A stretch of 64,000 nt of DNA, from IMG/VR virus record IMGVR_UViG_3300020050_009836, positions 19,861 through 83,860 of that record; one strand, given 5' to 3'. Below are positions 1 to 64,000 of this stretch, one piece after another (within the stretch, counting starts at the first letter, position 1; every line of letters begins with the position of its first letter). Origin of the DNA: a virus (taxonomy: Duplodnaviria; Caudoviricetes). The position numbers and the translations under genes were made by a program. The notes under the pieces are model-generated. The model was not told the origin of the DNA, made no database searches, and saw only the letters and a program-made list of their open reading frames with translations.

Positions 1-1082
1 GTAGGAGTTAGTCCAGTACAAGTAAAAGAAGTGGTGCTTGTTACTGTTGCCACAACGTACATACTGTAAGCAACAACGTTACCTACGGTAGATGTGAATT
101 GGACTCTGTCACCGACAGAATACGTATTACCACCTGACGGTATTTCTGCTGTTCCACTAGTTATTGACACAGTAGCAGACGTTGGCTGACCAGCGGAAAT
201 TATCGTGCTACCAAGACGTGGTCCATATGGGTCGTATGGAGTCAACCCAACTAACTTTTCACTAAACAGTGATGACATATTTGGAGTTGAAATAATTAAA
301 CCATCATATTGACGTATAGGAAATGATGATGATGTTGTACTTGTTGCAATACCAATAGACTGTGCATTTCCCAATGTATTGTTTATAAAATAAGAATAGC
401 CTTGAGTATAGCCATTTACCTGTACATTACTGTTTCTTTGGTCACTATTAACATTACCACCACCAAGAATAATGTTATTGGCAACAAATACATTTGCGTC
501 GTAATCTGCTGTACCTGTAAGCGTTATTAAAATGGCGTTTGAGTGAACAACCATTGCCGCTTCTCTATAAAAAACATTATTTGTTAACGTTAAATTTGCA
601 ACCGTATTACTAGTAGTTGAGAAGAATAATAAGTTAGCGGCTACCGTAGAACCTAAGAATACGCATTTATCTATTTTAATATCCCTGCACGTATTTAGTT
701 CTAGTCCCCTATTTGATGGTGCCTCAAATCGTATATTTTGAAAAGTTAGGTAATTCTTTGATGTTCCAGTACATAATATTGAACCTGTACCGGATGTTCC
801 AATAGTGTCATTAATGTATCCAGTCCACCTAACAAGACCGGGAGTTAAATCTGCAAATTGTGCTGCTGTTGGGTCACCGATAATACGTGTTTCGGATGTA
901 GCACTTGTCATACCAATGGTTACGAACTCATAGTAACGACCCGGCGCAATGTAAAGAGTGTCTCCTGAAGAAATACCGGATGCCCCTAACGCCTTTGCTA
1001 GAGTCTGCCACGCTTGTGATGGAGTTGGACCCAATCCAGTATTTGCGTTGTTTCCATCATTACGGACGTAGTAAGTAGCCAT
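1..1082 (-). CDS. beta-helix receptor-binding/tailspike-like protein paralogue (runs off the window start)
   Basis: ATG at 1082 overlaps the upstream TAA. Manual translation MATYYVRNDGNNANTGLGPTPSQAWQTLAKALGASGISSGDTLYIAPGRY is nearly the same as the N-terminus of 1082..3103. Confidence 0.85.
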   Translation of the reverse strand, partial: MATYYVRNDGNNANTGLGPTPSQAWQTLAKALGASGISSGDTLYIAPGRYYEFVTIGMTSATSETRIIGDPTAAQFADLTPGLVRWTGYINDTIGTSGTGSILCTGTSKNYLTFQNIRFEAPSNRGLELNTCRDIKIDKCVFLGSTVAANLLFFSTTSNTVANLTLTNNVFYREAAMVVHSNAILITLTGTADYDANVFVANNIILGGGNVNSDQRNSNVQVNGYTQGYSYFINNTLGNAQSIGIATSTTSSSFPIRQYDGLIISTPNMSSLFSEKLVGLTPYDPYGPRLGSTIISAGQPTSATVSITSGTAEIPSGGNTYSVGDRVQFTSTVGNVVAYSMYVVATVTSTTSFTCTGLTP

Positions 1083-3103
1083 TACTTCCTCTTCACTCTA
1101 ACAATCATCGGACCGTGTATTGTTGTATCGGAACCACCATTGTTGCGCCTCACATACAACTTATACTCAGCCGGATTAGCAGTCACAACACTATCAAGCA
1201 CAAACGTCATTTCACCGTTAGCATCGTACTGAATAGTAGGCGTATAAGTACTTATCAGGTTTCCGGCTGAATACGCCTCTACGGTACACGTAGCAGCTCC
1301 TACGGGCACTGCTGTGTTATACGTATCGACTATCTGCAACTTGACTGTTGTTTGTGTTCCTTGAACAATATCTAGTTCATCGTTTGCACCGAGTTGGTCG
1401 CTTATCAACTTGTAGCCGGGAGTACTAATCAACATCGATGCTTGGTCAAACTCTACGGTCACATACGCACCGTTAGAACCAGATGCACCCTTGATAGCAA
1501 ACGAAGCCGATGTCGTACCGGTTGCTATCATTGCGTTAGGGATATCGAACCTATACAAGCCCGGTAGTTTGATTGAGTCTACTTCACAGAATCCACCAGA
1601 TACCCACGCACCAGTTGGTGTCTGAATAACAAGCGGTACGGTTACTGTAGCACTGTTGTTTCTTACATAGTAGCAAACAAGGTTAGGCGTGTTGAACGAG
1701 ATGCCGGTAACACCTAGGAATACATAGGTAGTCTGACTTTGTGAGCCGGGTGTAGTTCTATAAGTAGTTACTTGCTTTTCAGTTGGTATGTACTGACCGA
1801 TAGTGCTAAGGTCTACACGGTTAGCCATGCCGATGGTTGGTTGACTAGATGAAGGATATGCAGTTCCAAACGCATCTGTTGTTAGTATGTATCGTCTATG
1901 TACGATTGTTCCAGCAGTAGATGGAGTCAATCCCGTACAAGTGAAGGATGTCGTAGAAGTAACTGTTGCGACAGTATAAATCTGATTAGCCGTGATGTTT
2001 CCAAGAGTGGTTAGGAAGACTACTTTGTCACCAACAACATATGCGTTTCCACCTAATGGTATTTCGGCTGATGAAGCAGTTATACCAACTGAAGGCGAGT
2101 TAGGCGTACCAGATGAGATAAGGTTACTTCCTAGGCGTGGTGCATACCAGTCGTTTACGCCAAGACCAAACAGTCGTTCCATTCCGTGAGACAGTGATGG
2201 ATTTACGGTCAAGTTGTTTGAACCATTGACTACGTTTACAGAAACATTAAAGAAACTAGTTGTGCCACACGCAAACCTGTTGTAGTCAGCGTAAATTGCG
2301 TTTGATATATTTGCATTCGCATAGTAATAACTACATTGTTGTGTGTAATTGTTATAGAATTTTGCCTGTAGTGTTGCGTCAGTAACACCAGATACTTCTA
2401 AGCATCTGTGAACCTGATGAAATGTATTGTTGAACACGAGTGAGTTAGCCGGTGTATAACCTGACATAAAAATAGCACTGTTACCAGAACCATTAGCAAC
2501 ATTTCCACCAGTGAAGTAATTGTTTGCAATAATTGTATTTGATTCTATAGCCGACGAACCAGCATGTGTAACTGCTAAGACAACAGAACCTAAAGCCGTT
2601 CTACATAAAACTATATTGTCAGTAAAAATAAAATTCAATGCCACATTGTTTGGACTGCCGATAGTGCCAGCATTACTCCAACAAATAAAAGCACATTGGT
2701 CTATAGTCCAGTTTGTACATGTCGTTGCACTAAAGCCAGTATTCCAGTTATCAAACAACAGTTTACGGAATGTCAGGAAGTTCTTTGAAGTTGCTGTTAT
2801 AGCAGTACCTGAAAAGTTAGAGCCTGTGTCTGCCGCTGTACTAGTCAACCTAACTACACCCGGCGTGATGTCATTAAACTGAGTACACGTTGGGTCACCA
2901 AGTACACGAGTTTCAACCGTAGCAGAAATCATGTTGATGGTCAACGTTTCGTTGTACCGACCCGGTGCAATATAAACCGTATCACCAGACGAAATACCAG
3001 CCGCACCTAACGCCTTCTGTATCGTCTGCCACGCTTGCAACCGACCGGGTCCAAGACCAGTATTGGCATCCGCACCATCGTTCCTGACGTAATAAGTTGC
3101 CAC
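1082..3103 (-). CDS. beta-helix receptor-binding/tailspike-like protein, 673 aa
   Basis: TYYV..G.D.N.G...W.T..KA...GDTVYIAPG.Y N-terminus typical of right-handed beta-helix (pectin-lyase-like) proteins; NN-repeat rungs; two C-terminal domains shared with paralogues. Confidence 0.75.
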   Translation of the reverse strand: MATYYVRNDGADANTGLGPGRLQAWQTIQKALGAAGISSGDTVYIAPGRYNETLTINMISATVETRVLGDPTCTQFNDITPGVVRLTSTAADTGSNFSGTAITATSKNFLTFRKLLFDNWNTGFSATTCTNWTIDQCAFICWSNAGTIGSPNNVALNFIFTDNIVLCRTALGSVVLAVTHAGSSAIESNTIIANNYFTGGNVANGSGNSAIFMSGYTPANSLVFNNTFHQVHRCLEVSGVTDATLQAKFYNNYTQQCSYYYANANISNAIYADYNRFACGTTSFFNVSVNVVNGSNNLTVNPSLSHGMERLFGLGVNDWYAPRLGSNLISSGTPNSPSVGITASSAEIPLGGNAYVVGDKVVFLTTLGNITANQIYTVATVTSTTSFTCTGLTPSTAGTIVHRRYILTTDAFGTAYPSSSQPTIGMANRVDLSTIGQYIPTEKQVTTYRTTPGSQSQTTYVFLGVTGISFNTPNLVCYYVRNNSATVTVPLVIQTPTGAWVSGGFCEVDSIKLPGLYRFDIPNAMIATGTTSASFAIKGASGSNGAYVTVEFDQASMLISTPGYKLISDQLGANDELDIVQGTQTTVKLQIVDTYNTAVPVGAATCTVEAYSAGNLISTYTPTIQYDANGEMTFVLDSVVTANPAEYKLYVRRNNGGSDTTIHGPMIVRVKRK

Positions 3104-4968
3104 TACAGTCTCCTAATCCTAAGCGACAGCGGTCCATAAACAACAGAATCAGTTGAGCCGCTAGTCTTTGTACAATACACGTTATAGTCACCGTACGTAG
3201 CACTTACGTTAGTAGATAGTACGAAGGTTATCTCGCCGTTTCCTGCATATCTTACAGTTGGCGTATACGAAGCGACTAAGTTGTTTGTACTGTTATAAAC
3301 TTCAACTGACAACGTAGCACCAGCAATATTAGAAGGTGCTTGATACATATCCAACAACTGCAACTTCACGGTAGTCGCCGTGTTAGCGTTCAACTCTAGT
3401 ACATTGTTGTAGCCAGCGTCTTCAGATGCAAGCCTAAACTCGTTAGTGGACACGTAGTTCGGTTGCGGTTCACCTTCTATGTTGATGTTGATGAATGCAC
3501 CGTTGAAAGCGTTAGCACCACGGAGCATGATTGACGCTGACTTAGCACCAGCCTGTATCACAGCGTTAGGGATGTCGAATTTGTAAACACCGGGCATTGT
3601 TGTTGATGAAACTTCAAACAGTCCACCTGATATCCAAGTAGATGCGTTGCCTTGGACGAGTGGTATCTGTACAGATGCACCGTTGTCACGAGCGTAGTAG
3701 CACGTTAGGTTAGGTGTTTGGTATGTCACGCCTGTAGAGCCTAGGTAGATGTGAATTGATACGCCGGTAGAACCTGCTGTTGTGGTGATGGTTTGTACAG
3801 CACGGTCAAGTGGTACGTAGCCAGCGGTTGATGGAACAGTCGATATTTGTCTGTTGTCCATATACCCAATGGTTGGGTTTGCTTGGTTCCAAGCGTTGCC
3901 TGAAAAGTCTACTGATGGAGTTTGTTCTCCACCGTCAGTTTGATACGCACCAGCACCGATAAGGACACTTGCAGGAATTGGTGTATACGGCAAGTAGTTA
4001 AATACTCCTTGCATATATCCATCGTTGTAGTCAACTGGTACAGTTTTTAATACCACCATATTTGATGTAATACCGTTTGATTGAGTTAGGTTATAGCCCG
4101 CTGAGTAAGTCACAAATAATGAATTACCTCTGTCTGCCTTGAACGTGTTCACTAGTCCATTACATAAAATTAAACAATTTCTTATGCCGAGTTGATAGAC
4201 TTCATTCCATGAATGGATAGCAAAAATATAATTTGGTAATTTAGCACCAGCAAGAACAGTGCAATTATGAAGCGCTACTGTGTCGGTCGATGATGCCGCA
4301 TTCACCAAGAACCAGAATGACGAGATAGTTCCTGCTGGTCCAGTAGTACTTGCGGTTGTTAGATTTTCCGTAGCGTACATTAAACAATTTTTAAATATTA
4401 ATTTATGTGACCTTGGAGTGTATTGGTCACCGAACGTTCTTATTGAGACATCTACTAGGACACATGAGTCGAAATATACAATTCCCTGCTGCGGACCCGC
4501 TTTGTAAATTGTCATTTCAAGACCATTTGAGTTGAAATTACAATTGTAAAAAGTAAGCGTTGTTATAGTGGAAGTTAATCCGAAAAGATATAAATATACT
4601 TGACCATCAAATCGTAGGTCTTGAAATGTGAAGTTTGCCCTCACACCATTTATATTTAAAACTAACCCAGTTGGAGTACCCACGTCGTTAGTTAAGTTGT
4701 TAGAAATACGTACAAGACCTGCCGTTAATCCAATCCCCCACGCAACTTGAGTAAGCGTTGCGTCACCACGGACTGTTACGTTTGTAGCCTTATCTGATAA
4801 AGACACGTTTTCACGATATACACCCGGTGCAATCCAAATAGTATCTCCACCAGATGATGTAGTGATGGCTTTTTGAACAGTCCTCCAAGCACCAGTACCA
4901 GCAGCACTTGTAGGAGCAAGCCCAGTGTTAGTATCGTTACCGTCAGGACGCACATAGTAAGTAGCCAT
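3103..4968 (-). CDS. beta-helix receptor-binding/tailspike-like protein, 621 aa
   Basis: Same N-terminal motif and shared C-terminal domains; translationally coupled to both neighbours. Confidence 0.75.
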   Translation of the reverse strand: MATYYVRPDGNDTNTGLAPTSAAGTGAWRTVQKAITTSSGGDTIWIAPGVYRENVSLSDKATNVTVRGDATLTQVAWGIGLTAGLVRISNNLTNDVGTPTGLVLNINGVRANFTFQDLRFDGQVYLYLFGLTSTITTLTFYNCNFNSNGLEMTIYKAGPQQGIVYFDSCVLVDVSIRTFGDQYTPRSHKLIFKNCLMYATENLTTASTTGPAGTISSFWFLVNAASSTDTVALHNCTVLAGAKLPNYIFAIHSWNEVYQLGIRNCLILCNGLVNTFKADRGNSLFVTYSAGYNLTQSNGITSNMVVLKTVPVDYNDGYMQGVFNYLPYTPIPASVLIGAGAYQTDGGEQTPSVDFSGNAWNQANPTIGYMDNRQISTVPSTAGYVPLDRAVQTITTTAGSTGVSIHIYLGSTGVTYQTPNLTCYYARDNGASVQIPLVQGNASTWISGGLFEVSSTTMPGVYKFDIPNAVIQAGAKSASIMLRGANAFNGAFININIEGEPQPNYVSTNEFRLASEDAGYNNVLELNANTATTVKLQLLDMYQAPSNIAGATLSVEVYNSTNNLVASYTPTVRYAGNGEITFVLSTNVSATYGDYNVYCTKTSGSTDSVVYGPLSLRIRRL

Positions 4969-6830
4969 TACAGTTCATTTACCTTTATCTGCAACGGTCC
5001 AAACACCGCTCTATCAGTCGTAGAAGCAGAACGTATCGCATAAGCGTTGTACGTACCTGCCGTACCAGTAATCTGTGTATCAAGCACAAACGTCAGATGA
5101 CCGTTACCCGCATACTGAATAGTAGGCGTGTATGACGCAAGCAACACATTAGAGCCTGTGTAGACCTCTACAGTCATCGTAGACGAGCCTATTGCAACAG
5201 CAGTGCCGTTTGTATCCGCTATCTGACATTTGACCGTGGTGACCGTTCGCTTGTTTACAGTCAGTACACCATCAGAGCCAGCGTACTCGGACAAGAACTT
5301 ATAACCAAGCGTGGATAGATAAGCCGACTGAGCCGGTTGTTCGATATTGATATTTACAAAAGCACCATTGAATGCATTAGCACCACGTAACATAATTGAT
5401 GCAGTAGTTGCTCCAGCTTCTATTACAGCGTTAGGTACATCAAACTTATATACACCCGGCATAGTCACGGCAGATACTTCGAATAGGCTACCAGAGACCC
5501 ATGTAGAAGCATTACCAGCCACTAGCGGTATGTTGACTGATGTACCGTTGTTACGTGCGTAGTAGCAAGTAAGGTTAGGTGTTTGGAATGTTACTCCGGT
5601 AGAGCCTAAGTAGACGTGTACTGACTTGCCTGTTTCACCAGCGGTTACTGTGAGCGTTTGGATTGAACGGTCAAGTGGTACGTAACCAGCCGTTGCCGGA
5701 ACAGTTGAAACTTGCCTGTTGTCCATATAGCCAATCGTTGGATTGGTTTGATTCCATGCATTGCCTGAAAAGTCAACGGTAGGAACGGTTACAGTCGCAG
5801 CTGTAGCGGTTGTTCCAGCACCTATAATACGACTACCAACATATGGTGTATATGGCAGGTAACCAGCAAATGCCTGTAGATATGACTCATTGACATCAAT
5901 TGGGTATGTTGTCACACTGAATGAATTAGCACCACTACTTACACCTGACCGAGTCAAATTCAATCCAGCGTTGTAGTTTTCTATTACTTGACCTCTGTCT
6001 GAACCAAATACAGCCGTGGTTGCATTACATAAAAACAAACAGTTTGTTACGTATGGGGACGGACTTGCGCCCCAACCAAAGTTTGTAAGAATATATCCGG
6101 GTTGATTTTTCCCAGCAGTAAAAGTGTTATTTATGTAAACAGAAGCAGGTCCAACGCCGTCTGAACTAGAACTATATGAGTGCCAAAATGAAGAGAATGT
6201 TCCACCGGGACTTACTATCGTTGCTCTATCGGCATTTGTACATACATAGTGCAAACAGTTCGTAAACACAACTCTATGTGCTGTTGTGGTGTTATTGAAA
6301 CCAACAGTAAAGTTAACGGGAAAGTCTACTGTTATGCATCTATCGAATGTTAATCTATCTACTGCTGGTGCTGTATTCGTGCGAAAGGCTATACTACTTT
6401 CAGAACCATTGCCTATAAAAACACAATCAGTAAAAGATGTAGTTAGATATGTACCTACGCTTATTTTTCCTTCAAACCGCAAGTCTGAAAAACTGTACTG
6501 ATTTTGTATTGACAGTGTAGTGCCACTTGCTGAACCAGAGTCGTTGGTCTGAATATTAGTTATGCGGACAAGCCCGACTGTAAGACCAGAACCCCAAGCT
6601 ACCTGTGTAAGAGTTGCATCACCACGAAAAGTAATCACCGTTGCTTGAGCCGCTACTGCCGATGTAAGATTCTCCCTATACGTACCCGGTGCTATCCATA
6701 CAGTGTCACCACCAACTGCAACAGACAACGCCTTATTGACAGTCCTATACGAACCAGTACCAGCAGCATTGGTAGGAGTCAGGCCAGTGTTATTATCATT
6801 GCCGTCAGGACGTACATAATACGTAGGCAT
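4968..6830 (-). CDS. beta-helix receptor-binding/tailspike-like protein, 620 aa
   Basis: Close paralogue of 3103..4968 (shared VDFSGNAWNQ.NPTIGYMDNRQ..TVP..AGYVPLDR). Confidence 0.75.
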   Translation of the reverse strand: MPTYYVRPDGNDNNTGLTPTNAAGTGSYRTVNKALSVAVGGDTVWIAPGTYRENLTSAVAAQATVITFRGDATLTQVAWGSGLTVGLVRITNIQTNDSGSASGTTLSIQNQYSFSDLRFEGKISVGTYLTTSFTDCVFIGNGSESSIAFRTNTAPAVDRLTFDRCITVDFPVNFTVGFNNTTTAHRVVFTNCLHYVCTNADRATIVSPGGTFSSFWHSYSSSSDGVGPASVYINNTFTAGKNQPGYILTNFGWGASPSPYVTNCLFLCNATTAVFGSDRGQVIENYNAGLNLTRSGVSSGANSFSVTTYPIDVNESYLQAFAGYLPYTPYVGSRIIGAGTTATAATVTVPTVDFSGNAWNQTNPTIGYMDNRQVSTVPATAGYVPLDRSIQTLTVTAGETGKSVHVYLGSTGVTFQTPNLTCYYARNNGTSVNIPLVAGNASTWVSGSLFEVSAVTMPGVYKFDVPNAVIEAGATTASIMLRGANAFNGAFVNINIEQPAQSAYLSTLGYKFLSEYAGSDGVLTVNKRTVTTVKCQIADTNGTAVAIGSSTMTVEVYTGSNVLLASYTPTIQYAGNGHLTFVLDTQITGTAGTYNAYAIRSASTTDRAVFGPLQIKVNEL

Positions 6831-6831
6831 C

Positions 6832-7131
6832 TTATTCGCCTGTACCGTTGACTATATGCCAAGCCATACGCTGTAGGAACTCGTCTACCCAGCCTTCTTG
6901 CAACTGTAAACTTGAAGTCGTAAAAAAACCAAACAACGAAGTACCTTGTGGAACACCATCAACATCAGGATTATCGAAACTTCCAATAACTGTGGATGGG
7001 TCAACAGGCTGAGTTGGGTCGTTAGGGTCAGGCTGATACCACTGATTGACTATCTGACCAAATACACGCCAGTCGTTCGTTAGAGCGTCATGTTCTTTAC
7101 GGATATTAGCAAAACTGTACTGGTCGTTCAT
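6832..7131 (-). CDS. small acidic protein, paralogue family ending G-T-x-E
   Basis: DWRVFG..IGSF..GT...MA..IVNGTGE resembles 8922..9149 and 11027..11254. Confidence 0.75.
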   Translation of the reverse strand: MNDQYSFANIRKEHDALTNDWRVFGQIVNQWYQPDPNDPTQPVDPSTVIGSFDNPDVDGVPQGTSLFGFFTTSSLQLQEGWVDEFLQRMAWHIVNGTGE

Positions 7132-7146
7132 ATGTTTAGTCTAGCC

Positions 7147-8922
7147 TTACGGTGATAGCACTTCAAGTTTCATTCTGCCGAATACGTTTGTCTCCGTGCC
7201 AATCTGCCGGTAGATGTTGATGGTATACATACCTACGTTGTCTGTGACAGTTGAGTCAATGGCGAATGAGTAGCGTCCGTCTAGTGCGTACATTGCTGTA
7301 CAAGTGTATGTGTCGATAAGGAAGCCAGCGGCGTTGTAGACCTTTGCAGTAACAACAGTGCCTGTGCCGTCAACTCCTGTGCCGTACGCATCAACCATCT
7401 TGAAGTCAATGGAGTGTACAGAGCCTTGGATAAGTTTGAGTCTGTCGTCTGTTAGGATTCCGTCTGCTTGTACGGTGAATGGACCCATACGTAGTTGAGT
7501 GCCTACGGCTTGTGGTTCTTGAATAGTTACCACTGCACCGTTTGTGCCAGATGCACCACGAACAACAATTGTTGTGTTGACGTATCCAGTAGCGATTGCT
7601 TCGTTAGGTATGTCTAAACGATAAACACCGGGCATTGTCACTGGGTTGACTTCAGCAAAACCACCTGCTATCCAAGGTTGAGCGATGGTTCTGGCAACTA
7701 AAGGTATAGCAACGTCAGACGTACGATTTTTGTTGTATCTTGCAGTTAGTCCACTTGTTGTTACGGTTATGCCTGTAGAGCCAAGATATATTTCAACTGA
7801 TTGAGATGTGCTACCAGAAGCAAGTGTTATTGTTGTTTGATTTCTTTCTGTTGGTATGTATGCACTAACTGTATTGAAAGACTTAAATTCACAAGCACCT
7901 ACAGATGGTGGATTAGCCCACGCATTACCATAAAAGTCCGTACCAAATGAATATGCCGGTTGTCCTGCGCCTATAAGGACATCACCATTAAGCGGCGTAT
8001 ATGACATTATTTCAGCGTCGATAGGGTTGATGTATACAGGACTACCAACAAAAGCACGATGGTACAACTGCTTTGAATTTGCTCCTGAATTAACTCCACC
8101 ACCTCTTGAAATGTAACCAACGTTTGCGTCTTCGATAATGCAGTCGGTTACCCCACACCCAAATGTTGGTGACGTATAACTTGGAATGATTAAACAGTTG
8201 TAAACAAATAGCGAGTTCACTGGAGGGGAATAACCACGAAAGATTTGTTGAGCCGCAGCACCGAAAATAGTACAGTTCGACATAATTATCCTAGGTGAAC
8301 CAGAATTCGCTAATTCAAATGCCCCACTTGAATATGTTCCGGCTTCCCATAAACAAGCATTAAATCGAGTATTTGTAGAATTTCCTGAACCGCTAGTATA
8401 AATAGACCCCTGCATATAACATTTGTCAAACAATATATTCAATTGCCCGGTTGTCCGTATTTCAACAGTGGCTAGATTCGGTGCGCCCGGAGTTGGTTGA
8501 TGAGGAGTTGTTATCTGACAACGAATAAATGTGACGTTGGTTGTGTTATTTGAAAGAATAATCCTATGTTCAAACCAGATAGATTCAAACGTAAGATAAG
8601 ACTTTCCATTTGTGTCGAAACTGCCTAGGTATGTTGATGTGTTTAATGCATCGGTAACCAATCCTGTTATACGTATATAACCTGAGTTGATTCCAGTAAA
8701 TTGAGATGCCCTCCTATCGCCAATAATGTTTACATTACTTGCGTATGTTCCACCAACAGTAACCGTTTCTCTATATGTACCCGGAGCAATGTATATGGTG
8801 TCTCCAGAAGTAACACCAGTAGCACCTAACGCTTTTTGAACGGTTCTCCACGCTGTTCCACTAGAGGGTCCAAGACCCGTATTGGAATCAGCACCATTTG
8901 GTTGCACATAATATGTAGCCAT
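7147..8922 (-). CDS. beta-helix receptor-binding/tailspike-like protein, 591 aa
   Basis: MATYYV motif, beta-helix and the shared C-terminal domains. Confidence 0.75.
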   Translation of the reverse strand: MATYYVQPNGADSNTGLGPSSGTAWRTVQKALGATGVTSGDTIYIAPGTYRETVTVGGTYASNVNIIGDRRASQFTGINSGYIRITGLVTDALNTSTYLGSFDTNGKSYLTFESIWFEHRIILSNNTTNVTFIRCQITTPHQPTPGAPNLATVEIRTTGQLNILFDKCYMQGSIYTSGSGNSTNTRFNACLWEAGTYSSGAFELANSGSPRIIMSNCTIFGAAAQQIFRGYSPPVNSLFVYNCLIIPSYTSPTFGCGVTDCIIEDANVGYISRGGGVNSGANSKQLYHRAFVGSPVYINPIDAEIMSYTPLNGDVLIGAGQPAYSFGTDFYGNAWANPPSVGACEFKSFNTVSAYIPTERNQTTITLASGSTSQSVEIYLGSTGITVTTSGLTARYNKNRTSDVAIPLVARTIAQPWIAGGFAEVNPVTMPGVYRLDIPNEAIATGYVNTTIVVRGASGTNGAVVTIQEPQAVGTQLRMGPFTVQADGILTDDRLKLIQGSVHSIDFKMVDAYGTGVDGTGTVVTAKVYNAAGFLIDTYTCTAMYALDGRYSFAIDSTVTDNVGMYTINIYRQIGTETNVFGRMKLEVLSP

Positions 8923-9149
8923 TATTCAGACGTTCCAGACATAATCTCTCTAGCCATTACCCACATAAACTGCATAACTACATTCTGTTGAAACTCAACA
9001 TCCTGTGCAACCCACCACGTAAAAACATCGATGCCATCCGGACCAAATGTGCCTATAACTTCGTTTTGGTCGTTGGTCATATCAGCCTTAACGTTATAGT
9101 CTGCTGGGTTGGTTGGATTAGGTGTAAGTACGATGTTTGTGATGTTCAT
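8922..9149 (-). CDS. small acidic protein, paralogue family ending G-T-x-E
   Basis: IGTFGPDG..WWV.QD..FQ motif shared with 11027..11254. Confidence 0.8.
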   Translation of the reverse strand: MNITNIVLTPNPTNPADYNVKADMTNDQNEVIGTFGPDGIDVFTWWVAQDVEFQQNVVMQFMWVMAREIMSGTSE

Positions 9150-9886
9150 TAGTTAGCCCTTACCATAACCTTCAACGGTCCAAACACAACAACATTCCCA
9201 CCAACAGCCCGTGTAATCGTAATACTGTAAACACCAGCAACGTTAGTCACAGCAGTTGTCAGTAAGAACGTACATCTACCATCAGCGGCGTATGTTGGCG
9301 TACACGTATACGTTCCAACAAGCGTACCAGCAGAGTTATAAGCCTTAGCCTGTACAGTAGCCCCGGTAATATCAATACCGTTCTCATTGACATCAACGAC
9401 TTGTACACTTACAGGAGCCTGTACACCTTGCATGATATCAAGAGGCTGGTCAGCACCAAGTCCGTCGGCTATGACTTTGTATGGACCCATTGCTAAAATT
9501 AGACCAGAATCCAATGTTGGGTCGTATCCAACAAGTTGATACTCCAAAGACACAGGAGCCATACCAGATGCGCCCTTTAGCATCACGACAGCGTGGTCTA
9601 CACCTGTGGCAAATACAGCATTAGGGATATCAAATCGATATATTCCCGGCAGGTTTGTTGCGTCTACCTCAACCCATCCACCAGATGACCAAGCACCAGT
9701 CACAGTCTGTGTTGCAAGTGTAATTGCTGTTGCGCTTCCACCGGGCCTGAGATAATAAGCAGTGAAGCCGATAGCGTTATATGTAATGCCAGTTTTACCA
9801 CCACCTGTCGTGCTTGTGCTATCCTGCACAAAAACGTACTCAGAGCGGCTGGATGTGGATTGCGCCTTTACGAATAACTTAGCCAC
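9149..9886 (-). CDS. stand-alone copy of the two C-terminal domains of the beta-helix proteins (putative adaptor)
   Basis: GTG start with SD GGAGG; W..GGWVEVD..NLPGIYRFDIPNA and C-terminal FGPLKV match the paralogue C-termini. Confidence 0.75.
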   Translation of the reverse strand: MAKLFVKAQSTSSRSEYVFVQDSTSTTGGGKTGITYNAIGFTAYYLRPGGSATAITLATQTVTGAWSSGGWVEVDATNLPGIYRFDIPNAVFATGVDHAVVMLKGASGMAPVSLEYQLVGYDPTLDSGLILAMGPYKVIADGLGADQPLDIMQGVQAPVSVQVVDVNENGIDITGATVQAKAYNSAGTLVGTYTCTPTYAADGRCTFLLTTAVTNVAGVYSITITRAVGGNVVVFGPLKVMVRAN

Positions 9887-11027
9887 GAATGCCTCCTGTC
9901 ATGCCCGGATGCATCAGTAGTCCACCACTAGGTGCAAGTTTTTGCACTGCACCAGCGTCTGGATTTCCCGCCCACGTTGCGTTATATAGGTCAACAGTAG
10001 GCGCACCAGTGCTGTTTCCAAATCCAATATTTGGACTGTTTGGATACGGCGCAAAAGTATCATTACCAGTTAGACCATTGATGCGTTCATAGGCTAACGA
10101 CACGCCAGCACTACCAGCGGTAACACTTGTCACGCTGGTTGCCGTATTTTGTAGCGTTACCATAATCAGACGATTGTACGTTTGTACAACTGCACCAGAT
10201 GTAGCACCAAAGATGTTGCCACGAATCAAGACGCAGTTTTTGACTATGCTTGGATGTGTCGTATTAGTGCTTGAGATATAGATAGTTTGACTGTCAAATC
10301 CTTGGAAGTGACAGTTATGTATTTTTACGCCATTACCATCTGAACCGGTTCCGGATTGTGTAAAAACCATGGCTTGACCAGTAGGAGGACATCCTAAGAA
10401 TATACAGTCCTTGATGTTTATATTCACATCGTAGGTGCTTGTGTGACGTTCGGCTGTAACACTAAAACATTGAGCACTTAAAAGTACACACCGGTCAAGC
10501 GTAAAGTCATAAGGAGTTCCAGCCGTATTTGTCATCTGGAATATCTGATTATTTAATTGCACTACACTAAAAACGCATTTAGTAAAAGTCCAACCACGAC
10601 AGGTCGTAAGTGCAATCGTATAACCACTAGTCCAAGTATCAAAATATAACGATTCCCAGTTGATGTAGTTTTTGCTTGTTGCTTGCAGTTGTCTGTAACC
10701 TGCTGATGTAGGGTTAGTAATATCAGTAGGAAAAACAGTCCAACGCACAACACCTGCGGTTGTGGCTGTCCACGCTTGGGTAGCGAGTGGGTCACCCTTG
10801 ATGTTGATTTTATTACCGACTGTACCGCTACCACCGTCATAGGGTAGAGCGGCACTCAGAGTTTCACGATACACGCCCGGTGCAATCCAGACTGTGTCAC
10901 CAGCGATTAGCCCCGGATTAGTACCAGTCGCAGCACCGATGGCAAAAGATATCTTAAGCCAAGGCGTGGTTGGGCTTGTGCCATTATTGGAGTCTGACCC
11001 ATAAGTGGCTACATAGTAAGTCGCCAT
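9879..11027 (-). CDS. beta-helix protein lacking the C-terminal domains, 382 aa
   Basis: MATYYV N-terminus; ends in GGLLMHPGMTGGIRG. Confidence 0.75.
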   Translation of the reverse strand: MATYYVATYGSDSNNGTSPTTPWLKISFAIGAATGTNPGLIAGDTVWIAPGVYRETLSAALPYDGGSGTVGNKINIKGDPLATQAWTATTAGVVRWTVFPTDITNPTSAGYRQLQATSKNYINWESLYFDTWTSGYTIALTTCRGWTFTKCVFSVVQLNNQIFQMTNTAGTPYDFTLDRCVLLSAQCFSVTAERHTSTYDVNINIKDCIFLGCPPTGQAMVFTQSGTGSDGNGVKIHNCHFQGFDSQTIYISSTNTTHPSIVKNCVLIRGNIFGATSGAVVQTYNRLIMVTLQNTATSVTSVTAGSAGVSLAYERINGLTGNDTFAPYPNSPNIGFGNSTGAPTVDLYNATWAGNPDAGAVQKLAPSGGLLMHPGMTGGIRG

Positions 11028-11254
11028 TATTCGGCAGTTCCTTGTGTTATCTGTTGAGCCATAATCACCGCAAACTGACTAACAATATTGAACTGAAAGT
11101 CTGCATCCTGTGAAACCCACCAAATATTGATGCTAGTTCCATCAGGACCAAACGTGCCAATTTGCGTTCCCGAATCATCAAAAATATTGCCGTAAACACG
11201 CCAATCAGTGCTTGGAGCAGGTTCTTTTTCAATCCGAAAGTTCTGTAAGTTCAT
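11027..11254 (-). CDS. small acidic protein, paralogue family ending G-T-x-E
   Basis: DWRVYG..IGTFGPDG..WWVSQD..FQ..GTAE. Confidence 0.8.
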   Translation of the reverse strand: MNLQNFRIEKEPAPSTDWRVYGNIFDDSGTQIGTFGPDGTSINIWWVSQDADFQFNIVSQFAVIMAQQITQGTAE

Positions 11255-11547
11255 CTACATTCACCTTTGGCTATCGTTTTCCATCTCATTCTATGCCAAA
11301 CGAATGCCCATGAAAACAATCCAGCAAGTCCTACATTTAACACTATCTCAGAAACAGGTGGAGTTGACAGCGACAACACGTTCATCAATGCACCAGCGGC
11401 AATCATTGCAAGAGACAACTTTATCAACAACCGCATGTGTAAAGCCATACTTGACAGAGGGCTGTGGTCTGCTTGAAGCATAGCAATAAATCCAGTTATT
11501 GATACTGCAATAATGCCTGACGATATGGCATTAATCAGCGTTGCCAT
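11251..11547 (-). CDS. membrane protein (about 3 TM)
   Basis: Three hydrophobic stretches; coupled within the operon. Confidence 0.7.
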   Translation of the reverse strand: MATLINAISSGIIAVSITGFIAMLQADHSPLSSMALHMRLLIKLSLAMIAAGALMNVLSLSTPPVSEIVLNVGLAGLFSWAFVWHRMRWKTIAKGECR

Positions 11548-11848
11548 TCTTCTTTACCTCTGTTGTTGTTTTTGTTATTTGCAACTTTTCAGTAATGAAC
11601 TCAACACCACGTAAACCAAGCGTCCCCATCAAAAAACTCAAACCAAGCATATACTTAGGGTCATTGATTTTTAGTAGGTCAGCAATTATCGGAGTCAGAT
11701 ATGTTGCACTTGCTGTGCCAGACAGAACAGCAATTACCAGACCACCGATGTTCTTATGACTTTGCCGTGATACCCCAACAAGGCTGCCGAAAAAACCAGC
11801 AACAATCTGTTGTATCTCTTCCGAGCTCAGACCTCTATCAAATGACAT
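11531..11848 (-). CDS. holin-like membrane protein
   Basis: About 3 TM segments and a charged C-terminal tail; late-operon position. Confidence 0.55.
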   Translation of the reverse strand: MSFDRGLSSEEIQQIVAGFFGSLVGVSRQSHKNIGGLVIAVLSGTASATYLTPIIADLLKINDPKYMLGLSFLMGTLGLRGVEFITEKLQITKTTTEVKKNGNAD

Positions 11849-12194
11849 CTTCTGTCTCCCGTGTCGCTTTATTACGGCTGAGCACCGTTCCGACAGTTGT
11901 TATTTTCATCTCTTCTTCAAGTTGCTGGATAGCCGCCTGTTTGGCACTTTGAAGTTGAAACGTTGGTACGTCTTTATCCTGACGTATAAAGAAGGCGATA
12001 CAGGCACTAACTGCTGCTGGTACACCGCCTTGAAGTCCTTCAATACAGGAGATAGTAAATGCCTTCATGACTAAGCCAAAAGATGCAGTGTCTGGTATAT
12101 GTTGTGTCTTCCAACTAGAGTCGAACTCAGGTCCGAAGCCAACCATAAAAGCACCTAGGGCTATCAAGAATAAACGTCCGTAAGCAATGTTCAT
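11838..12194 (-). CDS. membrane protein, hypothetical
   Basis: N-terminal hydrophobic helix and a coiled C-terminus. Confidence 0.65.
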   Translation of the reverse strand: MNIAYGRLFLIALGAFMVGFGPEFDSSWKTQHIPDTASFGLVMKAFTISCIEGLQGGVPAAVSACIAFFIRQDKDVPTFQLQSAKQAAIQQLEEEMKITTVGTVLSRNKATRETEDVI

Positions 12195-12604
12195 AGGGCA
12201 TCTACTCCAGTATCAGAAACAACGTCAGCATTAGCGATAAGCAATAAAGCATCTGAACGACCGTAGTCCACAGACTTGATATTAAACACTCTTTGCCTCA
12301 TCGTCCCACTTACAACTTTAACTCTGTCCTTGGGCATCAGGGAGGTTCCTGTGGGCATATAAATCTGCCAGTTGCTTCTAGCCTGTAGCACTCCACCTTC
12401 AAGGGATTCTTTACCGTCACTGAAAACTATTCTTGCTTTGACTGCCTTGACGAGTCGCCAATCAGATGTGATTCCACCCATGCCGTCAGACTGGGGTAAG
12501 TCACGAAGTACTTGTACCTCCGTACTGCATGCACGGCGTACCATCTCAGCACGAATTGGTGATAGAGCATCTTGATTAAACATAGACAAGATAAATGTAC
12601 ACAA
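12191..12604 (-). CDS. head-closure / head-tail joining protein (SPP1 gp16-like)
   Basis: DGMGG..W..V.ARI...W.IY.P....PKDRV..F.I..V pattern; position after the adaptor gene. Confidence 0.65.
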   Translation of the reverse strand: MCTFILSMFNQDALSPIRAEMVRRACSTEVQVLRDLPQSDGMGGITSDWRLVKAVKARIVFSDGKESLEGGVLQARSNWQIYMPTGTSLMPKDRVKVVSGTMRQRVFNIKSVDYGRSDALLLIANADVVSDTGVDAL

Positions 12605-12683
12605 AGTCTGAACACATATCTATGGAATCTGCGTTGACAGTGGTCTACATGGGGTGTAGTATCTCTACGGTGTGTTTCGCATG

Positions 12684-12716
12684 AAAAAAAGACCTACCTT
12701 CCGGTAGGTCTTTTTT
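12684..12716. terminator. intrinsic terminator, symmetric
   Basis: A7-GACCTACC-TTCC-GGTAGGTC-T6. Confidence 0.8.
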
Positions 12717-13191
12717 AGTAGATGTTGTATGGACGGTATCTTTCAGCCGTCTTTAAACAGTTTTCATACAACTGATTCATCTTGATGTCAACAGACTCAT
12801 CTTTAGAATCAGCAAACTCGGTACAGCGTTGTGCTTTTAGTAGCCATCCACGCCAAGCGGCTCGCTTGACATCGTAACGTTCAGTCCAAGCACTTCCATC
12901 ATCAGCCCACTCACATGTGCCATCTGTTTGGAGTTTGCCCTTGTATGGGTTAGTTGTCCAAGACGGCTCGGTCTCACCTGTTGTACCGGCTCCGATACAA
13001 ACGTAGATACGACCATTGCGTGTAGCCGGAAAAACTATGTCGTCAACTTGATATGCGGTTTCTGGTTCCCAAAGGTAGCCACGTTGGCTTTCATCCACTA
13101 GAGTCAACAAATCATCTGACGACAAAACAGGTTGCCTATCAGCACTGCACATACGTGCTAAATCTAAAGCGATTTGTTCTCTTGTTTTCAT
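12715..13191 (-). CDS. head-tail adaptor with an inserted carbohydrate-binding-like module
   Basis: Position after the capsid genes; W.PETAYQVDD.V..NGRIYVC..AGTTG..EPSW..DGT..W resembles CBM5/12-like inserts. Confidence 0.55.
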   Translation of the reverse strand: MKTREQIALDLARMCSADRQPVLSSDDLLTLVDESQRGYLWEPETAYQVDDIVFPATRNGRIYVCIGAGTTGETEPSWTTNPYKGKLQTDGTCEWADDGSAWTERYDVKRAAWRGWLLKAQRCTEFADSKDESVDIKMNQLYENCLKTAERYRPYNIY

Positions 13192-13203
13192 ATGTTAGAG
13201 ACC

Positions 13204-13238
13204 AAGTGGGCAGGTGGGATTTTCCCACCTGCCCACTT
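13204..13238. other. perfect 16-bp hairpin between capsid-associated and adaptor genes
   Basis: AAGTGGGCAGGTGGGA-TTT-TCCCACCTGCCCACTT with no U-tract; probably an attenuator or mRNA stabiliser. Confidence 0.6.
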
Positions 13239-13243
13239 ATGGA

Positions 13244-13678
13244 TTACAGAATAATTTCTGTTCCGGTTACGCCACGGGTTGCAGCCGTAGAAGGTGCTTC
13301 CTTCTGGCGGGACAACTCACCCCAAGCAGCAGCGAGAGTTGGACCAGCACCAGCCGTGAGAGCCAGTTTGATGTAACGTCGTCGCTTGCGGGTGTCAAGT
13401 TGGAATGCCCAAATCTTGCCGTTGTCGGTTGTAGCCGTAACGGTAAGAGTCGTGGTACCAGCGACATCAACAAAGGTGCTGTTGTCGTCGGACTCAGTCA
13501 ACTTAAAGTTACCAGATGTGACGTTTGCTCCAACGCTACCAAAGTAGACGTAGACAGTAGCCCAGTCTGCCTTGACGCCCTGTTGAACAGTGTCAAGAGT
13601 AGTCGTTGTGAATGCAGCACCGTTTGCGGAAACGGGTGCAAGCATCGTCATGATTTTGCTATCTTGCGAACTAACCAT
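13244..13678 (-). CDS. capsid-associated (decoration-like) protein
   Basis: Directly after the major capsid gene, good SD, beta-rich 144 aa. Confidence 0.55.
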   Translation of the reverse strand: MVSSQDSKIMTMLAPVSANGAAFTTTTLDTVQQGVKADWATVYVYFGSVGANVTSGNFKLTESDDNSTFVDVAGTTTLTVTATTDNGKIWAFQLDTRKRRRYIKLALTAGAGPTLAAAWGELSRQKEAPSTAATRGVTGTEIIL

Positions 13679-13728
13679 AGTTTTATCCTCAGCCTAGGGG
13701 ACTAACCCCTAGGCTAATTTCAAAGTGA

Positions 13729-15090
13729 TTACGAAGCAGCCGTAATCAGACCAACGATAGGACCCGGCTGGCGAAGAGCCGCAGTTGACGAAGCGTTTCC
13801 AACGTCATGGACGTTGATATCGTAACGCTGTGTACCACGGAGGGTCAGTTCGTCGGTCGTGAAGGCAGCATGCTCGGAAAGAGCAAGCGTAACGTCACGG
13901 CGGTCACCAAGCATGGAACCAAGGCGAAGGTCGCCAAGGAGACAACATACCTGTGAGTTAGCCTCATCCTTAGGCATGACCTGTGCAAACTCCACTGGAT
14001 AACCCATGAAGTATTGGCGTGGGATGCCGTTGATGATTTCGGTCGAAGTAACACCACCGGTTGCTTCAGCCAACTTACACATGACCTCATGGTAGAAGGA
14101 GCGGTGAACAATCCACCGTGCACCAGCACCGTCAGCGTACTGTGGAAGACGACCGATAACCTTGCGGAAGTCGGACAGAATCAACTCGGAGTAAGCGTTT
14201 CCGGTTCCAACTACGAGACCAGCGATATTAGCGATGGTTCCGTCAAGACCCTTGATTTTCTCACGGACACCGACGATACCGCCGTATGTGGAGGTGCCGT
14301 CGCCGTTGAAACCAGCGTTGTCTTCAGCGTTTGCAAATGCATATGCGATTTCGTCGGAAACCGTGTTTGCAATTTCAATCGTGGAGTCTTCGTTGAGTTC
14401 AGCAGTCAACTTAGCAATAACGCCAAGCTTCTTGGTTACCAAGCGAACACGGTCCCAGTTGAGTTCGGACTCGTTGATGGTTGCGCCTTCTCCAACGTAG
14501 AACGCTGTCAAGCCACCCTTACGGCGTGGACGGGACTGCGTGTCAGAGGTCATTGGGACAACACGGGTCAGACGGCGGAACACACCATACTGCTCACGGA
14601 GGTCGATGAGGTCGTTGAGGAACTCTTCAGGAACAAGGAATCCACCGACTTCGTTCTCGAACTCGTTGTGACCCTTGATTTCAATTCCACGCTCACGGCA
14701 CCATGTTGCTGCCTTAGCATTTCCAGCAGGTCCACCAAGGAACCACTGTCCAAAGCGGTAAGCCTTGAGTGCGCGCTCCTGTTGCGTAGCACCAGCAAAG
14801 TTGGTAACACGGTTGCCAGCAGGGAGGCGGAGTGCCTTCATTGCATCAACTTCAGCACGGTCAGCAGCAGACTTTACTGCTGGTTCTGGCTTAGGTGCTT
14901 CGTATGGAAGTGCATTTGTCTCGGAGATGGAGCGCAGGGACTTGATACGGAGGGAAATGCCTTCATTCTCTTCAATCAAAGTTGCGGCATCTGCCGGGTC
15001 AAGGTTCATGTCTGCGAGAATAGCCTGAGCGGTAGCCTTGTTGGCTTCCATCTTGGACTCAAGCGAGTTGATACGGGAAATAATATCCAT
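13729..15090 (-). CDS. major capsid protein, HK97 fold
   Basis: GGFLVPEEF, KKLGVIAKLTAEL.EDS, F.GDG and DLRLG..LGDR motifs; coiled delta-domain N-terminus. Confidence 0.93.
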   Translation of the reverse strand: MDIISRINSLESKMEANKATAQAILADMNLDPADAATLIEENEGISLRIKSLRSISETNALPYEAPKPEPAVKSAADRAEVDAMKALRLPAGNRVTNFAGATQQERALKAYRFGQWFLGGPAGNAKAATWCRERGIEIKGHNEFENEVGGFLVPEEFLNDLIDLREQYGVFRRLTRVVPMTSDTQSRPRRKGGLTAFYVGEGATINESELNWDRVRLVTKKLGVIAKLTAELNEDSTIEIANTVSDEIAYAFANAEDNAGFNGDGTSTYGGIVGVREKIKGLDGTIANIAGLVVGTGNAYSELILSDFRKVIGRLPQYADGAGARWIVHRSFYHEVMCKLAEATGGVTSTEIINGIPRQYFMGYPVEFAQVMPKDEANSQVCCLLGDLRLGSMLGDRRDVTLALSEHAAFTTDELTLRGTQRYDINVHDVGNASSTAALRQPGPIVGLITAAS

Positions 15091-15102
15091 ATCTATACCT
15101 TT

Positions 15103-16815
15103 CTAGTTTTGCATTCTCTGTGCGAGAAGTTTGCGGGTCAGTTCATCTCGCATGCGACGAGCTTGCTCATCATCATACGATTTGACATCTTCCTGAACTG
15201 GTTCTTCAGTCTCTTCTGTTGCTTCCACAACTTCAGTTTCTACTACTACCAATTCTTCAGCGGTTTCAGTAACAACTTCATCAGTCACTACTGGCTCAGC
15301 GTCTTCTGTTGTTTGTTCAACAACTTCTTCCACTGGTTGAACATCTGCTGACTTAAAGTCAACTTCGTCCACTTCGGCTTCTTCCACTGCATCGCACAGT
15401 GCCTTCCACCCATGAGAAGCAAGCATTTTTGCTTCCCGGCGAGAAAGACTGAGTACCTCACGCACCCGTCGCTCGAATTCCGTAACGCTAGTCGGCTTGG
15501 ACTTAGCGAAAATACATTTCAGGTCAACCGCTTCCTTCATAGGACGCTTACGGTTGTACATATAACTACGTAACATCGTACCGAAGGTATCAACATTGTT
15601 CATGAGGGTTGAATGGTACTCATCCATATCCTCTTCTTCAACTTCACCTTCATTGAGTGCTGTTAGCATCTCTTGGTAAGCCATCATCAAGTGGGAGAGG
15701 ATGCTTGAAAGACCTTGTGCGTCTACGCCTTCCATCTCTCGCTCTGAGTACATAGGAGGCATACCGCCACCACCCATCATCTCGTCAGGCTCACCACGGT
15801 ATGGACGCTTCTTGCCGGGTCCACACATATCCATTGCATCTTCTTCTTCAATGAGTCCGTAACCCATGCCGTAACCAGCCATTTCATCGGCTGATGGACG
15901 GTTGGACATAACACGCTTTTTGCGTGGGTACATCCAAGAATATGTATTTACTTCAGGCATTCGCATCTTAGGTTTCACCGCTGGCATAGGCATCATCTGA
16001 GGTTTAGGGTAACCACCGCCACATTTCATAGGATTTTCTATCTTCGTCAATGTACCTGCTCGATGAACAGTAAGCACATCCGACAACTCTTCGTCACCAT
16101 CGTTGTTAGTTGCAAAGACACGCACCTGATAAGCAGGTTGTGCTTCTGTGCCAATCATTGGCTTTCCGGCTGGTTTAGGAGATAGTTGACCATTCGTGGA
16201 TACGGCAGTAATACGTCCTTGTGCCATGCCACCAGATGACTGCCAACGAACATTGTCTCCGACCTTCAAGTCACCGACTTCAGCCTTGAACTCATCAGTG
16301 CTTACAAGACTCGCAAAGTTAGATAAAGACTTAGCAAAAGCAAGGTTACGTGGTTCGGCAGGACGTGGTGTAAGGCTTGCTTCAGCAAGAGGCCATACTG
16401 TCAATAGATTTGAGTCACCATCAAAAGACTTCTCACGAACAACGAGATGACCAGCCGCTCCACTTGAAAAGCCTAAGCGACCTTCAACGGCAAGCCTCTT
16501 AATCATTTCTCGATACTGGTCAGACATTTGAATCTGACCTTCGTACCAAAGTCCTGCTTCTTTGACAACTATTCGACCTGCGCCGACAGCCTTCTTACCA
16601 ACGACCGGGTCCATACCGTGAGCATAGTAGAGATTCATTGGCATAGAATCACCTATCTTCAACGGTCGCCCAAAGTCACACTGAGGTGAAAAGACATCGC
16701 CTTCAAGGTCTTTGCCACCAAAGCGTATAAGGTAACCACGGACTTTACCGTCTGTGGTGGCTTTTACTTCATCGCCAAAGCGAATCACAATTTCGTTGTC
16801 GTAATCTACTGACAT
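15103..16815 (-). CDS. prohead protease fused to extra domains and a scaffold-like acidic tail
   Basis: GYLIRFG..DL.GD.F, HG, GL.YEG, GFSSGA and E.SLTP.PAEPRN are HK97-type protease motifs. Confidence 0.85.
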   Translation of the reverse strand: MSVDYDNEIVIRFGDEVKATTDGKVRGYLIRFGGKDLEGDVFSPQCDFGRPLKIGDSMPMNLYYAHGMDPVVGKKAVGAGRIVVKEAGLWYEGQIQMSDQYREMIKRLAVEGRLGFSSGAAGHLVVREKSFDGDSNLLTVWPLAEASLTPRPAEPRNLAFAKSLSNFASLVSTDEFKAEVGDLKVGDNVRWQSSGGMAQGRITAVSTNGQLSPKPAGKPMIGTEAQPAYQVRVFATNNDGDEELSDVLTVHRAGTLTKIENPMKCGGGYPKPQMMPMPAVKPKMRMPEVNTYSWMYPRKKRVMSNRPSADEMAGYGMGYGLIEEEDAMDMCGPGKKRPYRGEPDEMMGGGGMPPMYSEREMEGVDAQGLSSILSHLMMAYQEMLTALNEGEVEEEDMDEYHSTLMNNVDTFGTMLRSYMYNRKRPMKEAVDLKCIFAKSKPTSVTEFERRVREVLSLSRREAKMLASHGWKALCDAVEEAEVDEVDFKSADVQPVEEVVEQTTEDAEPVVTDEVVTETAEELVVVETEVVEATEETEEPVQEDVKSYDDEQARRMRDELTRKLLAQRMQN

Positions 16816-16840
16816 AGTTCTTTCATATCCTCTGCAAACG

Positions 16841-17737
16841 TCACGCTTGTTCAGAATTGTCTTCGTCTACAGTTAGTAATACATTTAGTGAATCACCTTT
16901 CAACCACTTTGCGTACCTGCCGTCACCAAGGACGGACTTCGCTTCGTAGGTTGGCAGTAATTCGAAGGCTTCATCCGCTGATTTAATGGACTTCACTTCT
17001 TCTGCAACATCATTTAAATAAAACAACGGAACACACTTGCAACCACTTCCGTGAGTCGTAAACGAACTAGTTAAATTAATATCTGTTCCGTGTACAAACC
17101 AGCATTCTGCTTTTGTCGTCACGTCGCAAGGGGTAACCGTCACACATTTGACGTTCTTGTCCCTTATAGTCAAGCGGACTACATCAGTAAAGATGTTTTT
17201 TGCAGCTTCAGTAAACACAGAAATTATATTGGATACAAAGTCTTCATCTGCATCAGCAATAGCCGACATAATTAATTCATGTGGTTGACTAAATGAAATA
17301 TTGTTTGCTGCCCTAGCATTGTCAACTATAGTTTCTATTTCACATTCCATCTGATAGTCAAGTTCAGGCGTAAATAGTTGCTTCAGGAAGTCACTTGCTT
17401 CTTCTTCACTGATTAACTGCTTGCCATTAAGCACTTCAGAACTTTCATTTAGTTCTTCAATAATCAGAGTCGCAAGAGATGACTTCGTTTCATCAAACTT
17501 ATCAAGCATCAGACTAGCGGTCGTGACAACTATGGTTTGCAGTCTACGCAAAAGTATTGCTGATGTCTGGGCATCAAGACCACTCATTTTAACCATAGTG
17601 CCGATGGCGTCAATAGACTCTCGTTGTTTTTTAAATTTATCTTTGAGTTGTTTGACTGTGCGGTTTACGCTCTGGTCGTACTCATCACTCAAACTTCTCA
17701 TGATGAGTAGTGCTTCATCTACACGTTCCGTGCTCAT
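16841..17737 (-). CDS. minor head protein, MuF/gp7-like (degenerate)
   Basis: Between portal and protease; C..HG...HGSGCKC resembles the MuF HPNCRC motif. Confidence 0.5.
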   Translation of the reverse strand: MSTERVDEALLIMRSLSDEYDQSVNRTVKQLKDKFKKQRESIDAIGTMVKMSGLDAQTSAILLRRLQTIVVTTASLMLDKFDETKSSLATLIIEELNESSEVLNGKQLISEEEASDFLKQLFTPELDYQMECEIETIVDNARAANNISFSQPHELIMSAIADADEDFVSNIISVFTEAAKNIFTDVVRLTIRDKNVKCVTVTPCDVTTKAECWFVHGTDINLTSSFTTHGSGCKCVPLFYLNDVAEEVKSIKSADEAFELLPTYEAKSVLGDGRYAKWLKGDSLNVLLTVDEDNSEQA

Positions 17738-19503
17738 TTACCTTCACGCTCTTTCATGATGCGGTCACGAATCTTTTTACTCCAAGATGCGCCAGCGTCA
17801 CCGCCCCACAAGTCCCATGCAACCCGTCCCTTGCTCGGAAAGCCATCTTGACCACTATTGAATCCAGTAGCCTGTTTATCAACTTCGTGTCGTGAGAAGA
17901 ATGAATACATGCGAAGGACAGTGCTCTCGGACAGACTCTCGCCATTCACTAACTGGTTGGCACGTGTCAAACCAATTATTGTCCCACCGGACTTGCCTTC
18001 TTTTTTCCACTGAAGTGCACGTCTGGCAGCGGATTGCATGCCAGACGTTGGCTTATAACCTTCAGCCTTTACTTCTTCTAGTTCAACTTCTGTTGCTTTT
18101 TGTTCTGGCTGGGGCGTTGGAGGTGTGGTTGGCGGCTCCGGCTGTACCGGTGGTTCTGTTGGTGTTTCGGGTGGCGTTGCGTTTGCTTCGACGCCCACTC
18201 CAGTCTGAGAGTTGATGCCTTCATCTTCACTTCTTGCTACCTCTCCAATCATCTTTCTGGCTTCAGCCTTATCGATGATTCCAGCAGCATACAGTGTTGT
18301 TGCTCTTGATACACGAAGCGATTCATCCTCTTGGAGTGCTGGTACTTCAGTATTGTCAAAAGCTACGATGTCATCTTCCTGCAAGTCAGTGTACTCAGGA
18401 ATCATCGCCATGGTGATTTGAGCACATAGTTGTTCTTGCAGAGGAATCATTCCATCTTCCCATGCAGCACGACGTGCTTCAGCATAGTTAGAGTAAGTAT
18501 TCCTCTCAAGTCCTGCACCAAGCCCCAGAACCATACAGTTCAATCCTAAGGCTGATGCAATTCTTTCTTCTGGTTTACGTCGTAGTTCATCAAGGCTTAA
18601 TTCAGCCGGTGACATCGACATCCTACTGATGGAGTAAGGCGCAGTAGATACTGCAATACCACCTGCATTGTCTCCGCAGAAATCTTCTTGTAAACGCTTT
18701 TTGAGGACTCGTGCATCCTCTTCCATGATTTCAACCATCATGTCACCAGAAGCTGGACCCACCATCAAGGACGGCATTGCGTTGTTCTTGAGAAGTGAAT
18801 AACTGACAGTGGAACTCTGGTTGTCTGCGGCAACTTCTTTTAGGACGGATGCTATCGTTGAGCGACCAACACGGATATCCATCGGGTCACGTAAATACCG
18901 CCAATGAATGATGTCTTCAGATGCTATGTCGTACTGGACTCCATCCACCATGTAGATGTACTCTTTTACGATAAGTTCAGGCTCACCCTTTGGGGTAACC
19001 ATGTCACACGGCAAGAACTGTAAGTAAACAACTTCACTACGGCGACCACCCTTGCGAACTTTTCGTGCATAGGCATTGCCTTGCAATTTCAAGTCCTGCG
19101 TAATCCATCCATAGAATGTGTTCGCCGGTACTCCCGGTGACGGATTTCTAAGAAGAGTCAGTAGTGGGTGTGTGTCGATAAGTTCAAACTTGTCAGATTT
19201 TGTATCCTGAACATTACGTTGAATTACCAACTTGCCTACATTTAGATTTCGGATATACCAATCAAGCCCGATGGCAATAATAGAGTTGAGACCAAGGTCA
19301 CCAGCCTCTTTTGCCCAATCAAGTTTGCTCGATGGTAGTTTGGTTGTGATGATGCTTTCAAGCCCACCGTTACCTGCACGTGCAACGGCACGGGTACGGT
19401 TTCGCGGCTGTGGAGCCTCAGCACTTGGGCGTAGAGTGACTTTTACTTCATCTTTACCCGTTAGGGCTAACCAAGCGTCAGAGAACCTGCTTAACAAGCC
19501 CAT
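17734..19503 (-). CDS. portal protein (HK97-like) with Pro-rich linker and extra C-terminal domain
   Basis: HPLL.LL.NP, LQGNAY, IIHWRY..P...G.S, NNAMPS, IASALG and YSNY.EA motifs. Confidence 0.9.
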   Translation of the reverse strand: MGLLSRFSDAWLALTGKDEVKVTLRPSAEAPQPRNRTRAVARAGNGGLESIITTKLPSSKLDWAKEAGDLGLNSIIAIGLDWYIRNLNVGKLVIQRNVQDTKSDKFELIDTHPLLTLLRNPSPGVPANTFYGWITQDLKLQGNAYARKVRKGGRRSEVVYLQFLPCDMVTPKGEPELIVKEYIYMVDGVQYDIASEDIIHWRYLRDPMDIRVGRSTIASVLKEVAADNQSSTVSYSLLKNNAMPSLMVGPASGDMMVEIMEEDARVLKKRLQEDFCGDNAGGIAVSTAPYSISRMSMSPAELSLDELRRKPEERIASALGLNCMVLGLGAGLERNTYSNYAEARRAAWEDGMIPLQEQLCAQITMAMIPEYTDLQEDDIVAFDNTEVPALQEDESLRVSRATTLYAAGIIDKAEARKMIGEVARSEDEGINSQTGVGVEANATPPETPTEPPVQPEPPTTPPTPQPEQKATEVELEEVKAEGYKPTSGMQSAARRALQWKKEGKSGGTIIGLTRANQLVNGESLSESTVLRMYSFFSRHEVDKQATGFNSGQDGFPSKGRVAWDLWGGDAGASWSKKIRDRIMKEREGK

Positions 19504-19727
19504 CTATTGAATTCCTTCCGCATGAGTTCATCAGTCTTCACCGAATTGAATTTGATACGACGAGAAGCATCACGCATTTTAACTATAATGGATTTCGCAT
19601 CATCATCTGTCAACTCTACACAGTAACCACGATTACAGAAAAAAGCAAAGCGGACAAAAGTGACTTCCTTATCGTCCACTATGGCTCTTAGGTCATATCC
19701 AACTAAGGATTCATCACTAGACGTCAT
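19491..19727 (-). CDS. hypothetical protein
   Basis: ORF coupled to the portal gene; start chosen at MTSSDE. Confidence 0.5.
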   Translation of the reverse strand: MTSSDESLVGYDLRAIVDDKEVTFVRFAFFCNRGYCVELTDDDAKSIIVKMRDASRRIKFNSVKTDELMRKEFNRWAC

Positions 19728-19785
19728 ATTTTTGTTTTTATCATTAGTGTCAACAGTACAGTTATTTAGATTGTACAATGCCATC

Positions 19786-20061
19786 ATGCTCTATCAGACG
19801 TACCGAAGAAATATGCGTGGTCAAGGCTTCCATAAAATGCTTTATCACAAAGCCGACATATGCCACTACATGTGCATGTGTATCAACTGTGGAAAGACTG
19901 TCACCATAACTGTCAACGGCTTTGATGAAGTCTACGATGACCCAAAGGTACTCAATGTACTCAAAGAAGTATGCCCTAAGACAAAAATTAAGGGTTGGAC
20001 TCGAACACAACTAAAAGAAAAAGTAGAGTTGACAAAGTCCGTAGAATCAAGTAACATGTAG
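19786..20061 (+). CDS. hypothetical protein, Cys-containing (start uncertain)
   Basis: First ORF of the plus-strand operon; C..C motif. Confidence 0.45.
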   Translation: MLYQTYRRNMRGQGFHKMLYHKADICHYMCMCINCGKTVTITVNGFDEVYDDPKVLNVLKEVCPKTKIKGWTRTQLKEKVELTKSVESSNM

Positions 20062-20063
20062 TT

Positions 20064-20828
20064 ATGAACCCACGAGAAATGTCCGTCGCAATGTGGAAGG
20101 AAGTAATGTCTGACCTTTCACGCCTATCTGGTATCGAAATGGATGAAATGGATGCAAAGGAATATACAAATGCCTTACGTCCATTACAGCAAGCAATTGT
20201 AAACCAAAAGCCTAGTGAACTGAAGCAGCCTATGACCAACGAAAGTCCTGAGGTGTGGCGTTTACGATATTGGATACGCAACCAGAAGTTTCGCCCTAAC
20301 TACGAAGAAGTAGCGAACAAGGTGCTTGATGTACTTGGGATGCCACGTATCCACGGCGTACCGGGGCACATAATCGAAGCACAGAAGGTCTACAAGGCTG
20401 AACCCGTGCCTGTGTCGCATCAGTTAGGCGATAAGCAGTACGACCTTTTTAGTTGGACTAACGAACTCAAGCCAAGTGGCGATGAGAACCGTGACGAAAT
20501 AATTGCAAAGATGTTGACAACCGTTGAAGGTATCTATGGTTCCGGTGAAGCAGTAAATGTTGCCAAGTCGATTAATGCTAACAACATGCTAATCAAAGCC
20601 GAAGAGACTGAAATGCTTGAAAACATTGTCAACAAGATACCGCAAGAAGAGCGTACAACTTGGATTAGACGTGCCGGTGGCATAGAAGGCAAGAAGCACT
20701 TTGTTGCTATCGGCGTTGCTAGGGAAGCGGTTTCCCTTTATACAAAGTCAAAGCGTACTGCTAATGCGGAGCGTGGAATGCAAGTCTGGCGGGAGCGTTG
20801 GAATAAGCCAACAAAGGGAGGTTCATAA
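20064..20828 (+). CDS. hypothetical protein
   Basis: 254-aa ORF in the operon. Confidence 0.75.
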   Translation: MNPREMSVAMWKEVMSDLSRLSGIEMDEMDAKEYTNALRPLQQAIVNQKPSELKQPMTNESPEVWRLRYWIRNQKFRPNYEEVANKVLDVLGMPRIHGVPGHIIEAQKVYKAEPVPVSHQLGDKQYDLFSWTNELKPSGDENRDEIIAKMLTTVEGIYGSGEAVNVAKSINANNMLIKAEETEMLENIVNKIPQEERTTWIRRAGGIEGKKHFVAIGVAREAVSLYTKSKRTANAERGMQVWRERWNKPTKGGS

Positions 20829-21184
20829 TGTTTGAAAACGTAACACTTATCACATACGGATTAACAACCATCTCGGCAATCTTTGTCGGGATGGTTCTCG
20901 GCTATCAACTCAGATACATGGGTGAGCGTAAGTCAGATGACATCGTGCCAGCGGGTACTAAGGTTCGATTCAAGACTAAACTCGGTCATTGGTCGTACGG
21001 CATCGTGCTTGAAGATTTCGTTGAAGAGAAGAATCAGTTCATCGTTGTACGTGCTATTGAGTGGAAGATGAGCGAGACAAGTATGGAAGCCCATGAAGGT
21101 TACCGGGTCTTTCCTATCAAGTTGAAGGAAGGCGTGTATCTGCTTGGTACAGGTCCGTGGGTTGCAGACGATTACATTGATTAA
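20828..21184 (+). CDS. hypothetical protein
   Basis: TAATG coupling to the previous gene. Confidence 0.7.
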   Translation: MFENVTLITYGLTTISAIFVGMVLGYQLRYMGERKSDDIVPAGTKVRFKTKLGHWSYGIVLEDFVEEKNQFIVVRAIEWKMSETSMEAHEGYRVFPIKLKEGVYLLGTGPWVADDYID

Positions 21185-21773
21185 AAGGCTGACAGTTGCT
21201 TCTGAGGAAGTTGACGTACATTTACTTAAACAGCACCCAAGGAACGTCAATCAAGGCGACTTGGGTGCTGTCATTTCGTCCATAGAAACAAATGGCTTCT
21301 ACGGTCGCCTGATAGTCAACAAGAGGAACAACTACGTCCTTGCTGGAAATCACCGGCTGATGGCTGCTAAGGCTCTCAAAATGGACACAGTGCCTGTTGA
21401 GTGGGTCGATGTAGATGAAGACTCGGAAGTCAGAATCCTACTTGCTGACAATAGAACAACACGCCTTGGTCTGGACGACAACACGGCATTGACTGTACTG
21501 CTGGCTGAGTTGGCTAATACTGAAAAACAACTGGCCGGTACTGGATATGACTACGAAGACTTGAACAACTTCATCAGTGACATCGCAAATGAAGAACTCA
21601 AACTAACTACTGACTCATATGAAAAGTTAGTTCCAAGGCTTGCCAATCAAGGCGAAACGTGGGAGTTAGGCGATTCACTGTTAGTTGTTGGTGAGAACGA
21701 AGAAGACTGTGACAAGTTGATTGTGACTTGGGAAAAACAAACCAGAGGAAAGGCAGTTCTAAGAAATGGATGA
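21177..21773 (+). CDS. ParB/Srx-like N-terminal domain protein
   Basis: L..HPRN...SI..NGF...IV....VLAGNHRL.AAK.L....VPV..LADNR; TTG start inferred. Confidence 0.85.
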   Translation: MIKRLTVASEEVDVHLLKQHPRNVNQGDLGAVISSIETNGFYGRLIVNKRNNYVLAGNHRLMAAKALKMDTVPVEWVDVDEDSEVRILLADNRTTRLGLDDNTALTVLLAELANTEKQLAGTGYDYEDLNNFISDIANEELKLTTDSYEKLVPRLANQGETWELGDSLLVVGENEEDCDKLIVTWEKQTRGKAVLRNG

Positions 21774-22344
21774 TGATGAACTAGTACCGATTGATTTATC
21801 GGTTCCTGAATCAAGAGACTCTATCAAGGAAGAATTATCTGCTCCACTTTTTGATGAGTACCACGCACGACGTCAAGCAGTGATGAGTTCGAAACGACCT
21901 GACGGCAAAGCCTATGGCGGAACTCCTCTATCAATTGACGATACCAAGATGAAAGTTATCTTGGATGCAATCCTTGCCGGAGCATCGCACTCTGTAGCGG
22001 CTCAAGTCGCTGGTGTGCCTGTCAGGAGGCTCAAGGACTGGATAGTACGTGGTGAGAGTGGTGACATGGATGTCCCTACAGAACTCGTCGAATTTGCACG
22101 TCGTGTACGCATGGCTGAAAGCCGTGGTGAGTTAGGACTTATTGTCCGTATACGTCGTGCTGCGGAAGAAAACTGGGGTGCCGCCGCTTGGCTACTAGAA
22201 AGACGACATAGCAAGCGTTGGGGCAAAAAAACTACTGTTGATGTGAGGCAAATGACAGATGAGCAAATTACAAGACTCCTTACGGCAGAAGCTGATGGAG
22301 GAAGCGATACGGCGGGGATTGAGGATTCCGGGGACGACGAGTGA
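21766..22344 (+). CDS. terS: terminase small subunit
   Basis: HTH (AAQVAGV...DW), W.AAAWLLERR...WG motif, directly upstream of terL. Confidence 0.7.
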   Translation: MDDDELVPIDLSVPESRDSIKEELSAPLFDEYHARRQAVMSSKRPDGKAYGGTPLSIDDTKMKVILDAILAGASHSVAAQVAGVPVRRLKDWIVRGESGDMDVPTELVEFARRVRMAESRGELGLIVRIRRAAEENWGAAAWLLERRHSKRWGKKTTVDVRQMTDEQITRLLTAEADGGSDTAGIEDSGDDE

Positions 22345-23710
22345 TATCTACAACCCTTATAGGGATGGTATTGAGAAAGGCTCGATGGAGTCTTTTCATG
22401 AGTATCTAAAACTTACACTCCCAAAGGGATGGACTGCTGACCCAGCGCATATCAAGTTAATTGCTGAACACCTTGATGCAGTTGACCGTGGACAGATTGA
22501 CCGACTGGCAATCTCAATGCCCCCTAGACATGGCAAAACCGAAACTACTACAGTTCGTTACGGGGCATATGCGTTTGAAAAGAATCCTAGGGACAACGTC
22601 CTTGTAACTGCATATAACGAACGTATCGCACGTAGGTTTAGTCGTAAGGCAAGAGTAATCGTTGAATCACGTCGCCAACTCATGACCAGTAGTCGTGCTG
22701 CTGATGAATGGGGAATGCCTGAAGGCGGCACCTTTATGAGTCGTGGTGTTGGTTCTCCACCTACCGGTGTAGGTTTCAAGAGAATCATCATCGATGACCC
22801 TATCAGGCGACGTGAAGACGCTGAAAGCATCAACCTGCGTGAAAAGGCTTGGGACTGGTTTACTGACGATATCTACACTCGTCTTGAACCCGGTGGAGCC
22901 ATGATTATCGTTGCTACACGTTGGCATCATGATGACATCACAAGCCGTGCCATTGAGTCCGAGCCAAACAAATGGGTTGTCCTAAAACTTCCGGCTATTG
23001 CGGAAGAGGCTGACCAACTAGGACGGCAACCGGGTGAGTCTCTGTGGCCTGAGCGTTATTCAGTTGAAGACTTGATGCGTATCAAAGCGGTCATGCTTCA
23101 AAACGAAGGAGAGTACGGCTGGCAAGCACTGTATCAGCAATCTCCAACACAACGTTCGGGTGCGATGATTCGTCAAGACCGTATCTCTACTTTCCAAGAA
23201 CTGCCTCTGTCAGTTGGAAGATTCCGCAGAGTTATCAGGGCTTGGGACTTGGCATCGACACGTGGTGCAGGTGACTATACGGTTGGAGTTAAGGGTGCTC
23301 TCGATAACATCGGACGCTTCTGGATACTCGATGTAGTCATTGGTCAGTTCGATGTGGATGAGCGTGACAACATCATTTACAGGACTGCCGAGATGGATGG
23401 TAAAGATGTCACCATACGGCTCCCACAAGACCCAGCACAGGCAGGAAAGAGTCAGGCTAGATACTTACTCAGAATGCTTCACGGGTACCGTGTGAGCATC
23501 CAAAGTCCAACAGGCAATAAGACGTTGAGGGCTGAGCCATTTGCGGCACAGGTAAACAACTTCAACGTCAATATGATAGCCGCCGCATGGAATCAACCTA
23601 TGCTCGATGAGTTCAGGCAATTTCCTATGGGGCGGCATGATGACATCGTTGATGCAACCGTAGATTGCTATGACGAATGTACGAAGAAGAGGACTATGTC
23701 TTTCGCCTAG
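22259..23710 (+). CDS. terL: terminase large subunit
   Basis: Walker A MPPRHGKT, Walker B IIIDDP, LYQQ.P, nuclease AWDLA...GDYTVG and HDDIVDA. Confidence 0.95.
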   Translation: MSKLQDSLRQKLMEEAIRRGLRIPGTTSDIYNPYRDGIEKGSMESFHEYLKLTLPKGWTADPAHIKLIAEHLDAVDRGQIDRLAISMPPRHGKTETTTVRYGAYAFEKNPRDNVLVTAYNERIARRFSRKARVIVESRRQLMTSSRAADEWGMPEGGTFMSRGVGSPPTGVGFKRIIIDDPIRRREDAESINLREKAWDWFTDDIYTRLEPGGAMIIVATRWHHDDITSRAIESEPNKWVVLKLPAIAEEADQLGRQPGESLWPERYSVEDLMRIKAVMLQNEGEYGWQALYQQSPTQRSGAMIRQDRISTFQELPLSVGRFRRVIRAWDLASTRGAGDYTVGVKGALDNIGRFWILDVVIGQFDVDERDNIIYRTAEMDGKDVTIRLPQDPAQAGKSQARYLLRMLHGYRVSIQSPTGNKTLRAEPFAAQVNNFNVNMIAAAWNQPMLDEFRQFPMGRHDDIVDATVDCYDECTKKRTMSFA

Positions 23711-23916
23711 TAGGCGTTATTGGCTAGATACTGTCGCAAAGCATCTGCGCATGATTCTGCACCAATTACGGTGTCACGATTTGTGCGCAGGTTTGTGATT
23801 GTGACACTTTGACCTTTTTGATTCCAAGCCAGTCGTGCCTTCGCTGCGTAACCGTAAATCCCCTTGTCATCCAAATGACCCAACAGATTCATCTCTGTTA
23901 TGTTTCCGATTTTCAT
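23707..23916 (-). CDS. hypothetical protein
   Basis: Coupled last gene of a minus-strand operon. Confidence 0.6.
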   Translation of the reverse strand: MKIGNITEMNLLGHLDDKGIYGYAAKARLAWNQKGQSVTITNLRTNRDTVIGAESCADALRQYLANNAY

Positions 23917-24488
23917 TCAATCTCCAAAAGTTGTCGTTCACCTGAAGATGCGACATTTTCTTTTGGTGCATCAGCGGCTTGTTCCATCATATATTTTGCC
24001 ATTGCGTCAATCTTGGCAATTGTGTTTGCATGTGCCTGAATACGCTTGTTTTCGTGCTTCTTTGGAGTACTTATGCCACTTAGCCATTTGTTGAGCACAG
24101 CGAGTCTCCACGAGCCTACGTTGATAGGTTTTGACTTCTCTTCCTGTGCTTGCAGGTGACTACGCCAATGAGACCGTAAGGGGTTGGCATCACACTCGCT
24201 CAAGATAGACTCAACAGTTCCCAAGCACCGTTCTTGAGTATCAAACGTAAGTCCAACTATCGTGAAGTAACCTTCTTCAAAATAGACTAGTCCAGCATCT
24301 ATCAACTCATAGGAGTGCTCTTTTGAAACAACACATGTTTCTATTATCTGCACCATTCGTTGTTTAGATATCTTGCCGTTTGTTCGATTTGAACGTGACC
24401 AAGACTCAGAAGCAAGCAGTAGGTATCTTGCTTGCGGACTTAGTGTTTTCAGCCTGTCATCAGTGAACCAAGAATATTGCAATCTCAA
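23913..24488 (-). CDS. putative replication-initiator-like wHTH protein
   Basis: F.DD.L..LS..A..L....WS..N.T.G.I resembles the N-termini of phage replication initiators. Confidence 0.4.
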   Translation of the reverse strand: MRLQYSWFTDDRLKTLSPQARYLLLASESWSRSNRTNGKISKQRMVQIIETCVVSKEHSYELIDAGLVYFEEGYFTIVGLTFDTQERCLGTVESILSECDANPLRSHWRSHLQAQEEKSKPINVGSWRLAVLNKWLSGISTPKKHENKRIQAHANTIAKIDAMAKYMMEQAADAPKENVASSGERQLLEIE

Positions 24489-24871
24489 TTTCGCTTCCCG
24501 CCATCATAAGACTTCGCCATACCGGTTTCCACCAAGTACTCGTTCAGCGTAGTCCCATCCTTCCCAATTACTTTTGCTAGGATACGCCCGTACTTATCAG
24601 GCTTATCGCTTATAGATTGGAATGTAACATAGGTGGTCGATATTGTCAACTGCTTTTTTATTGTTGTGTTTTCTTTGAGCCAATTTTCAGTGGCATCTTT
24701 AGCAATTACTCCTTCAGGAGTTTTTATCTCAGGTGAGTCAAGTCCGTCTAGTCTGAGTTTTCTTTTTGCTAAAACAACACCAAAACCAAGGTCAATATCA
24801 ACTTCCATTGTGTCGGCGTCAAGGATGCGTATCAGTTTTGCTTGATACGTGTACAGCGTCAAGTTGTCCAT
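24485..24871 (-). CDS. thermonuclease (SNase-like)
   Basis: DADT..V.IDLGF, RL.GLDSPE, DKYGRILA and LNEYLV..G.A..YDG motifs. Confidence 0.9.
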   Translation of the reverse strand: MDNLTLYTYQAKLIRILDADTMEVDIDLGFGVVLAKRKLRLDGLDSPEIKTPEGVIAKDATENWLKENTTIKKQLTISTTYVTFQSISDKPDKYGRILAKVIGKDGTTLNEYLVETGMAKSYDGGKRN

Positions 24872-25491
24872 TCAAGCGCCTTTGCAGTGACTGGGAAATG
24901 CTTTATGAAGATATCTTTGACTTGATGTGCAAGTTGTTCGTGTTCTCCTTGTGCATCTTTTCCACCACGTGCTTCTATGTAATGTATCCAAGAGCGGATG
25001 TTCCCATTTGCATAGATGTGTGTAGGTGAGCACATAGGTAAGACAGAGCGAGCACATTCCTTTGCTATGTTCTGGCTAAGCAACCATTCATAAACTTCCA
25101 TCTGTTGCTTGAAGAGGTCTTCTATCTTCGCTTGTGCAACTGCCTTTGCTTCTTCGTCTTCCCACGTGTTGCTTGCCTGACGGTTCTTCTCGTCTTGAAG
25201 CCGGAGGTCAGGAATCTCAATCTTTTCAGTGACTTGTGCGTAGCGTTGACTAAACTCTTGAATGCGTATCGAACTATGTCTTGCAAACTGTGCAGAGATA
25301 TCTCGCCTTGTATGAATATCAAGGCACATATTACACATCTCAAAAATTGACCAATGCTTCTTTCGTATGCAGTAAGCAATAAGCTTGTCAGGAGGTGCGT
25401 TCTGGTTCTGCGGATTTGACACTCGTGCCATTTTTGCAATCTTGAACTCAGCATCTGGTGTTATCCAGACAAGGCTTACGGTTGAACTCAT
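24859..25491 (-). CDS. thyX: FAD-dependent thymidylate synthase
   Basis: HWSIFE, RH...QEFSQRY, KE.AR..LP, GN.RSW.HY..R and Q.EH motifs. Confidence 0.95.
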   Translation of the reverse strand: MSSTVSLVWITPDAEFKIAKMARVSNPQNQNAPPDKLIAYCIRKKHWSIFEMCNMCLDIHTRRDISAQFARHSSIRIQEFSQRYAQVTEKIEIPDLRLQDEKNRQASNTWEDEEAKAVAQAKIEDLFKQQMEVYEWLLSQNIAKECARSVLPMCSPTHIYANGNIRSWIHYIEARGGKDAQGEHEQLAHQVKDIFIKHFPVTAKALEWTT

Positions 25492-25712
25492 GTTGAAAGT
25501 AATTTCCTATAAACGTTTGTAACTACAGCCTCTTTTTGTTGTGGGCATAATTCAACCCACTCGACGCCATACATTACAAAAGCTTCTCTCCAGCACAAGA
25601 TGAACTCTCGTTCTTCTGCTGTAATTTGAGTAGTGACTATATCGTAATCACTCTTCTTGTCTTCAATGCGTGTTGTCCAAAGTGCATTGAATTCTAGTTC
25701 TGTGAGAATCAT
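25488..25712 (-). CDS. hypothetical protein
   Basis: Coupled ORF. Confidence 0.6.
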   Translation of the reverse strand: MILTELEFNALWTTRIEDKKSDYDIVTTQITAEEREFILCWREAFVMYGVEWVELCPQQKEAVVTNVYRKLLST

Positions 25713-26188
25713 TATTCCTCTGCTTCAAATGGCGAGATATTCAAGTCCAGATAATCACAAATACGCTTGGCTGCGTCATGCCACGAGTAGCAGACAGCCC
25801 AAGCGTATTCGGCTCCCTCATAAGAGAGTGTTTCTTTGAATTCTTTTTGATGTGGTGTTAGCCGATTCTTATCAGCCTTCATCTCTATCCACATGCCAAG
25901 GTAGACAAGTTCTCCGTCTACAAACTTTGGACACGCAATAAAGATATCCCAGACACCTGCCTTTTGACCTTCCCTCTTCATATTGACAGCAGTAGTTTTA
26001 GTGCGGTAACCGCCATTCGGTATAGCAAAGATACACCTTAACTTTGAATGGCGGTATTCATTTACCTTTATCCAGTTGAACAGATTAACCTGTTCCTGAT
26101 GCTCAGGATTCTGTCGTTTGGATTTTACGGGGACGACCCCTAGGTCGCCCAGTAGGGATGTAAGCCGCTTTCTTCTCAGGTCGCTCAT
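25712..26188 (-). CDS. VRR-NUC domain nuclease (resolvase-like)
   Basis: EH.EQ, FAIPNGG.R, G.KAGVWD, IEMK..RLT..QKEF; start uncertain and overlaps the upstream gene. Confidence 0.85.
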   Translation of the reverse strand: MSDLRRKRLTSLLGDLGVVPVKSKRQNPEHQEQVNLFNWIKVNEYRHSKLRCIFAIPNGGYRTKTTAVNMKREGQKAGVWDIFIACPKFVDGELVYLGMWIEMKADKNRLTPHQKEFKETLSYEGAEYAWAVCYSWHDAAKRICDYLDLNISPFEAEE

Positions 26189-26480
26189 TGACAGCCTCTT
26201 GCCACATGTTACGTTCACTCATGAATCGCTGTAGCGACTCAGTTGTCACATAAGTGTATCTGTCTTTTCCCTCTGACTTTACAAACTCAAGGCGACCTTT
26301 TCCGTTTAGCACATAGATTCGTGCACGGCTAATTCCAAGGATTTCTTCGGCAAGAGGCATAGGGACTCCACCAAGAGCACGTCCCTGTTCAATGCGAGTG
26401 TCACCCTGCAACTTCATACGTGTCAAGGCAGTTTCGATAGCCTGTTCCACGAGTTCATCTGTAAAAATATTACTTGGCAT
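26103..26480 (-). CDS. HTH DNA-binding protein with C-terminal AT-hook
   Basis: AEEILGISRARIYVL...GRL (excisionase-like HTH); GRPRGRPRK. Confidence 0.7.
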   Translation of the reverse strand: MPSNIFTDELVEQAIETALTRMKLQGDTRIEQGRALGGVPMPLAEEILGISRARIYVLNGKGRLEFVKSEGKDRYTYVTTESLQRFMSERNMWQEAVNERPEKKAAYIPTGRPRGRPRKIQTTES

Positions 26481-27060
26481 TTACTGCTTCCTTTCGGTCA
26501 ATCAACATCGCTTCTAATCCAATAATGGCTGTCTGCCATCCATTTGGACTTACGTCTTTTGAGCCGACAATCTTCTCGTACAACTCAGCACGTTCTTTTG
26601 TTGAGTGATTTACCCCTAGGTACTCTCTAGCCAAGTCACCAAAAACCTTTGAAGGTGTCGGAGCAGAAGAGTCTTGTACCTTCGGCTTAGGCTGGTTGAT
26701 AGGTGCATCAACGATACGTGGATTTGGCGAGTTGGAGTCAACTTCATCAAATTCCGGTGCAAATTGCGTCCCGTATCCCAAGATTCCCAAAGCTCGACCA
26801 ATAGAACCAGTCTCTGCTTTTTCCATAAAGTCAGCAAAGCCACGAGCGTCTTCCATCTTAGTGCCTTCGGCAACGATTACACCATTCTCGTTGGAGATGA
26901 TTGCTTTGAAAACAGCATACTTCTGCTCTAAGTTCAAGTCTACAATCTGTGTACGGATGCTCCAATCTGGATGCTCCTGACGAAACCAAACTAAACGCCA
27001 CTTGACTTCTAAGTAAGCCTTACCCTTCAGGTTCATTAGGTGGTCATTTGGATTAAACAT
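26470..27060 (-). CDS. single-strand annealing protein (Sak/Rad52-like)
   Basis: KGKAYLEV..R..WFR, AVFKA.I..G...A.G and EKAET..IGRAL..LG.G; next to ssb. Confidence 0.6.
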   Translation of the reverse strand: MFNPNDHLMNLKGKAYLEVKWRLVWFRQEHPDWSIRTQIVDLNLEQKYAVFKAIISNENGVIVAEGTKMEDARGFADFMEKAETGSIGRALGILGYGTQFAPEFDEVDSNSPNPRIVDAPINQPKPKVQDSSAPTPSKVFGDLAREYLGVNHSTKERAELYEKIVGSKDVSPNGWQTAIIGLEAMLIDRKEAVNAK

Positions 27061-27088
27061 ATCTTCTCCCCCTCATTTGAGTTGACGT

Positions 27089-27117
27089 ATGGTATCTGGT
27101 ATACGCCCGTTTGTCAA
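27089..27117 (-). promoter_or_regulatory. sigma70-type promoter
   Basis: TTGACA-17-TACCAT upstream of the SSAP operon. Confidence 0.75.
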
Positions 27118-27389
27118 GTGTACAAACATTTTGTTTTTTATCAAGAGAAGAACAACAAAATGGCTATGATTCCCAAAAACCTGTGGTATACGCACGTACC
27201 CGTACGCATGCGCCTACGGACGCGCACGGTAAGTTAACTTAGTAACATTACTACGTTAATTAGGTAATTGACTTAAGCATTACGTTAGTAGTAGATATAC
27301 GTATTTTGTTGTTTGTATTAATATAAACAACTACTAGGTAATGATGTTACTTAGTTATGCTAAGTAGTAGCAGTGCGCGCGACCTTCAC

Positions 27390-27418
27390 TTGACATGCTG
27401 GCAAACAGGTTGTAACAT
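27390..27418 (+). promoter_or_regulatory. sigma70-type promoter
   Basis: TTGACA-17-TAACAT upstream of ssb. Confidence 0.75.
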
Positions 27419-27437
27419 AGCGACCTGAGGTAAGAAA

Positions 27438-27872
27438 ATGAATGTTGTATGTTTAGTCGGTCGCTTGACTTCCGACCCTGAAGTAAAGGTTCTTGCATCT
27501 GGCACACAGGTTGCTTCGATGCGTATTGCGGTAGACCGTCCAGTTTCGAAAGAGTCAGAAGTAACTGCTGATTTCATCAACCTGACTAGTTTTGGGAAAA
27601 CCGCTGAGTTCTGCGGAAAGTACCTGACAAAGGGTCAGAAGATTTCTGTCAATGGACGACTTCAAATCCGTGACTATAACGACAAAGATGGCAACAAGCG
27701 CACAGCCGCAGAAGTCATCGCAAATGAAGTTCGTGGCGTAGAGCGTCCAAATGGTGGCGGAGGGGAAAACTCCCAACCTGCTCCTCAAAAGGCTCAGGAT
27801 AGACCGTATGGTGGCTCACAGCGTAACGCTCGCCCGTTTGATGAACCAATCACTGACCCGTTTGCGGAGTAG
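27438..27872 (+). CDS. ssb: single-stranded DNA-binding protein
   Basis: MN.V.LVGRLT.DPE, AVDR, GKT AEF..YL.KG..I.V.GRL..R.Y and an acidic tail DPFAE. Confidence 0.95.
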   Translation: MNVVCLVGRLTSDPEVKVLASGTQVASMRIAVDRPVSKESEVTADFINLTSFGKTAEFCGKYLTKGQKISVNGRLQIRDYNDKDGNKRTAAEVIANEVRGVERPNGGGGENSQPAPQKAQDRPYGGSQRNARPFDEPITDPFAE

Positions 27873-27878
27873 TCACAA

Positions 27879-28145
27879 ATGAATCCATTTCGCAAAATGT
27901 ATATGGATGCGGCTAAGGCAAAGGGGGCATCACACAGTGATGTTCTCTTCGTCCTTCAGCGGTCTGGTTATGACTCTATGACCTACCACGCATTCATGAT
28001 GAGACTGAATAGGGGCACGATTGATGAGCCGTTCATCAACACACTTGCCCTCATTGTTGACGTAGATGCTGCATTGCTTTATGAAAAAGCACTTGCACGT
28101 TTTGAGTATTACAAAAACCGCCATGCCTCTAACGATAATAATTAA
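27879..28145 (+). CDS. hypothetical protein (possible HTH)
   Basis: ORF in the ssb operon. Confidence 0.6.
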   Translation: MNPFRKMYMDAAKAKGASHSDVLFVLQRSGYDSMTYHAFMMRLNRGTIDEPFINTLALIVDVDAALLYEKALARFEYYKNRHASNDNN

Positions 28146-29094
28146 CAACCAATCAATCGGTCGAAATCGACCTGAGATAGCCGCCGTAAGAAGCGGTGAA
28201 GTTCAATCAAATAGTGTCGGTGAAGCATGGATTGTTCCTACTGAATATCTTGCAGAAGTCTGGAGACCAGAAGCCGATATATGGGAAGTTGCCATCCAAG
28301 GTGAAGGCACTTACGCTGGCTCACATAAGGTCAAGTATCTGAGACTTGCTAGTGATGTAGAACTCAATCAGATGGGCATCTACACTTCAGGGTTTACTGG
28401 TTCTGACAACAACGGAACAAAAGTAGTCAAGGATACTGGGTACGTAGTGACTGGAAGCACTTACGTAAACATAACTGCTGAGAATGCATCCATCACTTGC
28501 GACAAGCACAGTACGGGTGTAATCACAGCAGTGCGTTCAAAGATAACCGTATCTGAAGAATCTAACATCACGGTCAATGCAGATGACTGCGTAGTGACTG
28601 CATCCAGTGGCAAAATCATTGCAACAAAAAGCAAGGTTTACGCAACAGGAAACACTATTGTTGTAGCAAACAACTGCACGGTTGAAGCATCAGACAGTGT
28701 CTCTGTGACTTCCGTTGACTCAAGGGTCACTGTTGATGGAAATGCTTTCCTGACAACGACTGGATGTACGGTCATAGCAAAAGGTCAGTCAATCGTAAGA
28801 TGCCATGACAACAAGGTGAAGGTTACAGCCTACGACCATGTTGTTTGTATTGTTGATGATATTGAAGATTCACATGCAATTCCTTCTTTTTCAGACTCTA
28901 CTGCCAAACAGAGGTTCATCCTAAACGACCATTCAGTCGTCATATCAAAGGTAGTTGGTGACTACGTTTGGACGGCAAATGGCAAGTACTGCCCTATGGA
29001 AGCAAAGGCCTTCAAAGAAATATCAACACCAACACCCAAACGTGGTCGTCCAAGGTCGTCTGGTGTAGGTGATGAGGGGGTTGCCGTTGACTAG
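28123..29094 (+). CDS. small-residue repeat (beta-solenoid-like) protein with C-terminal AT-hook
   Basis: Repeating V.A..S.V.A pattern; PKRGRPRS tail. Confidence 0.6.
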   Translation: MPLTIIINNQSIGRNRPEIAAVRSGEVQSNSVGEAWIVPTEYLAEVWRPEADIWEVAIQGEGTYAGSHKVKYLRLASDVELNQMGIYTSGFTGSDNNGTKVVKDTGYVVTGSTYVNITAENASITCDKHSTGVITAVRSKITVSEESNITVNADDCVVTASSGKIIATKSKVYATGNTIVVANNCTVEASDSVSVTSVDSRVTVDGNAFLTTTGCTVIAKGQSIVRCHDNKVKVTAYDHVVCIVDDIEDSHAIPSFSDSTAKQRFILNDHSVVISKVVGDYVWTANGKYCPMEAKAFKEISTPTPKRGRPRSSGVGDEGVAVD

Positions 29095-29527
29095 TGATAC
29101 ACGCAGGAGCATGTATATCGTTGTCACAACGGACGGCTCAGCGCCCAATAAGGCATACTCCCGCCTAGAGAATGCCAACAGAATAAATTACAACAATGAC
29201 GCCGTTGAAATCTATCGTCACAAAAAACGATATGACGATGATTATAGTTGTGTGCCTGATGAAACAAGTGTGTTGTGCGCCAAACGGGAAATATCACCAG
29301 ATGATGCCAAGAAACGTGCAACACATATGAAGAATCACTTTGAAAAGTACATCTACATAGCACACAATCCAGAAACCAGTGAGTATCGTCAGTTCACAAG
29401 GACTACAAACATGGAGATATTCCTTAGGTCTAACGCAGGATTTAATGGATATAAGATGCTCCGTGATGATTGGAACACACACGGCGTTCTGTATAACGAA
29501 AGTCAAGTACCACAAACTTCACAATGA
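29069..29527 (+). CDS. hypothetical protein
   Basis: ORF in the operon; start uncertain. Confidence 0.6.
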   Translation: MMRGLPLTSDTRRSMYIVVTTDGSAPNKAYSRLENANRINYNNDAVEIYRHKKRYDDDYSCVPDETSVLCAKREISPDDAKKRATHMKNHFEKYIYIAHNPETSEYRQFTRTTNMEIFLRSNAGFNGYKMLRDDWNTHGVLYNESQVPQTSQ

Positions 29528-29584
29528 GCCAGATATTCTGGCTCATTTCTTCATGAACCACGCTGATATACTTCAGCCATTGAC

Positions 29585-30157
29585 ATGAATCTTCCAGACA
29601 AAAAATACGACATCGTACTGATGGACCCGCCTTGGTACTACGGCAACAAGACAGGTATGGGTGCTGCGGAAAACCATTACAGGACAATGAAAGATGCCGA
29701 TTTGATGGCTCTTGATGTCCCGTCTTTACTAAAGCCTACTTCTGTAGTATTTTGCTGGGCTACAGGTCCACGCTTAGATTTTGCAATGCAGTTGATGGCT
29801 CATTGGGGACTTTATTATCGTGGCATGTCTTTCGTCTGGGTAAAAACAACCAAAGCTGGTGTGCCGATAGGTGCAAAAGGAATTTCCCCAACAATCGTAA
29901 AGTCTAACTGTGAATTTGTGCTGGGATGCTCTTTGACAAAAAAGGGGAGACCTATGCCAATAGCAGACATGAAAGTCCCGCAGGTTGTCATGTGGGCGCC
30001 ACAAGAGCACAGTAAGAAGCCAGAAGAGATACACCAACGTATTGAACGCCTGTATCCAGATGCGACAAAGTTAGAGATGTTTGCTCGTCGCCCATACAAG
30101 GACTGGGATGTTTGGGGAAACGAAGTTGGATACATAACAGAAGAGGCTCCTGAATAG
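29585..30157 (+). CDS. MT-A70 family adenine methyltransferase
   Basis: KYD.V..DPPW.Y, HY.TM, F.WAT, WG..Y...FVWVK, HS.KPEE and LEMFAR motifs. Confidence 0.92.
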   Translation: MNLPDKKYDIVLMDPPWYYGNKTGMGAAENHYRTMKDADLMALDVPSLLKPTSVVFCWATGPRLDFAMQLMAHWGLYYRGMSFVWVKTTKAGVPIGAKGISPTIVKSNCEFVLGCSLTKKGRPMPIADMKVPQVVMWAPQEHSKKPEEIHQRIERLYPDATKLEMFARRPYKDWDVWGNEVGYITEEAPE

Positions 30158-30169
30158 GAGCCTCTTTTT
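30141..30169. terminator. terminator between convergent genes
   Basis: AAGAGGCTCC-TGAATA-GGAGCCTCTT-TTT. Confidence 0.7.
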
Positions 30170-30569
30170 ACTTCGTGTATGGTTTATCCCATTCAGGGTC
30201 TAGGAAGTAGTGTCTTCGACCGACATAGAACAGTTGACCGGTTGGACCGCAACCCTCTGCTCTCCAAGTGCCGTCTGAATATCGTTCAATCGTAAGACTG
30301 ATTCCTTTAGTGTCACGAACCATTGTCGCCACACCGTTTTTCATAACAACCTTATCTGACTGAATTACGAGTTTGGCATATCCAGTTTTCAGATTGATAG
30401 GGAAAGTCTTTACAATCGTATAAGGATATAAGTCGGTATAAAGAACTTCGGTTACACCAGTAAACCTATCTGCCTTCAATGGACCACACTCTTTTGCTAA
30501 AGTAATGTTCCGTGCAGAACCATAGTACGAGTCAACCCACTCAAAAATTGGTTCGACATTATTTGTCAT
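30168..30569 (-). CDS. hypothetical phage protein
   Basis: 133-aa ORF, coupled. Confidence 0.7.
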   Translation of the reverse strand: MTNNVEPIFEWVDSYYGSARNITLAKECGPLKADRFTGVTEVLYTDLYPYTIVKTFPINLKTGYAKLVIQSDKVVMKNGVATMVRDTKGISLTIERYSDGTWRAEGCGPTGQLFYVGRRHYFLDPEWDKPYTK

Positions 30570-31216
30570 TATTCACTAAAACCTTTTTCAACCACATCAC
30601 ACCATGTCTTATCAGCAGCATCTGCCAATGCTTTTTGAGTTGGTTCGTGTGCGGCAATCTTTACTAGAAACGGACCGCCACCCCATTCTGCGACATGAAT
30701 GTTCTTTACAGCCAGTTCATTTGAGAAATCATTTGTACCAACATTGTCGTGGTACAAGATTAGGTGCATTTCATTGATACCTAATACCAACAACTGATAC
30801 TGCATTTGATTGTAGACAGACTGTGAGATTGACTTACTGTTTTTGTAGTCAGATACATATCTGAATCCGCACTTGCACTCAAGGGCAAACACTTCTCCGG
30901 TATCGGATATATGTAAGCCGTCAAGTGATACACGGCGCCAAGGGTGCTCTATCGATTGTATGCATTCTGGCTCAAACTTACGTTCAAGCTTCTCTTCAGC
31001 AATAGCACGTGCATAAGGCTCAAGAATATGACCAAGTTGCATTGCTTGCGTTGATGGACTACTAGCCGTATCAACAGCTTGCAGTTTTTCACTAATGAAC
31101 CGAGCCTTACTACCGGGCGTCAGTAGACGCCCGGCTTCAGTGGCAGTTATCCCGCCTTTTCTCCAGTTCAACCACTCCTCTGTACCTTGTTCCATGGCTA
31201 TCACCGTGAAATTCAT
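30569..31216 (-). CDS. YqaJ-like (lambda-exo family) exonuclease
   Basis: EWL.WRK.GITATE, GH.LEP, SLDG, LECK and Q.QYQL motifs. Confidence 0.9.
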   Translation of the reverse strand: MNFTVIAMEQGTEEWLNWRKGGITATEAGRLLTPGSKARFISEKLQAVDTASSPSTQAMQLGHILEPYARAIAEEKLERKFEPECIQSIEHPWRRVSLDGLHISDTGEVFALECKCGFRYVSDYKNSKSISQSVYNQMQYQLLVLGINEMHLILYHDNVGTNDFSNELAVKNIHVAEWGGGPFLVKIAAHEPTQKALADAADKTWCDVVEKGFSE

Positions 31217-31218
31217 TG

Positions 31219-31521
31219 TTAGATTAACTTTCGAATAGATTCCAAAAGAGTTGGCTTTTGATTAGGGAAACGTTTTGACAAAAGAGTGATTATGTCAATT
31301 AGCGAGTTTGTAGCCTTGGCAAGGTCTGTGTCTGCACGTTCAATTAACGTCACGGTAACACGCATGTCGGTGTCATCGTCGATACTAGACTGCTCAAGTA
31401 GAGCAGTCCTCTCATTGATGAGTTGATAGCGAATAACATTAACGTCTGCTACGCAACCACGTAGCATCTGTACATCAGCCTTTGACAGGCGGCTTAGGTT
31501 CTTTGTCTGTGTTTGTCTCAA
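31219..31521 (-). CDS. hypothetical protein
   Basis: ORF in the operon. Confidence 0.6.
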   Translation of the reverse strand: MRQTQTKNLSRLSKADVQMLRGCVADVNVIRYQLINERTALLEQSSIDDDTDMRVTVTLIERADTDLAKATNSLIDIITLLSKRFPNQKPTLLESIRKLI

Positions 31522-31813
31522 TGCTTACTTCCCCTTGCAGTACCTCAGGAGCCTTATCCTTCCACTCTTTGTCAACAGTGGCGATAAAACCGCTTAGTTC
31601 TGGCCAGTCGGTGAATGACGCATCGACGATAAAGACCTCAGATGCCTTATCAGTGTTACGGTAACCATCACATGAAACATAGATGTCTGCATGAATCAAC
31701 TTCGATTCTTGGACGTATCCAGAACGAATGCGGTCAAGCGTAAACACACATGAAGTCATATTTTGACTAACAGTAGCAACACGAAGTTCTTCTTGGAATT
31801 CATTGAATGTCAT
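31475..31813 (-). CDS. hypothetical protein, probably leaderless
   Basis: TTGCTC-17-TAGAAT-6 nt-ATG. Confidence 0.7.
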   Translation of the reverse strand: MTFNEFQEELRVATVSQNMTSCVFTLDRIRSGYVQESKLIHADIYVSCDGYRNTDKASEVFIVDASFTDWPELSGFIATVDKEWKDKAPEVLQGEVSIETNTDKEPKPPVKG

Positions 31814-32001
31814 AGCGTCATTCTATTACTCTTCAACACACAGAGCAATACTCAATGTGTTGAAACTTTATACGGTAGATAAAGTACTTTGTCAATATAA
31901 TAAGAAGAAAATAATATAATAAAAACAACTCTTGCAACACATAATTAGTAATGATATTGTTTGCAACGGCGCAAGCCAACAATGACACAAGGGGTAATAA
32001 A

Positions 32002-32178
32002 GTGGCTAAAATTAAAACCACAGAACAAGATTCGGTTGCCATCGTATTGACAGGCACCGCAGTAACATCGGCATTGAAGGCACGTGAAGCGTTAACAAAA
32101 TCGCTTGGGTTTGAGCCAACTTGGCGTCAGACTGTTGCCCTTGCTCTTTCTCAGTTCAATAAAGCAAACGACGAATAG
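32002..32178 (+). CDS. hypothetical protein
   Basis: GTG start with SD AAGGGG. Confidence 0.55.
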   Translation: MAKIKTTEQDSVAIVLTGTAVTSALKAREALTKSLGFEPTWRQTVALALSQFNKANDE

Positions 32179-32192
32179 TTAAAGGGGTCGGT

Positions 32193-32459
32193 ATGCAAGA
32201 ACAGCCTACGTTCAGTCTTTGGCTAGTAGTGAAACGCTCTATCGCCTTATTGATAGGTTTAGTTTTACTGCCGGTCATCATCGTGCTTGCAATATTGTCA
32301 GTAAGTTTGTCAATCATAGGTATAGTGATTGCAGAAACTGGAAAACTTCTGCTTGTGCCGGTAAATGACATTGCTTGTGCTATTTTTGCTCCGAATCAAA
32401 ATACTATCTTCAGAGTCGATAGCGATAACGATATCAAAGAAGACGCAGAAGACGAGTAG
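32193..32459 (+). CDS. membrane protein
   Basis: Long hydrophobic stretch and acidic tail. Confidence 0.65.
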   Translation: MQEQPTFSLWLVVKRSIALLIGLVLLPVIIVLAILSVSLSIIGIVIAETGKLLLVPVNDIACAIFAPNQNTIFRVDSDNDIKEDAEDE

Positions 32460-32556
32460 TTCTATATATGAATGCCCCGCACTATGTGGTTTATTGGCTG
32501 CAAGTGCGGGGTGTTTTCGTCTCTCTCTGTCATAGAATAGTCTTTGGAGAAATCAC

Positions 32557-32868
32557 ATGACATTCAGCGAAATTACTAAGTACGTAACTGAGGGCAGAAC
32601 TGTATATAGAACGTCAACACCAGAAGAACTTTACTTCATATTTTCTGGTCGCATAGCGAACGTTGTTCTGTTTACAGCAGAGACTGAGTATCTGCCTGAG
32701 CCGGGTCTTGGTTACTGTGCTTACACGCAAGACGCAGATGGGATGGAATACAAGATTCTCTCCGACTGGCAACTATCAGCGGAAATGCTCTTAGCCGAAG
32801 ATTGGGAAATCGTGCCAGAGATGCTCCTTGAATGGGGTGGAGAAGACAAGTCAAAGCTTGAACAATGA
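32557..32868 (+). CDS. DUF2829/Tad2-like protein
   Basis: MTF.E.....EG..V.R ... LS.EMLLAEDWEIV. Confidence 0.6.
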   Translation: MTFSEITKYVTEGRTVYRTSTPEELYFIFSGRIANVVLFTAETEYLPEPGLGYCAYTQDADGMEYKILSDWQLSAEMLLAEDWEIVPEMLLEWGGEDKSKLEQ

Positions 32869-33497
32869 CAATACACGACATATTGATTCCACTTGAGTTG
32901 GGATTGTTTTGTAGGCGTAAATCAGAGCCGGAATACTACTACTTTGTATATGATGGCAAAAACTATAACCGTCAAGTCGGGCTTGCACCAGAAGATGGAC
33001 GACCAGCACTAGGTAAGGGATATAAGATATCCGCATATCCAGTGTTGCTTGATGGCTACAACGGATACAGCCTTGAAGACTGGGAGCCATCGGAATATGA
33101 CGCCATCCAGATAGATTGGGAAGTTCCAGCCATAGATATGGTTCTTCCTGATGCACCGGTTGAAACTCAAGTAGAAGAGAAAAAACAACTAAAGCGTTTA
33201 GACGTATCGAAGCCAATACTCAAACGACCAGAACGTCAAGTTGAGCCTGATTCAGGTATCGACTTTGACACTTCTCTGATACACATCAAGCATGGCGGGA
33301 TAATTGAAGCACCAATTTATGGTGATGGTGATGTGCTGGCTAAGCAGTACTACCTCTTCAATTTGCAGACACTGATGACACGAGACCGCCTCTACGATAA
33401 GAAGTACACGCCTTGGGTTGCATACACATGGGTTGATTCAGATTTCACGTGTATGAACTATAGGCTACTTGCAGCAAAGGACAGAAATGACACCTAA
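32865..33497 (+). CDS. DUF2829/Tad2-like N-terminal domain plus C-terminal extension
   Basis: MTIHDIL..LELG...RRK ... SLEDWE. Confidence 0.45.
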   Translation: MTIHDILIPLELGLFCRRKSEPEYYYFVYDGKNYNRQVGLAPEDGRPALGKGYKISAYPVLLDGYNGYSLEDWEPSEYDAIQIDWEVPAIDMVLPDAPVETQVEEKKQLKRLDVSKPILKRPERQVEPDSGIDFDTSLIHIKHGGIIEAPIYGDGDVLAKQYYLFNLQTLMTRDRLYDKKYTPWVAYTWVDSDFTCMNYRLLAAKDRNDT

Positions 33498-33720
33498 GAA
33501 ACGTTACTACTATTTCATCAAAGCAACGGGCTACAATGACGAAAAAGCGTACACGATGACCACGAAAGCCAAGTACCAGATATGCGAACTGATAAAAAAG
33601 GGCATCTCTCCGGTAACTGTGTACAGAGCTGATGTCACTGACTTAGAGAATCTAGAGCAGGTTGCTGTTTGCGATGAGAAGTGGTGGGCTGATTACTTGC
33701 AAGGGAAACGTGGATGGTGA
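33487..33720 (+). CDS. hypothetical protein
   Basis: Coupled ORF. Confidence 0.6.
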   Translation: MTPKKRYYYFIKATGYNDEKAYTMTTKAKYQICELIKKGISPVTVYRADVTDLENLEQVAVCDEKWWADYLQGKRGW

Positions 33721-34103
33721 TTACACTCCTAACAACTGGTCAAAAAGACGAGATGAAGACTGCCTTTACAGAGGAAGTCGTTGCAGTGCTGCATACAAAT
33801 ACAGAGACTACTGCTGAGCTTTACTTCGGTGACTACTCTTGTGTGGTCACTAAAGCATATGTCACAGACATTGAATCGGATGACCGGAACTGGGAAGAGG
33901 GAATCATCAAGTACAAACTTATCTATGACAATGGACATATGGAGTCAGATATGTCTGGTCGGTTCGTAGGTAAGTATCTGGCGCACATGGCAAATCCGGA
34001 AGTCTACGTACAAGAGAAGTTTGACTGGATTTACACTAGGCTCATAAACAAGATTCTGACGAGTGCTGACTGTTGCCAGCATTACGACGAACTAGATTAT
34101 TAA
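33714..34103 (+). CDS. hypothetical protein
   Basis: Coupled ORF. Confidence 0.65.
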   Translation: MVITLLTTGQKDEMKTAFTEEVVAVLHTNTETTAELYFGDYSCVVTKAYVTDIESDDRNWEEGIIKYKLIYDNGHMESDMSGRFVGKYLAHMANPEVYVQEKFDWIYTRLINKILTSADCCQHYDELDY

Positions 34104-34141
34104 TAGTTGACAAACTTCATGTAAAGTGGTAAAACACTTAC

Positions 34142-34414
34142 ATGCAACAAAACAACAACAACAATACACCGCTCTGGTTCATAGGTGGATTACTACTTGG
34201 TGGTACCAACCTTGCATCATCGGTGTTTTTGCTTTTCGGTCTTATCTGTGCCGTATTTGTATTCATGCTTGGCTCATTTCTGAGTGCCCTAACATTTGCC
34301 ATCGTTACGCACTGGAAATCGCTTCTACTGTATGTTGTCATTGGCCTTATCTTTACGTTCCTTGGTCACATCTACATGCTTGAGGAAAAGAAGAAATATG
34401 AAAATAAAGGCTAA
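34142..34414 (+). CDS. membrane protein, possibly leaderless
   Basis: Hydrophobic; TTGACA-17-TAAAAC-6 nt-ATG. Confidence 0.65.
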   Translation: MQQNNNNNTPLWFIGGLLLGGTNLASSVFLLFGLICAVFVFMLGSFLSALTFAIVTHWKSLLLYVVIGLIFTFLGHIYMLEEKKKYENKG

Positions 34415-34733
34415 TTACCTTGCGCTTGAGTGCGACCAATATACGGCTTGCCATGTGTTAGTCATGCTTTATCAAGGGAGCGTTGAGTCTGAGTATATTA
34501 GGCTGACTATCACTGACATCCTATCCAACGATGTCGGGTTGGCTCCACTTGAAATCTACCCAGTCATCGATGATGAAAAAGAACTGTACACAGTACGAAT
34601 GAGACTGCGTGGAGTGGAAGAAATCAAGACCTATTCATACACGCAGATGAATAAGATGTTAAACAACAGACTTATCCCGTTCTGGATGACTGAGATTGAC
34701 AAGTGCGTAGAGTCGATGAAGGGGCTAAACTGA
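34398..34733 (+). CDS. hypothetical protein
   Basis: Coupled ORF. Confidence 0.6.
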   Translation: MKIKANYLALECDQYTACHVLVMLYQGSVESEYIRLTITDILSNDVGLAPLEIYPVIDDEKELYTVRMRLRGVEEIKTYSYTQMNKMLNNRLIPFWMTEIDKCVESMKGLN

Positions 34734-34972
34734 TGACTCTGGAAGAGGCGTTGTTTTGGTTGCGGGATGGAAAACTAGTTGTATCCAAAAAGATGATGAT
34801 GCGGTTCCGTATGGAAAAGCGACCAGTATCACTTGGCGGAAGGCAGAAGCAGTACTGGTTTATTGACTTCCAGCATTGTGGGACGAAATTTCCAGAGGAG
34901 TGGATACGGTGGCACAGTGCCAACGATGACTTCTTTGATTTGATAAACGATGATACTTGGGAGTTGGAATGA
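34733..34972 (+). CDS. DUF2829/Tad2-like protein
   Basis: MTLEEAL..LRDGK.V ... DL..DDTWEL. Confidence 0.55.
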   Translation: MTLEEALFWLRDGKLVVSKKMMMRFRMEKRPVSLGGRQKQYWFIDFQHCGTKFPEEWIRWHSANDDFFDLINDDTWELE

Positions 34973-35160
34973 CTATTGCAGAACTAATGCCACAACTAGA
35001 AGAAGGGCTTGTCATAAAGACAGCCACACATAGACTCAGAAAGGGAGTTGTTTCCTATGAGTGGACTAACGTTGGCTTGCCAGATATCTGGTGGCCATTC
35101 TTGTGTCCATTGTCAATGGTAGACATAACAACTGACTGGGAAGTAGAGGAAACAGTATGA
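34969..35160 (+). CDS. DUF2829/Tad2-like protein
   Basis: MTI.ELM..LEEG ... S..DITTDWEV. Confidence 0.55.
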   Translation: MTIAELMPQLEEGLVIKTATHRLRKGVVSYEWTNVGLPDIWWPFLCPLSMVDITTDWEVEETV

Positions 35161-35432
35161 CGTTCACTGAATCTTTGGCTCACTTACTGAAAGGTGAAGT
35201 CATGAGGCGTTACGAAGATAACGTAGAGTATAGATTTTGGTTCAACAAGGAAACACGCACGGGTATGTGTGAGTACCACGCAGACAAATTTGCAAGCATG
35301 TGGTACATCAGCATCGAAGATATCCTTGATGAAAGTTGGGACTTTGCTATCCCAGAAGACAAAGAACGCATCCTAAACAAGTACTCTGATGCATCAAAAT
35401 ACATCCTTGGCTCACGTATCACTAAACGATAG
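35157..35432 (+). CDS. DUF2829/Tad2-like protein
   Basis: MTF.ESL..LLKG..MRR ... S.EDIL.ESWD. Confidence 0.55.
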   Translation: MTFTESLAHLLKGEVMRRYEDNVEYRFWFNKETRTGMCEYHADKFASMWYISIEDILDESWDFAIPEDKERILNKYSDASKYILGSRITKR

Positions 35433-35439
35433 TCATTCA

Positions 35440-35511
35440 GGCTCTATAAGTAAAAGGTCATACTAGGGGACTCATAATCCCTCTTTGATAGTTCGAGTCT
35501 ATCTGGAGCCA
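35440..35511 (+). tRNA. tRNA with CAT anticodon (Met or Ile2), no encoded CCA
   Basis: Folded by hand: acceptor GGCTCTA/TGGAGCC plus A73, D stem AGTA/TACT, anticodon arm GGGGA-CTCATAA-TCCCT, T arm GATAG-TTCGAGT-CTATC. Confidence 0.88.
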
Positions 35512-35552
35512 CTAACACAAAGCACCTCACTGGTGCTTTTTTCTTTTTACTA

Positions 35553-35581
35553 TTGACAAACATTCAACCTTGATGTAAAGT
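35553..35581 (+). promoter_or_regulatory. promoter of a leaderless mRNA
   Basis: TTGACA-17-TAAAGT-6 nt-ATG (35588). Confidence 0.75.
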
Positions 35582-35587
35582 GAACAT

Positions 35588-35779
35588 ATGAAATTCACTG
35601 ATGTAGTTAATGCATTGATAGCCGGAAAGCGGGTCAGGCGAACAGCTTGGCATCGAGTAGGCAGTTATATAACGTGTGATTTTGAGCAGATGACTATGTA
35701 CGTCGGTGGAGTTGTTAGTGCATTTAGCCCAAACAAGGTTTCATTGATTGCTGATGATTGGGAGGTGCTAGATGACTAG
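35588..35779 (+). CDS. DUF2829/Tad2-like protein
   Basis: MKF.DV..AL.AGKRVRR.AW ... P....LIADDWEV. Confidence 0.7.
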   Translation: MKFTDVVNALIAGKRVRRTAWHRVGSYITCDFEQMTMYVGGVVSAFSPNKVSLIADDWEVLDD

Positions 35780-36116
35780 TGAAGAGTTAGTTGATGCTTT
35801 ACTTGACGGTAAAACTTTGACCCATAGTTTCTTTGGGAGAAACGGTCGTGTCCACGTACTGCATGATGCAGAAGAGGGTGGCAGACATCACCGGTTAGTT
35901 GTTGTTTATAAAGACAACGAACTAGGTTGGAGTAGAGAAACCTATAAAGAGTCCATTGCTAGGTCAAAGCCAGAGAGTTTCTTGAAGCATATCTACATCG
36001 ATACTCTAAACCTACACCGTGACAACGTCATGATGATACGTGAACAGTACTGGATGCTCAAGGATGCATATTGTGAGTCAGGTTGGTCAATCTGTGAGCC
36101 TACAGATGGAGTTTAG
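35772..36116 (+). CDS. divergent DUF2829/Tad2-like protein (tentative)
   Basis: MTSEELVDALLDGK N-terminus only. Confidence 0.35.
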   Translation: MTSEELVDALLDGKTLTHSFFGRNGRVHVLHDAEEGGRHHRLVVVYKDNELGWSRETYKESIARSKPESFLKHIYIDTLNLHRDNVMMIREQYWMLKDAYCESGWSICEPTDGV

Positions 36117-36372
36117 AGCCAAGCCGTCTGGTTGCAAGTACTTGTCAAAGAAAGACCAAGAAGCAATCAGGTTTGCTATGAACTACTTCAGGGAGAACCC
36201 AACGGAACTTTCTTGTACGTTGTACGAAGTGCTGCCTGATGGAACTGAACAGATAGTTGGAAATATCCCAAATCCTAAGTTTGAGAAATTAGAAGAGAAC
36301 GTTATGCGGCTCATGTCCATATACACGCACTTTAAGAAAAAGGGTGAACCAACACCAGAAGTGTGGCAATAA
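36106..36372 (+). CDS. hypothetical protein
   Basis: Coupled ORF. Confidence 0.55.
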   Translation: MEFRAKPSGCKYLSKKDQEAIRFAMNYFRENPTELSCTLYEVLPDGTEQIVGNIPNPKFEKLEENVMRLMSIYTHFKKKGEPTPEVWQ

Positions 36373-36373
36373 A

Positions 36374-36604
36374 ATGACACTACATGAAATAACTCCATCT
36401 GTGACAAAAGGTTTGCCATTCCGGCGCACTGTTTGGGCTGAAGGAATCTACTACTACTACGACATCAATGAGTCGTGGTTCTTAAAGCAAAGGCTTGTTG
36501 ATGGGGACGAATATGAACTCATCACGTATACACTTGACCTTACACTTGAAGACTTGATGGCTACTGACTGGGATGTTGATGACTGGGGCGATGAAAATGA
36601 ATAG
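36374..36604 (+). CDS. DUF2829/Tad2-like protein
   Basis: MTL.EI....KG..FRR..W ... T.EDLMATDWDV. Confidence 0.7.
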   Translation: MTLHEITPSVTKGLPFRRTVWAEGIYYYYDINESWFLKQRLVDGDEYELITYTLDLTLEDLMATDWDVDDWGDENE

Positions 36605-36809
36605 TTTTGAAGCGATGGAAGCACTTCGTGAAGGACGCAAAGTCAGATTTATTTGGTGGCCTGACGAGAACTACATCATTAGGGTAAACGACGATATCAA
36701 GGGTTTTCCGGATACCTTTGATACATACATCCAAGAGAATCCTTGGCGAGTCATATGGCTAGTCTTTGATACTGCTCACGACTCTAGCCTTTGGCAAGAA
36801 AAAGATTAA
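36597..36809 (+). CDS. DUF2829/Tad2-like protein
   Basis: MNSFEAMEALREGRKVR..WW. Confidence 0.55.
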   Translation: MNSFEAMEALREGRKVRFIWWPDENYIIRVNDDIKGFPDTFDTYIQENPWRVIWLVFDTAHDSSLWQEKD

Positions 36810-37091
36810 ATGAAACTAATACTTACACACCGTGTATACACTCACGACGACGGAACAATCACAGACAGATACGACGCTGTTGGTGACAGTAAAGATGCCG
36901 AGTTGGTCATCCATGGGTTCAAAATAGACTATGATGTGTGGCGTCCACTAGACTCTGAACTAGAGTTTTTTATCCGCCAGATTGTTACTGACCCAGAAAG
37001 ACCAAATCGCACAATCGTTGATGAAACGGGTAAGTGCGCCACAGTCAATGTACACAAAAAAGTCAAGTCAGTAACCATCGAGTGGGAGTAG
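36810..37091 (+). CDS. hypothetical protein
   Basis: ORF in the operon. Confidence 0.65.
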   Translation: MKLILTHRVYTHDDGTITDRYDAVGDSKDAELVIHGFKIDYDVWRPLDSELEFFIRQIVTDPERPNRTIVDETGKCATVNVHKKVKSVTIEWE

Positions 37092-37198
37092 ATATTTATC
37101 CACTGAGTGGATAGAATCTATCCATAGAACCTATCAAGCCTCTACATATGCTCAAACCGATAGGTCCCTATGCCCGTATCTTATCTCCCAACCTACAA

Positions 37199-37230
37199 AC
37201 CCGAATGGCTTGCTGTTCGGGTATTTTTTT
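37199..37230 (+). terminator. intrinsic terminator
   Basis: ACCCGAA..TTCGGGT followed by A-T7. Confidence 0.65.
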
Positions 37231-37322
37231 CGTGGTAGTATCAGGTTGCCACCGAAAGGTGAGCTTTGAAAGGCTAGAAAACTCCTCTTCTTGCCCGACA
37301 AATTCGGACTCTGCAAAACCGA

Positions 37323-37351
37323 AAGACCAGTTTCACAGACTGGTCTTTTTT
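37323..37351 (+). terminator. intrinsic terminator
   Basis: AAGACCAGT..ACTGGTCTT-TTTT. Confidence 0.7.
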
Positions 37352-37388
37352 GTTTGTATACCTATGATGAAAATATACTTTTATATCG

Positions 37389-37418
37389 TTGACAACGGAA
37401 AACCAATGGATGTATAAT
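37389..37418 (+). promoter_or_regulatory. sigma70-type promoter
   Basis: TTGACA-18-(TG)TATAAT. Confidence 0.75.
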
Positions 37419-37461
37419 TGTTATGTAAGGGAGATATCCAAGGACATCTTTAAGGGACTAC

Positions 37462-37701
37462 ATGATAGATATTGCATTCGACCCTATATGGGCACTAAAG
37501 CACGGATACACGATTGTTAGCGAGTATGAAAACGGTGCGATAAACGAGTACAAGATTATTGAAGGGCAACTTATGTCCAAGTCTTCGTTTTTGTTATTTG
37601 ATGGAGACCGCACTGGTGACGATTACTTTCGTCCATGCCTTCATCTCAAGCTTGGTGTAAACGCTAAGTATTCACTCGTACCAGCAGAGGCAGCATTTTG
37701 A
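37462..37701 (+). CDS. hypothetical protein (possibly distant DUF2829-like)
   Basis: WALKHGYTIV loosely matches the family N-terminus. Confidence 0.5.
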   Translation: MIDIAFDPIWALKHGYTIVSEYENGAINEYKIIEGQLMSKSSFLLFDGDRTGDDYFRPCLHLKLGVNAKYSLVPAEAAF

Positions 37702-37919
37702 CGATAGACGCAGCAATCAAAAGCATACTTGAAGGTAACAAGGTCGCAAACGAAGCCGACTTGACTTTCAAGGAAGTCTACTTCGATAAAGAGTCAAGAT
37801 ACTTCATCTACTCTATCCAAGGAGTCGAGTCCATGAGGGATAGGAATTTAGTACTGACGGTATCTGATTTGAAAAGCAAAGAGTGGAAAACTGTTGACAT
37901 TCGGACAAGCACTACATAG
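37698..37919 (+). CDS. DUF2829/Tad2-like protein
   Basis: MTIDAAIK.ILEG.KV ... T.SDL.S.EWK.V. Confidence 0.55.
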   Translation: MTIDAAIKSILEGNKVANEADLTFKEVYFDKESRYFIYSIQGVESMRDRNLVLTVSDLKSKEWKTVDIRTSTT

Positions 37920-38109
37920 TTTAAAAAACGGTTTTACTGTGACTCGCACATACGTTGAGTCCGACGCTGTTGTTGTTGTATTTTGTAAATTGACAAACAA
38001 CCAAAAACTGGTCAGAAAGAAAGTCACGACTAACTATCAGTCCGGCTGGAGGCATTCTGGCTGGTCACTGAAAGACTTGTCAGCAACCGACTGGATAGTC
38101 GCTGGTTGA
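37894..38109 (+). CDS. DUF2829/Tad2-like protein
   Basis: MTFGQAL..LK.G..V.R ... W.W S..DL.ATDWIV. Confidence 0.7.
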   Translation: MTFGQALHSLKNGFTVTRTYVESDAVVVVFCKLTNNQKLVRKKVTTNYQSGWRHSGWSLKDLSATDWIVAG

Positions 38110-38288
38110 CGACTGTAGAGGCGTAGGAGTACATCAATGCTGGCGGTCAAGTAAGACATGCCACGTGGTCAATGGATGTTTACGCATTCATGAAAGATGA
38201 TGTGCTCTACGTCACTAACGATGTCCACTCATGGAATTGTCCACCTCTAGAATTCTTCTCTAATAACTGGCAGATATATACAAAGTAA
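38106..38288 (+). pseudogene. DUF2829/Tad2-like gene with an in-frame TAG at codon 7
   Basis: Manual translation MTTVEA*EYINAGGQVRHATW...NNWQIYTK aligns with MTFEEAVKAMDNGSFVRRSGW. Confidence 0.65.
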
Positions 38289-38326
38289 GATACACTTGTC
38301 ATGAAAAGGGAAAAGGGGGAAGTGGA

Positions 38327-38701
38327 ATGGATTTCATAACTATCATCGGTTTGGTGTTTGGGCATTGGTTTGCCGACTTTGTACTACAGTCACGTAAGAT
38401 AGCAGAGAGTAAGTCGAGTAGCCTACGGTCACTGTTTACACATGTAGGCTTGTACACTACTGGTCTTGCTTGTGTGATGGGACCTATTCTCATCATGCAT
38501 CATAGTTGGAGGTTAGTGTTATCCTTCATCTTACTCAATGGCTTCTGCCATCTAGTCACTGACTTTGCTACATCTAAGATGTCGGCGCATGCTTGGCAGT
38601 CAGAGGATAAGAGCCAGTTCTGGAATATCATCGGCTTTGACCAGTCTATCCACTGGAGCCACTTGCTGATTACTTACTTCGGCTTCTTTGTGTGGGGTTA
38701 G
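38327..38701 (+). CDS. DUF3307-like membrane protein
   Basis: HW.ADF.LQ...K..L..HV..Y, H...D and IG.DQ..H motifs. Confidence 0.8.
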   Translation: MDFITIIGLVFGHWFADFVLQSRKIAESKSSSLRSLFTHVGLYTTGLACVMGPILIMHHSWRLVLSFILLNGFCHLVTDFATSKMSAHAWQSEDKSQFWNIIGFDQSIHWSHLLITYFGFFVWG

Positions 38702-38702
38702 T

Positions 38703-39170
38703 ATGTGGCCAAGTAACAGCGGCATAAAGCCAAGACCAAGTGACGAAGATATCTATAAACAAACAACTAAGCAAGTACTTGATAAGTTGGTGGAACTGCG
38801 AGAGAATCGACGTTCATATGAGTGGATAGCATGCTACATGTTTACCAACAACTACCAGTCGCCATATAAGCGCTGGAACGTGAAGTTAGTCAAGTCACTT
38901 CTTTGGTCTCATGGGTTTAAACGGGAAACAATGTACAAGGCTCCGGACTACCGATACTTACTACTCATTGAATCCTTGAAGGCTGATGGCGTGAGTGTTG
39001 ACGATATAGCCGAGCATCTAAACAGCCAAGGTAAGAAGACAGTAAATGGTAATCCGTTTACTGGAAGCTTGGTAAAGCAGTACGTTAGTCGTTACAACGG
39101 ACTCAAGGTCAAGTACGGTGACGATGTTGTTAGGTTTACGAAACCAGTGGAGGAAGACGATGACATTTGA
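38703..39170 (+). CDS. protein with two recombinase-domain-like HTH repeats, no catalytic domain
   Basis: L...G.S...IA..LN..G..T..G..F...LVK pattern occurs twice. Confidence 0.55.
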   Translation: MWPSNSGIKPRPSDEDIYKQTTKQVLDKLVELRENRRSYEWIACYMFTNNYQSPYKRWNVKLVKSLLWSHGFKRETMYKAPDYRYLLLIESLKADGVSVDDIAEHLNSQGKKTVNGNPFTGSLVKQYVSRYNGLKVKYGDDVVRFTKPVEEDDDI

Positions 39171-39414
39171 AGAAGCAGTAAAGGCTATGGATAACGGTTC
39201 CTTTGTCCGTAGGTCTGGATGGTCAAAGAACATCAAGTTGTACGCAGCCTATCCGACAGACGAACAAGATAAACGAGAGTTAAACAACAAGCGGCATATC
39301 TTTGCACAGATTGACTCATACGAGCCAGAATACGCCATCTTCCGTATATCGGACATCTATGGTGACGACTGGTATGTCATTGATGAGGACAACATTACAG
39401 ACAATGAGTTGTAA
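39160..39414 (+). CDS. DUF2829/Tad2-like protein
   Basis: MTFEEA.KA...G..VRR.GW ... SDI..DDW.V. Confidence 0.72.
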   Translation: MTFEEAVKAMDNGSFVRRSGWSKNIKLYAAYPTDEQDKRELNNKRHIFAQIDSYEPEYAIFRISDIYGDDWYVIDEDNITDNEL

Positions 39415-39691
39415 GTACAACGACAAACAACTGCGAGCAATGAGTCATGTATATAGTGCTCACCTAGTAAAAGGAAACGTCGGTGAAGGTGACTACTATC
39501 CATTGATGTATGGAGTGGAAAGCGTAGTCAACTTGGCTATGACTGAGAAGGGTGCCGCCTTTACTTACAGTAGGGGTGATTGGCACGTGATTTACATCCG
39601 TGACAAGAGGAAGTGGAAGGAAGACGAAGACTTTCTACTTACGGCTATCAAGGGTGATGCAGTGTTTTATCAAACGGAGGATGACAAATGA
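39404..39691 (+). CDS. hypothetical protein
   Basis: Coupled ORF. Confidence 0.55.
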   Translation: MSCKYNDKQLRAMSHVYSAHLVKGNVGEGDYYPLMYGVESVVNLAMTEKGAAFTYSRGDWHVIYIRDKRKWKEDEDFLLTAIKGDAVFYQTEDDK

Positions 39692-39891
39692 CATTTGGAC
39701 AGATTTACGGCGCACTGAAAAAGGGACGATGGGTTGGTCGCTCTAGCAAAGAGAGTGAACGGTTGTCGATTATGGATGGCAGAATCCTTACATCCGTTTG
39801 GGTTGATGAGAAGTTTGTTGTTTATGTCAATAGTGACGTAATGCTGACAGCAGATGATTTACTAGCCGAAGACTGGGTTGTCTACAACTAA
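39688..39891 (+). CDS. DUF2829/Tad2-like protein
   Basis: MTFGQ...ALKKG..V.R ... T.DDLLAEDWVV. Confidence 0.72.
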   Translation: MTFGQIYGALKKGRWVGRSSKESERLSIMDGRILTSVWVDEKFVVYVNSDVMLTADDLLAEDWVVYN

Positions 39892-40126
39892 AGACCACGG
39901 CTTCTGCCGTGACATAACCCTTCTTTGCCGACGTGTAGATAAGGGTTATGTTATTGAGTGTGCCTACGTTAGGGCATTAGGTGCAGCAATGGCATCTAGG
40001 CATAGGAACGCCGACTTACTCAAGAAGCATCAAAAAGAATGCAACAGTAAAGGGCTTAACTGGGAGAAGTACTGGACGGGTGACCCGTACTTTACGAAGA
40101 AGGTTAAAGTCAGAGACTACGGCTAG
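39878..40126 (+). CDS. hypothetical protein
   Basis: Coupled ORF. Confidence 0.5.
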   Translation: MSTTKDHGFCRDITLLCRRVDKGYVIECAYVRALGAAMASRHRNADLLKKHQKECNSKGLNWEKYWTGDPYFTKKVKVRDYG

Positions 40127-40191
40127 TAGTTTATAATCTTTACGAAGTAATAGGTCAAGTCACCGGAAGTTTCAGTAGGGGAGAAGAGTGT

Positions 40192-40584
40192 ATGTTTGAA
40201 AGCGTAAGTGACCATCCGTCTAACTGGCAGTGTGTAGTTGATTACGACCATGTAGTCAACGGTATCAAGGCTGTAGTCGGCGACGTAACTGACATCGGTG
40301 TATTTGCTGAGATATATCCGTGCATCTTTGAAATGGCTGATAAAGATATCGTGGACGGCTGGTGTGCTATCGACAAGGTAGCCTTTGCCGCCGCCATAGG
40401 CTTCTACACGGCTACTGCTGTTCAGTCGCTATACAAGACGGTATCGCACCGGATGATATCAGCAATAACAGTTGCTCCCGTCATTGACTTGATGCAAGCT
40501 GGGCTATTACGGGTAGAGGCTAATGCTATCTATTTACGGCATGTAGATGGTATGGAGTTGATACCAGAATCACCTTATGAGTAA
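40192..40584 (+). CDS. hypothetical protein
   Basis: SD AGGGGAG; 130 aa. Confidence 0.65.
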   Translation: MFESVSDHPSNWQCVVDYDHVVNGIKAVVGDVTDIGVFAEIYPCIFEMADKDIVDGWCAIDKVAFAAAIGFYTATAVQSLYKTVSHRMISAITVAPVIDLMQAGLLRVEANAIYLRHVDGMELIPESPYE

Positions 40585-41002
40585 TGTTGACAAACAACCG
40601 GCTAGTGTTGTAAACCGTAAGACCCATGGAAGAATCGAACTGCCTAGGCATGATGACTCATTACTACGTGAGTACTGCCGTAAGAAGCGGTTACTAAACG
40701 GCTGGACGTACGCTTACGTGGGTAGGCAAGTACTACAGCGAAACGGTAAGCCGTACTCAAAGATGAACATCTATAACTGGGTTACTGGACGTATACACTT
40801 CGGACCAGAGTACTCCTTCAAGATGGCTCAAGCATTTCGTGTACATCCAGTGTATGCAGCTTTCCTTATGCGTAGGATTCCAGAGTACGAGTTAGTAGAT
40901 GATTATCCAGATGAGAGTGAGGTCGTTGACTACCTTATGAGCGGCATGCAACAGTTTGGATTTAAGATAAAAGCGGAAGATAAGAAGTATGAAATTATCT
41001 GA
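40577..41002 (+). CDS. XRE-family HTH regulator
   Basis: LREY...RL.NGWT...VG..V......NW..G...A.AF.V. Confidence 0.65.
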   Translation: MSNVDKQPASVVNRKTHGRIELPRHDDSLLREYCRKKRLLNGWTYAYVGRQVLQRNGKPYSKMNIYNWVTGRIHFGPEYSFKMAQAFRVHPVYAAFLMRRIPEYELVDDYPDESEVVDYLMSGMQQFGFKIKAEDKKYEII

Positions 41003-41282
41003 CTATGTGAAGAGACGACGTAAAGAACTAGGGCTAACACAAAAAGAATTAGCTCGTGCCGCTGGTCAAGACTCTGGCTGGATATGCATGCTTGAGACCG
41101 GGTTACGTAACTGTGGTAACCAAACAGCAGAGCCACTAGCCAAGGCGTTAGGTGTACGAGCAGACGTACTACACTTGCTTAGTGGTCACTCACCAGTACT
41201 AGACTTCCGTGATGACATACCCATGGAAGACATAGAGGCTGCCATCGATGAGTTCAAAGCAAAGGTAGCAAACAACTATTAG
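40989..41282 (+). CDS. XRE-family HTH regulator
   Basis: KRRRKELGLTQKELA..AG....I..LE.G.R...LAKALGV. Confidence 0.9.
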   Translation: MKLSDYVKRRRKELGLTQKELARAAGQDSGWICMLETGLRNCGNQTAEPLAKALGVRADVLHLLSGHSPVLDFRDDIPMEDIEAAIDEFKAKVANNY

Positions 41283-41584
41283 CAGGACCAGACTGCCACC
41301 GTCATGCTGTTTGCTGGTAATAGCCTAACTCAGCAGTCCTGTGGTGGTGGGTGAGTAGTTGATTATGCAAAGATATGCTGCATATACAAATCTATATCTA
41401 GGGATGAATTAGGGAATGCCTCTGTAGGTTCAAATTTGGCGATTCTAGGCACTTTGTATACGTTGTGGATACTTTATCCAATATGTACCAAATGTAGCGT
41501 ATTTAGGCAAAATAGATGCCATGTAGACAAAACAAAACCGGATGATTTCTCATCCGGTTTATTACTACGTGGTGGTGGTAGGTT

Positions 41585-41962
41585 TTATCCTACCGGTACA
41601 AATGACCCGTGAAAGTCTAGGAAACTTTCAGTACCGTCATCCAACTTGATTTCAAAACACATACTAACAGTGGTAGGTTCACCGGATTTACCAGCGGTTA
41701 CCGTCATTTCGTGATGTGTGATGCATCCAGAGTATGCACAGCACATTAACCACGATGCCATGTCAGCGGATTTACCACTAGTGGTAGTAACGTTATCACC
41801 ATAGATAACAGTGGATGAGTACTCATCCATTTCGACAACGTCAAAGTACTTGACAACTTCAGTACGATAGAAACGATGTTGGAATTTGCCATCCGTCCAA
41901 TTGCCATTAGGGCGGATTTGAGTCATTGCGATTGCGTTCTGGATGAGTTGATTTGCTGTCAT
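41585..41962 (-). CDS. cassette protein, GGAACC leader
   Basis: AAGGGAACC-TATC-ATG; terminator at 41533-41561. Confidence 0.8.
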   Translation of the reverse strand: MTANQLIQNAIAMTQIRPNGNWTDGKFQHRFYRTEVVKYFDVVEMDEYSSTVIYGDNVTTTSGKSADMASWLMCCAYSGCITHHEMTVTAGKSGEPTTVSMCFEIKLDDGTESFLDFHGSFVPVG

Positions 41963-42285
41963 GATAGGTTCCCTTCAGAGTCAGTGTAGAACGATTTCTA
42001 CATACCGATGTTACCACTTTGTATACGTACTGCAAGAAAATAAACCGACTATTTTCAAGCCGGTATACAATGTACAAATGTTACTGACAGTCACCATGGT
42101 GGTGACGTATAGTCACATAGGATTTTGGCAGGACGGTAGTTGCATAATCAACTGTTGCTAAATCAACTACTTTTGCAACCTACCTAAATATCCTGTGGTG
42201 GCAGCTCGGTGTGACTATTAGTCACATGCCAGTGATAAAGAAAAACCGGTTGGATGTCCAACCGGTTTGGGTACTACGATGTGGA

Positions 42286-42525
42286 TTAGTCGGCGATGTA
42301 GTCCGTCTGGTTCCACACCTTCACACGATAGGTTTTATTGTTGAAGTCGGTCAATTCCCAGACTTCATTGAGTCCCCAGACTCGGATAAGTTTAGCGGAA
42401 ATAAGGTTTGGATGGATTTCATCCAAAGCGAATTCACGGCTATAAAAGATTTCTATCCTTGCTTTGTTCAAGGATGCCTCACGGGTGAGGTTTTCGGCGA
42501 TACTGATTTCCATTTGCTTTGTCAT
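42286..42525 (-). CDS. cassette protein, GGAACC leader
   Basis: AGGGAACC leader; terminator near 42241. Confidence 0.8.
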   Translation of the reverse strand: MTKQMEISIAENLTREASLNKARIEIFYSREFALDEIHPNLISAKLIRVWGLNEVWELTDFNNKTYRVKVWNQTDYIAD

Positions 42526-42566
42526 TGTTTTGGTTCCCTATTGTTAGTGCAGAACGATTTCTGCGA

Positions 42567-42704
42567 TTATGCCCCGGTTGCGACCTTCACGATTAACATC
42601 ATGAGTACAAAGATAATTCCACACATCGTAGCGATGTAGTGTGGAACCATTTCATTGAGGGTGTCTGCGTCCGGCTTCATGAGTATCTTGATGTGCTTTA
42701 TCAT
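42567..42704 (-). CDS. 45-aa membrane peptide (paralogue of 44972..45109)
   Basis: Manual translation MIKHIKILMKPDADTLNEMVPHYIATMCGIIFVLMMLIVKVATGA. Confidence 0.8.
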   Translation of the reverse strand: MIKHIKILMKPDADTLNEMVPHYIATMCGIIFVLMMLIVKVATGA

Positions 42705-43183
42705 TTTCGTTTTTCCTTTTGATTCAGTGCAGAACGATTTCTACACCGACAAGTTACCACATTGTCAATAGAGTGCAAGTATTTACCTAAACTATTTTTT
42801 CCCTATCCTAAAACAGCAAAACGGCATCTGTTTACCTATAACGTATAGCATTTGACAAATGCCCCTATAGGTTCAAATTTGGCGATTCTAGGCACTTTGT
42901 ATACGTTATGGCATAACTTATCGGTTTGGTGTAAAAACGGCTCCATTTAGGCGAATTTCAAGCGATAGCAAAAACGGGATGGCAAACGATTGTTCGTATG
43001 GTGACTATTCGTCACATGCCGGTTGACAGGAAAGTAGTTGCGGAATCAATAGTTGATTAATCAACTAATTTTGCAACTACCCAATTATCCTGTGGTGGTG
43101 GCTGGTAGTTGATTATGCAACGATGTCATGACAAAGAAAAACCGGTTGGAAATCCAACCGGTTTGATGCCTACGATGTATACA

Positions 43184-43519
43184 CTAGTGAAGGTGTATAT
43201 AGGTACCAGTACCTTCACACGTAACACACTCAATACTTTGTATGCCATACTCAAATGAGTGCATCGTTATGTCGCTAGCGTTCATAATGATGTCAACGGC
43301 ATTGCCTACTGTTATAGGCGTATATTCGCGATTTCTACCCGTTGATAGGTCGTAGGATTCACGAAGGTTCATAATCTCACGGATAACGTCACGTCCGGTA
43401 ACGTCACGACGGGTCACCTCCCATTCAGAGTCAGTATCGGATTGCACGATACGTGCACCGACTTCGATTGCCGTCATGAGTGTGTGGATGATGATTTGCT
43501 TCATTGGTTTGGTTCCCAT
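43184..43519 (-). CDS. cassette protein (MGTK start, or the second ATG at 43504)
   Basis: ATGGGAACCAAA; terminator near 43136. Confidence 0.75.
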   Translation of the reverse strand: MGTKPMKQIIIHTLMTAIEVGARIVQSDTDSEWEVTRRDVTGRDVIREIMNLRESYDLSTGRNREYTPITVGNAVDIIMNASDITMHSFEYGIQSIECVTCEGTGTYIHLH

Positions 43520-43819
43520 TTTCGTTACTGTGTAAGCACGATTGCCTACGGTATTATTTTACCAGATTGTCAACGTATCGCTCATTCTTTTACGTAATAT
43601 ATTGTAAATAGTGCATAACATTTTCACCATGGTGACGTTTGGTCACATCCGCAGTTCACAGGAAAGTAGTTGCGAAATCAATAGTTGCATAATCAACTAC
43701 ATTTACACCAACGAAAAAGTCCTGCCATGTCGGTTGTTTGTTTGATTTTGCAACGATGTCATGACATAAGTAAACCGGTTGGATTTCTCCAACCGGTTGG
43801 ATGCAACCAAGGATATGGA

Positions 43820-44041
43820 TTAGAAATCCAAGTCTACATCCGTTTGTGCGATTACCTTGACGGTGCGTCCGCTTTGGAGCGTCACGCTCCATACTTCAGT
43901 ACCACCCTTGGTACGGATGATTTTCGCATCCACCATACCGGTGAACGTGTCATACGTCATATCGGACGTACGTGACATAAGGATGTCAATGCGGATGGAT
44001 GCCATGGCATCGGTGGTGGTGGTGGTGGTGGTGGTGTTCAT
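43820..44041 (-). CDS. cassette protein with N-terminal poly-Thr
   Basis: AAGGGAACC leader; (ACC)8. Confidence 0.75.
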   Translation of the reverse strand: MNTTTTTTTTDAMASIRIDILMSRTSDMTYDTFTGMVDAKIIRTKGGTEVWSVTLQSGRTVKVIAQTDVDLDF

Positions 44042-44058
44042 ATTGGTTCCCTTTACGA

Positions 44059-44175
44059 TTACTTGACTAGATTGCCAAGGGTGACGATAACAGCGACGAT
44101 GATTGCGAAGGCGAATACACTTGACACAATAAGGGCAAGGTTCATGACTTCGGCTTTGGTGGTTTGGGGTTGCAC
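44059..44175 (-). CDS. 38-aa membrane peptide, leaderless GTG
   Basis: TATACT-6 nt-GTG; VQPQTTKAEVMNLALIVSSVFAFAIIVAVIVTLGNLVK. Confidence 0.55.
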   Translation of the reverse strand: MQPQTTKAEVMNLALIVSSVFAFAIIVAVIVTLGNLVK

Positions 44176-44411
44176 GGCATTAGTATATCAGATTGTCACG
44201 TATACAAGGGTAAATACGGTGGAGCCAAGAAAAATAAACCGACTATTTTTAGCTCGTTTACCAGTGATAGGTATGGTGACTATTTGTCACTATGGTGACT
44301 ATCAGTCACGTGGTGGATAGCAGGAACAGCTGCCAGCAGTGGAGCCTGTGAGGTGGCATAAAAGAAACCGGTTGGATGTCCAACCGGTTTGGGTACTACG
44401 ATGGATGCCGA

Positions 44412-44744
44412 CTAGTCGGCATCTATTATGGTGGCAACGATTTCGTACCACATGCCACCAAAGTAGACATCGCATTCAAGCGTGTCACTCATTGGCGATG
44501 TGGTGATTTCGATGTGATTGATTTCATTTTCAAGCACATCGGTAAGGATGTGATATGCAAGCACATTCACATCGTGGAATTTGACGCTAGATGCATCATT
44601 TGATGCCAGAAATGCACTCTTGAATTCGAGTGCTGGACATTGGCTCACGATGTTATTTGCCGTGTCTTTGTAGCCAATTTCGGCATAGACATAGCCGGAT
44701 GTGCTATGTGCTTTGTTGATGAGAGAGAGGATAAGTGACTTCAT
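44412..44744 (-). CDS. cassette protein, GGAACC leader
   Basis: AAGGGAACC leader; terminator near 44362. Confidence 0.8.
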   Translation of the reverse strand: MKSLILSLINKAHSTSGYVYAEIGYKDTANNIVSQCPALEFKSAFLASNDASSVKFHDVNVLAYHILTDVLENEINHIEITTSPMSDTLECDVYFGGMWYEIVATIIDAD

Positions 44745-44971
44745 TTTGGGCGGTTCCCTTCGTTACTGGATGGCACGATTGCCATGCCAATATTTTACCA
44801 GATTGTCAACATATCGCACATTTATTTAGTTATTACTGCATAAGGGTATTCCGTTGCATAATCAACTACCGGCGGAGTTAGCAGGAACGGCTCTACGTGG
44901 TCGAACCTGCCATCAGGCATAGAAAAACCGGTTGGATGTCCAACCGGTTGGATACTACGATGTGCTACCGG

Positions 44972-45109
44972 TTATGCACCAGTAGCGATTTTGATTGCCA
45001 TCATCACTAGAATGAACGCCAATCCCGTCATTGCAACGATGTAGTGTGGAATCATTTCCTTGACGGTGTCAGCGTCCGGATTCAACAAAATCTTGATGTG
45101 CTTTATCAT
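44972..45109 (-). CDS. 45-aa membrane peptide (paralogue of 42567..42704)
   Basis: MIKHIKILLNPDADTVKEMIPHYIVAMTGLAFILVMMAIKIATGA. Confidence 0.8.
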   Translation of the reverse strand: MIKHIKILLNPDADTVKEMIPHYIVAMTGLAFILVMMAIKIATGA

Positions 45110-45123
45110 TGTCCTATCCTTTC

Positions 45124-45288
45124 CTATAAACCCATGTAGTGACGCGTCACTAGCACGATGAACGTTACGATGCCACCGGTGAAACCGAGCACAAATGCTC
45201 CGAGTAGTACGGTGAAAACGCCAAATGCGAATGGTGACATGACACGACTATAGTCGATGTCGGTGGTGGTGGTTTCTTTGGTTCCCAT
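45124..45288 (-). CDS. 54-aa membrane peptide, leaderless MGTK start
   Basis: TATAAT-7 nt-ATGGGAACCAAA. Confidence 0.7.
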   Translation of the reverse strand: MGTKETTTTDIDYSRVMSPFAFGVFTVLLGAFVLGFTGGIVTFIVLVTRHYMGL

Positions 45289-45527
45289 GCCTATCATTAT
45301 ACAAGATTGTCAACATATCGCACATTTATTTACGTATTACTTGCGAACTGTTGCATAATCAACAAACGGCAAATTATCCTGTAGTCGGTTTTTGTTGCGA
45401 AATCAAGAATGTGACTTTTGGTCACGTCGAAACCGAGAAAAAGCTCAAAAGTCGTAATTGGCGGTTTCTGCACAGTGCAGGGAGGCGGTCTCCGCCCCCC
45501 CCCTCCCCCCCGCCCCGGTGAAATTTT

Positions 45528-45755
45528 TCAATAATGAAAATCGTACACGCAATCAGCACAGAGGTTTATCTCCTCCGTACGTACGACTTCACCCTTGTAA
45601 TCGTGCTTATGAAGGATGCACTCATACACGTCATTTGCGAGTCCATTATTACAGCAGTCGCAACCCATACGTGTAAAGGTTTTTTCTTCACTATTTGTCA
45701 TGGTGACATTTGCACCGGACATCTCAAGCGAATCCAACATTTCTTCCCAAGTCAT
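45528..45755 (-). CDS. Cys-rich cassette protein (paralogue of 48634..48867)
   Basis: CDCC...C..C; AGGGAACC leader. Confidence 0.8.
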   Translation of the reverse strand: MTWEEMLDSLEMSGANVTMTNSEEKTFTRMGCDCCNNGLANDVYECILHKHDYKGEVVRTEEINLCADCVYDFHY

Positions 45756-45937
45756 TTTTGGTTCCCTCCGTAGCATTTCGCTACATCAATATAATAACAT
45801 GTCTGGTATACAAAGTCAATATATTTCCAAGTAAATGTCTGGACATTCTGGTGGCAGGATATTTTGCTTCCAGCCTCACCTGTGAGAAAACGAAAAAGAA
45901 AAAGCCGGGATTTCTCCCGGCTGCTAGCAGTTGCCTA

Positions 45938-46192
45938 CTAGATACTGCGATAGGCTGCGACAGCTCGCTGCATAGGCTCCAAGTACTCACAGCGGACCAT
46001 GAAAGCTTGCATTTTGAGTGATGCAATTTCGTTTGGCGTTTGTGCATCACGGATACCATCTATCATGATTTCCAGTGCATGCAGCGCATCGGACAAATCA
46101 GAGCTTGGCACAGCATGCATGCGAGCGATAACGGATGCAACGGAGTCGGAGGACGTGTCTACGGAGTCCCAACCGTGTGTAGTGTTTTCCAT
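45938..46192 (-). CDS. leaderless MENTT protein
   Basis: TTGACA-17-TAAGAT-6 nt-ATGGAAAACACTAC. Confidence 0.85.
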   Translation of the reverse strand: MENTTHGWDSVDTSSDSVASVIARMHAVPSSDLSDALHALEIMIDGIRDAQTPNEIASLKMQAFMVRCEYLEPMQRAVAAYRSI

Positions 46193-46366
46193 GTCTATAT
46201 CTTATGCCATAAATGGGAGAATGTCAACAACTATTTTGCATTTACGTGAAATAGTTTTGTTGCATAATCAAACAACTGGCAGCGGCAGGATAGACGGGTA
46301 GTCATGAGTCCTGCTAGTAGGCAAGAAAAGAGCCGGTATTTCTACCGGCTTGACTAGGATAGGTTT

Positions 46367-46597
46367 CTACTTGAAACCTATCCGTTTCCTCCACGTTGGG
46401 GCATTTCTCGGCTCTGAGCGGTACCGCAGCTCTGCATTGCAGTAGTGCATTTCGTCGGAGTAGTAACCGGTATTACTATTCCACGGTTGGAGCTCGATTA
46501 CTTGCTGGCAATCAGCGATTATGTAATTGAGCGAGTGATTCGACAGTGTAGCCGCGTACCGCTGGTACTCGGAATGTTGCATGTGTTTGGTTCCCAT
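46367..46597 (-). CDS. leaderless MGTK cassette protein
   Basis: TTGCAA-17-TAAATT-6 nt-ATGGGAACC. Confidence 0.8.
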   Translation of the reverse strand: MGTKHMQHSEYQRYAATLSNHSLNYIIADCQQVIELQPWNSNTGYYSDEMHYCNAELRYRSEPRNAPTWRKRIGFK

Positions 46598-46763
46598 GCA
46601 TCTAATTTACCATCACTTTGTATACGTTGCAAATGTATTTTGTTGTTAGAGAATAACTATTGAATATGCAACTATCTGTAGAAGAGTGGCAGGACTGCTG
46701 AGTAGGTGTACAGCCTGTCGCTAGGCAAAAGAAAACTCGGATTTCTCCGAGTTAGTTCACTAA

Positions 46764-47018
46764 TCAATAAGTTATGTAAACTGATGTGTGGTGAATGTTG
46801 TCCATCAAAACGCACTCATCCATTACCGTGATGCACCAGCGGTGATGTTCAAATGTCATAAAGTGAGTCCGCTCACCGGTCTTACGGTACCGATTAATAG
46901 CCGTGGTCGCTTTTGTTTCGTATACCTTTGCATATTCCGGCTTGCTACCCGGCAATTCGTCAATGTAAATTTCGTACGTTGGATGCTTGATGCTCACTAG
47001 TGTTGCGATTGTTTTCAT
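46764..47018 (-). CDS. cassette protein, GGAACC leader
   Basis: AGGGAACCAAT-ATG. Confidence 0.8.
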   Translation of the reverse strand: MKTIATLVSIKHPTYEIYIDELPGSKPEYAKVYETKATTAINRYRKTGERTHFMTFEHHRWCITVMDECVLMDNIHHTSVYITY

Positions 47019-47303
47019 ATTGGTTCCCTCACCTAAATATTACCATAGTTTGTATACGTGCACACTATTATTCACTCAATTTCAAAACTATTTTTCAGCG
47101 AGATTTAGGCAGGACAATCAGCCTACTGCCAAGCCTGTCGATGTGACCAGCAGTCACGTGTGACTCAGCGTCACGTTGGTGACTATCAGTCACGGTGACC
47201 AGCCATCACTATGTGAATATGCCCTATACAGGTGGTCTGTGTGGCACCCCCCCCCTCCCCCTGAGCTGGAAAAAGGAAAGCCGGGATTTCTCCCGGCTGG
47301 TGA

Positions 47304-47504
47304 CTACGCTTCGTTGCACGTTGCGCAGTCGTTGCAGATATCTTCATCTGCTATCCAATCATCCTCCCAAACCCAGTCACCGCACTGTGTGCACTGCATG
47401 GTGCTAGGCTCCGCACCGTAGCAATCATCATCCATATCACCCGTCATCATCTCAGCATCCAGCCACGGTGCGATATTCGATTCCAACATCCATTCTTCGT
47501 CCAT
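47304..47504 (-). CDS. acidic Zn-ribbon-like cassette protein
   Basis: CTQC...C..C..C; AGGGAACC leader. Confidence 0.8.
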   Translation of the reverse strand: MDEEWMLESNIAPWLDAEMMTGDMDDDCYGAEPSTMQCTQCGDWVWEDDWIADEDICNDCATCNEA

Positions 47505-47679
47505 TTGGTTCCCTCTTTCCTACACTATTAATATATCATTGCACGTAGACAATGTCAAGAAAATAGACAAAGTATTTTAGTTGCATAATCAACAAACAAC
47601 GGGAATGGCAGGAATGTCGATAGGTATAGCAGCCTGTGATAAAGCAAAAGATAGCCGGGATTTCTCCCGGCTTGAGTTA

Positions 47680-47961
47680 TTAGAAGGGTAAAACCTCCTC
47701 ATCCAACTGCATGAAGATGTCGGCTTCACAGATTTGTAGCACCGGCTCAGTGCACCATGGACGCTCAATAACCACGTCCACTCTAAAGTCAGAGTAATCT
47801 GCCGAGTGCTTTCCAATGACACTTTGAAGCATTTGCTTCGCTAGTACCATTTTGAAATTACGGGTCACTTCGTCCTCAATGTTGAAGCGAAGGGAAACGA
47901 GCGACTCAAGCCGTTCGTCACCACGACCGACGAAGTCGAAATGAAGTGTAGTGTTTTCCAT
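47680..47961 (-). CDS. leaderless MENTT protein
   Basis: TAAGAT-6 nt-ATG. Confidence 0.85.
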   Translation of the reverse strand: MENTTLHFDFVGRGDERLESLVSLRFNIEDEVTRNFKMVLAKQMLQSVIGKHSADYSDFRVDVVIERPWCTEPVLQICEADIFMQLDEEVLPF

Positions 47962-48099
47962 GTCTATATCTTATCACACTTTGTCAATACTGCAAGAACT
48001 ATTTTATGCAAGGGTGAGGCTTGGCAGGAGTAGCACCGAGCATGACAGCCTGTCATGAGACATAAAAAGAGCCGGTATTTCTACCGGCTGGTGGATGTC

Positions 48100-48429
48100 C
48101 TAGACTGCGAGTCCAAGACATCCGATAACGGCTCCCGTGGAGTCCCGTACGAGTCCGTGTGGACTCACAAGGTCGATTCTATGTGAAGCGGCTGCTTTCA
48201 CGAGTCCCGACACAATATACCGAGTCCCCTTGATTGGTTCAGGAAGTCCGGTGATATCACCGTATGCTACACCGAATACGGGGATTTTCCCGTTCACAAG
48301 TGCAGTCTGCACCTCTTGGGTTTCGACACGTGCCACACGCCCATTTGCTGGGAATGTGTGGATGATATTGCCATTTGGCGATACCACACGGATTGCGTGT
48401 GGAGTGAGATTGATAAAGCGAGTCTGCAT
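48100..48429 (-). CDS. conserved phage protein (NLTPH motif)
   Basis: INLTPH..G.VARV..GLP.P...IVS..V; GGAGGGGAACC leader. Confidence 0.8.
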   Translation of the reverse strand: MQTRFINLTPHAIRVVSPNGNIIHTFPANGRVARVETQEVQTALVNGKIPVFGVAYGDITGLPEPIKGTRYIVSGLVKAAASHRIDLVSPHGLVRDSTGAVIGCLGLAV

Positions 48430-48633
48430 GGTTCCCCTCCGAAGTGGATTAGGTTGTTTCCTATCCACACACTAATAATACCATACCTATTGACAATGTC
48501 AAGCGATATTGCAAACTATTTCGTATTTTGTTGTTTGATTATTCAAATAGATGTAAGGCTTGGCAGGACTAACACCTAGTATGGCAGCCTGTCATGAGGC
48601 ATAAAAAGAGCCGGGATTTCTCCCGGCTTTCGC

Positions 48634-48867
48634 CTATTCACCGTAGTGGAAGATACACAGACACTCAGCACATATGCTAACTTCTTCGGTTCGTACCACT
48701 TCACCGGTGTAATCGTGCTTGTGTAGTACACAGTCGTACACATCGTTCCCTAATCCATCGTTGCAACAATCGCAACCCAATCGGCGGAATGAGCGTTCTT
48801 CGCTGCCGGTCATCGTGACATTAGCACCGGACAATTCGAGCGAGTCTAGAAATTCTTCCCAAGTCAT
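48634..48867 (-). CDS. Cys-rich cassette protein (paralogue of 45528..45755)
   Basis: Colinear with and highly similar to its paralogue. Confidence 0.85.
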   Translation of the reverse strand: MTWEEFLDSLELSGANVTMTGSEERSFRRLGCDCCNDGLGNDVYDCVLHKHDYTGEVVRTEEVSICAECLCIFHYGE

Positions 48868-49009
48868 TTTCGTGGTTCCCTTTATAGCACTTGGCTACAC
48901 TAGAATAATACCATACTGGTAGACAAAGTCAAGAAGTATTTAGTTATTAGATAATAGTTGAATCCGCAACGACAGGAGTTGCTACCACTCAGTAGTCCTG
49001 CCATCCGGC

Positions 49010-49168
49010 TCAATCCTCCTTTCCTTTGTGCTTTGCTTTCCGGCTGTACTCACGTTTGTTGTCATACGTCATCGATTTCTGCCACGGGCGGTCACTAGCC
49101 GGTATCCGTGATTTCACGGCTGTACGGGCATTCTGGAGCTCTGTGGAGGTAAGTTTAATTGTTTTCAT
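49010..49168 (-). CDS. 52-aa basic peptide, ArfA-like C-terminus
   Basis: Manual translation ends YDNKREYSRKAKHKGKED; AAGGGAACC leader. Confidence 0.65.
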   Translation of the reverse strand: MKTIKLTSTELQNARTAVKSRIPASDRPWQKSMTYDNKREYSRKAKHKGKED

Positions 49169-49219
49169 TTGGTTCCCTTTCAAAGATAGAGCCGGTATCT
49201 CTACCGGCTCATTGAGTGA

Positions 49220-49444
49220 CTAATCTATGTTGATGTTTCCGTGCTTGACACAGAGTGCATCGTAGATTTCCTGACCGTTTTCAGTGAGTGATTCATACCC
49301 TCTGTGAAGTGGTGAGATGCGAAACTGCATCCGTTGCAACCTACCGAATACACGGTAGATAGGGCAATTGACACCACCGTGCCAATCACAAGCGAACGTG
49401 TAATACGCTTCGCAGATATCAAACCGGTTCCATTCTGTCATCAT
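49220..49444 (-). CDS. cassette protein
   Basis: RFDICEAYY..WHGG motif; AGGGAACC leader. Confidence 0.8.
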   Translation of the reverse strand: MMTEWNRFDICEAYYTFACDWHGGVNCPIYRVFGRLQRMQFRISPLHRGYESLTENGQEIYDALCVKHGNINID

Positions 49445-49625
49445 AACTTGGTTCCCTCTTTCCTACATCAACAATATACATTGACACGGTTACAATGTCA
49501 AGAAGTATTTAGTTATTAGGTAATAGTTGAATCCGCAACGACAGGACTTACTACTCAGTATCGAGCCTGTCATCAGGCAAAGGGAAAGCCGGGATTTCTC
49601 CCGGCTTTCATTCTAGGGAACCAAC

Positions 49626-49790
49626 CTAGAAAATCCTAGGGATTAAGGTTCCAACGTAGATTAGTAGCACAGCGACTCCGAGATACGCTCTGTCCTTGCG
49701 ATGCATCGCTGCAAACAACAAAGCCAACAAACCGATTCCAGATATCCCGGTGAACGATACTAACCTTGACAAATCTTCTATGATTATCAT
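49626..49790 (-). CDS. 54-aa membrane peptide
   Basis: Manual translation, 2 hydrophobic segments, own promoter. Confidence 0.7.
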   Translation of the reverse strand: MIIIEDLSRLVSFTGISGIGLLALLFAAMHRKDRAYLGVAVLLIYVGTLIPRIF

Positions 49791-49919
49791 TTTTCCCCTA
49801 TCCCTTCCTACACTATAATAATACCACGTATATTGACAAAGTCAAGGGAATATACAAACTATTTTCAGCCTATCTATCCTGTCATCCAGACAAAAAAAGA
49901 GAGCCTTTCGGCTCTCCTC

Positions 49920-50129
49920 CTACTTTGTTGGCTTCACCTCCACAGCGGTAAATTTTTGCTCTAAGACATCCATTAGTTGACCAACAGCGTTATCAAATTC
50001 AGCGAACGCCGTGCGAAGTGCAGAATCCTTTGGCTCTAACTTACGGTAGATTTGCCATGCCGTCTCACACGCCTCATTGACGTGAGTGAAAAGCCGTTGC
50101 TCGTTTGTTGTTGGTGTAGTGTTTTCCAT
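49920..50129 (-). CDS. leaderless MENTT protein
   Basis: TAAGAT-6 nt-ATG. Confidence 0.85.
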   Translation of the reverse strand: MENTTPTTNEQRLFTHVNEACETAWQIYRKLEPKDSALRTAFAEFDNAVGQLMDVLEQKFTAVEVKPTK

Positions 50130-50258
50130 GCCTATATCTTATCAGACTTTGTCAATAATGCAAGAGAATATACGAACTATTTTCAGAATGCATAAGCAGC
50201 AGGAGTCGCTACCTACTAGTAGTCCTGCTAGTAGGCATAAAAAAAGAGCCTTTCGGCT

Positions 50259-50486
50259 CTACTCTGCACTTGCCTCCTCCTCTTTCAACTTTGTGAGCGT
50301 GTCATTAAACAGCTCACGGTCTATCACGTTCATCAAAGCGCCAAGTGCACTTTCATACGCCGTGTAGCATAGTTGCACCGTATCGGACTTATCCTTGGCT
50401 TTCATGTATGCCATAAAAGGTGCGTGGCTGCTTTCACACAACGCTTTGTACAACGCTCCCAATTCCGCTCTTTGTTGTTCTGTCAT
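50259..50486 (-). CDS. cassette protein, GGAACC leader
   Basis: Complete cassette. Confidence 0.8.
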   Translation of the reverse strand: MTEQQRAELGALYKALCESSHAPFMAYMKAKDKSDTVQLCYTAYESALGALMNVIDRELFNDTLTKLKEEEASAE

Positions 50487-50663
50487 TTCGGTTCCCTATC
50501 CCTTTCCTACACTAATAATATACCATGCCACGTATACAATGTCAAGTAAATAGATGAACTATTTTAGTTGCATAATCAACTATCTTCACCGGGACGGCAG
50601 GATGGGATACCTATAGTGGAGCCTGTCGTAAGGCATAAAAAAAGGAGCCTTTCGGCTCCTCCT

Positions 50664-50870
50664 CTACATCGCTCTTACTTTATCTACCCACTCTGCTACC
50701 TGAGCGAATGAAAGGTGCCCGTGCACATCATTTAGGATTTCTCCATTGTGCATCACAGCGATTTCGAAAAGTCCGGTTTCCGCACCGTACGATACTCCCG
50801 GTTTGCAGATGATGGATATCGTGTATCCATTTGGGAAAGTGATTTTGTTGTCGTAGTAAGTTTGTGTCAT
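50664..50870 (-). CDS. cassette protein, long GTAGG..AGGGAACC leader
   Basis: Complete cassette. Confidence 0.8.
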   Translation of the reverse strand: MTQTYYDNKITFPNGYTISIICKPGVSYGAETGLFEIAVMHNGEILNDVHGHLSFAQVAEWVDKVRAM

Positions 50871-51046
50871 TTCGGTTCCCTTTATAGGCTAGGCTTGCTT
50901 CCTTCCTACACCTATATATTACCATACTAGTAGACAAAGTCAAGTAAATATACAAAGTATTTTTGTTGTTTATGCAACAAAGTACAGATGATGGCAGGAG
51001 CTACACCACGCATGGCAGCCTGTCACTAGGCAAAGAAAAAGGGAGC

Positions 51047-51181
51047 CTAAGCTCCCTTGGTCCTTATCGCCGCATCGAGTATCCGGCACACTTCCTTGTA
51101 CCGAGCCGTACTGGTCTTACAGTAGCATTCAAGGGATAGTTTTTCCCATGTAAGTGTTTTTATGATTTCGTCGATTTCCAT
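51047..51181 (-). CDS. 44-aa protein, second gene of a cassette
   Basis: SD AAGGGGG; follows a hairpin lacking a U-tract. Confidence 0.55.
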   Translation of the reverse strand: MEIDEIIKTLTWEKLSLECYCKTSTARYKEVCRILDAAIRTKGA

Positions 51182-51229
51182 CTGTTTCCCCCTTGTGAAG
51201 TGTAGCCGGGATTTCTCCCGGCTCACACC

Positions 51230-51490
51230 TTAGAAGCGACTGTAGTCTACTTTGAGGTTGCATGCGTCTTTGAACCTACCTTCAAAGTACTCGCCACGAC
51301 TGACGGTATTAGGGTCATTACTACTGAGCATTGCCATTATTGACATCTCAGCGATTGCCATAATGCTACCGAGTTTGTAACCGATGTGAACCGGCTCGCT
51401 TTCGACGGCTACGGCTACGGCTACGGTGGTGCTATCACTAGCGGTGTCTACGACGTCCCAGCCTACTGGGTTAGCGGTAGTGTTTTCCAT
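51230..51490 (-). CDS. leaderless MENTT protein
   Basis: TTGACT-16-TAATAT-6 nt-ATG; shares GWD.VDT.SDS with 45938..46192. Confidence 0.85.
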   Translation of the reverse strand: MENTTANPVGWDVVDTASDSTTVAVAVAVESEPVHIGYKLGSIMAIAEMSIMAMLSSNDPNTVSRGEYFEGRFKDACNLKVDYSRF

Positions 51491-51675
51491 ACACTAATAT
51501 TACCATACTAGTAGACAAAGTCAAGAAAATAGATGAACTATTTTTACTTGCATATGCAACGACCAACCTTAGCAGGAAAGTGAACCTAGGTACAGTCCTG
51601 CCACTGGGATGTGACTATCCGTCACCATGATGACTATCCGTCACGTATGTAGAACACAAAAAAAGCCTAGGCGTT

Positions 51676-51984
51676 CTACCTAGGCTTGCTCATTGCAGGT
51701 CGTCTGGGTTGCACCCCCCCTCTACGAGAGAGAGAGGTATTCCCGTGAGTGATTTGTCCGGTCTCTACCATTTCGTGAACATACTTTGCGATGTCACGTG
51801 CATCCCACTTGTAGAACCCAAAGTCGATATCGGATGTCACGCCTTCGGTATCAGCGTAGTAAATTTCCATAGTCTCATCCGCATCCATCACGAGAACGGA
51901 TGCATTATCACGCTCTGCGGACATATTGACGTAGTATTCGGTATAACCGAGACCGTCACGATTTGGAACCTTCACTGTTGGCAT
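51676..51984 (-). CDS. cassette protein
   Basis: The promoter lies inside the longer track ORF, so the start is revised to MPTVK. Confidence 0.7.
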   Translation of the reverse strand: MPTVKVPNRDGLGYTEYYVNMSAERDNASVLVMDADETMEIYYADTEGVTSDIDFGFYKWDARDIAKYVHEMVETGQITHGNTSLSRRGGVQPRRPAMSKPR

Positions 51985-52050
51985 TTCTTTGTACCCTTCC
52001 TTCACATATATATTACCATACTTTGTCAATGTGTCAAGGAAATATGTAAA

Positions 52051-52320
52051 CTATTTTTCAGGCGTCCGGTAGGCAGGGTCTATCATAGGCAGCCACTCCT
52101 GTTCAAGCCACTTCATGAGTTGCTTGTAATCCACTCCGGTATACACAGCTCTACCATCGGTGAACAAAGTGACCCTACGACGGTTCCTGTAAGGGTAGAG
52201 GCTAACTCCTACCGTCATTCCTAGGCTATACGCTAGGTTTACGAGCTTGGTGAACAAAGTCCCGTCATGCATGAAAAAGCCTCTAGATTCGGCATCTAGA
52301 GGCTTGTGGAGGCTATTCAA
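52051..52320 (-). CDS. cassette protein (second gene)
   Basis: Coupled to 52317..52700. Confidence 0.55.
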   Translation of the reverse strand: MNSLHKPLDAESRGFFMHDGTLFTKLVNLAYSLGMTVGVSLYPYRNRRRVTLFTDGRAVYTGVDYKQLMKWLEQEWLPMIDPAYRTPEK

Positions 52321-52700
52321 TACGATGGCCGGAAGATGCCAGCCGTTGCATTGGCGGTACCACGTGCATCGTGTTCGGCGTCAAGGTTTACCCTCCACTG
52401 TGCATCTTCGTATTCGCCTAAGATAGCACGGGACATTTTTGTCTGTCTGCCGATTCTGCCAGCAAACTCAAATTTGTCAAAGTAATTCGAGTCAATGAGT
52501 GAATCTACCGCTTCACCATCCACATAGATGGTAGGCACACACTCTGCATTCAATTCTGCATGAATGATGAAATAGTCATTTCGCTCATTGGAGTCATACT
52601 CAAATCCCTCTGGCTTTGGATACACGTTAAGGTATGCAAATACATAACCTTCAGTGAGTCCATCGATGATTACTTCCCGGCTCAAATAATAAAACTTCAT
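52317..52700 (-). CDS. cassette protein, GGAAGGGAACC leader
   Basis: Complete 5' module. Confidence 0.8.
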   Translation of the reverse strand: MKFYYLSREVIIDGLTEGYVFAYLNVYPKPEGFEYDSNERNDYFIIHAELNAECVPTIYVDGEAVDSLIDSNYFDKFEFAGRIGRQTKMSRAILGEYEDAQWRVNLDAEHDARGTANATAGIFRPSY

Positions 52701-52898
52701 ATCGGTTCCCTTCCTACATCAATAATATACACCATGCCGTTTACAATGTCAAGAAAATAGACAAACTATTTTTCAGTTGATTATGCAACTACAACGGAAG
52801 TGGCAGGAGTGACTCACAGTCACTAAGCCTGTCACAAGGCACAAAAAAGTGGATGGAAGCGATTCGCCGTGCTTCCATCCACTTATCGGGATAACGCT

Positions 52899-53129
52899 CT
52901 ATTCGAACGTTACGAAACCGACTACCAGCATGCCACTAGGCTTGATTACCAGCATGTCGCCGGTATTTTCCACGCGGCATCGGTGATTCGTCAAATCCAG
53001 CTCGGCTTTGACACGTCGCATGATTTGCGACTGAGTGGCATCGGATGCCATTTCAAACTCACCACGCTTCACCCAACTGTAGTTGGCTTGACCACCAAAC
53101 GTGTCCGTCAACTCAAATCGTACTGTCAT
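52899..53129 (-). CDS. cassette protein (TDTFGG.ANYSW motif)
   Basis: Long leader; terminator near 52846. Confidence 0.8.
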   Translation of the reverse strand: MTVRFELTDTFGGQANYSWVKRGEFEMASDATQSQIMRRVKAELDLTNHRCRVENTGDMLVIKPSGMLVVGFVTFE

Positions 53130-53324
53130 TTTGGTTCCCCTTGTAGATTAGGCTGATTCCTATCTACATCTACAATATACACCACCTAGTAGACAAAGTC
53201 AAGAAGTATTTAGTTATTAGGTAATATTTGAATATGCAACTACCTTTGACTTGATGGCAGGACTACCACTCAGTATGGCAGCCTGTAAGCCGGACAAAAA
53301 AAAGGAGCCTTTCGGCTCCTCCTC

Positions 53325-53582
53325 CTACCCTTCGTCTTCGTCTTCGATTTCGTTCGCTTCGTTTATCGCGGCGGCGATTTCTTCGAAGTCTACAGCACTG
53401 ATGTAGGTTTCAATGATGTCATTGTAGAGTGAACCCGCCTCCACTCCAGCCGGTGCCAAGTCACGCACCATATTTTCCACTTCATCTGCCGATACCTTGG
53501 AGTCTTCACCGATGAATACATCCATGATGTGGAGTGAACAGTTCCACGTTTCGTAGTTCGTCCAACCGTTGTAGTTGCTCAT
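53325..53582 (-). CDS. YNGWxNxxTW-motif phage protein (paralogue of 55817..56083)
   Basis: YNGWTNYETW. Confidence 0.85.
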   Translation of the reverse strand: MSNYNGWTNYETWNCSLHIMDVFIGEDSKVSADEVENMVRDLAPAGVEAGSLYNDIIETYISAVDFEEIAAAINEANEIEDEDEG

Positions 53583-53846
53583 TTTGGTTCCCTTAGTAGA
53601 TTAGGCTGTTTCCTACCTACACTATAATATTACAGCCTACGTAGACAAAGTGCAAGGTTTATTTTTAGCATTTACTTATTAGTTGTTTGTATTTGATTTA
53701 GCAACTAAATTTTGTTCACAGGATTGGCTAGAGGTCACAGCTCCTGTTACACTGAGTAGCCGGATGATACTCCAGTTGTCCGAGCATCATAACAACTACC
53801 GTTCCATGGAGAAAAGGAGCATCCTAGGATGCTCCTTTTTAGTTGT

Positions 53847-54116
53847 CTACTTGACTTCGTCGAAGGTTGAACGGATTACGCCGCCGTGGTTGTAGAGAAA
53901 CTTGCAGATGATGTGGAGGTTCGTAGCACTCCATCTATCCGCACGATTCATGGCATCCATTAGGTCATTTCTTAGCACTGCATCCAAGAAGCCACCAAGC
54001 ATCATCGTGGTGCGATATTGCACAAAGCCTTCGAAGGCTTGGATGTAAGATGCGATGCAAGCGTATTCATTACGAGTTTCTTCGCTGATGTTCAGCGGGT
54101 TGTTAGTGTTTTCCAT
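53847..54116 (-). CDS. leaderless MENTN protein
   Basis: TGG-TACTAT-5 nt-ATGGAAAACACT; start revised from the track. Confidence 0.8.
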   Translation of the reverse strand: MENTNNPLNISEETRNEYACIASYIQAFEGFVQYRTTMMLGGFLDAVLRNDLMDAMNRADRWSATNLHIICKFLYNHGGVIRSTFDEVK

Positions 54117-54342
54117 ACCTAATAGTACCATAGTTGACAAAGTATGCCAGCATTCTGGAACATTTATTTTCAAGCAGAAGTTGACAGGCTCGGAGCCTAC
54201 TCATAAGTCCTGCCAATGTGACTTCTGGTCACCATGATGGCTGTCCGTCACATCCATCAACAACAAAAAAGCCTAGGATTCCACCTAGGCTTTGCACAAT
54301 GCAAGGCGTGTGTCTTCGCCCCCCCTCCCCCCAACGGGGAGC

Positions 54343-54606
54343 CTACAGTTCAAGTACCGTGTAGGAATACTCCTCATTATTGTCAAGTCGCACGGTTAGC
54401 GACACATCGCCGTAGAGTGACCCTTCAAACATCGGGTCGTATGTCATGCCATACCGTGAGAGGTATTCGTGCACACATGCCTCAAGTTCCTCATTTGTGT
54501 TAGCGTCTACGGAACCGACAACCTTAAGTGGTTGACCGTATCCGATTTCGCCGGGAGTGCCTTCGAAGATTTCGATTACTAAGAATCGTGCTGTAGTGTT
54601 TTCCAT
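54343..54606 (-). CDS. leaderless MENTT protein
   Basis: TTGCAA-16-TAATAT-6 nt-ATG. Confidence 0.85.
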   Translation of the reverse strand: MENTTARFLVIEIFEGTPGEIGYGQPLKVVGSVDANTNEELEACVHEYLSRYGMTYDPMFEGSLYGDVSLTVRLDNNEEYSYTVLEL

Positions 54607-54744
54607 GACTATATATTACCATAGATTGTCAACATTGCAAGAACTATTTTAGTTAATTATTCACTGTACGGCGATAACAGGTTATTCAGTGAATAAGGCA
54701 GCCTGTAAGGAGGTAAAGAAAAAGGAGCCTTTCGGCTCCTCCTC

Positions 54745-55011
54745 CTATCCAATCACTTCGATAACTTGGTCCGAGTAGCACCAACGGAGTCCGCTAGTGT
54801 GTGGTCCATCAACGACCTTTATAGTGAACACAGCGAGCTGCTCAGCTAGATTCACCCTATTGACCTTCAAACCATCCTTGGCTCGCTGTTGGCCAGTGGC
54901 TTCGATTTCGATTACCACGGCACGGCGTTCCGGTTCCATACCGAAGCAACCACGCCACATGATGATGTCGCCGACTGTAATCGTTCGGCTCTGGGTAGTA
55001 GTGTTTTCCAT
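54745..55011 (-). CDS. leaderless MENTT protein
   Basis: TTGACA-17-TAATAT-6 nt-ATG. Confidence 0.85.
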   Translation of the reverse strand: MENTTTQSRTITVGDIIMWRGCFGMEPERRAVVIEIEATGQQRAKDGLKVNRVNLAEQLAVFTIKVVDGPHTSGLRWCYSDQVIEVIG

Positions 55012-55340
55012 GCCTATATATTAGCCCATAACAGACACATTGTCAATAGGCTTTAGTTGTTTTTGTAGATATATTTTCAGTCGGTTCAGGGACAGCTGTG
55101 GCAGCCTGTAGTAGTTCAGATAGAGAAAAAGGAGGTAGATTTCTCTACCTCCTCCTCCAGTCGGGAACCAACCGACAATCGTTCGCCGAGCTGCGATGCT
55201 CTAGGCTTATAAAGGTTATATCGTGTAGGCTCACATTTGCCAAATCTAGAGGCTAAAAGAGTGGATGCTAACTATGAGCGGGTTAGCATCCACTATCATC
55301 CCTATGGTAAACACCACGAAAACCATAGGGACATCAGATA

Positions 55341-55616
55341 CTAGCGTTTGGCTAGTAAGTCAGCGTATCCGACAATCATCGTGTCAAGATACGGGTCGTT
55401 GCAGACTTCATCCACGATGATATCGTTGGTGTTTTCTTGCACAGCGACTTCAAACCAGTGGCGAAGTGCAGAGATATGCACAGCGTTGAGGTCTTCGACG
55501 GCGGTATTCACCAAGTCGATACCCAACTCATTTTTGATGCACTCAAGGTGCGACTCCGTCAATGTCCCGTGCATCTGGAAGTTGATGCTAACGCTTCCCG
55601 TGATTGTGAACTCCAT
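55341..55616 (-). CDS. cassette protein with hybrid leader AGGGAACC-GAAAACACT-ATG
   Basis: Both initiation motifs occur in the 5' UTR. Confidence 0.8.
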   Translation of the reverse strand: MEFTITGSVSINFQMHGTLTESHLECIKNELGIDLVNTAVEDLNAVHISALRHWFEVAVQENTNDIIVDEVCNDPYLDTMIVGYADLLAKR

Positions 55617-55816
55617 AGTGTTTTCGGTTCCCTCTGTAGGCTAGGCTTCTTCCTTCCTACATCACTAATATATCCCATACTGTAGACAATGTCAAGAAAA
55701 TAGATGAAGTATTTTTAGTTGCATAGTCAACAAACAACATAGGCGGCAGGATGTGACTAGTGGTCACACAGCCTGTAGGTAGGCAAAAAAAGGAGGAGCC
55801 TCTCGGCTCCTCCTCA

Positions 55817-56083
55817 CTACTCCGCTTCCTCCTCTTCGCTCTTCTCCCGGTCGTCGTTGATGTGCTTGACGATTTCCCGCCAATCCACTTGCTCTAGGTG
55901 GTCGTTTATGAGCCACTGAGCGTAATCATTACCGGCGGTGCCTATCCACTCGGCTACGAGCTCTTCGGCGGTGTCCGGCTCCATATCGGCTCCGGCTTCA
56001 TTGGCGATGTCTAGGAGGCTCTCGCCGAAGTTCAGCGATACATGCCATGTGTCCCAGTTCTTCCATCCGTTGTATCCACTCAT
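55817..56083 (-). CDS. YNGWxNxxTW-motif phage protein
   Basis: YNGWKNWDTW; start revised to MSGY. Confidence 0.85.
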   Translation of the reverse strand: MSGYNGWKNWDTWHVSLNFGESLLDIANEAGADMEPDTAEELVAEWIGTAGNDYAQWLINDHLEQVDWREIVKHINDDREKSEEEEAE

Positions 56084-56286
56084 TGTCGGTTCCCTTAGTA
56101 GGCTAGGCTTGTTCCTTCCTACACTATTAATATACAGCATACGTTGACAATGTGCAAATGAATTACCAAAAATAAATAAAGAATGTTAGTTGACTAATCA
56201 ACGAGCTACGACGGCTTTACAGGCTGCCATAGTAAGCTGATATCCTGCCATCAGGCAAAGAAAAAGGAGCCTCTCGGCTCCTCCTC

Positions 56287-56502
56287 CTATAACCCTTCGT
56301 TGAACTCTTTGACTACTTGGTTAAAGAGTCTGTCGTTTGCTTCCGTGTACTTCCGGAACTCTTCACGTAGCTTGCGGATTAGTTCCGCCTTGCTTACTGT
56401 GTCGTCGAATTCAACGTCATTTACGACGTATGAAACATTGAATGCGTGGTGCGTTGCGACTGTTAGACGCTTTTGCGTGTAGTCGGTAGTAGTGTTTTCC
56501 AT
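56287..56502 (-). CDS. leaderless MENTT protein
   Basis: TTGACA-17-TAATAT-6 nt-ATG. Confidence 0.85.
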   Translation of the reverse strand: MENTTTDYTQKRLTVATHHAFNVSYVVNDVEFDDTVSKAELIRKLREEFRKYTEANDRLFNQVVKEFNEGL

Positions 56503-56545
56503 GTCTATATATTACCCTTACTTTGTCAATGTGTCAAGTCTTTTT

Positions 56546-56800
56546 TCAACTATTTTGAAAATAAGTCTCATAAATGTCTTTGTGACCCGTTGCCTTTTCG
56601 TACAAGTCATCCGACCGCTTTGTGTAGCGGTTCCATGTGGCGACAAGAGCGTCAAGCATCTCATCCCGTTGGATTTCCTTGTTTACGCTTGCTCTGCACA
56701 GCAAGAGGTACATTTCGCCTACGGCATCCACAGCGATGTTTTCACGCTCTGCTGTGTACTCTGCCATTGTCAACGGTTGGGTTTGTGTAGTGTTTTCCAT
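56546..56800 (-). CDS. leaderless MENTT protein
   Basis: TTGACA-17-TAAGAT-6 nt-ATG. Confidence 0.85.
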   Translation of the reverse strand: MENTTQTQPLTMAEYTAERENIAVDAVGEMYLLLCRASVNKEIQRDEMLDALVATWNRYTKRSDDLYEKATGHKDIYETYFQNS

Positions 56801-56970
56801 GTCTATATCTTACAGCACTTTGTATACTATGTCAAGGAGTTTTTGAAGTATTTTCAAAGCACTTTTAGCAGGAGCTGCTACCAGCATACTAACCTGCCAC
56901 AAGGAAAGCAAAAGAGCCGGTAGGCTGTAGACCTACCGGCTTTCTCTACCGTCGCACCACCGACGGATTC

Positions 56971-57300
56971 CTATATTTCCGTCGCTTGTAAACACTTTCG
57001 TGATGTGTCATTCAACTGAGCATCACCGTGGAAATGAGCCGGTTGTGAGCGTTGGATAGTCCATTTTTCAATGATACTAGACTTGATGTGCTTGACTTGA
57101 AAGTCGATAGCACGACCGTAATTCTTCTCCGACCAGTTCTGCAACACATAGCCGTTTTCGGATGCGTATTGACTAGCGTAGGTATCCATACGGGTATGCC
57201 ATGCTACGTCTACATCCATGACATCGATGATAAGAGGAGTCGGGTACGTGCTCGTTGTGAGCATGAAGACAACTTTCGTTGTGAGTGTAGTGTTTTCCAT
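56971..57300 (-). CDS. leaderless MENTT protein
   Basis: TTGACA-17-TAACAT-6 nt-ATG. Confidence 0.85.
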   Translation of the reverse strand: MENTTLTTKVVFMLTTSTYPTPLIIDVMDVDVAWHTRMDTYASQYASENGYVLQNWSEKNYGRAIDFQVKHIKSSIIEKWTIQRSQPAHFHGDAQLNDTSRKCLQATEI

Positions 57301-57503
57301 GACTATATGTTAGCCCATAAAATAGACTTTGTCAATAACTATTTCAACTATTTTTTACTTGCATAATCAACAACAAAAGAGTGTTAGCAGGATAGGTGAC
57401 GTACAGTCAAGCCTGTAAAGGTGGGATGTGACCCAGAGTCACCATGATGTCTGTCAGTCACATACCAGAGCAAAGAAAAAGCCGGGATTTCTCCCGGCTT
57501 GGA

Positions 57504-57767
57504 TTACATCCCCTTCTCTACAGCGAGCTCTAGAGCCTTCTCTGTGAGGTACCAGCCGTACTTTTTCATGTCTGGTTCGTAGCCGACTAGTCCAGCCTCT
57601 TGTGCGCCAGAGATAACACCGCCGGTCTTCTCGGCACTCCAGCCGGTCACCTCAGACACCATACACGCACCAAACCAAGAATGGTTGTCACCTTGAAGTT
57701 GCTCTGCCGTTTCGTACGGGCTATCGGCGATTACCACTTCTATCAAACGAGTCTGCAATTCAGTCAT
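57504..57767 (-). CDS. cassette protein (possible winged helix)
   Basis: Long leader; terminator near 57480. Confidence 0.8.
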   Translation of the reverse strand: MTELQTRLIEVVIADSPYETAEQLQGDNHSWFGACMVSEVTGWSAEKTGGVISGAQEAGLVGYEPDMKKYGWYLTEKALELAVEKGM

Positions 57768-58052
57768 TTTGGTTCCCTCAGTAGGCTAGGTCAGTTCCTT
57801 CCTACACATACATAATAAGGCATAGATTAGACTTTGTCAACAACTATTTTGACTATTTTTTGCACGTTTACCAGTGATAGGTATGGTGACGTTTGGTCAC
57901 GGGTATCTTTACAGGTTCGACTCCGATGTGACTATCCGTCACCATAGTGACTATCCGTCACGTCCAAAGCAAAAAGAAAACCACCAGACGTAGCCTAGTG
58001 GTTGCACAATGCAGGTACGAGTCTTTGCACCCCCCCCGCCCCCCGGCAGAGC

Positions 58053-58301
58053 CTACACCTCTTCGGTGTAAGCATCTACCTCTACAAGGATTTTGTCGAT
58101 GATGTATGCGGCTTGGAGAACGTTGACGGTGTGGTCACAGTCCGCTTCAAGCTGTGCAATGCACGGTCCACCTTCACGGTGGTTAGCAGAGCATCCATTA
58201 TGCCCCTCACAGCAAGGGTGAAACATGTACTCTGGTGCTTGCTCGTTGACGTGGAAGCGGATGTACTCGGCGGTACCGTAGGTAACTTGTGTAGTGTTCA
58301 T
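58053..58301 (-). CDS. leaderless MNTT protein, Cys/His-rich
   Basis: TTGACA-17-TAATAT-6 nt-ATG. Confidence 0.8.
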   Translation of the reverse strand: MNTTQVTYGTAEYIRFHVNEQAPEYMFHPCCEGHNGCSANHREGGPCIAQLEADCDHTVNVLQAAYIIDKILVEVDAYTEEV

Positions 58302-58452
58302 GCCTATATATTACAGCACATTGTCAACGTTGTCAAGTAGTATTTTGTTGTTTGTTTATGATGGATACAACTAGTCACGGAGAAGTATCACAGGATAGAT
58401 GAGTAGGTGTATGACCTGTAATCACCCAAAAAGAAAAGGAGCCTTTCGGCTC

Positions 58453-58929
58453 CTACTCAAACGCTGGCGTCTTGTACAACTCGTTGATTCGCATCCACCA
58501 GTCAAGGACTCGGAACGTCCACCACTGAGGGTCACAGATAGCCTTGAGGTCATCTGGCGCCTTGGTGCTGAAGTTGATTTGAGCCTTACGGGCTAGTAGG
58601 CTGCCTTCTTCAAGTTGGCTGTCGTGCACCGTGTTGTAGAACGCATTACGAAGGCTATCCTCTGAGTATGCGACGTCTACTAGCATCTGGCTGGCTACCG
58701 CGTAGTCGGTGACTCCAGAGTCCTTCTCAAGGGCGTCTACAGCCGTGTTGAACAGCTTCTGACCTAACTTGTGCATGTCAAACAAGACATCCTTGTTGGT
58801 TGCACCATCGATAAAGATTCCCTTGAGTGCGAGATAACTCAGCATTTCAAAGGCGTCGCTTTCGAAGGCGGCGAGCTCTGGATTTTCCATAGCCCATCTG
58901 AGTCGTGCATGCTTTTCTTGATTCGTCAT
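58453..58929 (-). CDS. hypothetical protein
   Basis: SD GGAGG; second gene of a cassette. Confidence 0.8.
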   Translation of the reverse strand: MTNQEKHARLRWAMENPELAAFESDAFEMLSYLALKGIFIDGATNKDVLFDMHKLGQKLFNTAVDALEKDSGVTDYAVASQMLVDVAYSEDSLRNAFYNTVHDSQLEEGSLLARKAQINFSTKAPDDLKAICDPQWWTFRVLDWWMRINELYKTPAFE

Positions 58930-59202
58930 TTAATTTTCCTCCTCCGAGATATTGATTGTTGCTACGAGTTCATTGAACTCCCAAGCGGGTGAACCCTTGG
59001 ATGCAACGTGGATACCGTTGCGGATGATAACGAACTCGATATCGTCATCTGACTCAAACCAAGAGTAGAACGCATCCTTGAACTCAATGAGTGAGTAGAA
59101 GTCTGGATTGTGTTGACCGTCAGAGATTCGCATCTGCTGTCCGAGTGCCCGCACGTGATTGTTCATCAAGCGGAGCGTGTCTAAGAGTTGATATTTGTTC
59201 AT
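58930..59202 (-). CDS. cassette protein, GGGAAGGGAACC leader
   Basis: Complete 5' module. Confidence 0.8.
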   Translation of the reverse strand: MNKYQLLDTLRLMNNHVRALGQQMRISDGQHNPDFYSLIEFKDAFYSWFESDDDIEFVIIRNGIHVASKGSPAWEFNELVATINISEEEN

Positions 59203-59263
59203 TGTGGTTCCCTTCCCTACACTACTATCTTACACTATACATGACAGTATGTCAACAACTATT

Positions 59264-59494
59264 TCAACTATTTTCCAGCACACGGAACATGATTTCTCCG
59301 TCCCATCCGTCGTGGAAAACGATTGTCAAGTCGTCTTCGTCTGGCGCACAGACGATATTGTCAACGTCACCGCCGACGTAGTTCCTCATCCAGAACTGTG
59401 CAAAGCGTGTCAGGCGCTCAGCATCCATACCCTCAGTGCGAGAGGTCAGTACCTCTGTCTCAATGTCCGTTCCCGATACTTCAACTTTTGTCAT
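59264..59494 (-). CDS. cassette protein, AAGGGAACC leader
   Basis: Own promoter. Confidence 0.8.
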   Translation of the reverse strand: MTKVEVSGTDIETEVLTSRTEGMDAERLTRFAQFWMRNYVGGDVDNIVCAPDEDDLTIVFHDGWDGEIMFRVLENS

Positions 59495-59550
59495 CGTGGT
59501 TCCCTTTCCTACACAACTATGTTACACTATACATCACACTTTGTCAAGTA

Positions 59551-59817
59551 CTATTTTAGAATAAATGTGACCTCAATAAGTTGAGGCACAGTCATCTCCC
59601 AGAGCATCCGCCCCTTGACGGTGTAGGAGCCATCCTTGACGGTGATACCGTCGAACTGGTACCCCTTGACGCTTGACGTGTATAGCAAGCTGCGGACGCT
59701 GTATACATCCACGAAATGCTTGATGTCGATAAGACTTTGTGGCGTCGAAGTCTTGAAGTTGATGATTTCGTACCGTGAGCGGTCTCTTGGTAGGTTGTCC
59801 AGTATCTTTGCACTCAT
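59551..59817 (-). CDS. cassette protein with a ~145-nt structured leader
   Basis: Promoter TTGACA-17-TAACAT at 59969-59997. Confidence 0.75.
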   Translation of the reverse strand: MSAKILDNLPRDRSRYEIINFKTSTPQSLIDIKHFVDVYSVRSLLYTSSVKGYQFDGITVKDGSYTVKGRMLWEMTVPQLIEVTFILK

Positions 59818-60204
59818 GTCGTTTCCCCTTGGATAAACTTACGGGAGAAAGGTTGTGTCAGTCTCCCATAAGGTTCGCATAAGAGATTGTGGATTTAACC
59901 ACTCCAAGGTTGCTACCCTTATTTGAACAACACAACTTGTTCTAGCCGTTCTGGTCTCTTACACCACTATGTTACACCATACATGCTACTTTGTCAACAA
60001 GTATTTCAACTATTTTCAAAGATGCTAGCTGGACTCTTACAGGAGGTGACTGTCAGTCACGTGAACAGTTGTTTGTTGCATAATCAACAATGTGACTTTC
60101 CGTCACACATGAAAAAAGGAGCCTCACGGCTCCCTATAAATATATGCACAATGCAGGTGCGAAAACTCCGCACCCCCCCCAGCGTGGAGGGAGCCTTACC
60201 CAGA

Positions 60205-60456
60205 CTATGGCTTGTAGTCTGGGTAGATGATGAGGTTGTACATCCCGTTGCGGCTATCAGAGTAGTACTGAAGTACATACCCAGCATCATGAAAGAATGT
60301 CAAAGCCGTCTCACGGGAAATGTCAATGTGATGATGACTCTCAGTGACACCGTTCGGCACAGCGAGCCTAACCATCAGGTCGTTCTCAACGATGAAGCGG
60401 TAGGCCTTGTGCCCGTAGAAGTACTCAATCTTGTGTGGGGTTGTAGTGTTTTCCAT
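60205..60456 (-). CDS. leaderless MENTT protein
   Basis: TTGACA-17-TATAGT-6 nt-ATG; start revised. Confidence 0.85.
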   Translation of the reverse strand: MENTTTPHKIEYFYGHKAYRFIVENDLMVRLAVPNGVTESHHHIDISRETALTFFHDAGYVLQYYSDSRNGMYNLIIYPDYKP

Positions 60457-60664
60457 GTACTCACTATACATCCTTACTGGTACTTTGTCAAGTACATTTG
60501 TAAATATATTCAGTAAGCAGCTTGGGAGTTTTACAGGAGGTGACTCTGGGTCACGTTACCAGCAGTCATCAGCCTTCTGTTGTTTGTTTATTTAATTGAA
60601 CAAGTGTTTTATTATTTGCACAATGCAGGTGCGGAATCTTGGCACCCCCCAGAAATGGAGGAGT

Positions 60665-60744
60665 AAAAAGGTGGACGGAAAACACTACTAAACCGTCCAC
60701 CAACCTAGGCTGGGAATGGGAAGGGGAAGGGAACCATCCTAGGC
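60665..60744 (-). ncRNA. candidate ~80-nt antisense small RNA
   Basis: Own promoter, no ORF, two hairpins and a U5 terminator; carries GGUUCCCUUCC and UAGUAGUGUUUUCC. Confidence 0.8.
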
Positions 60745-60750
60745 ATACTA

Positions 60751-60779
60751 AGTATAGCCATTCCCCACTCCCATGTCAA
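60751..60779 (-). promoter_or_regulatory. promoter of the candidate sRNA
   Basis: TTGACA-17-TATACT. Confidence 0.85.
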
Positions 60780-60985
60780 GCGCGCCTAGGCTTCCGTAAG
60801 CTCTTGTTAGGAGCTGCATAATCGTGTGAGGCGTCGTAAGAGTCAAGGAAGGATTCTATGAACTCATTCCTAAGGCTGCCATACACGCACTTCTCACCCT
60901 TGAAAACAAGGATTACTGGGTTCAGTGAGTTCAGCTCACTCACGATGGTAAGTCCAAGTGAGTGAGCCTTCTTCTCGGTTGTCAT
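60776..60985 (-). CDS. hypothetical protein
   Basis: ATGA coupling. Confidence 0.65.
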   Translation of the reverse strand: MTTEKKAHSLGLTIVSELNSLNPVILVFKGEKCVYGSLRNEFIESFLDSYDASHDYAAPNKSLRKPRRA

Positions 60986-61293
60986 TCTTTGACCTTTGGC
61001 GGGAAGTCGATTTGGATGGATATATCACGATGAGTGAAGTTCATCTCGTCGTAATCATCATACTCCCACAACTGACGGTGCGTTGCGTTGTCGCTGGTGA
61101 GCAACTTCAAGAAGTCGTCACGCATGATGTTACGCATCTCGTTGATGACCCACTCGTGATACTCACCGTGAGTAGCCTTCACCATAAAGTGCACCTTCAG
61201 AATGTTGCAGTGCTCCGGCTTGTGGTAGTGCTCGAAGATTTTCACTGCGTCGTCCTTCTTCAGCTTCGTCAATTTGACTTTAGTGTTTCCCAT
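60982..61293 (-). CDS. leaderless MGNT protein
   Basis: TTGACA-17-TATAGT-6 nt-ATG; start revised. Confidence 0.8.
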   Translation of the reverse strand: MGNTKVKLTKLKKDDAVKIFEHYHKPEHCNILKVHFMVKATHGEYHEWVINEMRNIMRDDFLKLLTSDNATHRQLWEYDDYDEMNFTHRDISIQIDFPPKVKE

Positions 61294-61572
61294 GTGTTCA
61301 CTATACATGGTACTAGGTAGTTTGTCAAGAACTTTGTGTAAATACTTTTCAAGAGCTGGAGGTCTTACAGGATGTGACGCTCAGTCACCATGATGACGCT
61401 CAGTCACGTAGTGGAGTACAGATTACGTTTCAGGCTCCACAAACTGTATGCCCATTGCAGGTGCGAAAACTTGCACCCCCCCCGCTGGCTGTTTAAACGC
61501 TAAATAATGGCATTTACGAAAATGGACGGAATTATAAGCAATTCCGTCCAAATGTAACCGTTTTTGTTGTTT

Positions 61573-61911
61573 TTAGTCAACATCTAATGGTTTTTCGACC
61601 ATTTTGTCCTTTAATTGACCAAAAAGTAGTGTGTCTGGGTCTGCTTCAGCCTCTGATTTAGCATCCTTCAAACCTAGTAGGATTTTCAAGGCATCGTTCC
61701 AGCCAACACTTACGAATGTGTCCTCCTCAGTCCAGTGGAGGATTTGGTTGTCTTCAAAGCGGAAACTCTCCTCCCAGCCGTCAGCGACGATAAAGGTAAC
61801 GAGTGTGCCACTAACAGTGAACTCTTTTATCTGCCCCGCACAGGCTAACTGATGCACAAGGAGCAAACCCTTCTCCTTAATCATGCTGTCGATGTATTCT
61901 TCGTACGTCAC
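61573..61911 (-). CDS. hypothetical protein
   Basis: GTG start overlaps the TGA of the 29-aa MENT ORF; terminator at 61519-61550. Confidence 0.75.
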   Translation of the reverse strand: MTYEEYIDSMIKEKGLLLVHQLACAGQIKEFTVSGTLVTFIVADGWEESFRFEDNQILHWTEEDTFVSVGWNDALKILLGLKDAKSEAEADPDTLLFGQLKDKMVEKPLDVD

Positions 61912-61997
61912 TTTACAATGACCCCCTTCTGAACGAACTCAATGAGGAACCGTTGCGCCCACTCTTCTGCTGTAAGACCGTCTATAGTGTTTTCCAT
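61908..61997 (-). CDS. 29-aa leaderless MENT peptide
   Basis: TTGACA-17-TATAGT-6 nt-ATG; MENTIDGLTAEEWAQRFLIEFVQKGVIVK. Confidence 0.7.
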   Translation of the reverse strand: MENTIDGLTAEEWAQRFLIEFVQKGVIVK

Positions 61998-62040
61998 GTA
62001 TTCACTATACATGAAGAACTACTGTTTGTCAACTAATTAC

Positions 62041-63033
62041 CTATGTATTTTCATCTTCGGCCAGCATGTATACGTCAGCCTTGTTAACTTTGTTTTTCAC
62101 TAGTAGGTTATTGGCGACAGCATCTTCAAGGGCTTGCTGTAACTGCGCTGTACCAAGTTTCGTGGCTTCCAGTATGTCTTTACGGGACATAGGTAACTCA
62201 GACTCTCGCATAGCCTCCATGACGCGCTTGACGCCTACTGAGTGGTCTTTCTTGCGTTCAGCCATAACGATTCGTCCGTTGTCATATCTACAGTAGAACT
62301 TATGACCAGTACCCCCATAGCGCGTCTTAGTTGCATCGACACTGATTAGGTTACGGCTAGACTCCTTCATCTTTATCTCAGCGTCTACAACTGCCGTAAT
62401 CGAAGATGCTCCACGTGTAGTGGTTCCATAGCCGTACTCAGCCTTTGAAACGTGATGCGTCATGACGGTTGTGATGCCCTTCTTAGGAAGCATCTTTATA
62501 CCCATCAAGATGTCGCTCATCTGACCGTTGTCGTTTTCATTGGCGTGTGGAAACGCAGCTGAGAGTGTGTCTATGAAAACAACACCAATCTCTTTGTCTT
62601 GACAGAACTGTATGAGGTTATTGATGACAGACGTCTTCGTCAGGTCATACATGTCATACCTAGTCTCTCCGTCTATCTCGACCATGATGTCACCCTGAAT
62701 CATCGGTATAGGACAATCAGGTGCGTGACGTATGTTGTAAGCCGTATGCTGCCTAACACTCATGTCGTACTGGATGAATACGCACTTAGACTTGTAGTCA
62801 ACATTCATACCGAAGAAAGGCTCACCAGTAGTAATGCTTTTTGCCATCATGAAACACAGTGACGTCTTACCGAGTCCGGAAGCTGCCGTCAGTAGTGTTA
62901 GTGTGTCTCGCTCCAAAAAGCCATTAATTAAAAACTCTGGCTCCGGAGGCATTGTCATGTCGGGATAGACCATACGTGATTCCGTGTACTCTGTCGAAAA
63001 CCGCTTTACTGGCTCGGTTGCTACTGTTGTCAT
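62041..63033 (-). CDS. RepA/AAA_25-like helicase with C-terminal wHTH
   Basis: Walker A AASGLGKT, Walker B VFIDTLS, HHVSK and RGASSI; leaderless promoter TTGCGC-17-TAATCT-6 nt-ATG. Confidence 0.85.
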   Translation of the reverse strand: MTTVATEPVKRFSTEYTESRMVYPDMTMPPEPEFLINGFLERDTLTLLTAASGLGKTSLCFMMAKSITTGEPFFGMNVDYKSKCVFIQYDMSVRQHTAYNIRHAPDCPIPMIQGDIMVEIDGETRYDMYDLTKTSVINNLIQFCQDKEIGVVFIDTLSAAFPHANENDNGQMSDILMGIKMLPKKGITTVMTHHVSKAEYGYGTTTRGASSITAVVDAEIKMKESSRNLISVDATKTRYGGTGHKFYCRYDNGRIVMAERKKDHSVGVKRVMEAMRESELPMSRKDILEATKLGTAQLQQALEDAVANNLLVKNKVNKADVYMLAEDENT

Positions 63034-64000
63034 GAGCCGAGATTATCATTACTGGAAAAGGAGCGCAATAGGCTAAATCATCGTTACTAGAATTTCTATA
63101 TATATATAAAATAGTAACAACGATGGAGACCCTAATTTCAAAAAGGTTTCCCCTTATAATAACCCCTTCCAAAAACTCAGGAAGGCTTCGCCACCTTCCT
63201 TTGTTCCACTCCGTGGTTTCCATAGGTTGGTGACTAATAGTAACCACAAACAACCAAGACGTTTGGATTCTTACAGGATAGTAGTTGCATAATCAACTGT
63301 TGCTAAATCAACAACGTGACTACTAGTCACATACCCCTAAACAGCAAGTAGCCCCTACGTAGTATTTGCACAATGCAGGCGCAAAAACTTGGCACCCCCC
63401 CCAGCCCCCTGACTCAACGTAATGCTCTGCACACCCTAACTGAGTCAGTTGTTTGTTTATATTATTCTCATCATTCAATGGAATCTCTCTAAACCACTAA
63501 CAACAAAAAGTGGCTGATGAGTCAGTGCTGGTGGCAACCGTTACCTCTGAGGAACGCAAAGGTAAAAGACTAGCACTAGTCCATCAACCACTCTCCTAAT
63601 GAGCACCACTGAGAAGTCGCTTATACCACCAGTGGTAAGTCAACAGTACAAGTCGTGCATCCTTGCCTTGTCAACCCTCACTTGTATTATAGCATAATAA
63701 GTGTACAGTAGCCTTTAATTATCGAATTAGTTCTTGAAGAATCTGGTGATTATGACAGGATGTGTGACCTCTAGTCACGTCACAGGCACCACGGGTTCGT
63801 AACAAAAGCCAGTTAGGTGTGAAGTTTTGTTAAGGCACGTATGTAAGACACGAAATACGTCCAAAACAGGAGAAATGGTGGTGGAAAGGGGTTGCGTATG
63901 GGTGAGAGCAGTGGTAGAATGAGAAAAATATCGTCTGCGCCCCCACACCTCCACATTCTCCAAATTACCCCAAAACCCTTAAACACTACCTCTCCCTCCC

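Follow-up and report, generated by a model that had tools for sequence, protein, structure and literature searches.

A tandem array of diverged Tad2-like genes in an uncultured tailed phage of about 84 kb

Results

Organization of the array

Tad2 is a small protein by which other phages soak up bacterial alarm molecules. The window analysed here, a stretch of 64,000 nucleotides, belongs to the genome of an uncultured tailed phage of about 84 kb (83.9 kb searched). Its positions 32557-39891 carry 14 small genes with a common N-terminal M-T-x-x-E-A...G13 and a tryptophan near the C-terminus (Table 1). The repeated small open reading frames described in a sequence-only reading of this DNA are present, all of them on the + strand, and G13 and the C-terminal Trp are found in 14 of 14. 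The genes encode proteins of 63-210 amino acids, and the identity between one paralogue and another is only about 20-30%. Many neighbours overlap through their stop and start codons, an arrangement that suggests coupled translation. About ten unrelated small genes are interleaved; the DUF3307 gene, not of the family, has orthologues in two related metagenomic phages (L001 and L002) and is kept within the array in all three. A promoter and terminator scan returned perfect and near-consensus promoters as well as terminators within the array, signals of the early type, and three apparent sigma-70-type transcription units can be drawn. Downstream of the tRNA-Met gene come a terminator-like hairpin (35519-35539) and a promoter-like site (35553-35581).

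Table 1. Features of the array, with positions in the window
Feature	Position	Strand	Evidence
Copy 1, 103 aa, Tad2-like, long middle insert, without Trp21	32557..32868	+	PF11195 33.8 bits, E 5e-8; deep profile 7e-22
Copy 2, 210 aa, residues 1-87 Tad2-like	32865..33497	+	PF11195 15.6 bits, E 0.025; deep profile 4e-14
Copy 3, 79 aa, weakly supported Tad2-like	34733..34972	+	Deep profile E 0.038; N-terminal sub-profile 0.0014
Copy 4, 63 aa, borderline	34969..35160	+	Deep profile E 0.28; N-terminal sub-profile 0.14
Copy 5, 91 aa, Tad2-like	35157..35432	+	PF11195 15.4 bits, E 0.028; deep profile 3e-12; hhalign 98%
tRNA-Met (CAT)	35440..35512	+	ARAGORN; Rfam tRNA 58.5 bits
Copy 6, 63 aa, minimal Tad2-like, Trp21 kept	35588..35779	+	PF11195 36.4 bits, E 7.5e-9
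114-aa gene, Tad2-like N-terminal helix only	35772..36116	+	Deep profile E 1.0; no Pfam match
Copy 8, 76 aa, Tad2-like, Trp21 kept	36374..36604	+	PF11195 21.1 bits, E 5e-4; deep profile 2e-13
Copy 9, 70 aa, diverged Tad2-like	36597..36809	+	Deep profile E 9e-6; no Pfam match
17-codon remnant of a further copy	37364..37417	+	DNA alignment with L001; sequence reading
Copy 10, 73 aa, TTG start, diverged Tad2-like	37698..37919	+	Deep profile E 0.014; no Pfam match
Copy 11, 71 aa, TTG start, Tad2-like	37894..38109	+	PF11195 28.8 bits; orthologue 87% identical
Copy 12, in-frame TAG at codon 7 (38124-38126)	38106..38288	+	Sequence reading; deep profile E 0.025; hhalign 96%
DUF3307 membrane protein, non-family gene	38327..38701	+	PF11750 40.8 bits
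Copy 13, 84 aa, best-supported Tad2-like copy	39160..39414	+	PF11195 35.8 bits; AlphaFold2 and Foldseek
Copy 14, 67 aa, Tad2-like	39688..39891	+	PF11195 21.9 bits; deep profile E 5e-15

Family assignment and fold

A Pfam search matched eight of the 14 genes to PF11195 (Tad2-like, DUF2829). Copies 1, 6, 11 and 13 scored above the curated gathering cut-off of 25 bits; the N-terminus of copy 2 and copies 5, 8 and 14 scored 15-22 bits (E 0.00026-0.028), and the other six genes gave no match to PF11195. A deep profile of 150 database relatives was then run against all 1185 six-frame open reading frames of the 83.9-kb genome. It recovered the same eight copies at E <= 3e-11 and added copies 9, 10, the TAG-interrupted 12 and 3, with the best frame outside the array at E 0.19; neither copy 4 nor the 114-aa gene was significant alone. 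Because 14 of the top 16 matches fall among the 44 frames of the array, clustering by chance is excluded. No Tad2-like copy was found outside the array among the six-frame open reading frames of the genome.

The more diverged members were considered individually. For copy 3, copy 4 and the 114-aa gene the hhalign alignments are restricted to residues 1 to 19-27. Copy 3 (92% probability) has PF11195 clusters among its protein-language-model neighbours at 0.90. Copy 4 aligned at 89-91% over its first 22 residues, its N-terminal sub-profile ranked above all frames outside the array, and it ends in T-D-W-E-V; its homologue search returned only orthologues from phages of the same clade, none Pfam-annotated. 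The same was true of the 114-aa gene, for which only close orthologues were found; it aligned at 62-69% over its first 26-27 residues, and its AlphaFold model, made from five close orthologues, was unusable (pLDDT 46). With the N-terminal helix as its one point of likeness, we regard its membership in the family as unsupported. Copy 9 aligned at 96% over its first 30 residues and shares PHROG 6670 (E 0.004) with copy 13, and copy 10 aligned at 96% over residues 1-67. The C-terminal ~95 residues of copy 2 may be a second, degenerate Tad2-like domain: a BLAST match between copy 11 and residues 139-199 of the L001 orthologue of copy 2 is suggestive (E 2e-7, small database), but the hhalign probability of only 21% is unsupportive. 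Judged by these profile and alignment results, the array holds 12 supported copies (11 intact, one with a nonsense codon), one borderline copy, one unsupported gene and one deletion remnant; an earlier estimate of about 13-15 copies in 7.3 kb was slightly generous and still fair.

A profile of eight copies was compared with the PDB. Its best match was HgmTad2/AcrIIA7 (E 1.3e-7), followed by SPO1 Tad2 (2e-6), and ModTad2 and SptTad2 were also matched. Structure models were made for copy 13 and the 114-aa gene, of which that of copy 13 is usable (AlphaFold2, pLDDT 89, pTM 0.77). All 23 of its Foldseek matches at E <= 0.001 were Tad2 chains (TM 0.64-0.82), with scores of 0.73/0.82 against SPO1 Tad2 chain 8smf_H. 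The model displays the Tad2 fold, with an N-terminal helix, an antiparallel beta-sheet and, preceding its final strand, a short helix. The DUF2829/PF11195 assignment made from the letters alone is borne out by the Pfam search, the PDB matches and this model; the copies read as members of the Tad2-like small-protein family by their sequences, and copy 13 also by its predicted fold.

Copy number, constraint and turnover

We compared the array with 80 viral loci that carry a canonical Tad2. With score cut-offs of >=20 or >=11 bits, 76-78 of these loci had one domain, 2-4 had two and none had more, which supports the remark in the sequence-only reading that one or two copies are usual in phages. 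At the same cut-offs the window had 9 and 12 domains, respectively. Of the 150 best database relatives, 56 were two-domain fusions; one protein has four domains and one has five.

The array is syntenic in L001 and L002, with copies gained and lost, and its order is unchanged in L002. L001 has orthologues for 13 of the 14 genes at 42-87% identity (copy 1, 66%, L001:2335-2637; copy 3, 84%; copy 10, 71%); copy 9 has no clear one. Values of dN were 0.06-0.51 and those of dN/dS, where computable, 0.07-0.41, as in copy 10 (0.12), the 114-aa gene (0.15) and copy 4 (0.23); copy 14 is the fastest-evolving copy (42% identity, dN/dS 0.41). The dN/dS values are rough, since synonymous sites are saturated in most pairs (dS 0.33 in one pair, 0.96-1.80 in nine, too saturated to estimate in four). 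With dN well below dS where measurable, the copies appear to be real genes under constraint.

Turnover shows in copy 12, a nonsense mutant, in the internal deletion that left the remnant, and in three copies that L001 has in addition. The orthologues of copy 12 are unbroken (60-65 aa; L001:8896-9078 and L002:1764-1961). Recoding of the TAG in copy 12 was ruled out: nine neighbouring genes end in an ordinary TAG stop, and no suppressor tRNA is encoded in the genome. The remnant retains the start and last ~14 codons of a gene that is intact at L001:7992-8228, and within it lies a perfect TTGACA-N18-TATAAT promoter (37389-37418, 12/12 matches). The pattern points to an old expansion in which the loss and gain of copies continue. 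A megablast of the array region against isolate phages gave no match, nor did tblastn with copy 6 and with P0040, queries too short and diverged for a census of isolates. Capsid relatives were also used to infer a host, an attempt set aside because they led to nothing other than MAG contigs of unrelated phyla that are probably phage DNA binned wrongly.

Residues of the ligand sites

In 165 related domains, G13, R18, W21, D70, A73, D75 and W76 are conserved in 81-100% (R18 in 95%, W21 in 88%). In the array, D-W and R18 are each kept in 8 of 14 copies and W21 in 5, besides the invariant G13 and C-terminal Trp. Solved sponges are reported to hold gcADPR or His-ADPR by G20-W21-N22-G23 and S90/T92/D93 (HgmTad2 numbering; 10.1101/2023.11.15.567273). 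The G-W-N-G loop occurs in 0/14 copies, as does W-N-G; the nearest approaches are G-W-S-K in copy 13 and N22 only in copy 5. Most copies retain an equivalent of D93, unlike S90 and T92, and the three residues occur together in none. The middle region is very short in several copies of 63-73 aa; in HgmTad2 this segment is described as forming the cyclic-dinucleotide pocket (10.1101/2023.11.15.567273). Since the copies lack the canonical gcADPR/His-ADPR loop, any ligand would have to be held in another manner than in the solved Tad2 sponges. New ligand specificities are possible and would fit the published breadth of the family; the residue data fit non-sponge functions equally well.

Discussion

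What the array may do

The reading we hold likeliest, at a probability of roughly 0.5, is that of a tandem Tad2-like expansion restricted to a single lineage of uncultured tailed phages with ~84-kb genomes and used as a diversified counter-defence kit; it draws on the ability of one Tad2 fold to be retuned (the MoTad2/ModTad2 and Hadary et al. 2025 panel). Every copy would assemble into a Tad2-like oligomer, built from an alpha-1 helix and a five-stranded sheet; pockets would differ from copy to copy through the variable middle and the beta1-beta2 loop, and the whole set would act early in infection by sequestering a variety of small ligands, whether immune signals or others. In favour of this reading stand the family and fold assignment, the constraint on the copies, their turnover and unusual number, the early-type expression signals, the published breadth of Tad2 and the acidity of 13 of the 14 copies. 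The lost loop and pocket residues, the very short middle of several copies, the borderline standing of copy 4 and the unsupported membership of the 114-aa gene count against it. A dozen mini-Tad2 sponges that, acting singly or in mixed tetramers, cover many immune second messengers including some for which no sponge is known, is in our estimation an unlikely form for the array to take.

The absence of the canonical ligand loop from all 14 copies and of Trp21 from nine would also suit a fold that has been reused for small acidic inhibitors or modulators of host proteins (defence effectors, nucleases, transcription factors), with one target per paralogue. Thirteen copies are indeed acidic (copy 11, pI 9.8, is the sole basic one), the PDB lists one family member as AcrIIA7, the anti-CRISPR name under which it was first reported, and PHROG 643, a weak match of copies 1 and 13, is labelled "transcriptional regulator". 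Yet that label is annotation only, the anti-Cas9 activity of AcrIIA7 is reported not to have been reproduced (10.1101/2023.11.15.567273), and the biochemically characterised members are all nucleotide sponges; we see protein binding as somewhat improbable. Both ligand pockets of the solved tetramers are described as lying between protomers (10.1101/2023.11.15.567273), a geometry in which co-assembling paralogues could yield combinatorial interface pockets, hence a few hetero-oligomeric sponges instead of 12-14 separate ones. The overlapping stop and start codons, with the coupled translation they suggest, agree with such mixed tetramers, as do the two-, four- and five-domain proteins among the relatives, in which unlike domains can share one assembly. 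The single gains and losses of copies between relatives, however, fit independent units better than obligate partners, and we hold mixed assembly to be distinctly unlikely. Decay of most copies into relaxed duplicates with no separate role, one or two remaining functional, would explain the nonsense copy, the internal-deletion remnant and the frequent loss of family-conserved residues. It is nevertheless highly improbable, given that the other copies are open, their order is kept, dN is well below dS against the saturated relative, and the broken copy 12 is intact in two relatives.

Tad2 is among the main known phage sponge families; single homologues are reported to block three Thoeris types (I, II and IV) as well as CBASS and Pycsar, via two separate pockets (10.1101/2025.08.24.671296; 10.1101/2023.11.15.567273). 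A dozen conserved paralogues without the canonical loop suggest a much wider use of the fold than is known from its characterised members, for new ligands or in a non-sponge role. If the counter-defence kit is indeed a battery of sponges, the phage clade would be a natural library for new ligand specificities, perhaps for new bacterial signals. The array is a compact and easily screened protein set (63-100 aa), and orthologues of each paralogue in at least one related phage provide conservation maps for choosing pocket residues. The PF11195/Tad2 family itself is already known; our literature search found no published description of this array or of many Tad2-like paralogues arrayed in one phage.

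Comparison with known Tad2 systems

SPO1 Tad2 (Gp34.65; PDB 8SME/8SMF/8SMG, 8WJE), the founding Thoeris anti-defence 2 sponge, belongs to the same Pfam family as eight of the copies. It shares with the copy 13 model the alpha-1 helix, the antiparallel sheet and the short helix before the last strand, and with the array the N-terminal M-x-F-x-E-A-L...G13...R18 and the C-terminal D-L-L-A-x-D-W; like the copies, it is small, acidic and encoded in an early-type gene context. It is described, however, as a single 89-aa gene as opposed to 12-14 diverged copies together, and it holds gcADPR by a G-W-N-G-K loop and W-x-P-S-Q-T-D, both missing from the copies. HgmTad2/AcrIIA7 (PDB 8KBI-8KBM, 8WJC), the closest PDB relative by sequence, and SptTad2 (8WJD) have a variable middle insert that forms the second, cyclic-dinucleotide pocket. 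HgmTad2 is described as combining a 40-residue insert, with its cGG/cGAMP pocket, and the canonical gcADPR loop, whereas the inserts of most array copies are shorter and unrelated and the loop is missing.

Multi-domain Tad2-like proteins from metagenomes, P0004 (296 aa, four domains), P0005 (711 aa, five) and many with two domains, likewise multiply the domain within one phage. Their domains are fused in one polypeptide, whereas those of the array lie in separate genes, with the 210-aa copy 2 as a possible exception. MoTad2/ModTad2 (PDB 9EIB, 8V3E) and the panel of Hadary et al. 2025 illustrate one fold retuned to His-ADPR, cUMP/cCMP, N7-cADPR and CBASS signals; these are single genes of different phages, tested singly, while the array brings its diverged copies together in one genome.

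Composition of the Tad2-like gene array

The array arose by tandem expansion of the Tad2-like fold (Tad2 is a phage sponge family, PF11195/DUF2829); this expansion is old and conserved, and it is still changing. Approximately 24 small plus-strand genes are densely packed between positions 32557 and 39891, with stop and start codons overlapping in many of them. Fourteen array genes, named here by their start coordinates, share the beginning M-T-x-x-(E/D/Q)-(A/I/L), a glycine exactly at residue 13 and a tryptophan a few residues short of the C-terminus. Against the PF11195 cut-off of 25 bits, copies 32557 (33.8 bits), 35588 (36.4), 37894 (28.8) and 39160 (35.8) score above the threshold, and copies 32865 (N-terminus, 15.6), 35157 (15.4), 36374 (21.1) and 39688 (21.9) score below it. 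The same eight copies were recovered among 1185 six-frame ORFs by a profile iterated from the genome's own copies, the sole extra match being a TAG-interrupted array copy, which was marginal and confined to the early rounds.

The eight-copy profile was searched against 1.84 billion representative proteins and gave 591 relatives at E ≤ 0.001; the domains of the 150 best were used to build a deeper profile, which was run on all ORFs of the genome. The eight Pfam-supported copies matched at E ≤ 3e-11, followed by 36597 (9e-6), 37698 (0.014), the interrupted 38106 (0.025), 34733 (0.038), the best ORF outside the array (0.19), 34969 (0.28) and 35772 (1.0). Two of the four matches at profile ranks 13-16 fall among the region's 44 plus-strand ORFs (1185 in the genome), for which the chance is 0.008. 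By hhalign, 36597, 37698 and 38106 each reached 96%; just the first 19-27 residues were aligned for 34733 (92%), 34969 (89-91%) and 35772 (62-69%). With a profile of the N-terminus only, 34733 (E 0.0014) and 34969 (E 0.14) both outranked all ORFs outside the array, and 35772 lay within the noise. The C-terminal half of 35772 is predicted to be helical. Judged by these profile comparisons, 12 copies are supported, one of them broken; 34969 is a probable further copy and 35772 a possible one.

Fold of a representative copy

The model of copy 39160, built from a 62-sequence alignment, had a pLDDT of 89 and a pTM of 0.77. It runs from an N-terminal helix through strands, a short middle helix, two strands and a short helix to the last strand. 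All 23 Foldseek matches in the PDB at E ≤ 0.001 were Tad2 chains (SPO1 Tad2, ModTad2, SptTad2 and HgmTad2/AcrIIA7), with TM-scores of 0.64-0.73 when normalised to the query and up to 0.82 when normalised to the target. E rises to 0.065 at the match that follows. We regard the assignment of the eight core copies to this family and fold as almost certain.

Conservation and turnover of the copies

A related metagenomic phage locus, L001 (part of an 82.5-kb IMG/VR record), has the same array with its order unchanged, and 16 of the genes there bear the motif; the same profile scores 10 of its domains at 20 bits or more and 13 at 11 bits or more. Three L001 copies (6291, 6739 and 7992) are missing from the window, and no clear L001 partner was found for the window's 36597. 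The distal part of the array is also held by L002, a 5.1-kb contig of an NCBI assembly. Orthologues are between 42% (39688) and 87% (37894) identical, and within the array the aligned copies share 21-30% identity with reference copy 39160. In most orthologue pairs dS is saturated; dN is 0.06-0.51, and dN/dS, where computable, is 0.07-0.41, weakly supported copies included. The duplications are therefore older than the split of these phages, and every copy has been retained for its own sequence.

Two copies display decay. The frame that opens at TTG 38106 has the family's N-terminal motif and is cut by an in-frame TAG at 38124-38126, beyond which a conserved Trp21 and, at the C-terminus, N-N-W still follow. 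Two related contigs have an uninterrupted orthologue, the genome has no suppressor tRNA, and TAG is an ordinary stop here; the copy has therefore either suffered a recent nonsense mutation or been misread in sequencing. A 17-codon ORF at 37364-37417 is what an internal deletion has left of a Tad2-like gene of 78 aa, namely its start and final ~14 codons; L001 has the whole gene (7992-8228). Inside the gene's 3' end, this deletion left a perfect sigma-70 consensus, TTGACA-N18-TATAAT, a promoter also present within the L001 gene.

Copy number was compared with 80 viral loci (± 10 kb) containing a canonical Tad2, a sample biased to one large metagenome. The same profile found one domain in 76-78 of these loci and two in 2-4, and none of the 80 had more than two. 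Two unrelated phages, reached via non-canonical relatives, had a single copy each. The 150 best relatives included 56 two-domain proteins, one four-domain protein (P0004) and one five-domain protein (P0005, 711 aa). P0004 (296 aa) is encoded on a 115-kb contig. The five tandem domains lie at L012:10001-12136 (a Logan SRR33465400 contig), together with genes for ParA, an S24 peptidase-type repressor and the DNA polymerase III beta clamp; this contig resembles a temperate phage or a phage-plasmid. We found no published description of such Tad2-like arrays in the literature.

Genome setting and transcription signals

The 83,860-bp IMG/VR virus record, rated complete by CheckV, is that of a tailed phage; the window covers its bases 19861-83860. 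The phage has no close isolate relative: megablast against isolate phages gave no match, and no isolate phage has a large terminase more than 41% identical to its own. The closest capsid relatives (35-44% identity; L008-L011) are found on contigs of MAGs labelled Pirellulaceae, Victivallales and Ignavibacteriales; these contigs are probably mis-binned phage DNA and say nothing about the host. ORFs longer than 130 aa are very scarce in the right-hand 22 kb of the window (41300-64000). The array has accessory-type neighbours, namely an MT-A70 methyltransferase, a YqaJ exonuclease, a DUF3307 membrane protein and an HTH protein.

Matches to consensus patterns suggest three transcription units in the array. 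One tRNA-Met (CAT) is present in the array of the window and one in that of L001 (7679-7752), at different places: after copy 5 in the former and before the 7992 copy in the latter. The two tRNA sequences align poorly, and the L001 tRNA position is represented in the window by mere fragments. The stretch 37130-37350 is non-coding and closes with two terminator-like hairpins; its portion from about 37215 onwards is conserved in L001 (7840-7990). Immediately before this conserved portion, 37130-37165 matches the Rfam abiF RNA motif below threshold (34.2 bits, the cut-off being 37; E 0.004). The stretch may be a small RNA.

Head, portal and terminase genes, array neighbours and putative transcription signals
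Feature	Position	Strand	Remarks
Major head protein	13729-15090	-	
Portal	17734-19503	-	
Large terminase	22259-23710	+	
MT-A70 family adenine methyltransferase	29585-30157	+	95 bits; just upstream of array
YqaJ-like exonuclease	30569-31216	-	56 bits; just upstream of array
Putative unit 1, end	35440-35512; 35519-35539		tRNA-Met, then hairpin and T-run; consensus scan
Putative unit 2, start	35553-35581		TTGACA-17-TAAAGT; consensus scan
Putative unit 2, end	37199-37222; 37321-37349		Hairpins; consensus scan
Putative unit 3, start	37389-37418		Perfect promoter; consensus scan

Possible functions and the ligand pocket

Every characterised member of the family is a nucleotide sponge whose pockets lie between protomers, and single homologues have been adapted to signals of CBASS, Pycsar and Thoeris types I, II and IV (10.1101/2025.08.24.671296; 10.1101/2023.11.15.567273). 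The most economical reading of the array is therefore a diversified counter-defence kit. We place the probability of such a sponge function at about 0.5. The kit is not established because the canonical ligand loop (G20-W21-N22-G23 in HgmTad2 numbering) is lost in all copies and Trp21 in most, and because the middles of several copies are very short. A serious rival is a protein-binding role of the array copies.

Mutation of W21/N22 or of S90/T92/D93 is reported to abolish ligand binding by Tad2 (10.1101/2023.11.15.567273). When the array copies were aligned to the deep profile, W-N-G was absent from every one of them; W21 is kept only in 35588, 36374, 36597, 38106 and 39160, and N22 only in 35157. 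The equivalent of D93 is retained in most copies, unlike those of S90 and T92. In a set of 165 full-length related domains, 88% have W21 and 95% have R18, but only about 9% have G-W-N-G. Canonical sponges are thus a minority within the wider family, and the array is unusually diverged even by that family's measure. In the printed alignments, SPO1 Tad2 and ModTad2 have in common a G-W-N-G-K loop and the motif W-x-x-S-x-x-D, whereas the array copies differ from both.

Follow-up and report, generated by a model that had tools for sequence, protein, structure and literature searches.

How some 48 small ORFs that share a set of regulatory parts are expressed, controlled and exchanged is the question raised by the genome of an uncultured aquatic phage (83.9 kb, or ~84 kb), of which the whole stretch of 64,000 nucleotides analysed here is called the window. 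The array extends over the minus strand from ~62,030 to 41,560 (window coordinates throughout), with every gene and signal on that strand, and is transcribed from high to low coordinates in ~35–38 units (Table 1). It is probably the early arm of a lytic tailed phage, dependent on the host RNA polymerase, with autonomous expression cassettes arranged in a hyperplastic array. The first-pass annotation had proposed an integron-like, plug-and-play gene library shuffled by an SSAP/YqaJ system; its autonomous cassettes are retained here, the integron-like mechanism is not, and the recombination system is kept in part.

The array of repeated parts is confirmed, with its features in place. The repeated regulatory unit is 130–330 nt long, and within a cassette the terminator of the preceding gene is followed by CAGG-N20-CCTG, a GTTGATTATGCAAC-like box, AAAATAGTT(..CTATTTTC), a near-consensus sigma-70 promoter, a start module and the ORF. 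The terminators fall into few families, and each unit carries one of two start modules, either leaderless (module A) or with a fixed leader (module B). Chassis parts continue beyond the flanking ATPase gene to ~63780, including a G-run element at 63402, GTGAC palindromes and GTTGAT..GCAAC boxes. The distal sub-array uses paired GTTGAT..GCAAC boxes, TGGTAAnnT-type promoters with TTGACA just 6 nt upstream, and terminators of the type AACCGGTTGGA..TCCAACCGGTT with CATCGTAG ahead of them; it also holds two short leaderless membrane-peptide ORFs that are absent from the program-made ORF list.

Table 1. Positions of the array, its flank, its parts and representative cassettes (window coordinates)
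Feature	Position	Strand	Content or basis
Array	41585..62032	-	ORFs of 29–158 aa in promoter-ORF-terminator units; gene/intergenic map, promoter statistics, terminators, per-ORF promoter table
Upstream flank, 330-aa AAA_25/DnaB-like ATPase gene	62041..63033	-	Pfam AAA_25, E = 4e-22; PHROG primase/helicase families
Distal sub-array with a different part set	41585..45520	-	Gene/intergenic map, motif positions, terminator families
Candidate trans-acting sRNA unit	60665..60779	-	No ORF of at least 20 aa; TTGACA-17-TATACT promoter; ~80 nt, two hairpins and U-run
Example G-run element	60130..60183	-	G6-10, variable hairpin, CCTGCAWTGKGCA; motif positions; weak consensus hairpin with one covarying pair
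Leader of 146 nt, this genome only	59819..59964	-	Between promoter 59997 and W_06 ATG; comparison with relatives
Example tandem GTGAC-N5-GTCAC	57928..57961	.	19-nt spacing; motif positions and sequence context
Leaderless cassette W_14, 71-aa ORF	56287..56556	-	AAAATAGTT at 56556, TTGACA-17-TAATAT 56537-56509, ATG at 56502 (6 nt after -10) then GAAAACACTAC, GAGCCGAGAGGCTC terminator
Long-leader cassette W_15	55817..56158	-	Hairpin GUAGGAAGG..CCUAGCCUAC at transcript start, then single-stranded AGGGAACC-N4-AUG
Short-leader cassette W_22, 127-aa ORF	52317..52772	-	AAAATAGTT-N10-TTGACA-17-TATATT, leader GUAGGAAGGGAACCGAU-AUG
Leaderless cassette W_29	49921..50220	-	Missing in L238, L134, L150, L181; indel bounded by ~45 bp of repeated terminator sequence
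Representative boundary module	48564..48628	-	Terminator AGCCGGGAGAAATCCCGGCT and T-run, ~17 nt later CAGG-N20-CCTG; terminator families, box count, junction sequences
Cassettes W_35 and W_36	47680..48429	-	Order reversed in L238; three junctions, each in 49–77 bp of shared terminator and CAGG-box sequence

Near-consensus promoters were counted as sites that depart from TTGACA-16/18-TATAAT at no more than 2 of its 12 positions (the sigma-70 consensus is assumed to apply to the host of this phage). The gene strand of the array holds 27 of them, where 100 dinucleotide shuffles give 3.4 ± 1.7; the opposite strand of the array holds 2, and the two strands of the other 61 kb together hold 16. Strong sigma-70-type promoters are rare outside the array, which fits an early gene class. 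Ahead of the promoters, AAAATAGTT is present in 16 copies, against an expectation of 0.85, and no shuffle out of 100 gave as many; every copy lies on the minus strand, in the interval from 42790 to 60016. This A/T-rich, UP-element-like element lies 9 or 19 nt before the -35, and its looser form AAATA[GC]TT, found 28 times on the gene strand of the array and once on that strand in the rest of the 83.9-kb genome, starts exactly 9 or 18–19 nt ahead of the -35 in 23 promoters. The cassettes would all fire at once on the unmodified host polymerase and would be insulated from one another. That nearly every gene has its own promoter proved an overstatement, although most do: 31 of the 49 ORFs by strict criteria and ~36–38 when extended -10 and TGGTAAnnT types are included, the rest lying in mini-operons of 2–4 genes. 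Terminator-like hairpins with a T-run, from few near-identical families, follow 36 of the 49 ORFs. About a quarter of the ORFs lack a promoter or terminator of their own, which counts against an autonomous-cassette reading.

The two initiation motifs reported earlier are both real, with details that differ from the first description: one marks leaderless starts (ATGGAAAACACTA) and the other, GGGAACC, precedes the ATG. The latter has 24 copies in the array that stand 3–9 nt before an ATG, against one on the rest of that strand, and belongs to the module B leader, GUAGGAAGG...AGGGAACC-N4-5-AUG. Here, GUAGGAAGG stands at the transcript start, where a 5'-terminal hairpin forms in about half of the cases, followed by single-stranded AGGGAACC. 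The hairpin is supported by compensatory changes, such as GUAGA/UCUAC in W_21 against GUGGA/UCCAC in its orthologue in the related genome G001.

Module A is defined by 12 exact copies of ATGGAAAACACTA, all on the minus strand, with the ATG 6 nt after the -10 hexamer in ten and 5 nt after it in two. Besides W_14, these start at 61997, 60456, 57300, 56800, 55011, 54606, 54116, 51490, 50129, 47961 and 46192. Because the ATG coincides with the predicted +1, the mRNAs of these genes should be leaderless. The ATG is followed by invariant GAAAACACTAC, and the 11 nt directly downstream of the ATG, GAAAACACUAC, are fixed at the RNA level. At 95 independent sites, codon 3 always keeps its wobble base and codon 4 rarely changes it, while non-synonymous changes do occur in codon 2; furthermore, the same 11-mer also serves as a 5'UTR directly before the ATG (W_16, L155/L195), and the module heads at least 23 unrelated protein families. 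On this comparative sequence evidence, module A is constrained as RNA. The W_06 gene, which has a 146-nt leader in this genome, starts leaderless 6 nt after the -10 in L151, L152 and L238, and with a GGGGAACC leader in G001.

Through such standard start modules the whole set could be shut off together, most likely by a candidate sRNA encoded in the array itself (60745-60665), which has a predicted fold of -29.7 kcal/mol (z = -4.1). Its loop 1, GGUUCCCUUCC, is antisense to GGAAGGGAACC leaders, and its loop 2, UUUAGUAGUGUUUUCC, is antisense to GGAAAACACUAC(UAAA), the 5' end of the leaderless mRNAs, so that pairing with the module B RBS and the module A 5' end would block ribosome binding. Loop 2 pairs over 11–14 contiguous nt with all 12 exact-motif starts. 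Its median pairing energy over all 14 leaderless-class starts is -12.1 kcal/mol; shuffled loops give -4.3 and 93 control start regions -4.1, with no control reaching -12. In each of the 23 class-B leaders, 8–13 contiguous nt match the apical region of hairpin 1 (loop, flanking AUGG and inner-stem bases), whereas controls match over 7 nt at most. However, the specificity of loop 1 is weak, with 10 of 93 controls reaching -12 kcal/mol and shuffled loops a median of -9.6, since a C/U-rich loop pairs with purine-rich RBSs generally. The existence of the sRNA, like the transcription starts, termination efficiency and timing, is a prediction, and its function is inferred from these pairings; it may switch off the whole cassette set and, if so, could reach ~37 of 48 genes. 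A limited literature search found no comparable many-target phage sRNA. Together with the operator-like palindromes and the 5' hairpins, the candidate sRNA makes the multi-layer control proposed at first plausible.

The chassis could also reflect an expression optimum maintained by concerted evolution (gene conversion), with the rearrangements incidental and the 'sRNA' an inverted relic of two chassis pieces that regulates nothing. A host-imposed optimum agrees with the presence of module A, nearly letter for letter, in a phage lineage of 33–36% GC that has no other chassis part or protein in common with the array, and the promiscuous loop 1 and the detection of the sRNA in one lineage only point the same way: it is seen only in this genome, L151, L152 and L238. 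Yet both antisense segments, an 11-mer and a 12-mer within 40 nt (chance expectation ~5e-8 for a genome of this size, by our estimate), belong to a single 80-nt unit that is bounded by a consensus promoter and a U-run terminator and presents each of them in a hairpin loop. The unit is also more conserved than its flanks, with almost no variation: it is identical in L152 and L238, has two differences in L151 (79–90% identical), and is conserved at 98–100% in contigs that are 79–95% identical elsewhere. In addition, an optimum leaves frozen wobble bases in at least 23 unrelated proteins unexplained unless the RNA itself is recognised, and we regard this account as distinctly improbable.

Recognition of the start modules by a protein, with the sRNA at most an accessory, is unlikely; the protein would be a RegA-like repressor or RegB-like endoribonuclease of phage or host, or the ribosome. 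From work in E. coli, leaderless translation is expected to profit from CA- and A-rich sequence past a 5'-terminal AUG, and no sRNA was found in the examined fragments of the 33–36% GC lineage, though module A is present there. Antisense RNAs that mask an RBS are known from phages in c4 of P1/P7 and sar of P22, and share with the present proposal an RNA loop that pairs with the RBS. A protein precedent is the global post-transcriptional control of early mRNAs by T4 RegA and RegB, where RegA represses ~30 mRNAs by binding at their initiation regions (PMC3014915), so that one regulator acts on many early mRNAs, as proposed here. In contrast to RegA, c4 and sar, the regulator proposed for the array would be an RNA that addresses two standard initiation modules, each through a loop of its own. 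Recognition by a protein leaves this two-loop unit unexplained, no RegA- or RegB-like family is found among the array ORFs, the only ones scanned, and such a protein would be compatible with the cassette reading rather than replace it.

The fixed inter-cassette boxes are borne out. CAGG-N20-CCTG occurs 26 times in the array, with N exactly 20 in 25 copies, and not in the other 61 kb; in G001, N is 20 in all 29 copies. The box begins 16–19 nt after the T-run, and crossover points are located in this terminator/CAGG segment. GTGAC-N5-GTCAC palindromes number 24 in the genome, all within 42102-63778 and in the longer intergenic regions. They are found within ~120 nt after every one of the nine gene-strand G-run elements (63402, 61483, 60650, 60180, 58044, 54332, 51720, 47255 and 45511), four of which (60180, 58044, 54332, 51720) are directly followed by a terminator. 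Both palindromes and G-run elements are confined to the array region, and no Rfam family matches the latter.

Cassette orders read in 21 genomes or contigs, including 20 related contigs, show that cassettes are gained, lost, replaced and reordered, so that the fixed order and content that would speak against plug-and-play cassettes are not seen, and slot contents differ with junctions in the chassis. One slot between conserved neighbours holds {25 26}, {25}, {}, {46} or {46 25}, and a second {32 33}, {33 32}, {32}, {33} or {47 48}; the family 10 cassette (57767) lies ~10 kb away in G001, and amino-acid identity to the orthologue varies from 25% to 98% among neighbouring genes. The junctions fall within 20–82 bp of repeated chassis, from which homologous recombination is inferred; by analogy with the promoter-early stem-loops (PeSLs) of other phages, the repeated parts would act as portable homology, possibly helped by the YqaJ-type exonuclease of the phage. 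Of the proposed SSAP/YqaJ system, the genome has a YqaJ-like exonuclease (30569-31216, minus) as well as an SSB, and no RecT, ERF or Rad52-type annealing protein was found.

With integrons, the array has in common linear, unrelated single-gene units, an inverted-repeat element per boundary and a content that differs between relatives. It nevertheless has no IntI-type integrase, attI or attC, its units carry their own promoters instead of a common Pc, and its junctions lie in homology tracts. The array is not an integron, since no tyrosine or serine recombinase, Y1 transposase or resolvase was detected in the whole 83.9-kb genome. A site-specific system, in which the CAGG-N20-CCTG boxes and/or the palindromes are sites of a dedicated, unrecognised recombinase of phage or host, would suit the rigid, array-only geometry of boxes set at cassette boundaries with crossovers in or beside them, their fixed ends and variable inner 20 nt (as expected of a protein site) and the restriction of the palindromes. 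It is very unlikely, as ordinary recombination within the identity tracts suffices and some junctions, such as the W_29 indel, lie in a terminator and not in an intact CAGG box; that single cassettes are the mobile units is just as doubtful.

The closest known system is the PeSLs of the T4-type phages RB49/phi1, PST and nt-1 (Arbiol et al. 2010, PMC2839356; Comeau et al. 2014, PMC4122927). Both systems repeat a stem-loop terminator together with a strong sigma-70-like promoter whose upstream region is AT-rich, both concentrate these motifs in hyperplastic regions just upstream of small ORFan genes, and in both, recombination between motifs accounts for the indels and replacements that set close relatives apart; polyG tracts, recorded in PeSL stem-loops, are a further point of likeness. 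However, the present genome is 84 kb and not recognisably T4-type (TerL at most 41% identical to that of any isolate), and its unit is longer, with more fixed parts, a standardised translation start, operator-like palindromes and the fixed-spacing CAGG box. The RNA-constrained leaderless module, the candidate two-loop sRNA antisense to both start modules, and the array-only palindromes and G-run elements go beyond PeSLs.

None of the 47 small array ORFs examined belongs to an informative family or matches a protein of known function, so that a role in host takeover or counter-defence, with the ORFs acting on the host, would follow solely from analogy. The host-takeover module of Bacillus phage SPO1, whose 26 small early genes lie in a terminal genome region, has been shown experimentally to shut off host DNA and RNA synthesis and cell division (PMC6873191). 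Like the array, it packs small early-type genes densely into many short operons near a genome end, with strong promoters of host type and strong initiation signals, but no leaderless module common to its genes, no boundary boxes and no shuffling of cassettes are reported there. The ORFs are indeed mostly unrelated to each other, as first described, with five paralogous pairs among 49. Judged from 27 orthologue pairs with G001, they are real genes under protein-coding selection, because codon position 3 changes most, at 0.37 against 0.25 and 0.20 at the other positions in the leaderless class and 0.38 against 0.17 and 0.15 in class B.

Within the array, 49 ORFs were called between 63986 and 41585, all on the minus strand and at the right end of the record. 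They are embedded in regulatory parts that recur from gene to gene, and the motif, promoter, terminator and box counts bear out the first-pass annotation in this respect. On the array gene strand, 27 promoters match at 10 or more of 12 positions, compared to 3.4 ± 1.7 in shuffled sequences, 2 on the opposite strand and 16 on both strands of the remaining 61 kb. The earlier statement that nearly every gene has its own promoter goes too far, as this applies to 31 of the 49 ORFs on a strict count and to about 36–38 when weaker types are included, the rest being arranged in short operons. Upstream of the promoters, AAAATAGTT occurs 16 times against 0.85 expected, and its looser form AAATA[GC]TT 28 times in the array versus once elsewhere on the gene strand, starting exactly 9 or 18–19 nt upstream of the −35 hexamer. 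The longer register reads AAAATAGTT-N3-CTATTTTC-TTGACA, and AAAATAGTT-N3-CTATTTTC would by position and composition be an UP element, as judged by the E. coli consensus. Furthermore, a GTTGATTATGCAAC-like imperfect palindrome lies 34–44 nt before the −35 hexamer in 10 of the 12 promoters having one.

The downstream boundaries of the cassettes are equally regular. Predicted terminators, consisting of a hairpin and a T-run, follow 36 of the 49 ORFs and derive from a few repeated families. At 16–19 nt after the T-run stands a CAGG-N20-CCTG box, present in 26 array copies (spacer exactly 20 nt in 25) and in 29 copies in the 82.5-kb relative G001 (N = 20 in all), while both strands of the remaining 61 kb are free of it. 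An element composed of a G-run, a hairpin and CCTGCAWTGKGCA occurs nine times on the gene strand; all nine copies are followed within ~120 nt by GTGAC-N5-GTCAC palindromes, and four directly by a terminator. Its consensus fold is a weak hairpin only, and no Rfam family was detected in 41000–64000, this element and the W_06 leader included. The ORFs themselves are mostly unrelated to each other, as had been noted before, with only five paralogous pairs.

Features of the window and of the array (window positions)
Feature	Position	Strand	Description
Portal, major head, large terminase (TerL) genes	left 41 kb		
Thymidylate synthase, SSB, MT-A70 methylase, YqaJ-like exonuclease genes	left 41 kb		
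AAAATAGTT copies	within 42790–60016	gene strand (minus)	all 16 copies
GTGAC-N5-GTCAC palindromes	42102–63778		24 copies (all), in longer spacers, often tandem 17–19 nt apart
Terminator family AGCCGG(G/T)AGAAAT(C/A)CCGGCT			10 copies
Terminator family GAGCCGAAAGGCTC			9 copies
Terminator family AACCGGTTGGA..TCCAACCGGTT			5 copies
Candidate sRNA unit	60779–60665	gene strand (minus)	TTGACA-17-TATACT promoter, ~80 nt, two hairpins, U-run
Predicted RNA of this unit	~60745–60665	minus	
10-codon frame in hairpin 1	60707–60739	minus	AUG GUU CCC UUC CCC UUC CCA UUC CCA GCC UAG (MVPFPFPFPA)
W_06 leader	59819–59964	minus	146 nt untranslated, consensus promoter to start codon; this genome only
Family 10 cassette	57767		
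W_15	55817–56083	minus	paralogue of W_20
W_20	53325–53582	minus	paralogue of W_15
GGUUCCC segment	55163	minus	3′ untranslated; 329-nt spacer after W_16, loop of GUCGG..CCGAC hairpin just before terminator
GGUUCCC segment	49616	minus	3′ untranslated; after W_30
W_29 cassette	49921–50220		
Short ORF absent from ORF list	45150–45320	minus	
Short ORF absent from ORF list	44060–44175	minus	

Translation of the array genes appears to start from two standard modules. The first, motif A (ATGGAAAACACTA(C)), has 12 exact copies, all confined to the gene strand, with starts reading ATGGAAAAC. A −10 hexamer TAnnnT precedes the ATG by 6 nt in 10 copies and by 5 nt in the other 2, no Shine-Dalgarno sequence is present, and the same geometry is found at 225 sites from relatives. 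As sigma-70 promoter geometry places the +1 position a few nucleotides after the −10 hexamer, the A of this ATG is the expected transcription start. The motif-A transcripts should therefore be leaderless mRNAs, a prediction from sequence, encoding proteins that start with MENTT. The ORFs behind motif A are evidently real genes, since comparison with 27 G001 orthologues shows most change at the third codon position. At the start itself the pattern is a different one. Among 95 motif-A sites from relatives, not counting the sites by which the contigs had been retrieved, codon 3 keeps its wobble base throughout and codon 4 varies there in four cases, while codon 2 is altered 13 times at the first position and 8 times at the second, with E replaced by R, N, Q, K or G. 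In addition, GAAAACACUA also serves as an untranslated leader directly before the AUG of W_16 and in two metagenome contigs. The frozen wobbles and this use of GAAAACACUA outside a reading frame place the constraint on the RNA or DNA rather than on a peptide. MENTT as a conserved peptide signal, for example a targeting tag, was rejected on the same variation pattern. The exact motif-A start heads at least 23 unrelated protein families, counted over 200 distinct ORFs in the contigs examined. A leaderless module this short and defined, with its first 14 nt fixed as RNA, provides a handle on how leaderless mRNAs are recognized.

The second module, motif B, is a leader that opens at about +1 with GUAGGAAGG and closes with AGGGAACC-N4-5-AUG; GGGAACC is found 24 times in the array versus once elsewhere on the gene strand. 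In the long form the first 25 nt constitute a 5′-terminal hairpin, for which compensatory changes (GUAGA/UCUAC versus GUGGA/UCCAC) are seen between orthologues. By analogy with known 5′ stem-loops, this hairpin would stabilize the mRNA. Both modules are array-specific, because Shine-Dalgarno sequences are weak or missing in genes outside the array: the 37 long genes (at least 150 aa) in window 1–41282 and genome bases 1–19860 mostly lack a recognizable one, which hints at a host with low Shine-Dalgarno usage. Two GGUUCCC segments, complementary to the motif-B ribosome-binding site, are located in 3′ untranslated regions of the array and may represent additional anti-leader RNAs.

A unit inside the array carries elements antisense to both modules. 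The candidate sRNA folds with −29.7 kcal/mol (z = −4.1), and its only ORF has 10 codons. Pairing was scored by contiguous-match counts and loop-only energies, as full-length duplex energies are blurred by large interior loops. The terminator loop, UUUAGUAGUGUUUUCC, is antisense over 11–14 contiguous nucleotides to the 5′ end of each of the 12 exact-motif leaderless mRNAs. Its median energy against all 14 leaderless-class starts is −12.1 kcal/mol, compared to −4.3 for shuffled loops and −4.1 for 93 control start regions, where no value as low as −12 occurs. In hairpin 1, the apical region, which contains GGUUCCCUUCC, matches 8–13 contiguous nucleotides of 23/23 class-B leaders versus at most 7 in controls; its pairing energy is less specific, with 10 of 93 controls reaching −12 and shuffled loops at −9.6. 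Most naturally read as a repressor, the candidate sRNA would mask module A at its 5′ AUG region and module B at its ribosome-binding site. The related contigs L152 and L238 carry the unit unchanged, and in L151, 79–90% identical elsewhere, it shows two changes near the start site; conservation is 98–100% across the three relatives, and no covariation is seen. This comparison excludes G001, as that contig ends before the region. A viral-contig scan for both loops together returned one match, attributable to chance.

The T4 protein RegA competes with ribosomes on ~30 mRNAs (PMC3014915), and the candidate sRNA is proposed as its RNA analogue. The full reading holds that two RNA start modules are standardized for the whole early set, that one ~80-nt sRNA with a loop per module switches off or tunes ~37 unrelated genes as an RNA counterpart of RegA, and that the leaderless module is a portable plug among unrelated aquatic phages, ~358-kb jumbo phages included. 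It is advanced tentatively, as somewhat less probable than an even chance. The unit lends itself to testing whether a single small RNA controls dozens of genes via standard initiation modules. Separately, the Pro/Phe-rich peptide encoded in hairpin 1 is of a kind that can stall ribosomes.

The part of the annotation that described a plug-and-play gene content agrees well with the relatives. A metagenome scan with a 22-base promoter-plus-start pattern retrieved at least 120 contigs, and 22 of the matches listed align to the array at 77–98% identity; G001, at 70–80% nucleotide identity, carries 10 motif-A copies. Cassette orders compared in 21 genomes or contigs reveal gain, loss and reordering, so that neither order nor content is fixed. 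The upstream half is stable, running from family 5 to 21 with single replacements (7 or 43; 10 or 44; 18 or 64) as well as insertions. In the downstream half the make-up is combinatorial: families 24 and 27 enclose {25 26}, {25}, {}, {46} or {46 25}, families 31 and 34 enclose {32 33}, {33 32}, {32} or {33}, {47 48} can replace 30–33, and family 34 is followed by 35, 59, 56 or 10. In G001, family 10 is displaced by ~10 kb. The amino-acid identity of neighbouring orthologues varies between 25% and 98%, which identifies the array as a mosaic. Start modules are exchanged as well, since W_06, leaderless in three relatives, follows a GGGGAACC leader in G001 and one of 146 nt in this genome. Twenty natural variants thus already document cassette shuffling.

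Junctions were mapped against L238, which is 90–95% identical. That contig lacks the W_29 cassette, whose boundaries lie in 45 bp of terminator repeat; two additional cassettes have repeats of 20 and 82 bp at their flanks; and W_35 and W_36 are swapped in order, with 3/3 junctions falling within 49–77 bp of shared terminator and CAGG box. Such an arrangement had been likened to an integron. However, a search of the whole 83.9-kb genome for a tyrosine recombinase (PF00589) found none, with the control detected in 14/14 genomes, and neither a serine recombinase/resolvase nor a Y1 transposase was detectable genome-wide. Integron cassettes are promoterless and depend on a common Pc, whereas here the strict count gives 31/49 ORFs their own near-consensus promoter. 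Furthermore, attC sites consist of R″-L″...L′-R′ imperfect inverted repeats of variable length at the cassette 3′ end, whereas the boundary here is a CAGG-N20-CCTG box with a fixed 20-nt spacer and without a GTTRRRY core. With no detectable recombinase, promoter-bearing cassettes and junctions within homology, the integron comparison does not hold. Of the encoded SSAP/YqaJ system proposed to perform the shuffling, a YqaJ-like exonuclease and an SSB are present, but RecT, ERF and Rad52 models revealed no annealing protein, nor did PHROGs applied to the genes next to that of the exonuclease.

Among described systems, the nearest is that of the promoter-early stem-loop (PeSL) cassettes of T4-type phages. 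PeSLs combine repeated sigma-70-like promoters, an AT-rich upstream region and stem-loop terminators (PMC2839356), and they precede ORFans in hyperplastic regions in which indels and swaps occur through recombination (PMC2839356; PMC4122927). The array promoters conform to the PeSL description (PMC2839356), and the hairpin plus T-run predicted after 36/49 ORFs corresponds to the PeSL stem-loop terminator or attenuator. The array parts are confined to a variable region upstream of ORFs without an informative family, and indels and replacements ending in the motifs are observed among relatives. PeSLs are known from T4-type myoviruses, where excised mini-circles are a further characteristic, whereas the present genome, of 84 kb, encodes a TerL no more than 41% identical to that of any isolate phage, with T4-like phages absent from the best matches. 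The array is best described as a set of PeSL-like regulatory cassettes in an unusually complete and regular form, extended by a standardized leaderless module and, plausibly, a two-loop anti-initiation sRNA. The PeSL principle, in which the same parts drive expression and serve as crossover points, appears to work outside T4-type phages in a far more regular form.

The leaderless module extends beyond this lineage. The same −10, spacer and start (TGTAATATATAGNC-ATGGAAAACACTAC) occur in five metagenome and viral contigs of 33–36% GC (L097, L098, L139, L163 and L184), a lineage that includes a 358-kb record and a 56-kb fragment rated 16% complete. These contigs share no other chassis part and no protein with this phage, in some of them the leaderless units are divergently arranged, and no candidate sRNA was seen in the fragments examined. 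Among 185,579 prokaryote species, at one genome per species, the 19-base module was absent in promoter context; two matches without that context, about the chance number, indicate neither a host nor a prophage. Its presence in the 33–36% GC lineage and its absence, in promoter context, from the prokaryote genomes scanned make it either an optimum imposed by the host or a part that phages exchange. At least 23 protein families carry the module, which is shared by two phage lineages that differ in base composition.

The IMG/VR virus record as a whole is a linear genome of 83,860 bp (the window being bases 19861–83860), rated 100% complete by CheckV. Near-identity searches with the array and the structural region against 50,697 phage records gave no match, and a 55-nt promoter-plus-start query returned generic promoter likeness only. 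A phage RNA polymerase or sigma factor was not found, a weak negative as the RNA-polymerase control gave no signal anywhere. G001 and G000, independently assembled relatives, start within ~250 bp of the same genome position, and G001 ends at the equivalent of window 59863, within the repeated chassis. These contig ends suggest either that the DNA physically ends there or that repeats interrupted the assemblies, and the array may be located on the leading end of the DNA during entry.

Pfam and PHROGs searches of the array ORFs returned DUF7249 (two ORFs), a marginal DUF7230, five unnamed PHROGs and no more. Language-model look-alikes of two array proteins were unnamed clusters only, below a reliable score. 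An early, host-directed role of the ORFs may be proposed by analogy with PeSL ORFans and with the SPO1 host-takeover module (PMC6873191), given that host-type promoters are scarce elsewhere: sigma-70-like promoters are rare in window 1–41282 and genome bases 1–19860. The ~50 predicted-early genes of no known function, together with more in relatives, form a library for toxicity and counter-defence screens. The paralogues W_15 and W_20, with the N-terminus MSxYNGWxNW, are the sole array ORFs with a recurrent named family; they are probably the two matching DUF7249 and phrog_871, the latter being confirmed for W_15. Finally, the two short ORFs absent from the ORF list appear to encode leaderless membrane peptides. 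One starts with ATGGGAACC, 7 nt past TATAAT, and the other has a GTG start 6 nt past a GATACT-like −10 and an orthologue (G1_39) in G001.

Follow-up and report, generated by a model that had tools for sequence, protein, structure and literature searches.

A conserved CAGG-N20-CCTG box between early-gene cassettes of an uncultured freshwater phage, a possible site of a two-fold symmetric protein

Most of the unknown, fast-changing genes of phages lie in their early regions, and many of these genes are probably aimed at host defences; outside T4-type phages, little is understood of how dozens of independent units are insulated, jointly switched off and exchanged. In an uncultured freshwater phage with an 84-kb genome (IMG/VR record IMGVR_UViG_3300020050_009836), nearly all of ~26 small early-gene units are separated by an inverted box, CAGG-N20-CCTG, which raises the question of what this box is for. 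The window analysed here is a stretch of 64,000 nucleotides of that record (positions 19,861 to 83,860), and all coordinates below refer to it.

The phage genome contains 25 copies of the box, compared with 0.61 expected and a maximum of 4 in dinucleotide shuffles, and one further copy with a 21-nt spacer. All of them fall in the minus-strand early region, at exactly the positions given by the initial annotation (Table 1). No copy has a spacer of 15–19 or 22–25 nt, and the pattern read backwards does not occur; the 19.9 kb remaining outside the window contain no copy.

Table 1. Boxes, cassette array and candidate DNA-binding proteins (window coordinates; strand where assigned).
Feature	Coordinates	Strand	Basis or remark
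Box N20	44321..44348		terminator 16 nt upstream (gene direction); GTGAC-N5-GTCAC pair on promoter side
Box N20	44882..44909		pattern match
Box N20	45855..45882		pattern match
Box N20	46286..46313		pattern match
Box N20	46690..46717		pattern match
Box N20	47110..47137		three GTGAC-N5-GTCAC sites between terminator and box; L047/L049 homology breakpoint between box positions 8 and 9
Box N20	47609..47636		pattern match
Box N20	48025..48052		box and terminator module paralogous to 48564 copy
Box N20	48564..48591		box and terminator module paralogous to 48025 copy
Box N20	48973..49000		no upstream terminator; promoter side and box positions 1-13 common to 49542 copy
Box N20	49542..49569		missing from orthologous place in G001
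Box N20	50200..50227		pattern match
Box N20	50598..50625		pattern match
Box N20	50995..51022		pattern match
Box N20	51573..51600		identical in G001 and five other contigs
Box N20, atypical	52074..52101		no upstream terminator; orthologue CTTG in G001 and L060
Box N20	52804..52831		GTGAC-N5-GTCAC site inside box
Box N20	53258..53285		identical in G001
Box N20	53719..53746		directly 3' of stop codon; no terminator
Box N20	54185..54212		interior oriented opposite to most copies
Box N20	54678..54705		pattern match
Box N21	55747..55775		GTGAC-N5-GTCAC site inside; N20 in G001 orthologue
Box N20	56220..56247		interior oriented opposite to most copies
Box N20	56869..56896		pattern match
Box N20	57388..57415		pattern match
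Box N20	58391..58418		first in transcription order
Array of ~26 monocistronic early cassettes (promoter, small ORFan gene, intrinsic terminator), box-separated	44321..58418	-	promoter/terminator scan, Pfam
XRE-type helix-turn-helix protein, 97 aa, candidate binder	40989..41282	+	HTH_31 2e-8, HTH_3 1.8e-7
Small stand-alone serine-recombinase 'Recombinase' DNA-binding domain protein, 160 aa, no catalytic domain	38688..39170	+	PF07508 22.1 bits (cut-off 21.1)

Each cassette has its own sigma70-type promoter. The scan found ~21 minus-strand promoters (scores of 10–11 out of 12) and ~21 minus-strand terminators in the array. Promoter matches number 44 versus 24.7 in shuffles, and terminator matches 34 versus 10.7. 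Cassette ORFs gave almost no Pfam matches, the exception being DUF7249, which occurs twice. In gene direction, a gene is followed by an intrinsic terminator, ~9 nt, the box, 33–68 nt and the next promoter. Terminator T-run and box are separated by 9 nt in 25 of 55 copies and by 8–11 nt in 31 of 55, a distance kept across at least six types of terminator hairpin; the distance from the box to the next -35 element varies over the range given. The constant distance could stem from common descent of a terminator-tail-box module rather than from function, and the variable one argues against a classical activator or repressor. The location between a terminator and the next promoter, as initially annotated, is true of most copies, but three lack an upstream terminator (48973, 52074 and 53719), and in five junctions a GTGAC-N5-GTCAC module intervenes between terminator and box. 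A sigma54-like reading of TGGCAGG was rejected by eye, as the spacing to any GC element does not fit.

Comparison with relatives provides evidence that the two words and their spacing are maintained. The relative G001 (~75–80% identity) carries 29 copies and 19 related metagenome contigs carry 151 more; in 255 kb of related DNA, the pooled counts are 205 for N20, 4 for N21 and at most 4 for any other spacing from 12 to 30. The strict spacing of two half-sites proposed in the initial annotation, which would have been cast into doubt by variable spacers in relatives, is borne out by these counts. At 112 of 116 orthologous positions, both words and the spacing are intact; in two relatives, the orthologue of the 52074 copy reads CTTG. 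Compared pairwise, CAGG/CCTG show no mismatch (0), the interior shows 8.9% and the flanks show 4.5%, the interior changing at twice the flank rate. Indels that offset each other and restore N20 were found in 105 box pairs (16 or more of 20 gapped matches and two or more gap events) versus 1–2 in shuffles. As judged from these alignments, the eight bases and their spacing are under strong purifying selection. That the box is functionless in itself, being simply the best-conserved stretch of a duplicated intergenic module, is very improbable. It does often travel with the terminator tail as one duplicated unit, as in the copies at 48025 and 48564, but neutral hitch-hiking can neither keep the eight bases unchanged at so many orthologous positions beside a faster-changing interior nor restore spacer length after indels, and the conservation and indel data bring this explanation close to refutation.

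The box is lineage-specific, confined to one uncultured freshwater lineage: an IMG/VR-wide scan for box arrays and a search for the exact conserved box both matched G001 only. Megablast of the phage against isolated phages and a protein search with its primase gave no match, and terminase and capsid have only distant named relatives, with at most 41% and 28% identity, respectively. Phages sharing the leaderless ATGGAAAACACTAC start have no protein homology to this phage and are regarded as analogues, not as shown relatives.

The site is wider than its two words. Each half-site reads Y-G-R-CAGG-A/C-T, mirrored on both sides, with base preferences at positions -2, -1, 0, 5 and 6 mirroring those at 31, 30, 29, 24 and 23, and a weak mirrored preference (A/C-C ... 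G-T/G) is seen near the centre. This symmetry holds although one side faces the promoter and the other the terminator. The interior, initially described as free, is roughly so, but for the wider half-sites, the weak central preference and the descent by which the interiors are related. Watson-Crick co-occurrence at mirrored positions inside and outside the box is at or below the expectation for independence, and interior pairing exceeds expectation in no register. Mirrored half-sites without pairing covariation are predicted for a protein touching two half-sites on duplex DNA, in agreement with the initial proposal of such a protein, and disfavour a hairpin.

Function as a folded strand, either a hairpin in read-through RNA that serves as a processing or stability signal or single-stranded or cruciform DNA, is quite unlikely. 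CAGG and CCTG are able to pair, stable folding is predicted for a few copies (-14.3 and -11 kcal/mol), folding energy is on average ~2 sd below that of interior shuffles, and the three terminator-less copies must be transcribed. Most copies, however, give just a 4-bp stem closing a 20-nt loop, and neither covariation nor folding energy supports a hairpin beyond these 4 bp. The Y-G-R / Y-C-R flanks are mirrored and unpaired, with G-T and A-C as common as chance at positions 0/29, and most copies, being preceded by a strong terminator and separated by more than 33 nt from the next -35 element, are rarely transcribed. Rfam 15 gave four sub-threshold chance matches and no family match in positions 41000–64000. 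A smaller hairpin, between GCCT of the terminator tail and AGGC of the box, was rejected, as its covariation is weak (75 versus 60.8 expected) and orthologues show no particular conservation of the tail. At the place of the box, other phages that share this cassette architecture have a different element, a perfect palindrome of 21–26 nt, and substitutions are mirrored in all 13 palindrome copies of one group. This suggests hairpin or cruciform formation, or palindrome correction, in those phages, by which a structural role would be conceivable for the box as well; a different palindrome in the same slot also fits a site co-evolving with its own factor.

The box is best explained, with a probability of about one half, as a double-stranded site for a two-fold symmetric protein, positioned just past the terminator T-run, with the next host-type promoter following after a variable distance. 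The protein is probably phage-encoded and would be one dimer or two paired dimers; each subunit would read an outer half-site and touch the DNA more weakly one helical turn closer to the centre. The spacing of 20 nt would be set by the geometry of this putative protein, so that the interior sequence could drift. Half-site centres lie 24–26 bp apart (~2.3–2.5 turns), a separation uncommon for simple dimers, so the protein would have to be extended or to bend the DNA. Given a position past the T-run and a promoter at variable distance, binding would most likely create a boundary between cassettes, with the bound protein as a roadblock that stops read-through at the terminator. Alternatively, many bound boxes might act jointly to silence or compact the early region once the early phase has ended.

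The initial annotation had suggested an insulator, a roadblock or a DNA-organising site, each of which may apply, and an attC analogue, on which cassette indel breakpoints in relatives bear. Cassette content is mosaic between relatives, with cassette replacement, a two-cassette swap and one deletion. Homology of one cassette (A6/B12) ends within the boxes on both sides, some junctions switch partner between box positions 8 and 9 or 13 and 14, and ~19 of 26 sharp breakpoints versus close relatives lie within -50 to +40 nt of a box. The breakpoints are nevertheless heterogeneous (-48, -24, -13, -8, -2, positions 9, 18 and 22, and +5 to +38); just 3 of the 26 are inside a box and most are in the repeated terminator tail and hairpin. 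The swap and the deletion are flanked by 45–70-nt repeats, a signature of homologous recombination, and an unbiased scan of alignment ends near the box found just mild enrichment (32% versus ~21%). Because breakpoints are scattered over the whole terminator-box-promoter module without a single crossover point, as in the shuffling of the promoter-early stem-loop (PeSL) type, an attC analogue is not supported. Like integron attC, the box recurs at gene-cassette boundaries and has conserved inverted ends around a variable middle, but attC sites function as folded single strands in which R and L boxes pair, depend on IntI and flank promoterless cassettes. Here, pairing of the R''/R' and L''/L' kind beyond the 4-bp ends is not above chance, and each cassette bears a promoter instead of relying on a common one. 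Six-frame searches of both complete phages gave no match to serine recombinases (PF00239), whereas control genomes matched, and none to tyrosine recombinases (PF00589) at E <= 0.1, whereas 14 of 14 control genomes matched.

Crossover sites of small serine recombinases are of similar size (res site I, 28 bp; hix/gix, 26 bp), and the 28-bp box resembles them in two-fold symmetry, in its presumed outer-end contacts and in a tolerant interior. Unlike res and hix, it has a variable central dinucleotide (14 kinds among 129 distinct boxes; TA is commonest, 29 times) and occurs at 26 sites per genome, and the phage has no resolvase or invertase gene. The phage does encode PDDEXK, VRR-NUC and YqaJ nucleases and the stand-alone Recombinase-domain protein, and the box might be a nuclease cut site that seeds exchange between co-infecting relatives, but a genome cutting itself at 26 sites would be costly. 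Taken with the heterogeneous breakpoints, these points make it unlikely that the box is a site at which cassettes are moved, be it an attC/res analogue or a cut site. It is likewise doubtful, with low probability, that the box is the core of a recombinase-free exchange platform in a lytic phage, in which the stand-alone protein or a nuclease would bind or nick the half-sites and repair from a co-infecting relative would swap promoter-gene-terminator units, leaving scattered breakpoints.

PeSL cassettes of T4-type phages have been described as consisting of two parts, a terminator and a promoter (Arbiol et al. 2010, PMC2839356; Comeau et al. 2014, PMC4122927). As in PeSL regions, the early region is plastic here and contains arrays of small ORFans, each of which has a strong sigma70-type promoter on one side and a stem-loop terminator on the other; between relatives, whole units are inserted, deleted or replaced, with recombination in repeated regulatory sequences and variable crossovers. 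In contrast to PeSLs, terminator and promoter are separated by a third element, conserved in its own right, whose ends are invariant and whose spacing is fixed, in a phage without demonstrated kinship to T4-type phages. With eight invariant bases, an indel-defended spacer and ~26 copies per genome, the box is a clean handle on the insulation, joint switch-off and exchange of early units. If a dedicated factor binds it, the box would join promoter and terminator as a third, separable component of early cassettes in phages, and it might also be a compact natural transcription insulator.

Stoperators, reportedly characterised by Brown and colleagues in 1997, are 13-bp asymmetric, orientation-dependent immunity-repressor sites of temperate phages that block elongating RNA polymerase. 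Like these sites in cluster A mycobacteriophages (L5 gp71 sites; mentioned in PMC12266134), the box occurs as dozens of copies in short intergenic spaces of a phage transcription region, where it would likewise be bound by a protein. Stoperators block polymerase at a distance from promoters, whereas a roadblock is a proposal for the box, which is bipartite and symmetric rather than asymmetric and belongs to a phage without an integrase. The p4 sites of phi29 are short inverted words with a 15-bp spacer, four of them at one promoter cluster. They and the box have in common inverted words and a fixed spacer of ~1.5–2 helical turns with little sequence requirement, but the four p4 sites are fixed relative to promoters, whereas boxes are many and their distance is variable. 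The early protein p4 reads the outer ends and reorganises early and late promoters (for the sites, see PMC3100819).

CAGG and CCTG are depleted across the phage genome (O/E ~0.6), because CCWGG is wholly absent from it; an explanation by half-site avoidance was rejected, and the depletion says nothing on the box.

The KorB operator (OB) of plasmid RK2 is a contiguous 13-bp palindrome recognised by a ParB-family global repressor. As with the box, many symmetric OB sites lie at variable distances from promoters, which KorB silences, and the phage encodes two ParB N-terminal-domain proteins; OB is contiguous, however, whereas the box is bipartite, and nothing ties these ParB-like proteins to it. 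Both this phage and G001 encode candidate DNA binders. The stand-alone Recombinase-domain protein is a weak candidate for binding the box; PF07508 is present in 24 of 30 atlas neighbours, the protein is 43% identical in G001, and its structure model is poor (pLDDT 63). The XRE-type protein is more likely to bind the GTGAC-N5-GTCAC sites than the box, and in G001, where the protein is 57% identical overall, its recognition helix is conserved.

The early region combines a cassette architecture of the promoter-early stem-loop (PeSL) type, known from T4-type phages, with what appears to be an additional bipartite element for a putative binding protein. This box, separately selected and lying beside promoter and terminator, is what the array adds to the PeSL-type architecture. 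CAGG-N20-CCTG occurs 25 times, whereas 0.61 copies are expected from shuffled sequences, and there is a single N21 version; the words are never found at N15-19 or N22-25, and no box occurs in the rest of the genome outside the early array. The genes of the box region lie on the minus strand and, in gene direction, each unit comprises a small gene, an intrinsic terminator, about 9 nt in which GCCT is frequent, the box, 33-68 nt in which a TTGATTATGCAAC-like word and an A-rich stretch are frequent, and a near-consensus sigma70 promoter, followed by a leader with GGGAACC or by a leaderless ATG. A recurrent feature of some junctions is a C-rich run, CCCCCCCCTCCCCC in form, which in one case replaces a box. 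The coordinates of these and related features are collected in the table.

Features of the early region and candidate box-binding proteins (window coordinates unless G001, the complete relative, or L074, a metagenome contig, is named)
Feature	Position	Strand	Remark
Degenerate box CTGG-N20-CCTG	41314-41341		far end of early region; CTGG kept in G001 (position 62452)
C-rich runs, form CCCCCCCCTCCCCC	45490-45515; 47245-47262; G001 70880 and 80599		
GTGAC-N5-GTCAC, examples	44276, 44295, 47143, 47160, 47179, 51611, 57928, 57947		
DUF7249 paralogue cassette gene	53325-53582	-	Pfam match
DUF7249 paralogue cassette gene	55817-56140	-	Pfam match
Candidate binder, XRE-type protein	40989-41282		recognition helix conserved in G001
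Candidate binder, 160-aa stand-alone recombinase-domain protein	38688-39170	+	PF07508
Candidate binders, two ParB-like proteins			ParB_N-DUF4417 protein 92% identical in G001
Cassette order swap	47636-48564 vs L074:324-1349		97%-identical relative; overlaps = right box part + terminator

The spaced box reported in the initial annotation is confirmed and extends to relatives. The complete phage G001 (82.5 kb, ~75-80% nucleotide identity to the focal phage) carries 29 boxes in the corresponding region, every one N20, and a metagenome scan using box plus terminator as query yields 19 related contigs (identity 77-97%) that add 151 N20 copies and three N21 copies. In the pooled 255 kb, N20 accounts for 205 copies and N21 for four, and no other spacing in the range 12-30 exceeds four. 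When each focal-phage box is placed on the relatives via flanking alignments, which avoids counting intact copies only, both words and the spacing are kept at 112 of 116 orthologous positions; of the four exceptions, two trace to the atypical 52074 copy and the others to a deletion and an alignment shift. Across 34 orthologous groups, pairwise mismatch averages 0 for the words, 8.9% for the interior and ~4.5% for the 40-nt flanks. Many boxes differ from one another by at least two indels that cancel out to leave a 20-nt interior; 105 such pairs have at least 16 gapped matches, compared with 1-2 in shuffles. Thus, spacer length is clearly conserved among relatives. An extended-box scan across IMG/VR finds arrays in G001 only.

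The conserved part is wider than the words and is two-fold symmetric among 145 distinct copies. On the left side, position -2 is T or C in 135/145 copies, with the same preference on the mirrored side; position -1 is G in 99 copies (89 on the mirrored side); position 0 is always a purine and position 6 is T-rich on both sides; and position 5 is A in 112 copies, the mirrored position being C in 82 and A in 49. Weak mirrored preference is also seen at positions 12-13 and 16-17. The lack of C at position 0 results from the genome-wide absence of CCWGG, which does not explain the lack of T. As the flanks differ, with a promoter on one side and a terminator on the other, a symmetric reader best accounts for the mirrored preferences. 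Base-pair covariation at mirrored positions is absent, since at no position or register do Watson-Crick combinations exceed the frequency expected under independence; folding energy is only ~2 sd better than that of interior shuffles, and an Rfam search gives no family match for the box. Taken together, these features of the sequence argue for recognition of the box as duplex DNA rather than as a hairpin, and the contact of a protein with two half-sites, as originally proposed, gains indirect support from the spacing and from symmetry without covariation.

A structural role of the box, as hairpin or cruciform, is retained as a rival mainly because of other phages. In lower-GC viral contigs with a common leaderless ATGGAAAACACTAC start, the CAGG box is absent and other palindromes fill the slot between terminator and promoter: (T/C)AGGnAYGGTA ... 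TACCRTnCCT(A/G) (~24 nt) in one group, TAAAAAATTCTATAGAATTTTTTA or TAACAAATT...AATTTGTTA in another, and TAAAAAATC-N3-GATTTTTTA in a third. These palindromes are perfect, one group having mirrored substitutions in every copy, which fits hairpin/cruciform formation or palindrome correction. In the focal lineage, such pairing is gone and just the ends and the length are preserved. The lower-GC contigs show no protein homology with the focal phage, and the likeness is therefore architectural. In L038, L040, L043, L044, L036 and L041 (IMG/VR contigs, GC 33-38%), each contig has several ATGGAAAACACTAC starts at 6-7 nt beyond a -10 box, and a terminator hairpin, ATCCCTTGAC-N4-GTCAAGGGAT, is conserved. 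That unrelated-looking phages have these features in common suggests a host-specific initiation signal.

In gene direction, the box follows the terminator T-run at 9 nt in 25/55 copies and at 8-11 nt in 31/55; in the others, a GTGAC-N5-GTCAC module intervenes or the T-run is undetected. No fixed distance separates the box from the next -35. This combination fits a boundary role better than promoter control. The box would be the site of a symmetric DNA-binding protein whose geometry sets the spacing, and the bound protein might meet RNA polymerase pausing on the T-run, thereby aiding termination and insulating each unit. Alternatively, many occupied boxes might jointly silence or compact the early region. 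The XRE-type, 160-aa and ParB-like proteins are candidate box binders. The 160-aa protein consists of two tandem recombinase-type helix-turn-helix-like repeats without a catalytic domain, and a large protein search finds close relatives only (68-96% identical). GTGAC-N5-GTCAC is a second inverted repeat with 24 copies, all in the early region (42102-63764), and 23 in G001; its two words are never found at N3, N4, N6 or N7. Between terminator and box, copies frequently stand in tandem as pairs spaced 17-19 nt. The repeat resembles a classical operator, possibly for the XRE-type protein, to which these 15-bp sites appear better suited than the box.

The box had also been read as an attC-analogue, with breakpoints to be mapped in relatives. 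Cassette content is indeed mosaic between relatives. Of 26 sharp breakpoints in comparisons with the nearest ones (93-98% identity), ~19 lie in the interval -50 to +40 nt around a box; only 3 are within one, and the terminator tail and hairpin, which are repeated, hold the biggest group. For one cassette, homology ends within boxes at both sides. Other junctions break at the promoter-gene or terminator-gene border, 8-10 nt left of the box, between box positions 8 and 9 or 13 and 14, at positions 18 and 22, at the right edge, or 5-38 nt to the right. Overlaps of 45-70 nt flank a swap of two adjacent cassettes and a 345-nt deletion, and alignment ends, scanned without bias, are only mildly enriched around boxes. 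With breakpoints scattered rather than at a single crossover point, a variable central dinucleotide, and no serine or tyrosine recombinase in the focal phage or G001, the attC reading is unsupported. The pattern matches the exchange described for PeSL cassettes of T4-type phages, in which homologous recombination across repeated promoter-terminator sequences has variable crossover points (PMC2839356; PMC4122927). The box sits in an exchange zone and is not a precise crossover site.

The phage has recombination genes of its own (YqaJ exonuclease and SSB), in addition to a Mu Gam-like protein and PDDEXK, VRR-NUC and SNase nucleases. Its 83,860-bp IMG/VR record, of which the window is bases 19861-83860, is rated complete by CheckV and also encodes a major head protein, portal, large terminase, ThyX, dUTPase and two ParB N-domain proteins. 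The nearest named phages are distant (terminase identity <=41%, capsid <=28%), and the two DUF7249 paralogues are the sole Pfam matches among ~40 cassette ORFs. In the whole genomes of the focal phage and G001, GATC (0 vs ~600 expected, both strands), CCWGG (0 vs 65) and CCTCG/CGAGG (0 vs 41) are absent, and GGCC, CGCG and AGCT are depleted 4-10-fold; this restriction-site avoidance is extreme despite the two DNA methyltransferases (C5 and MT-A70) that the phage itself encodes.
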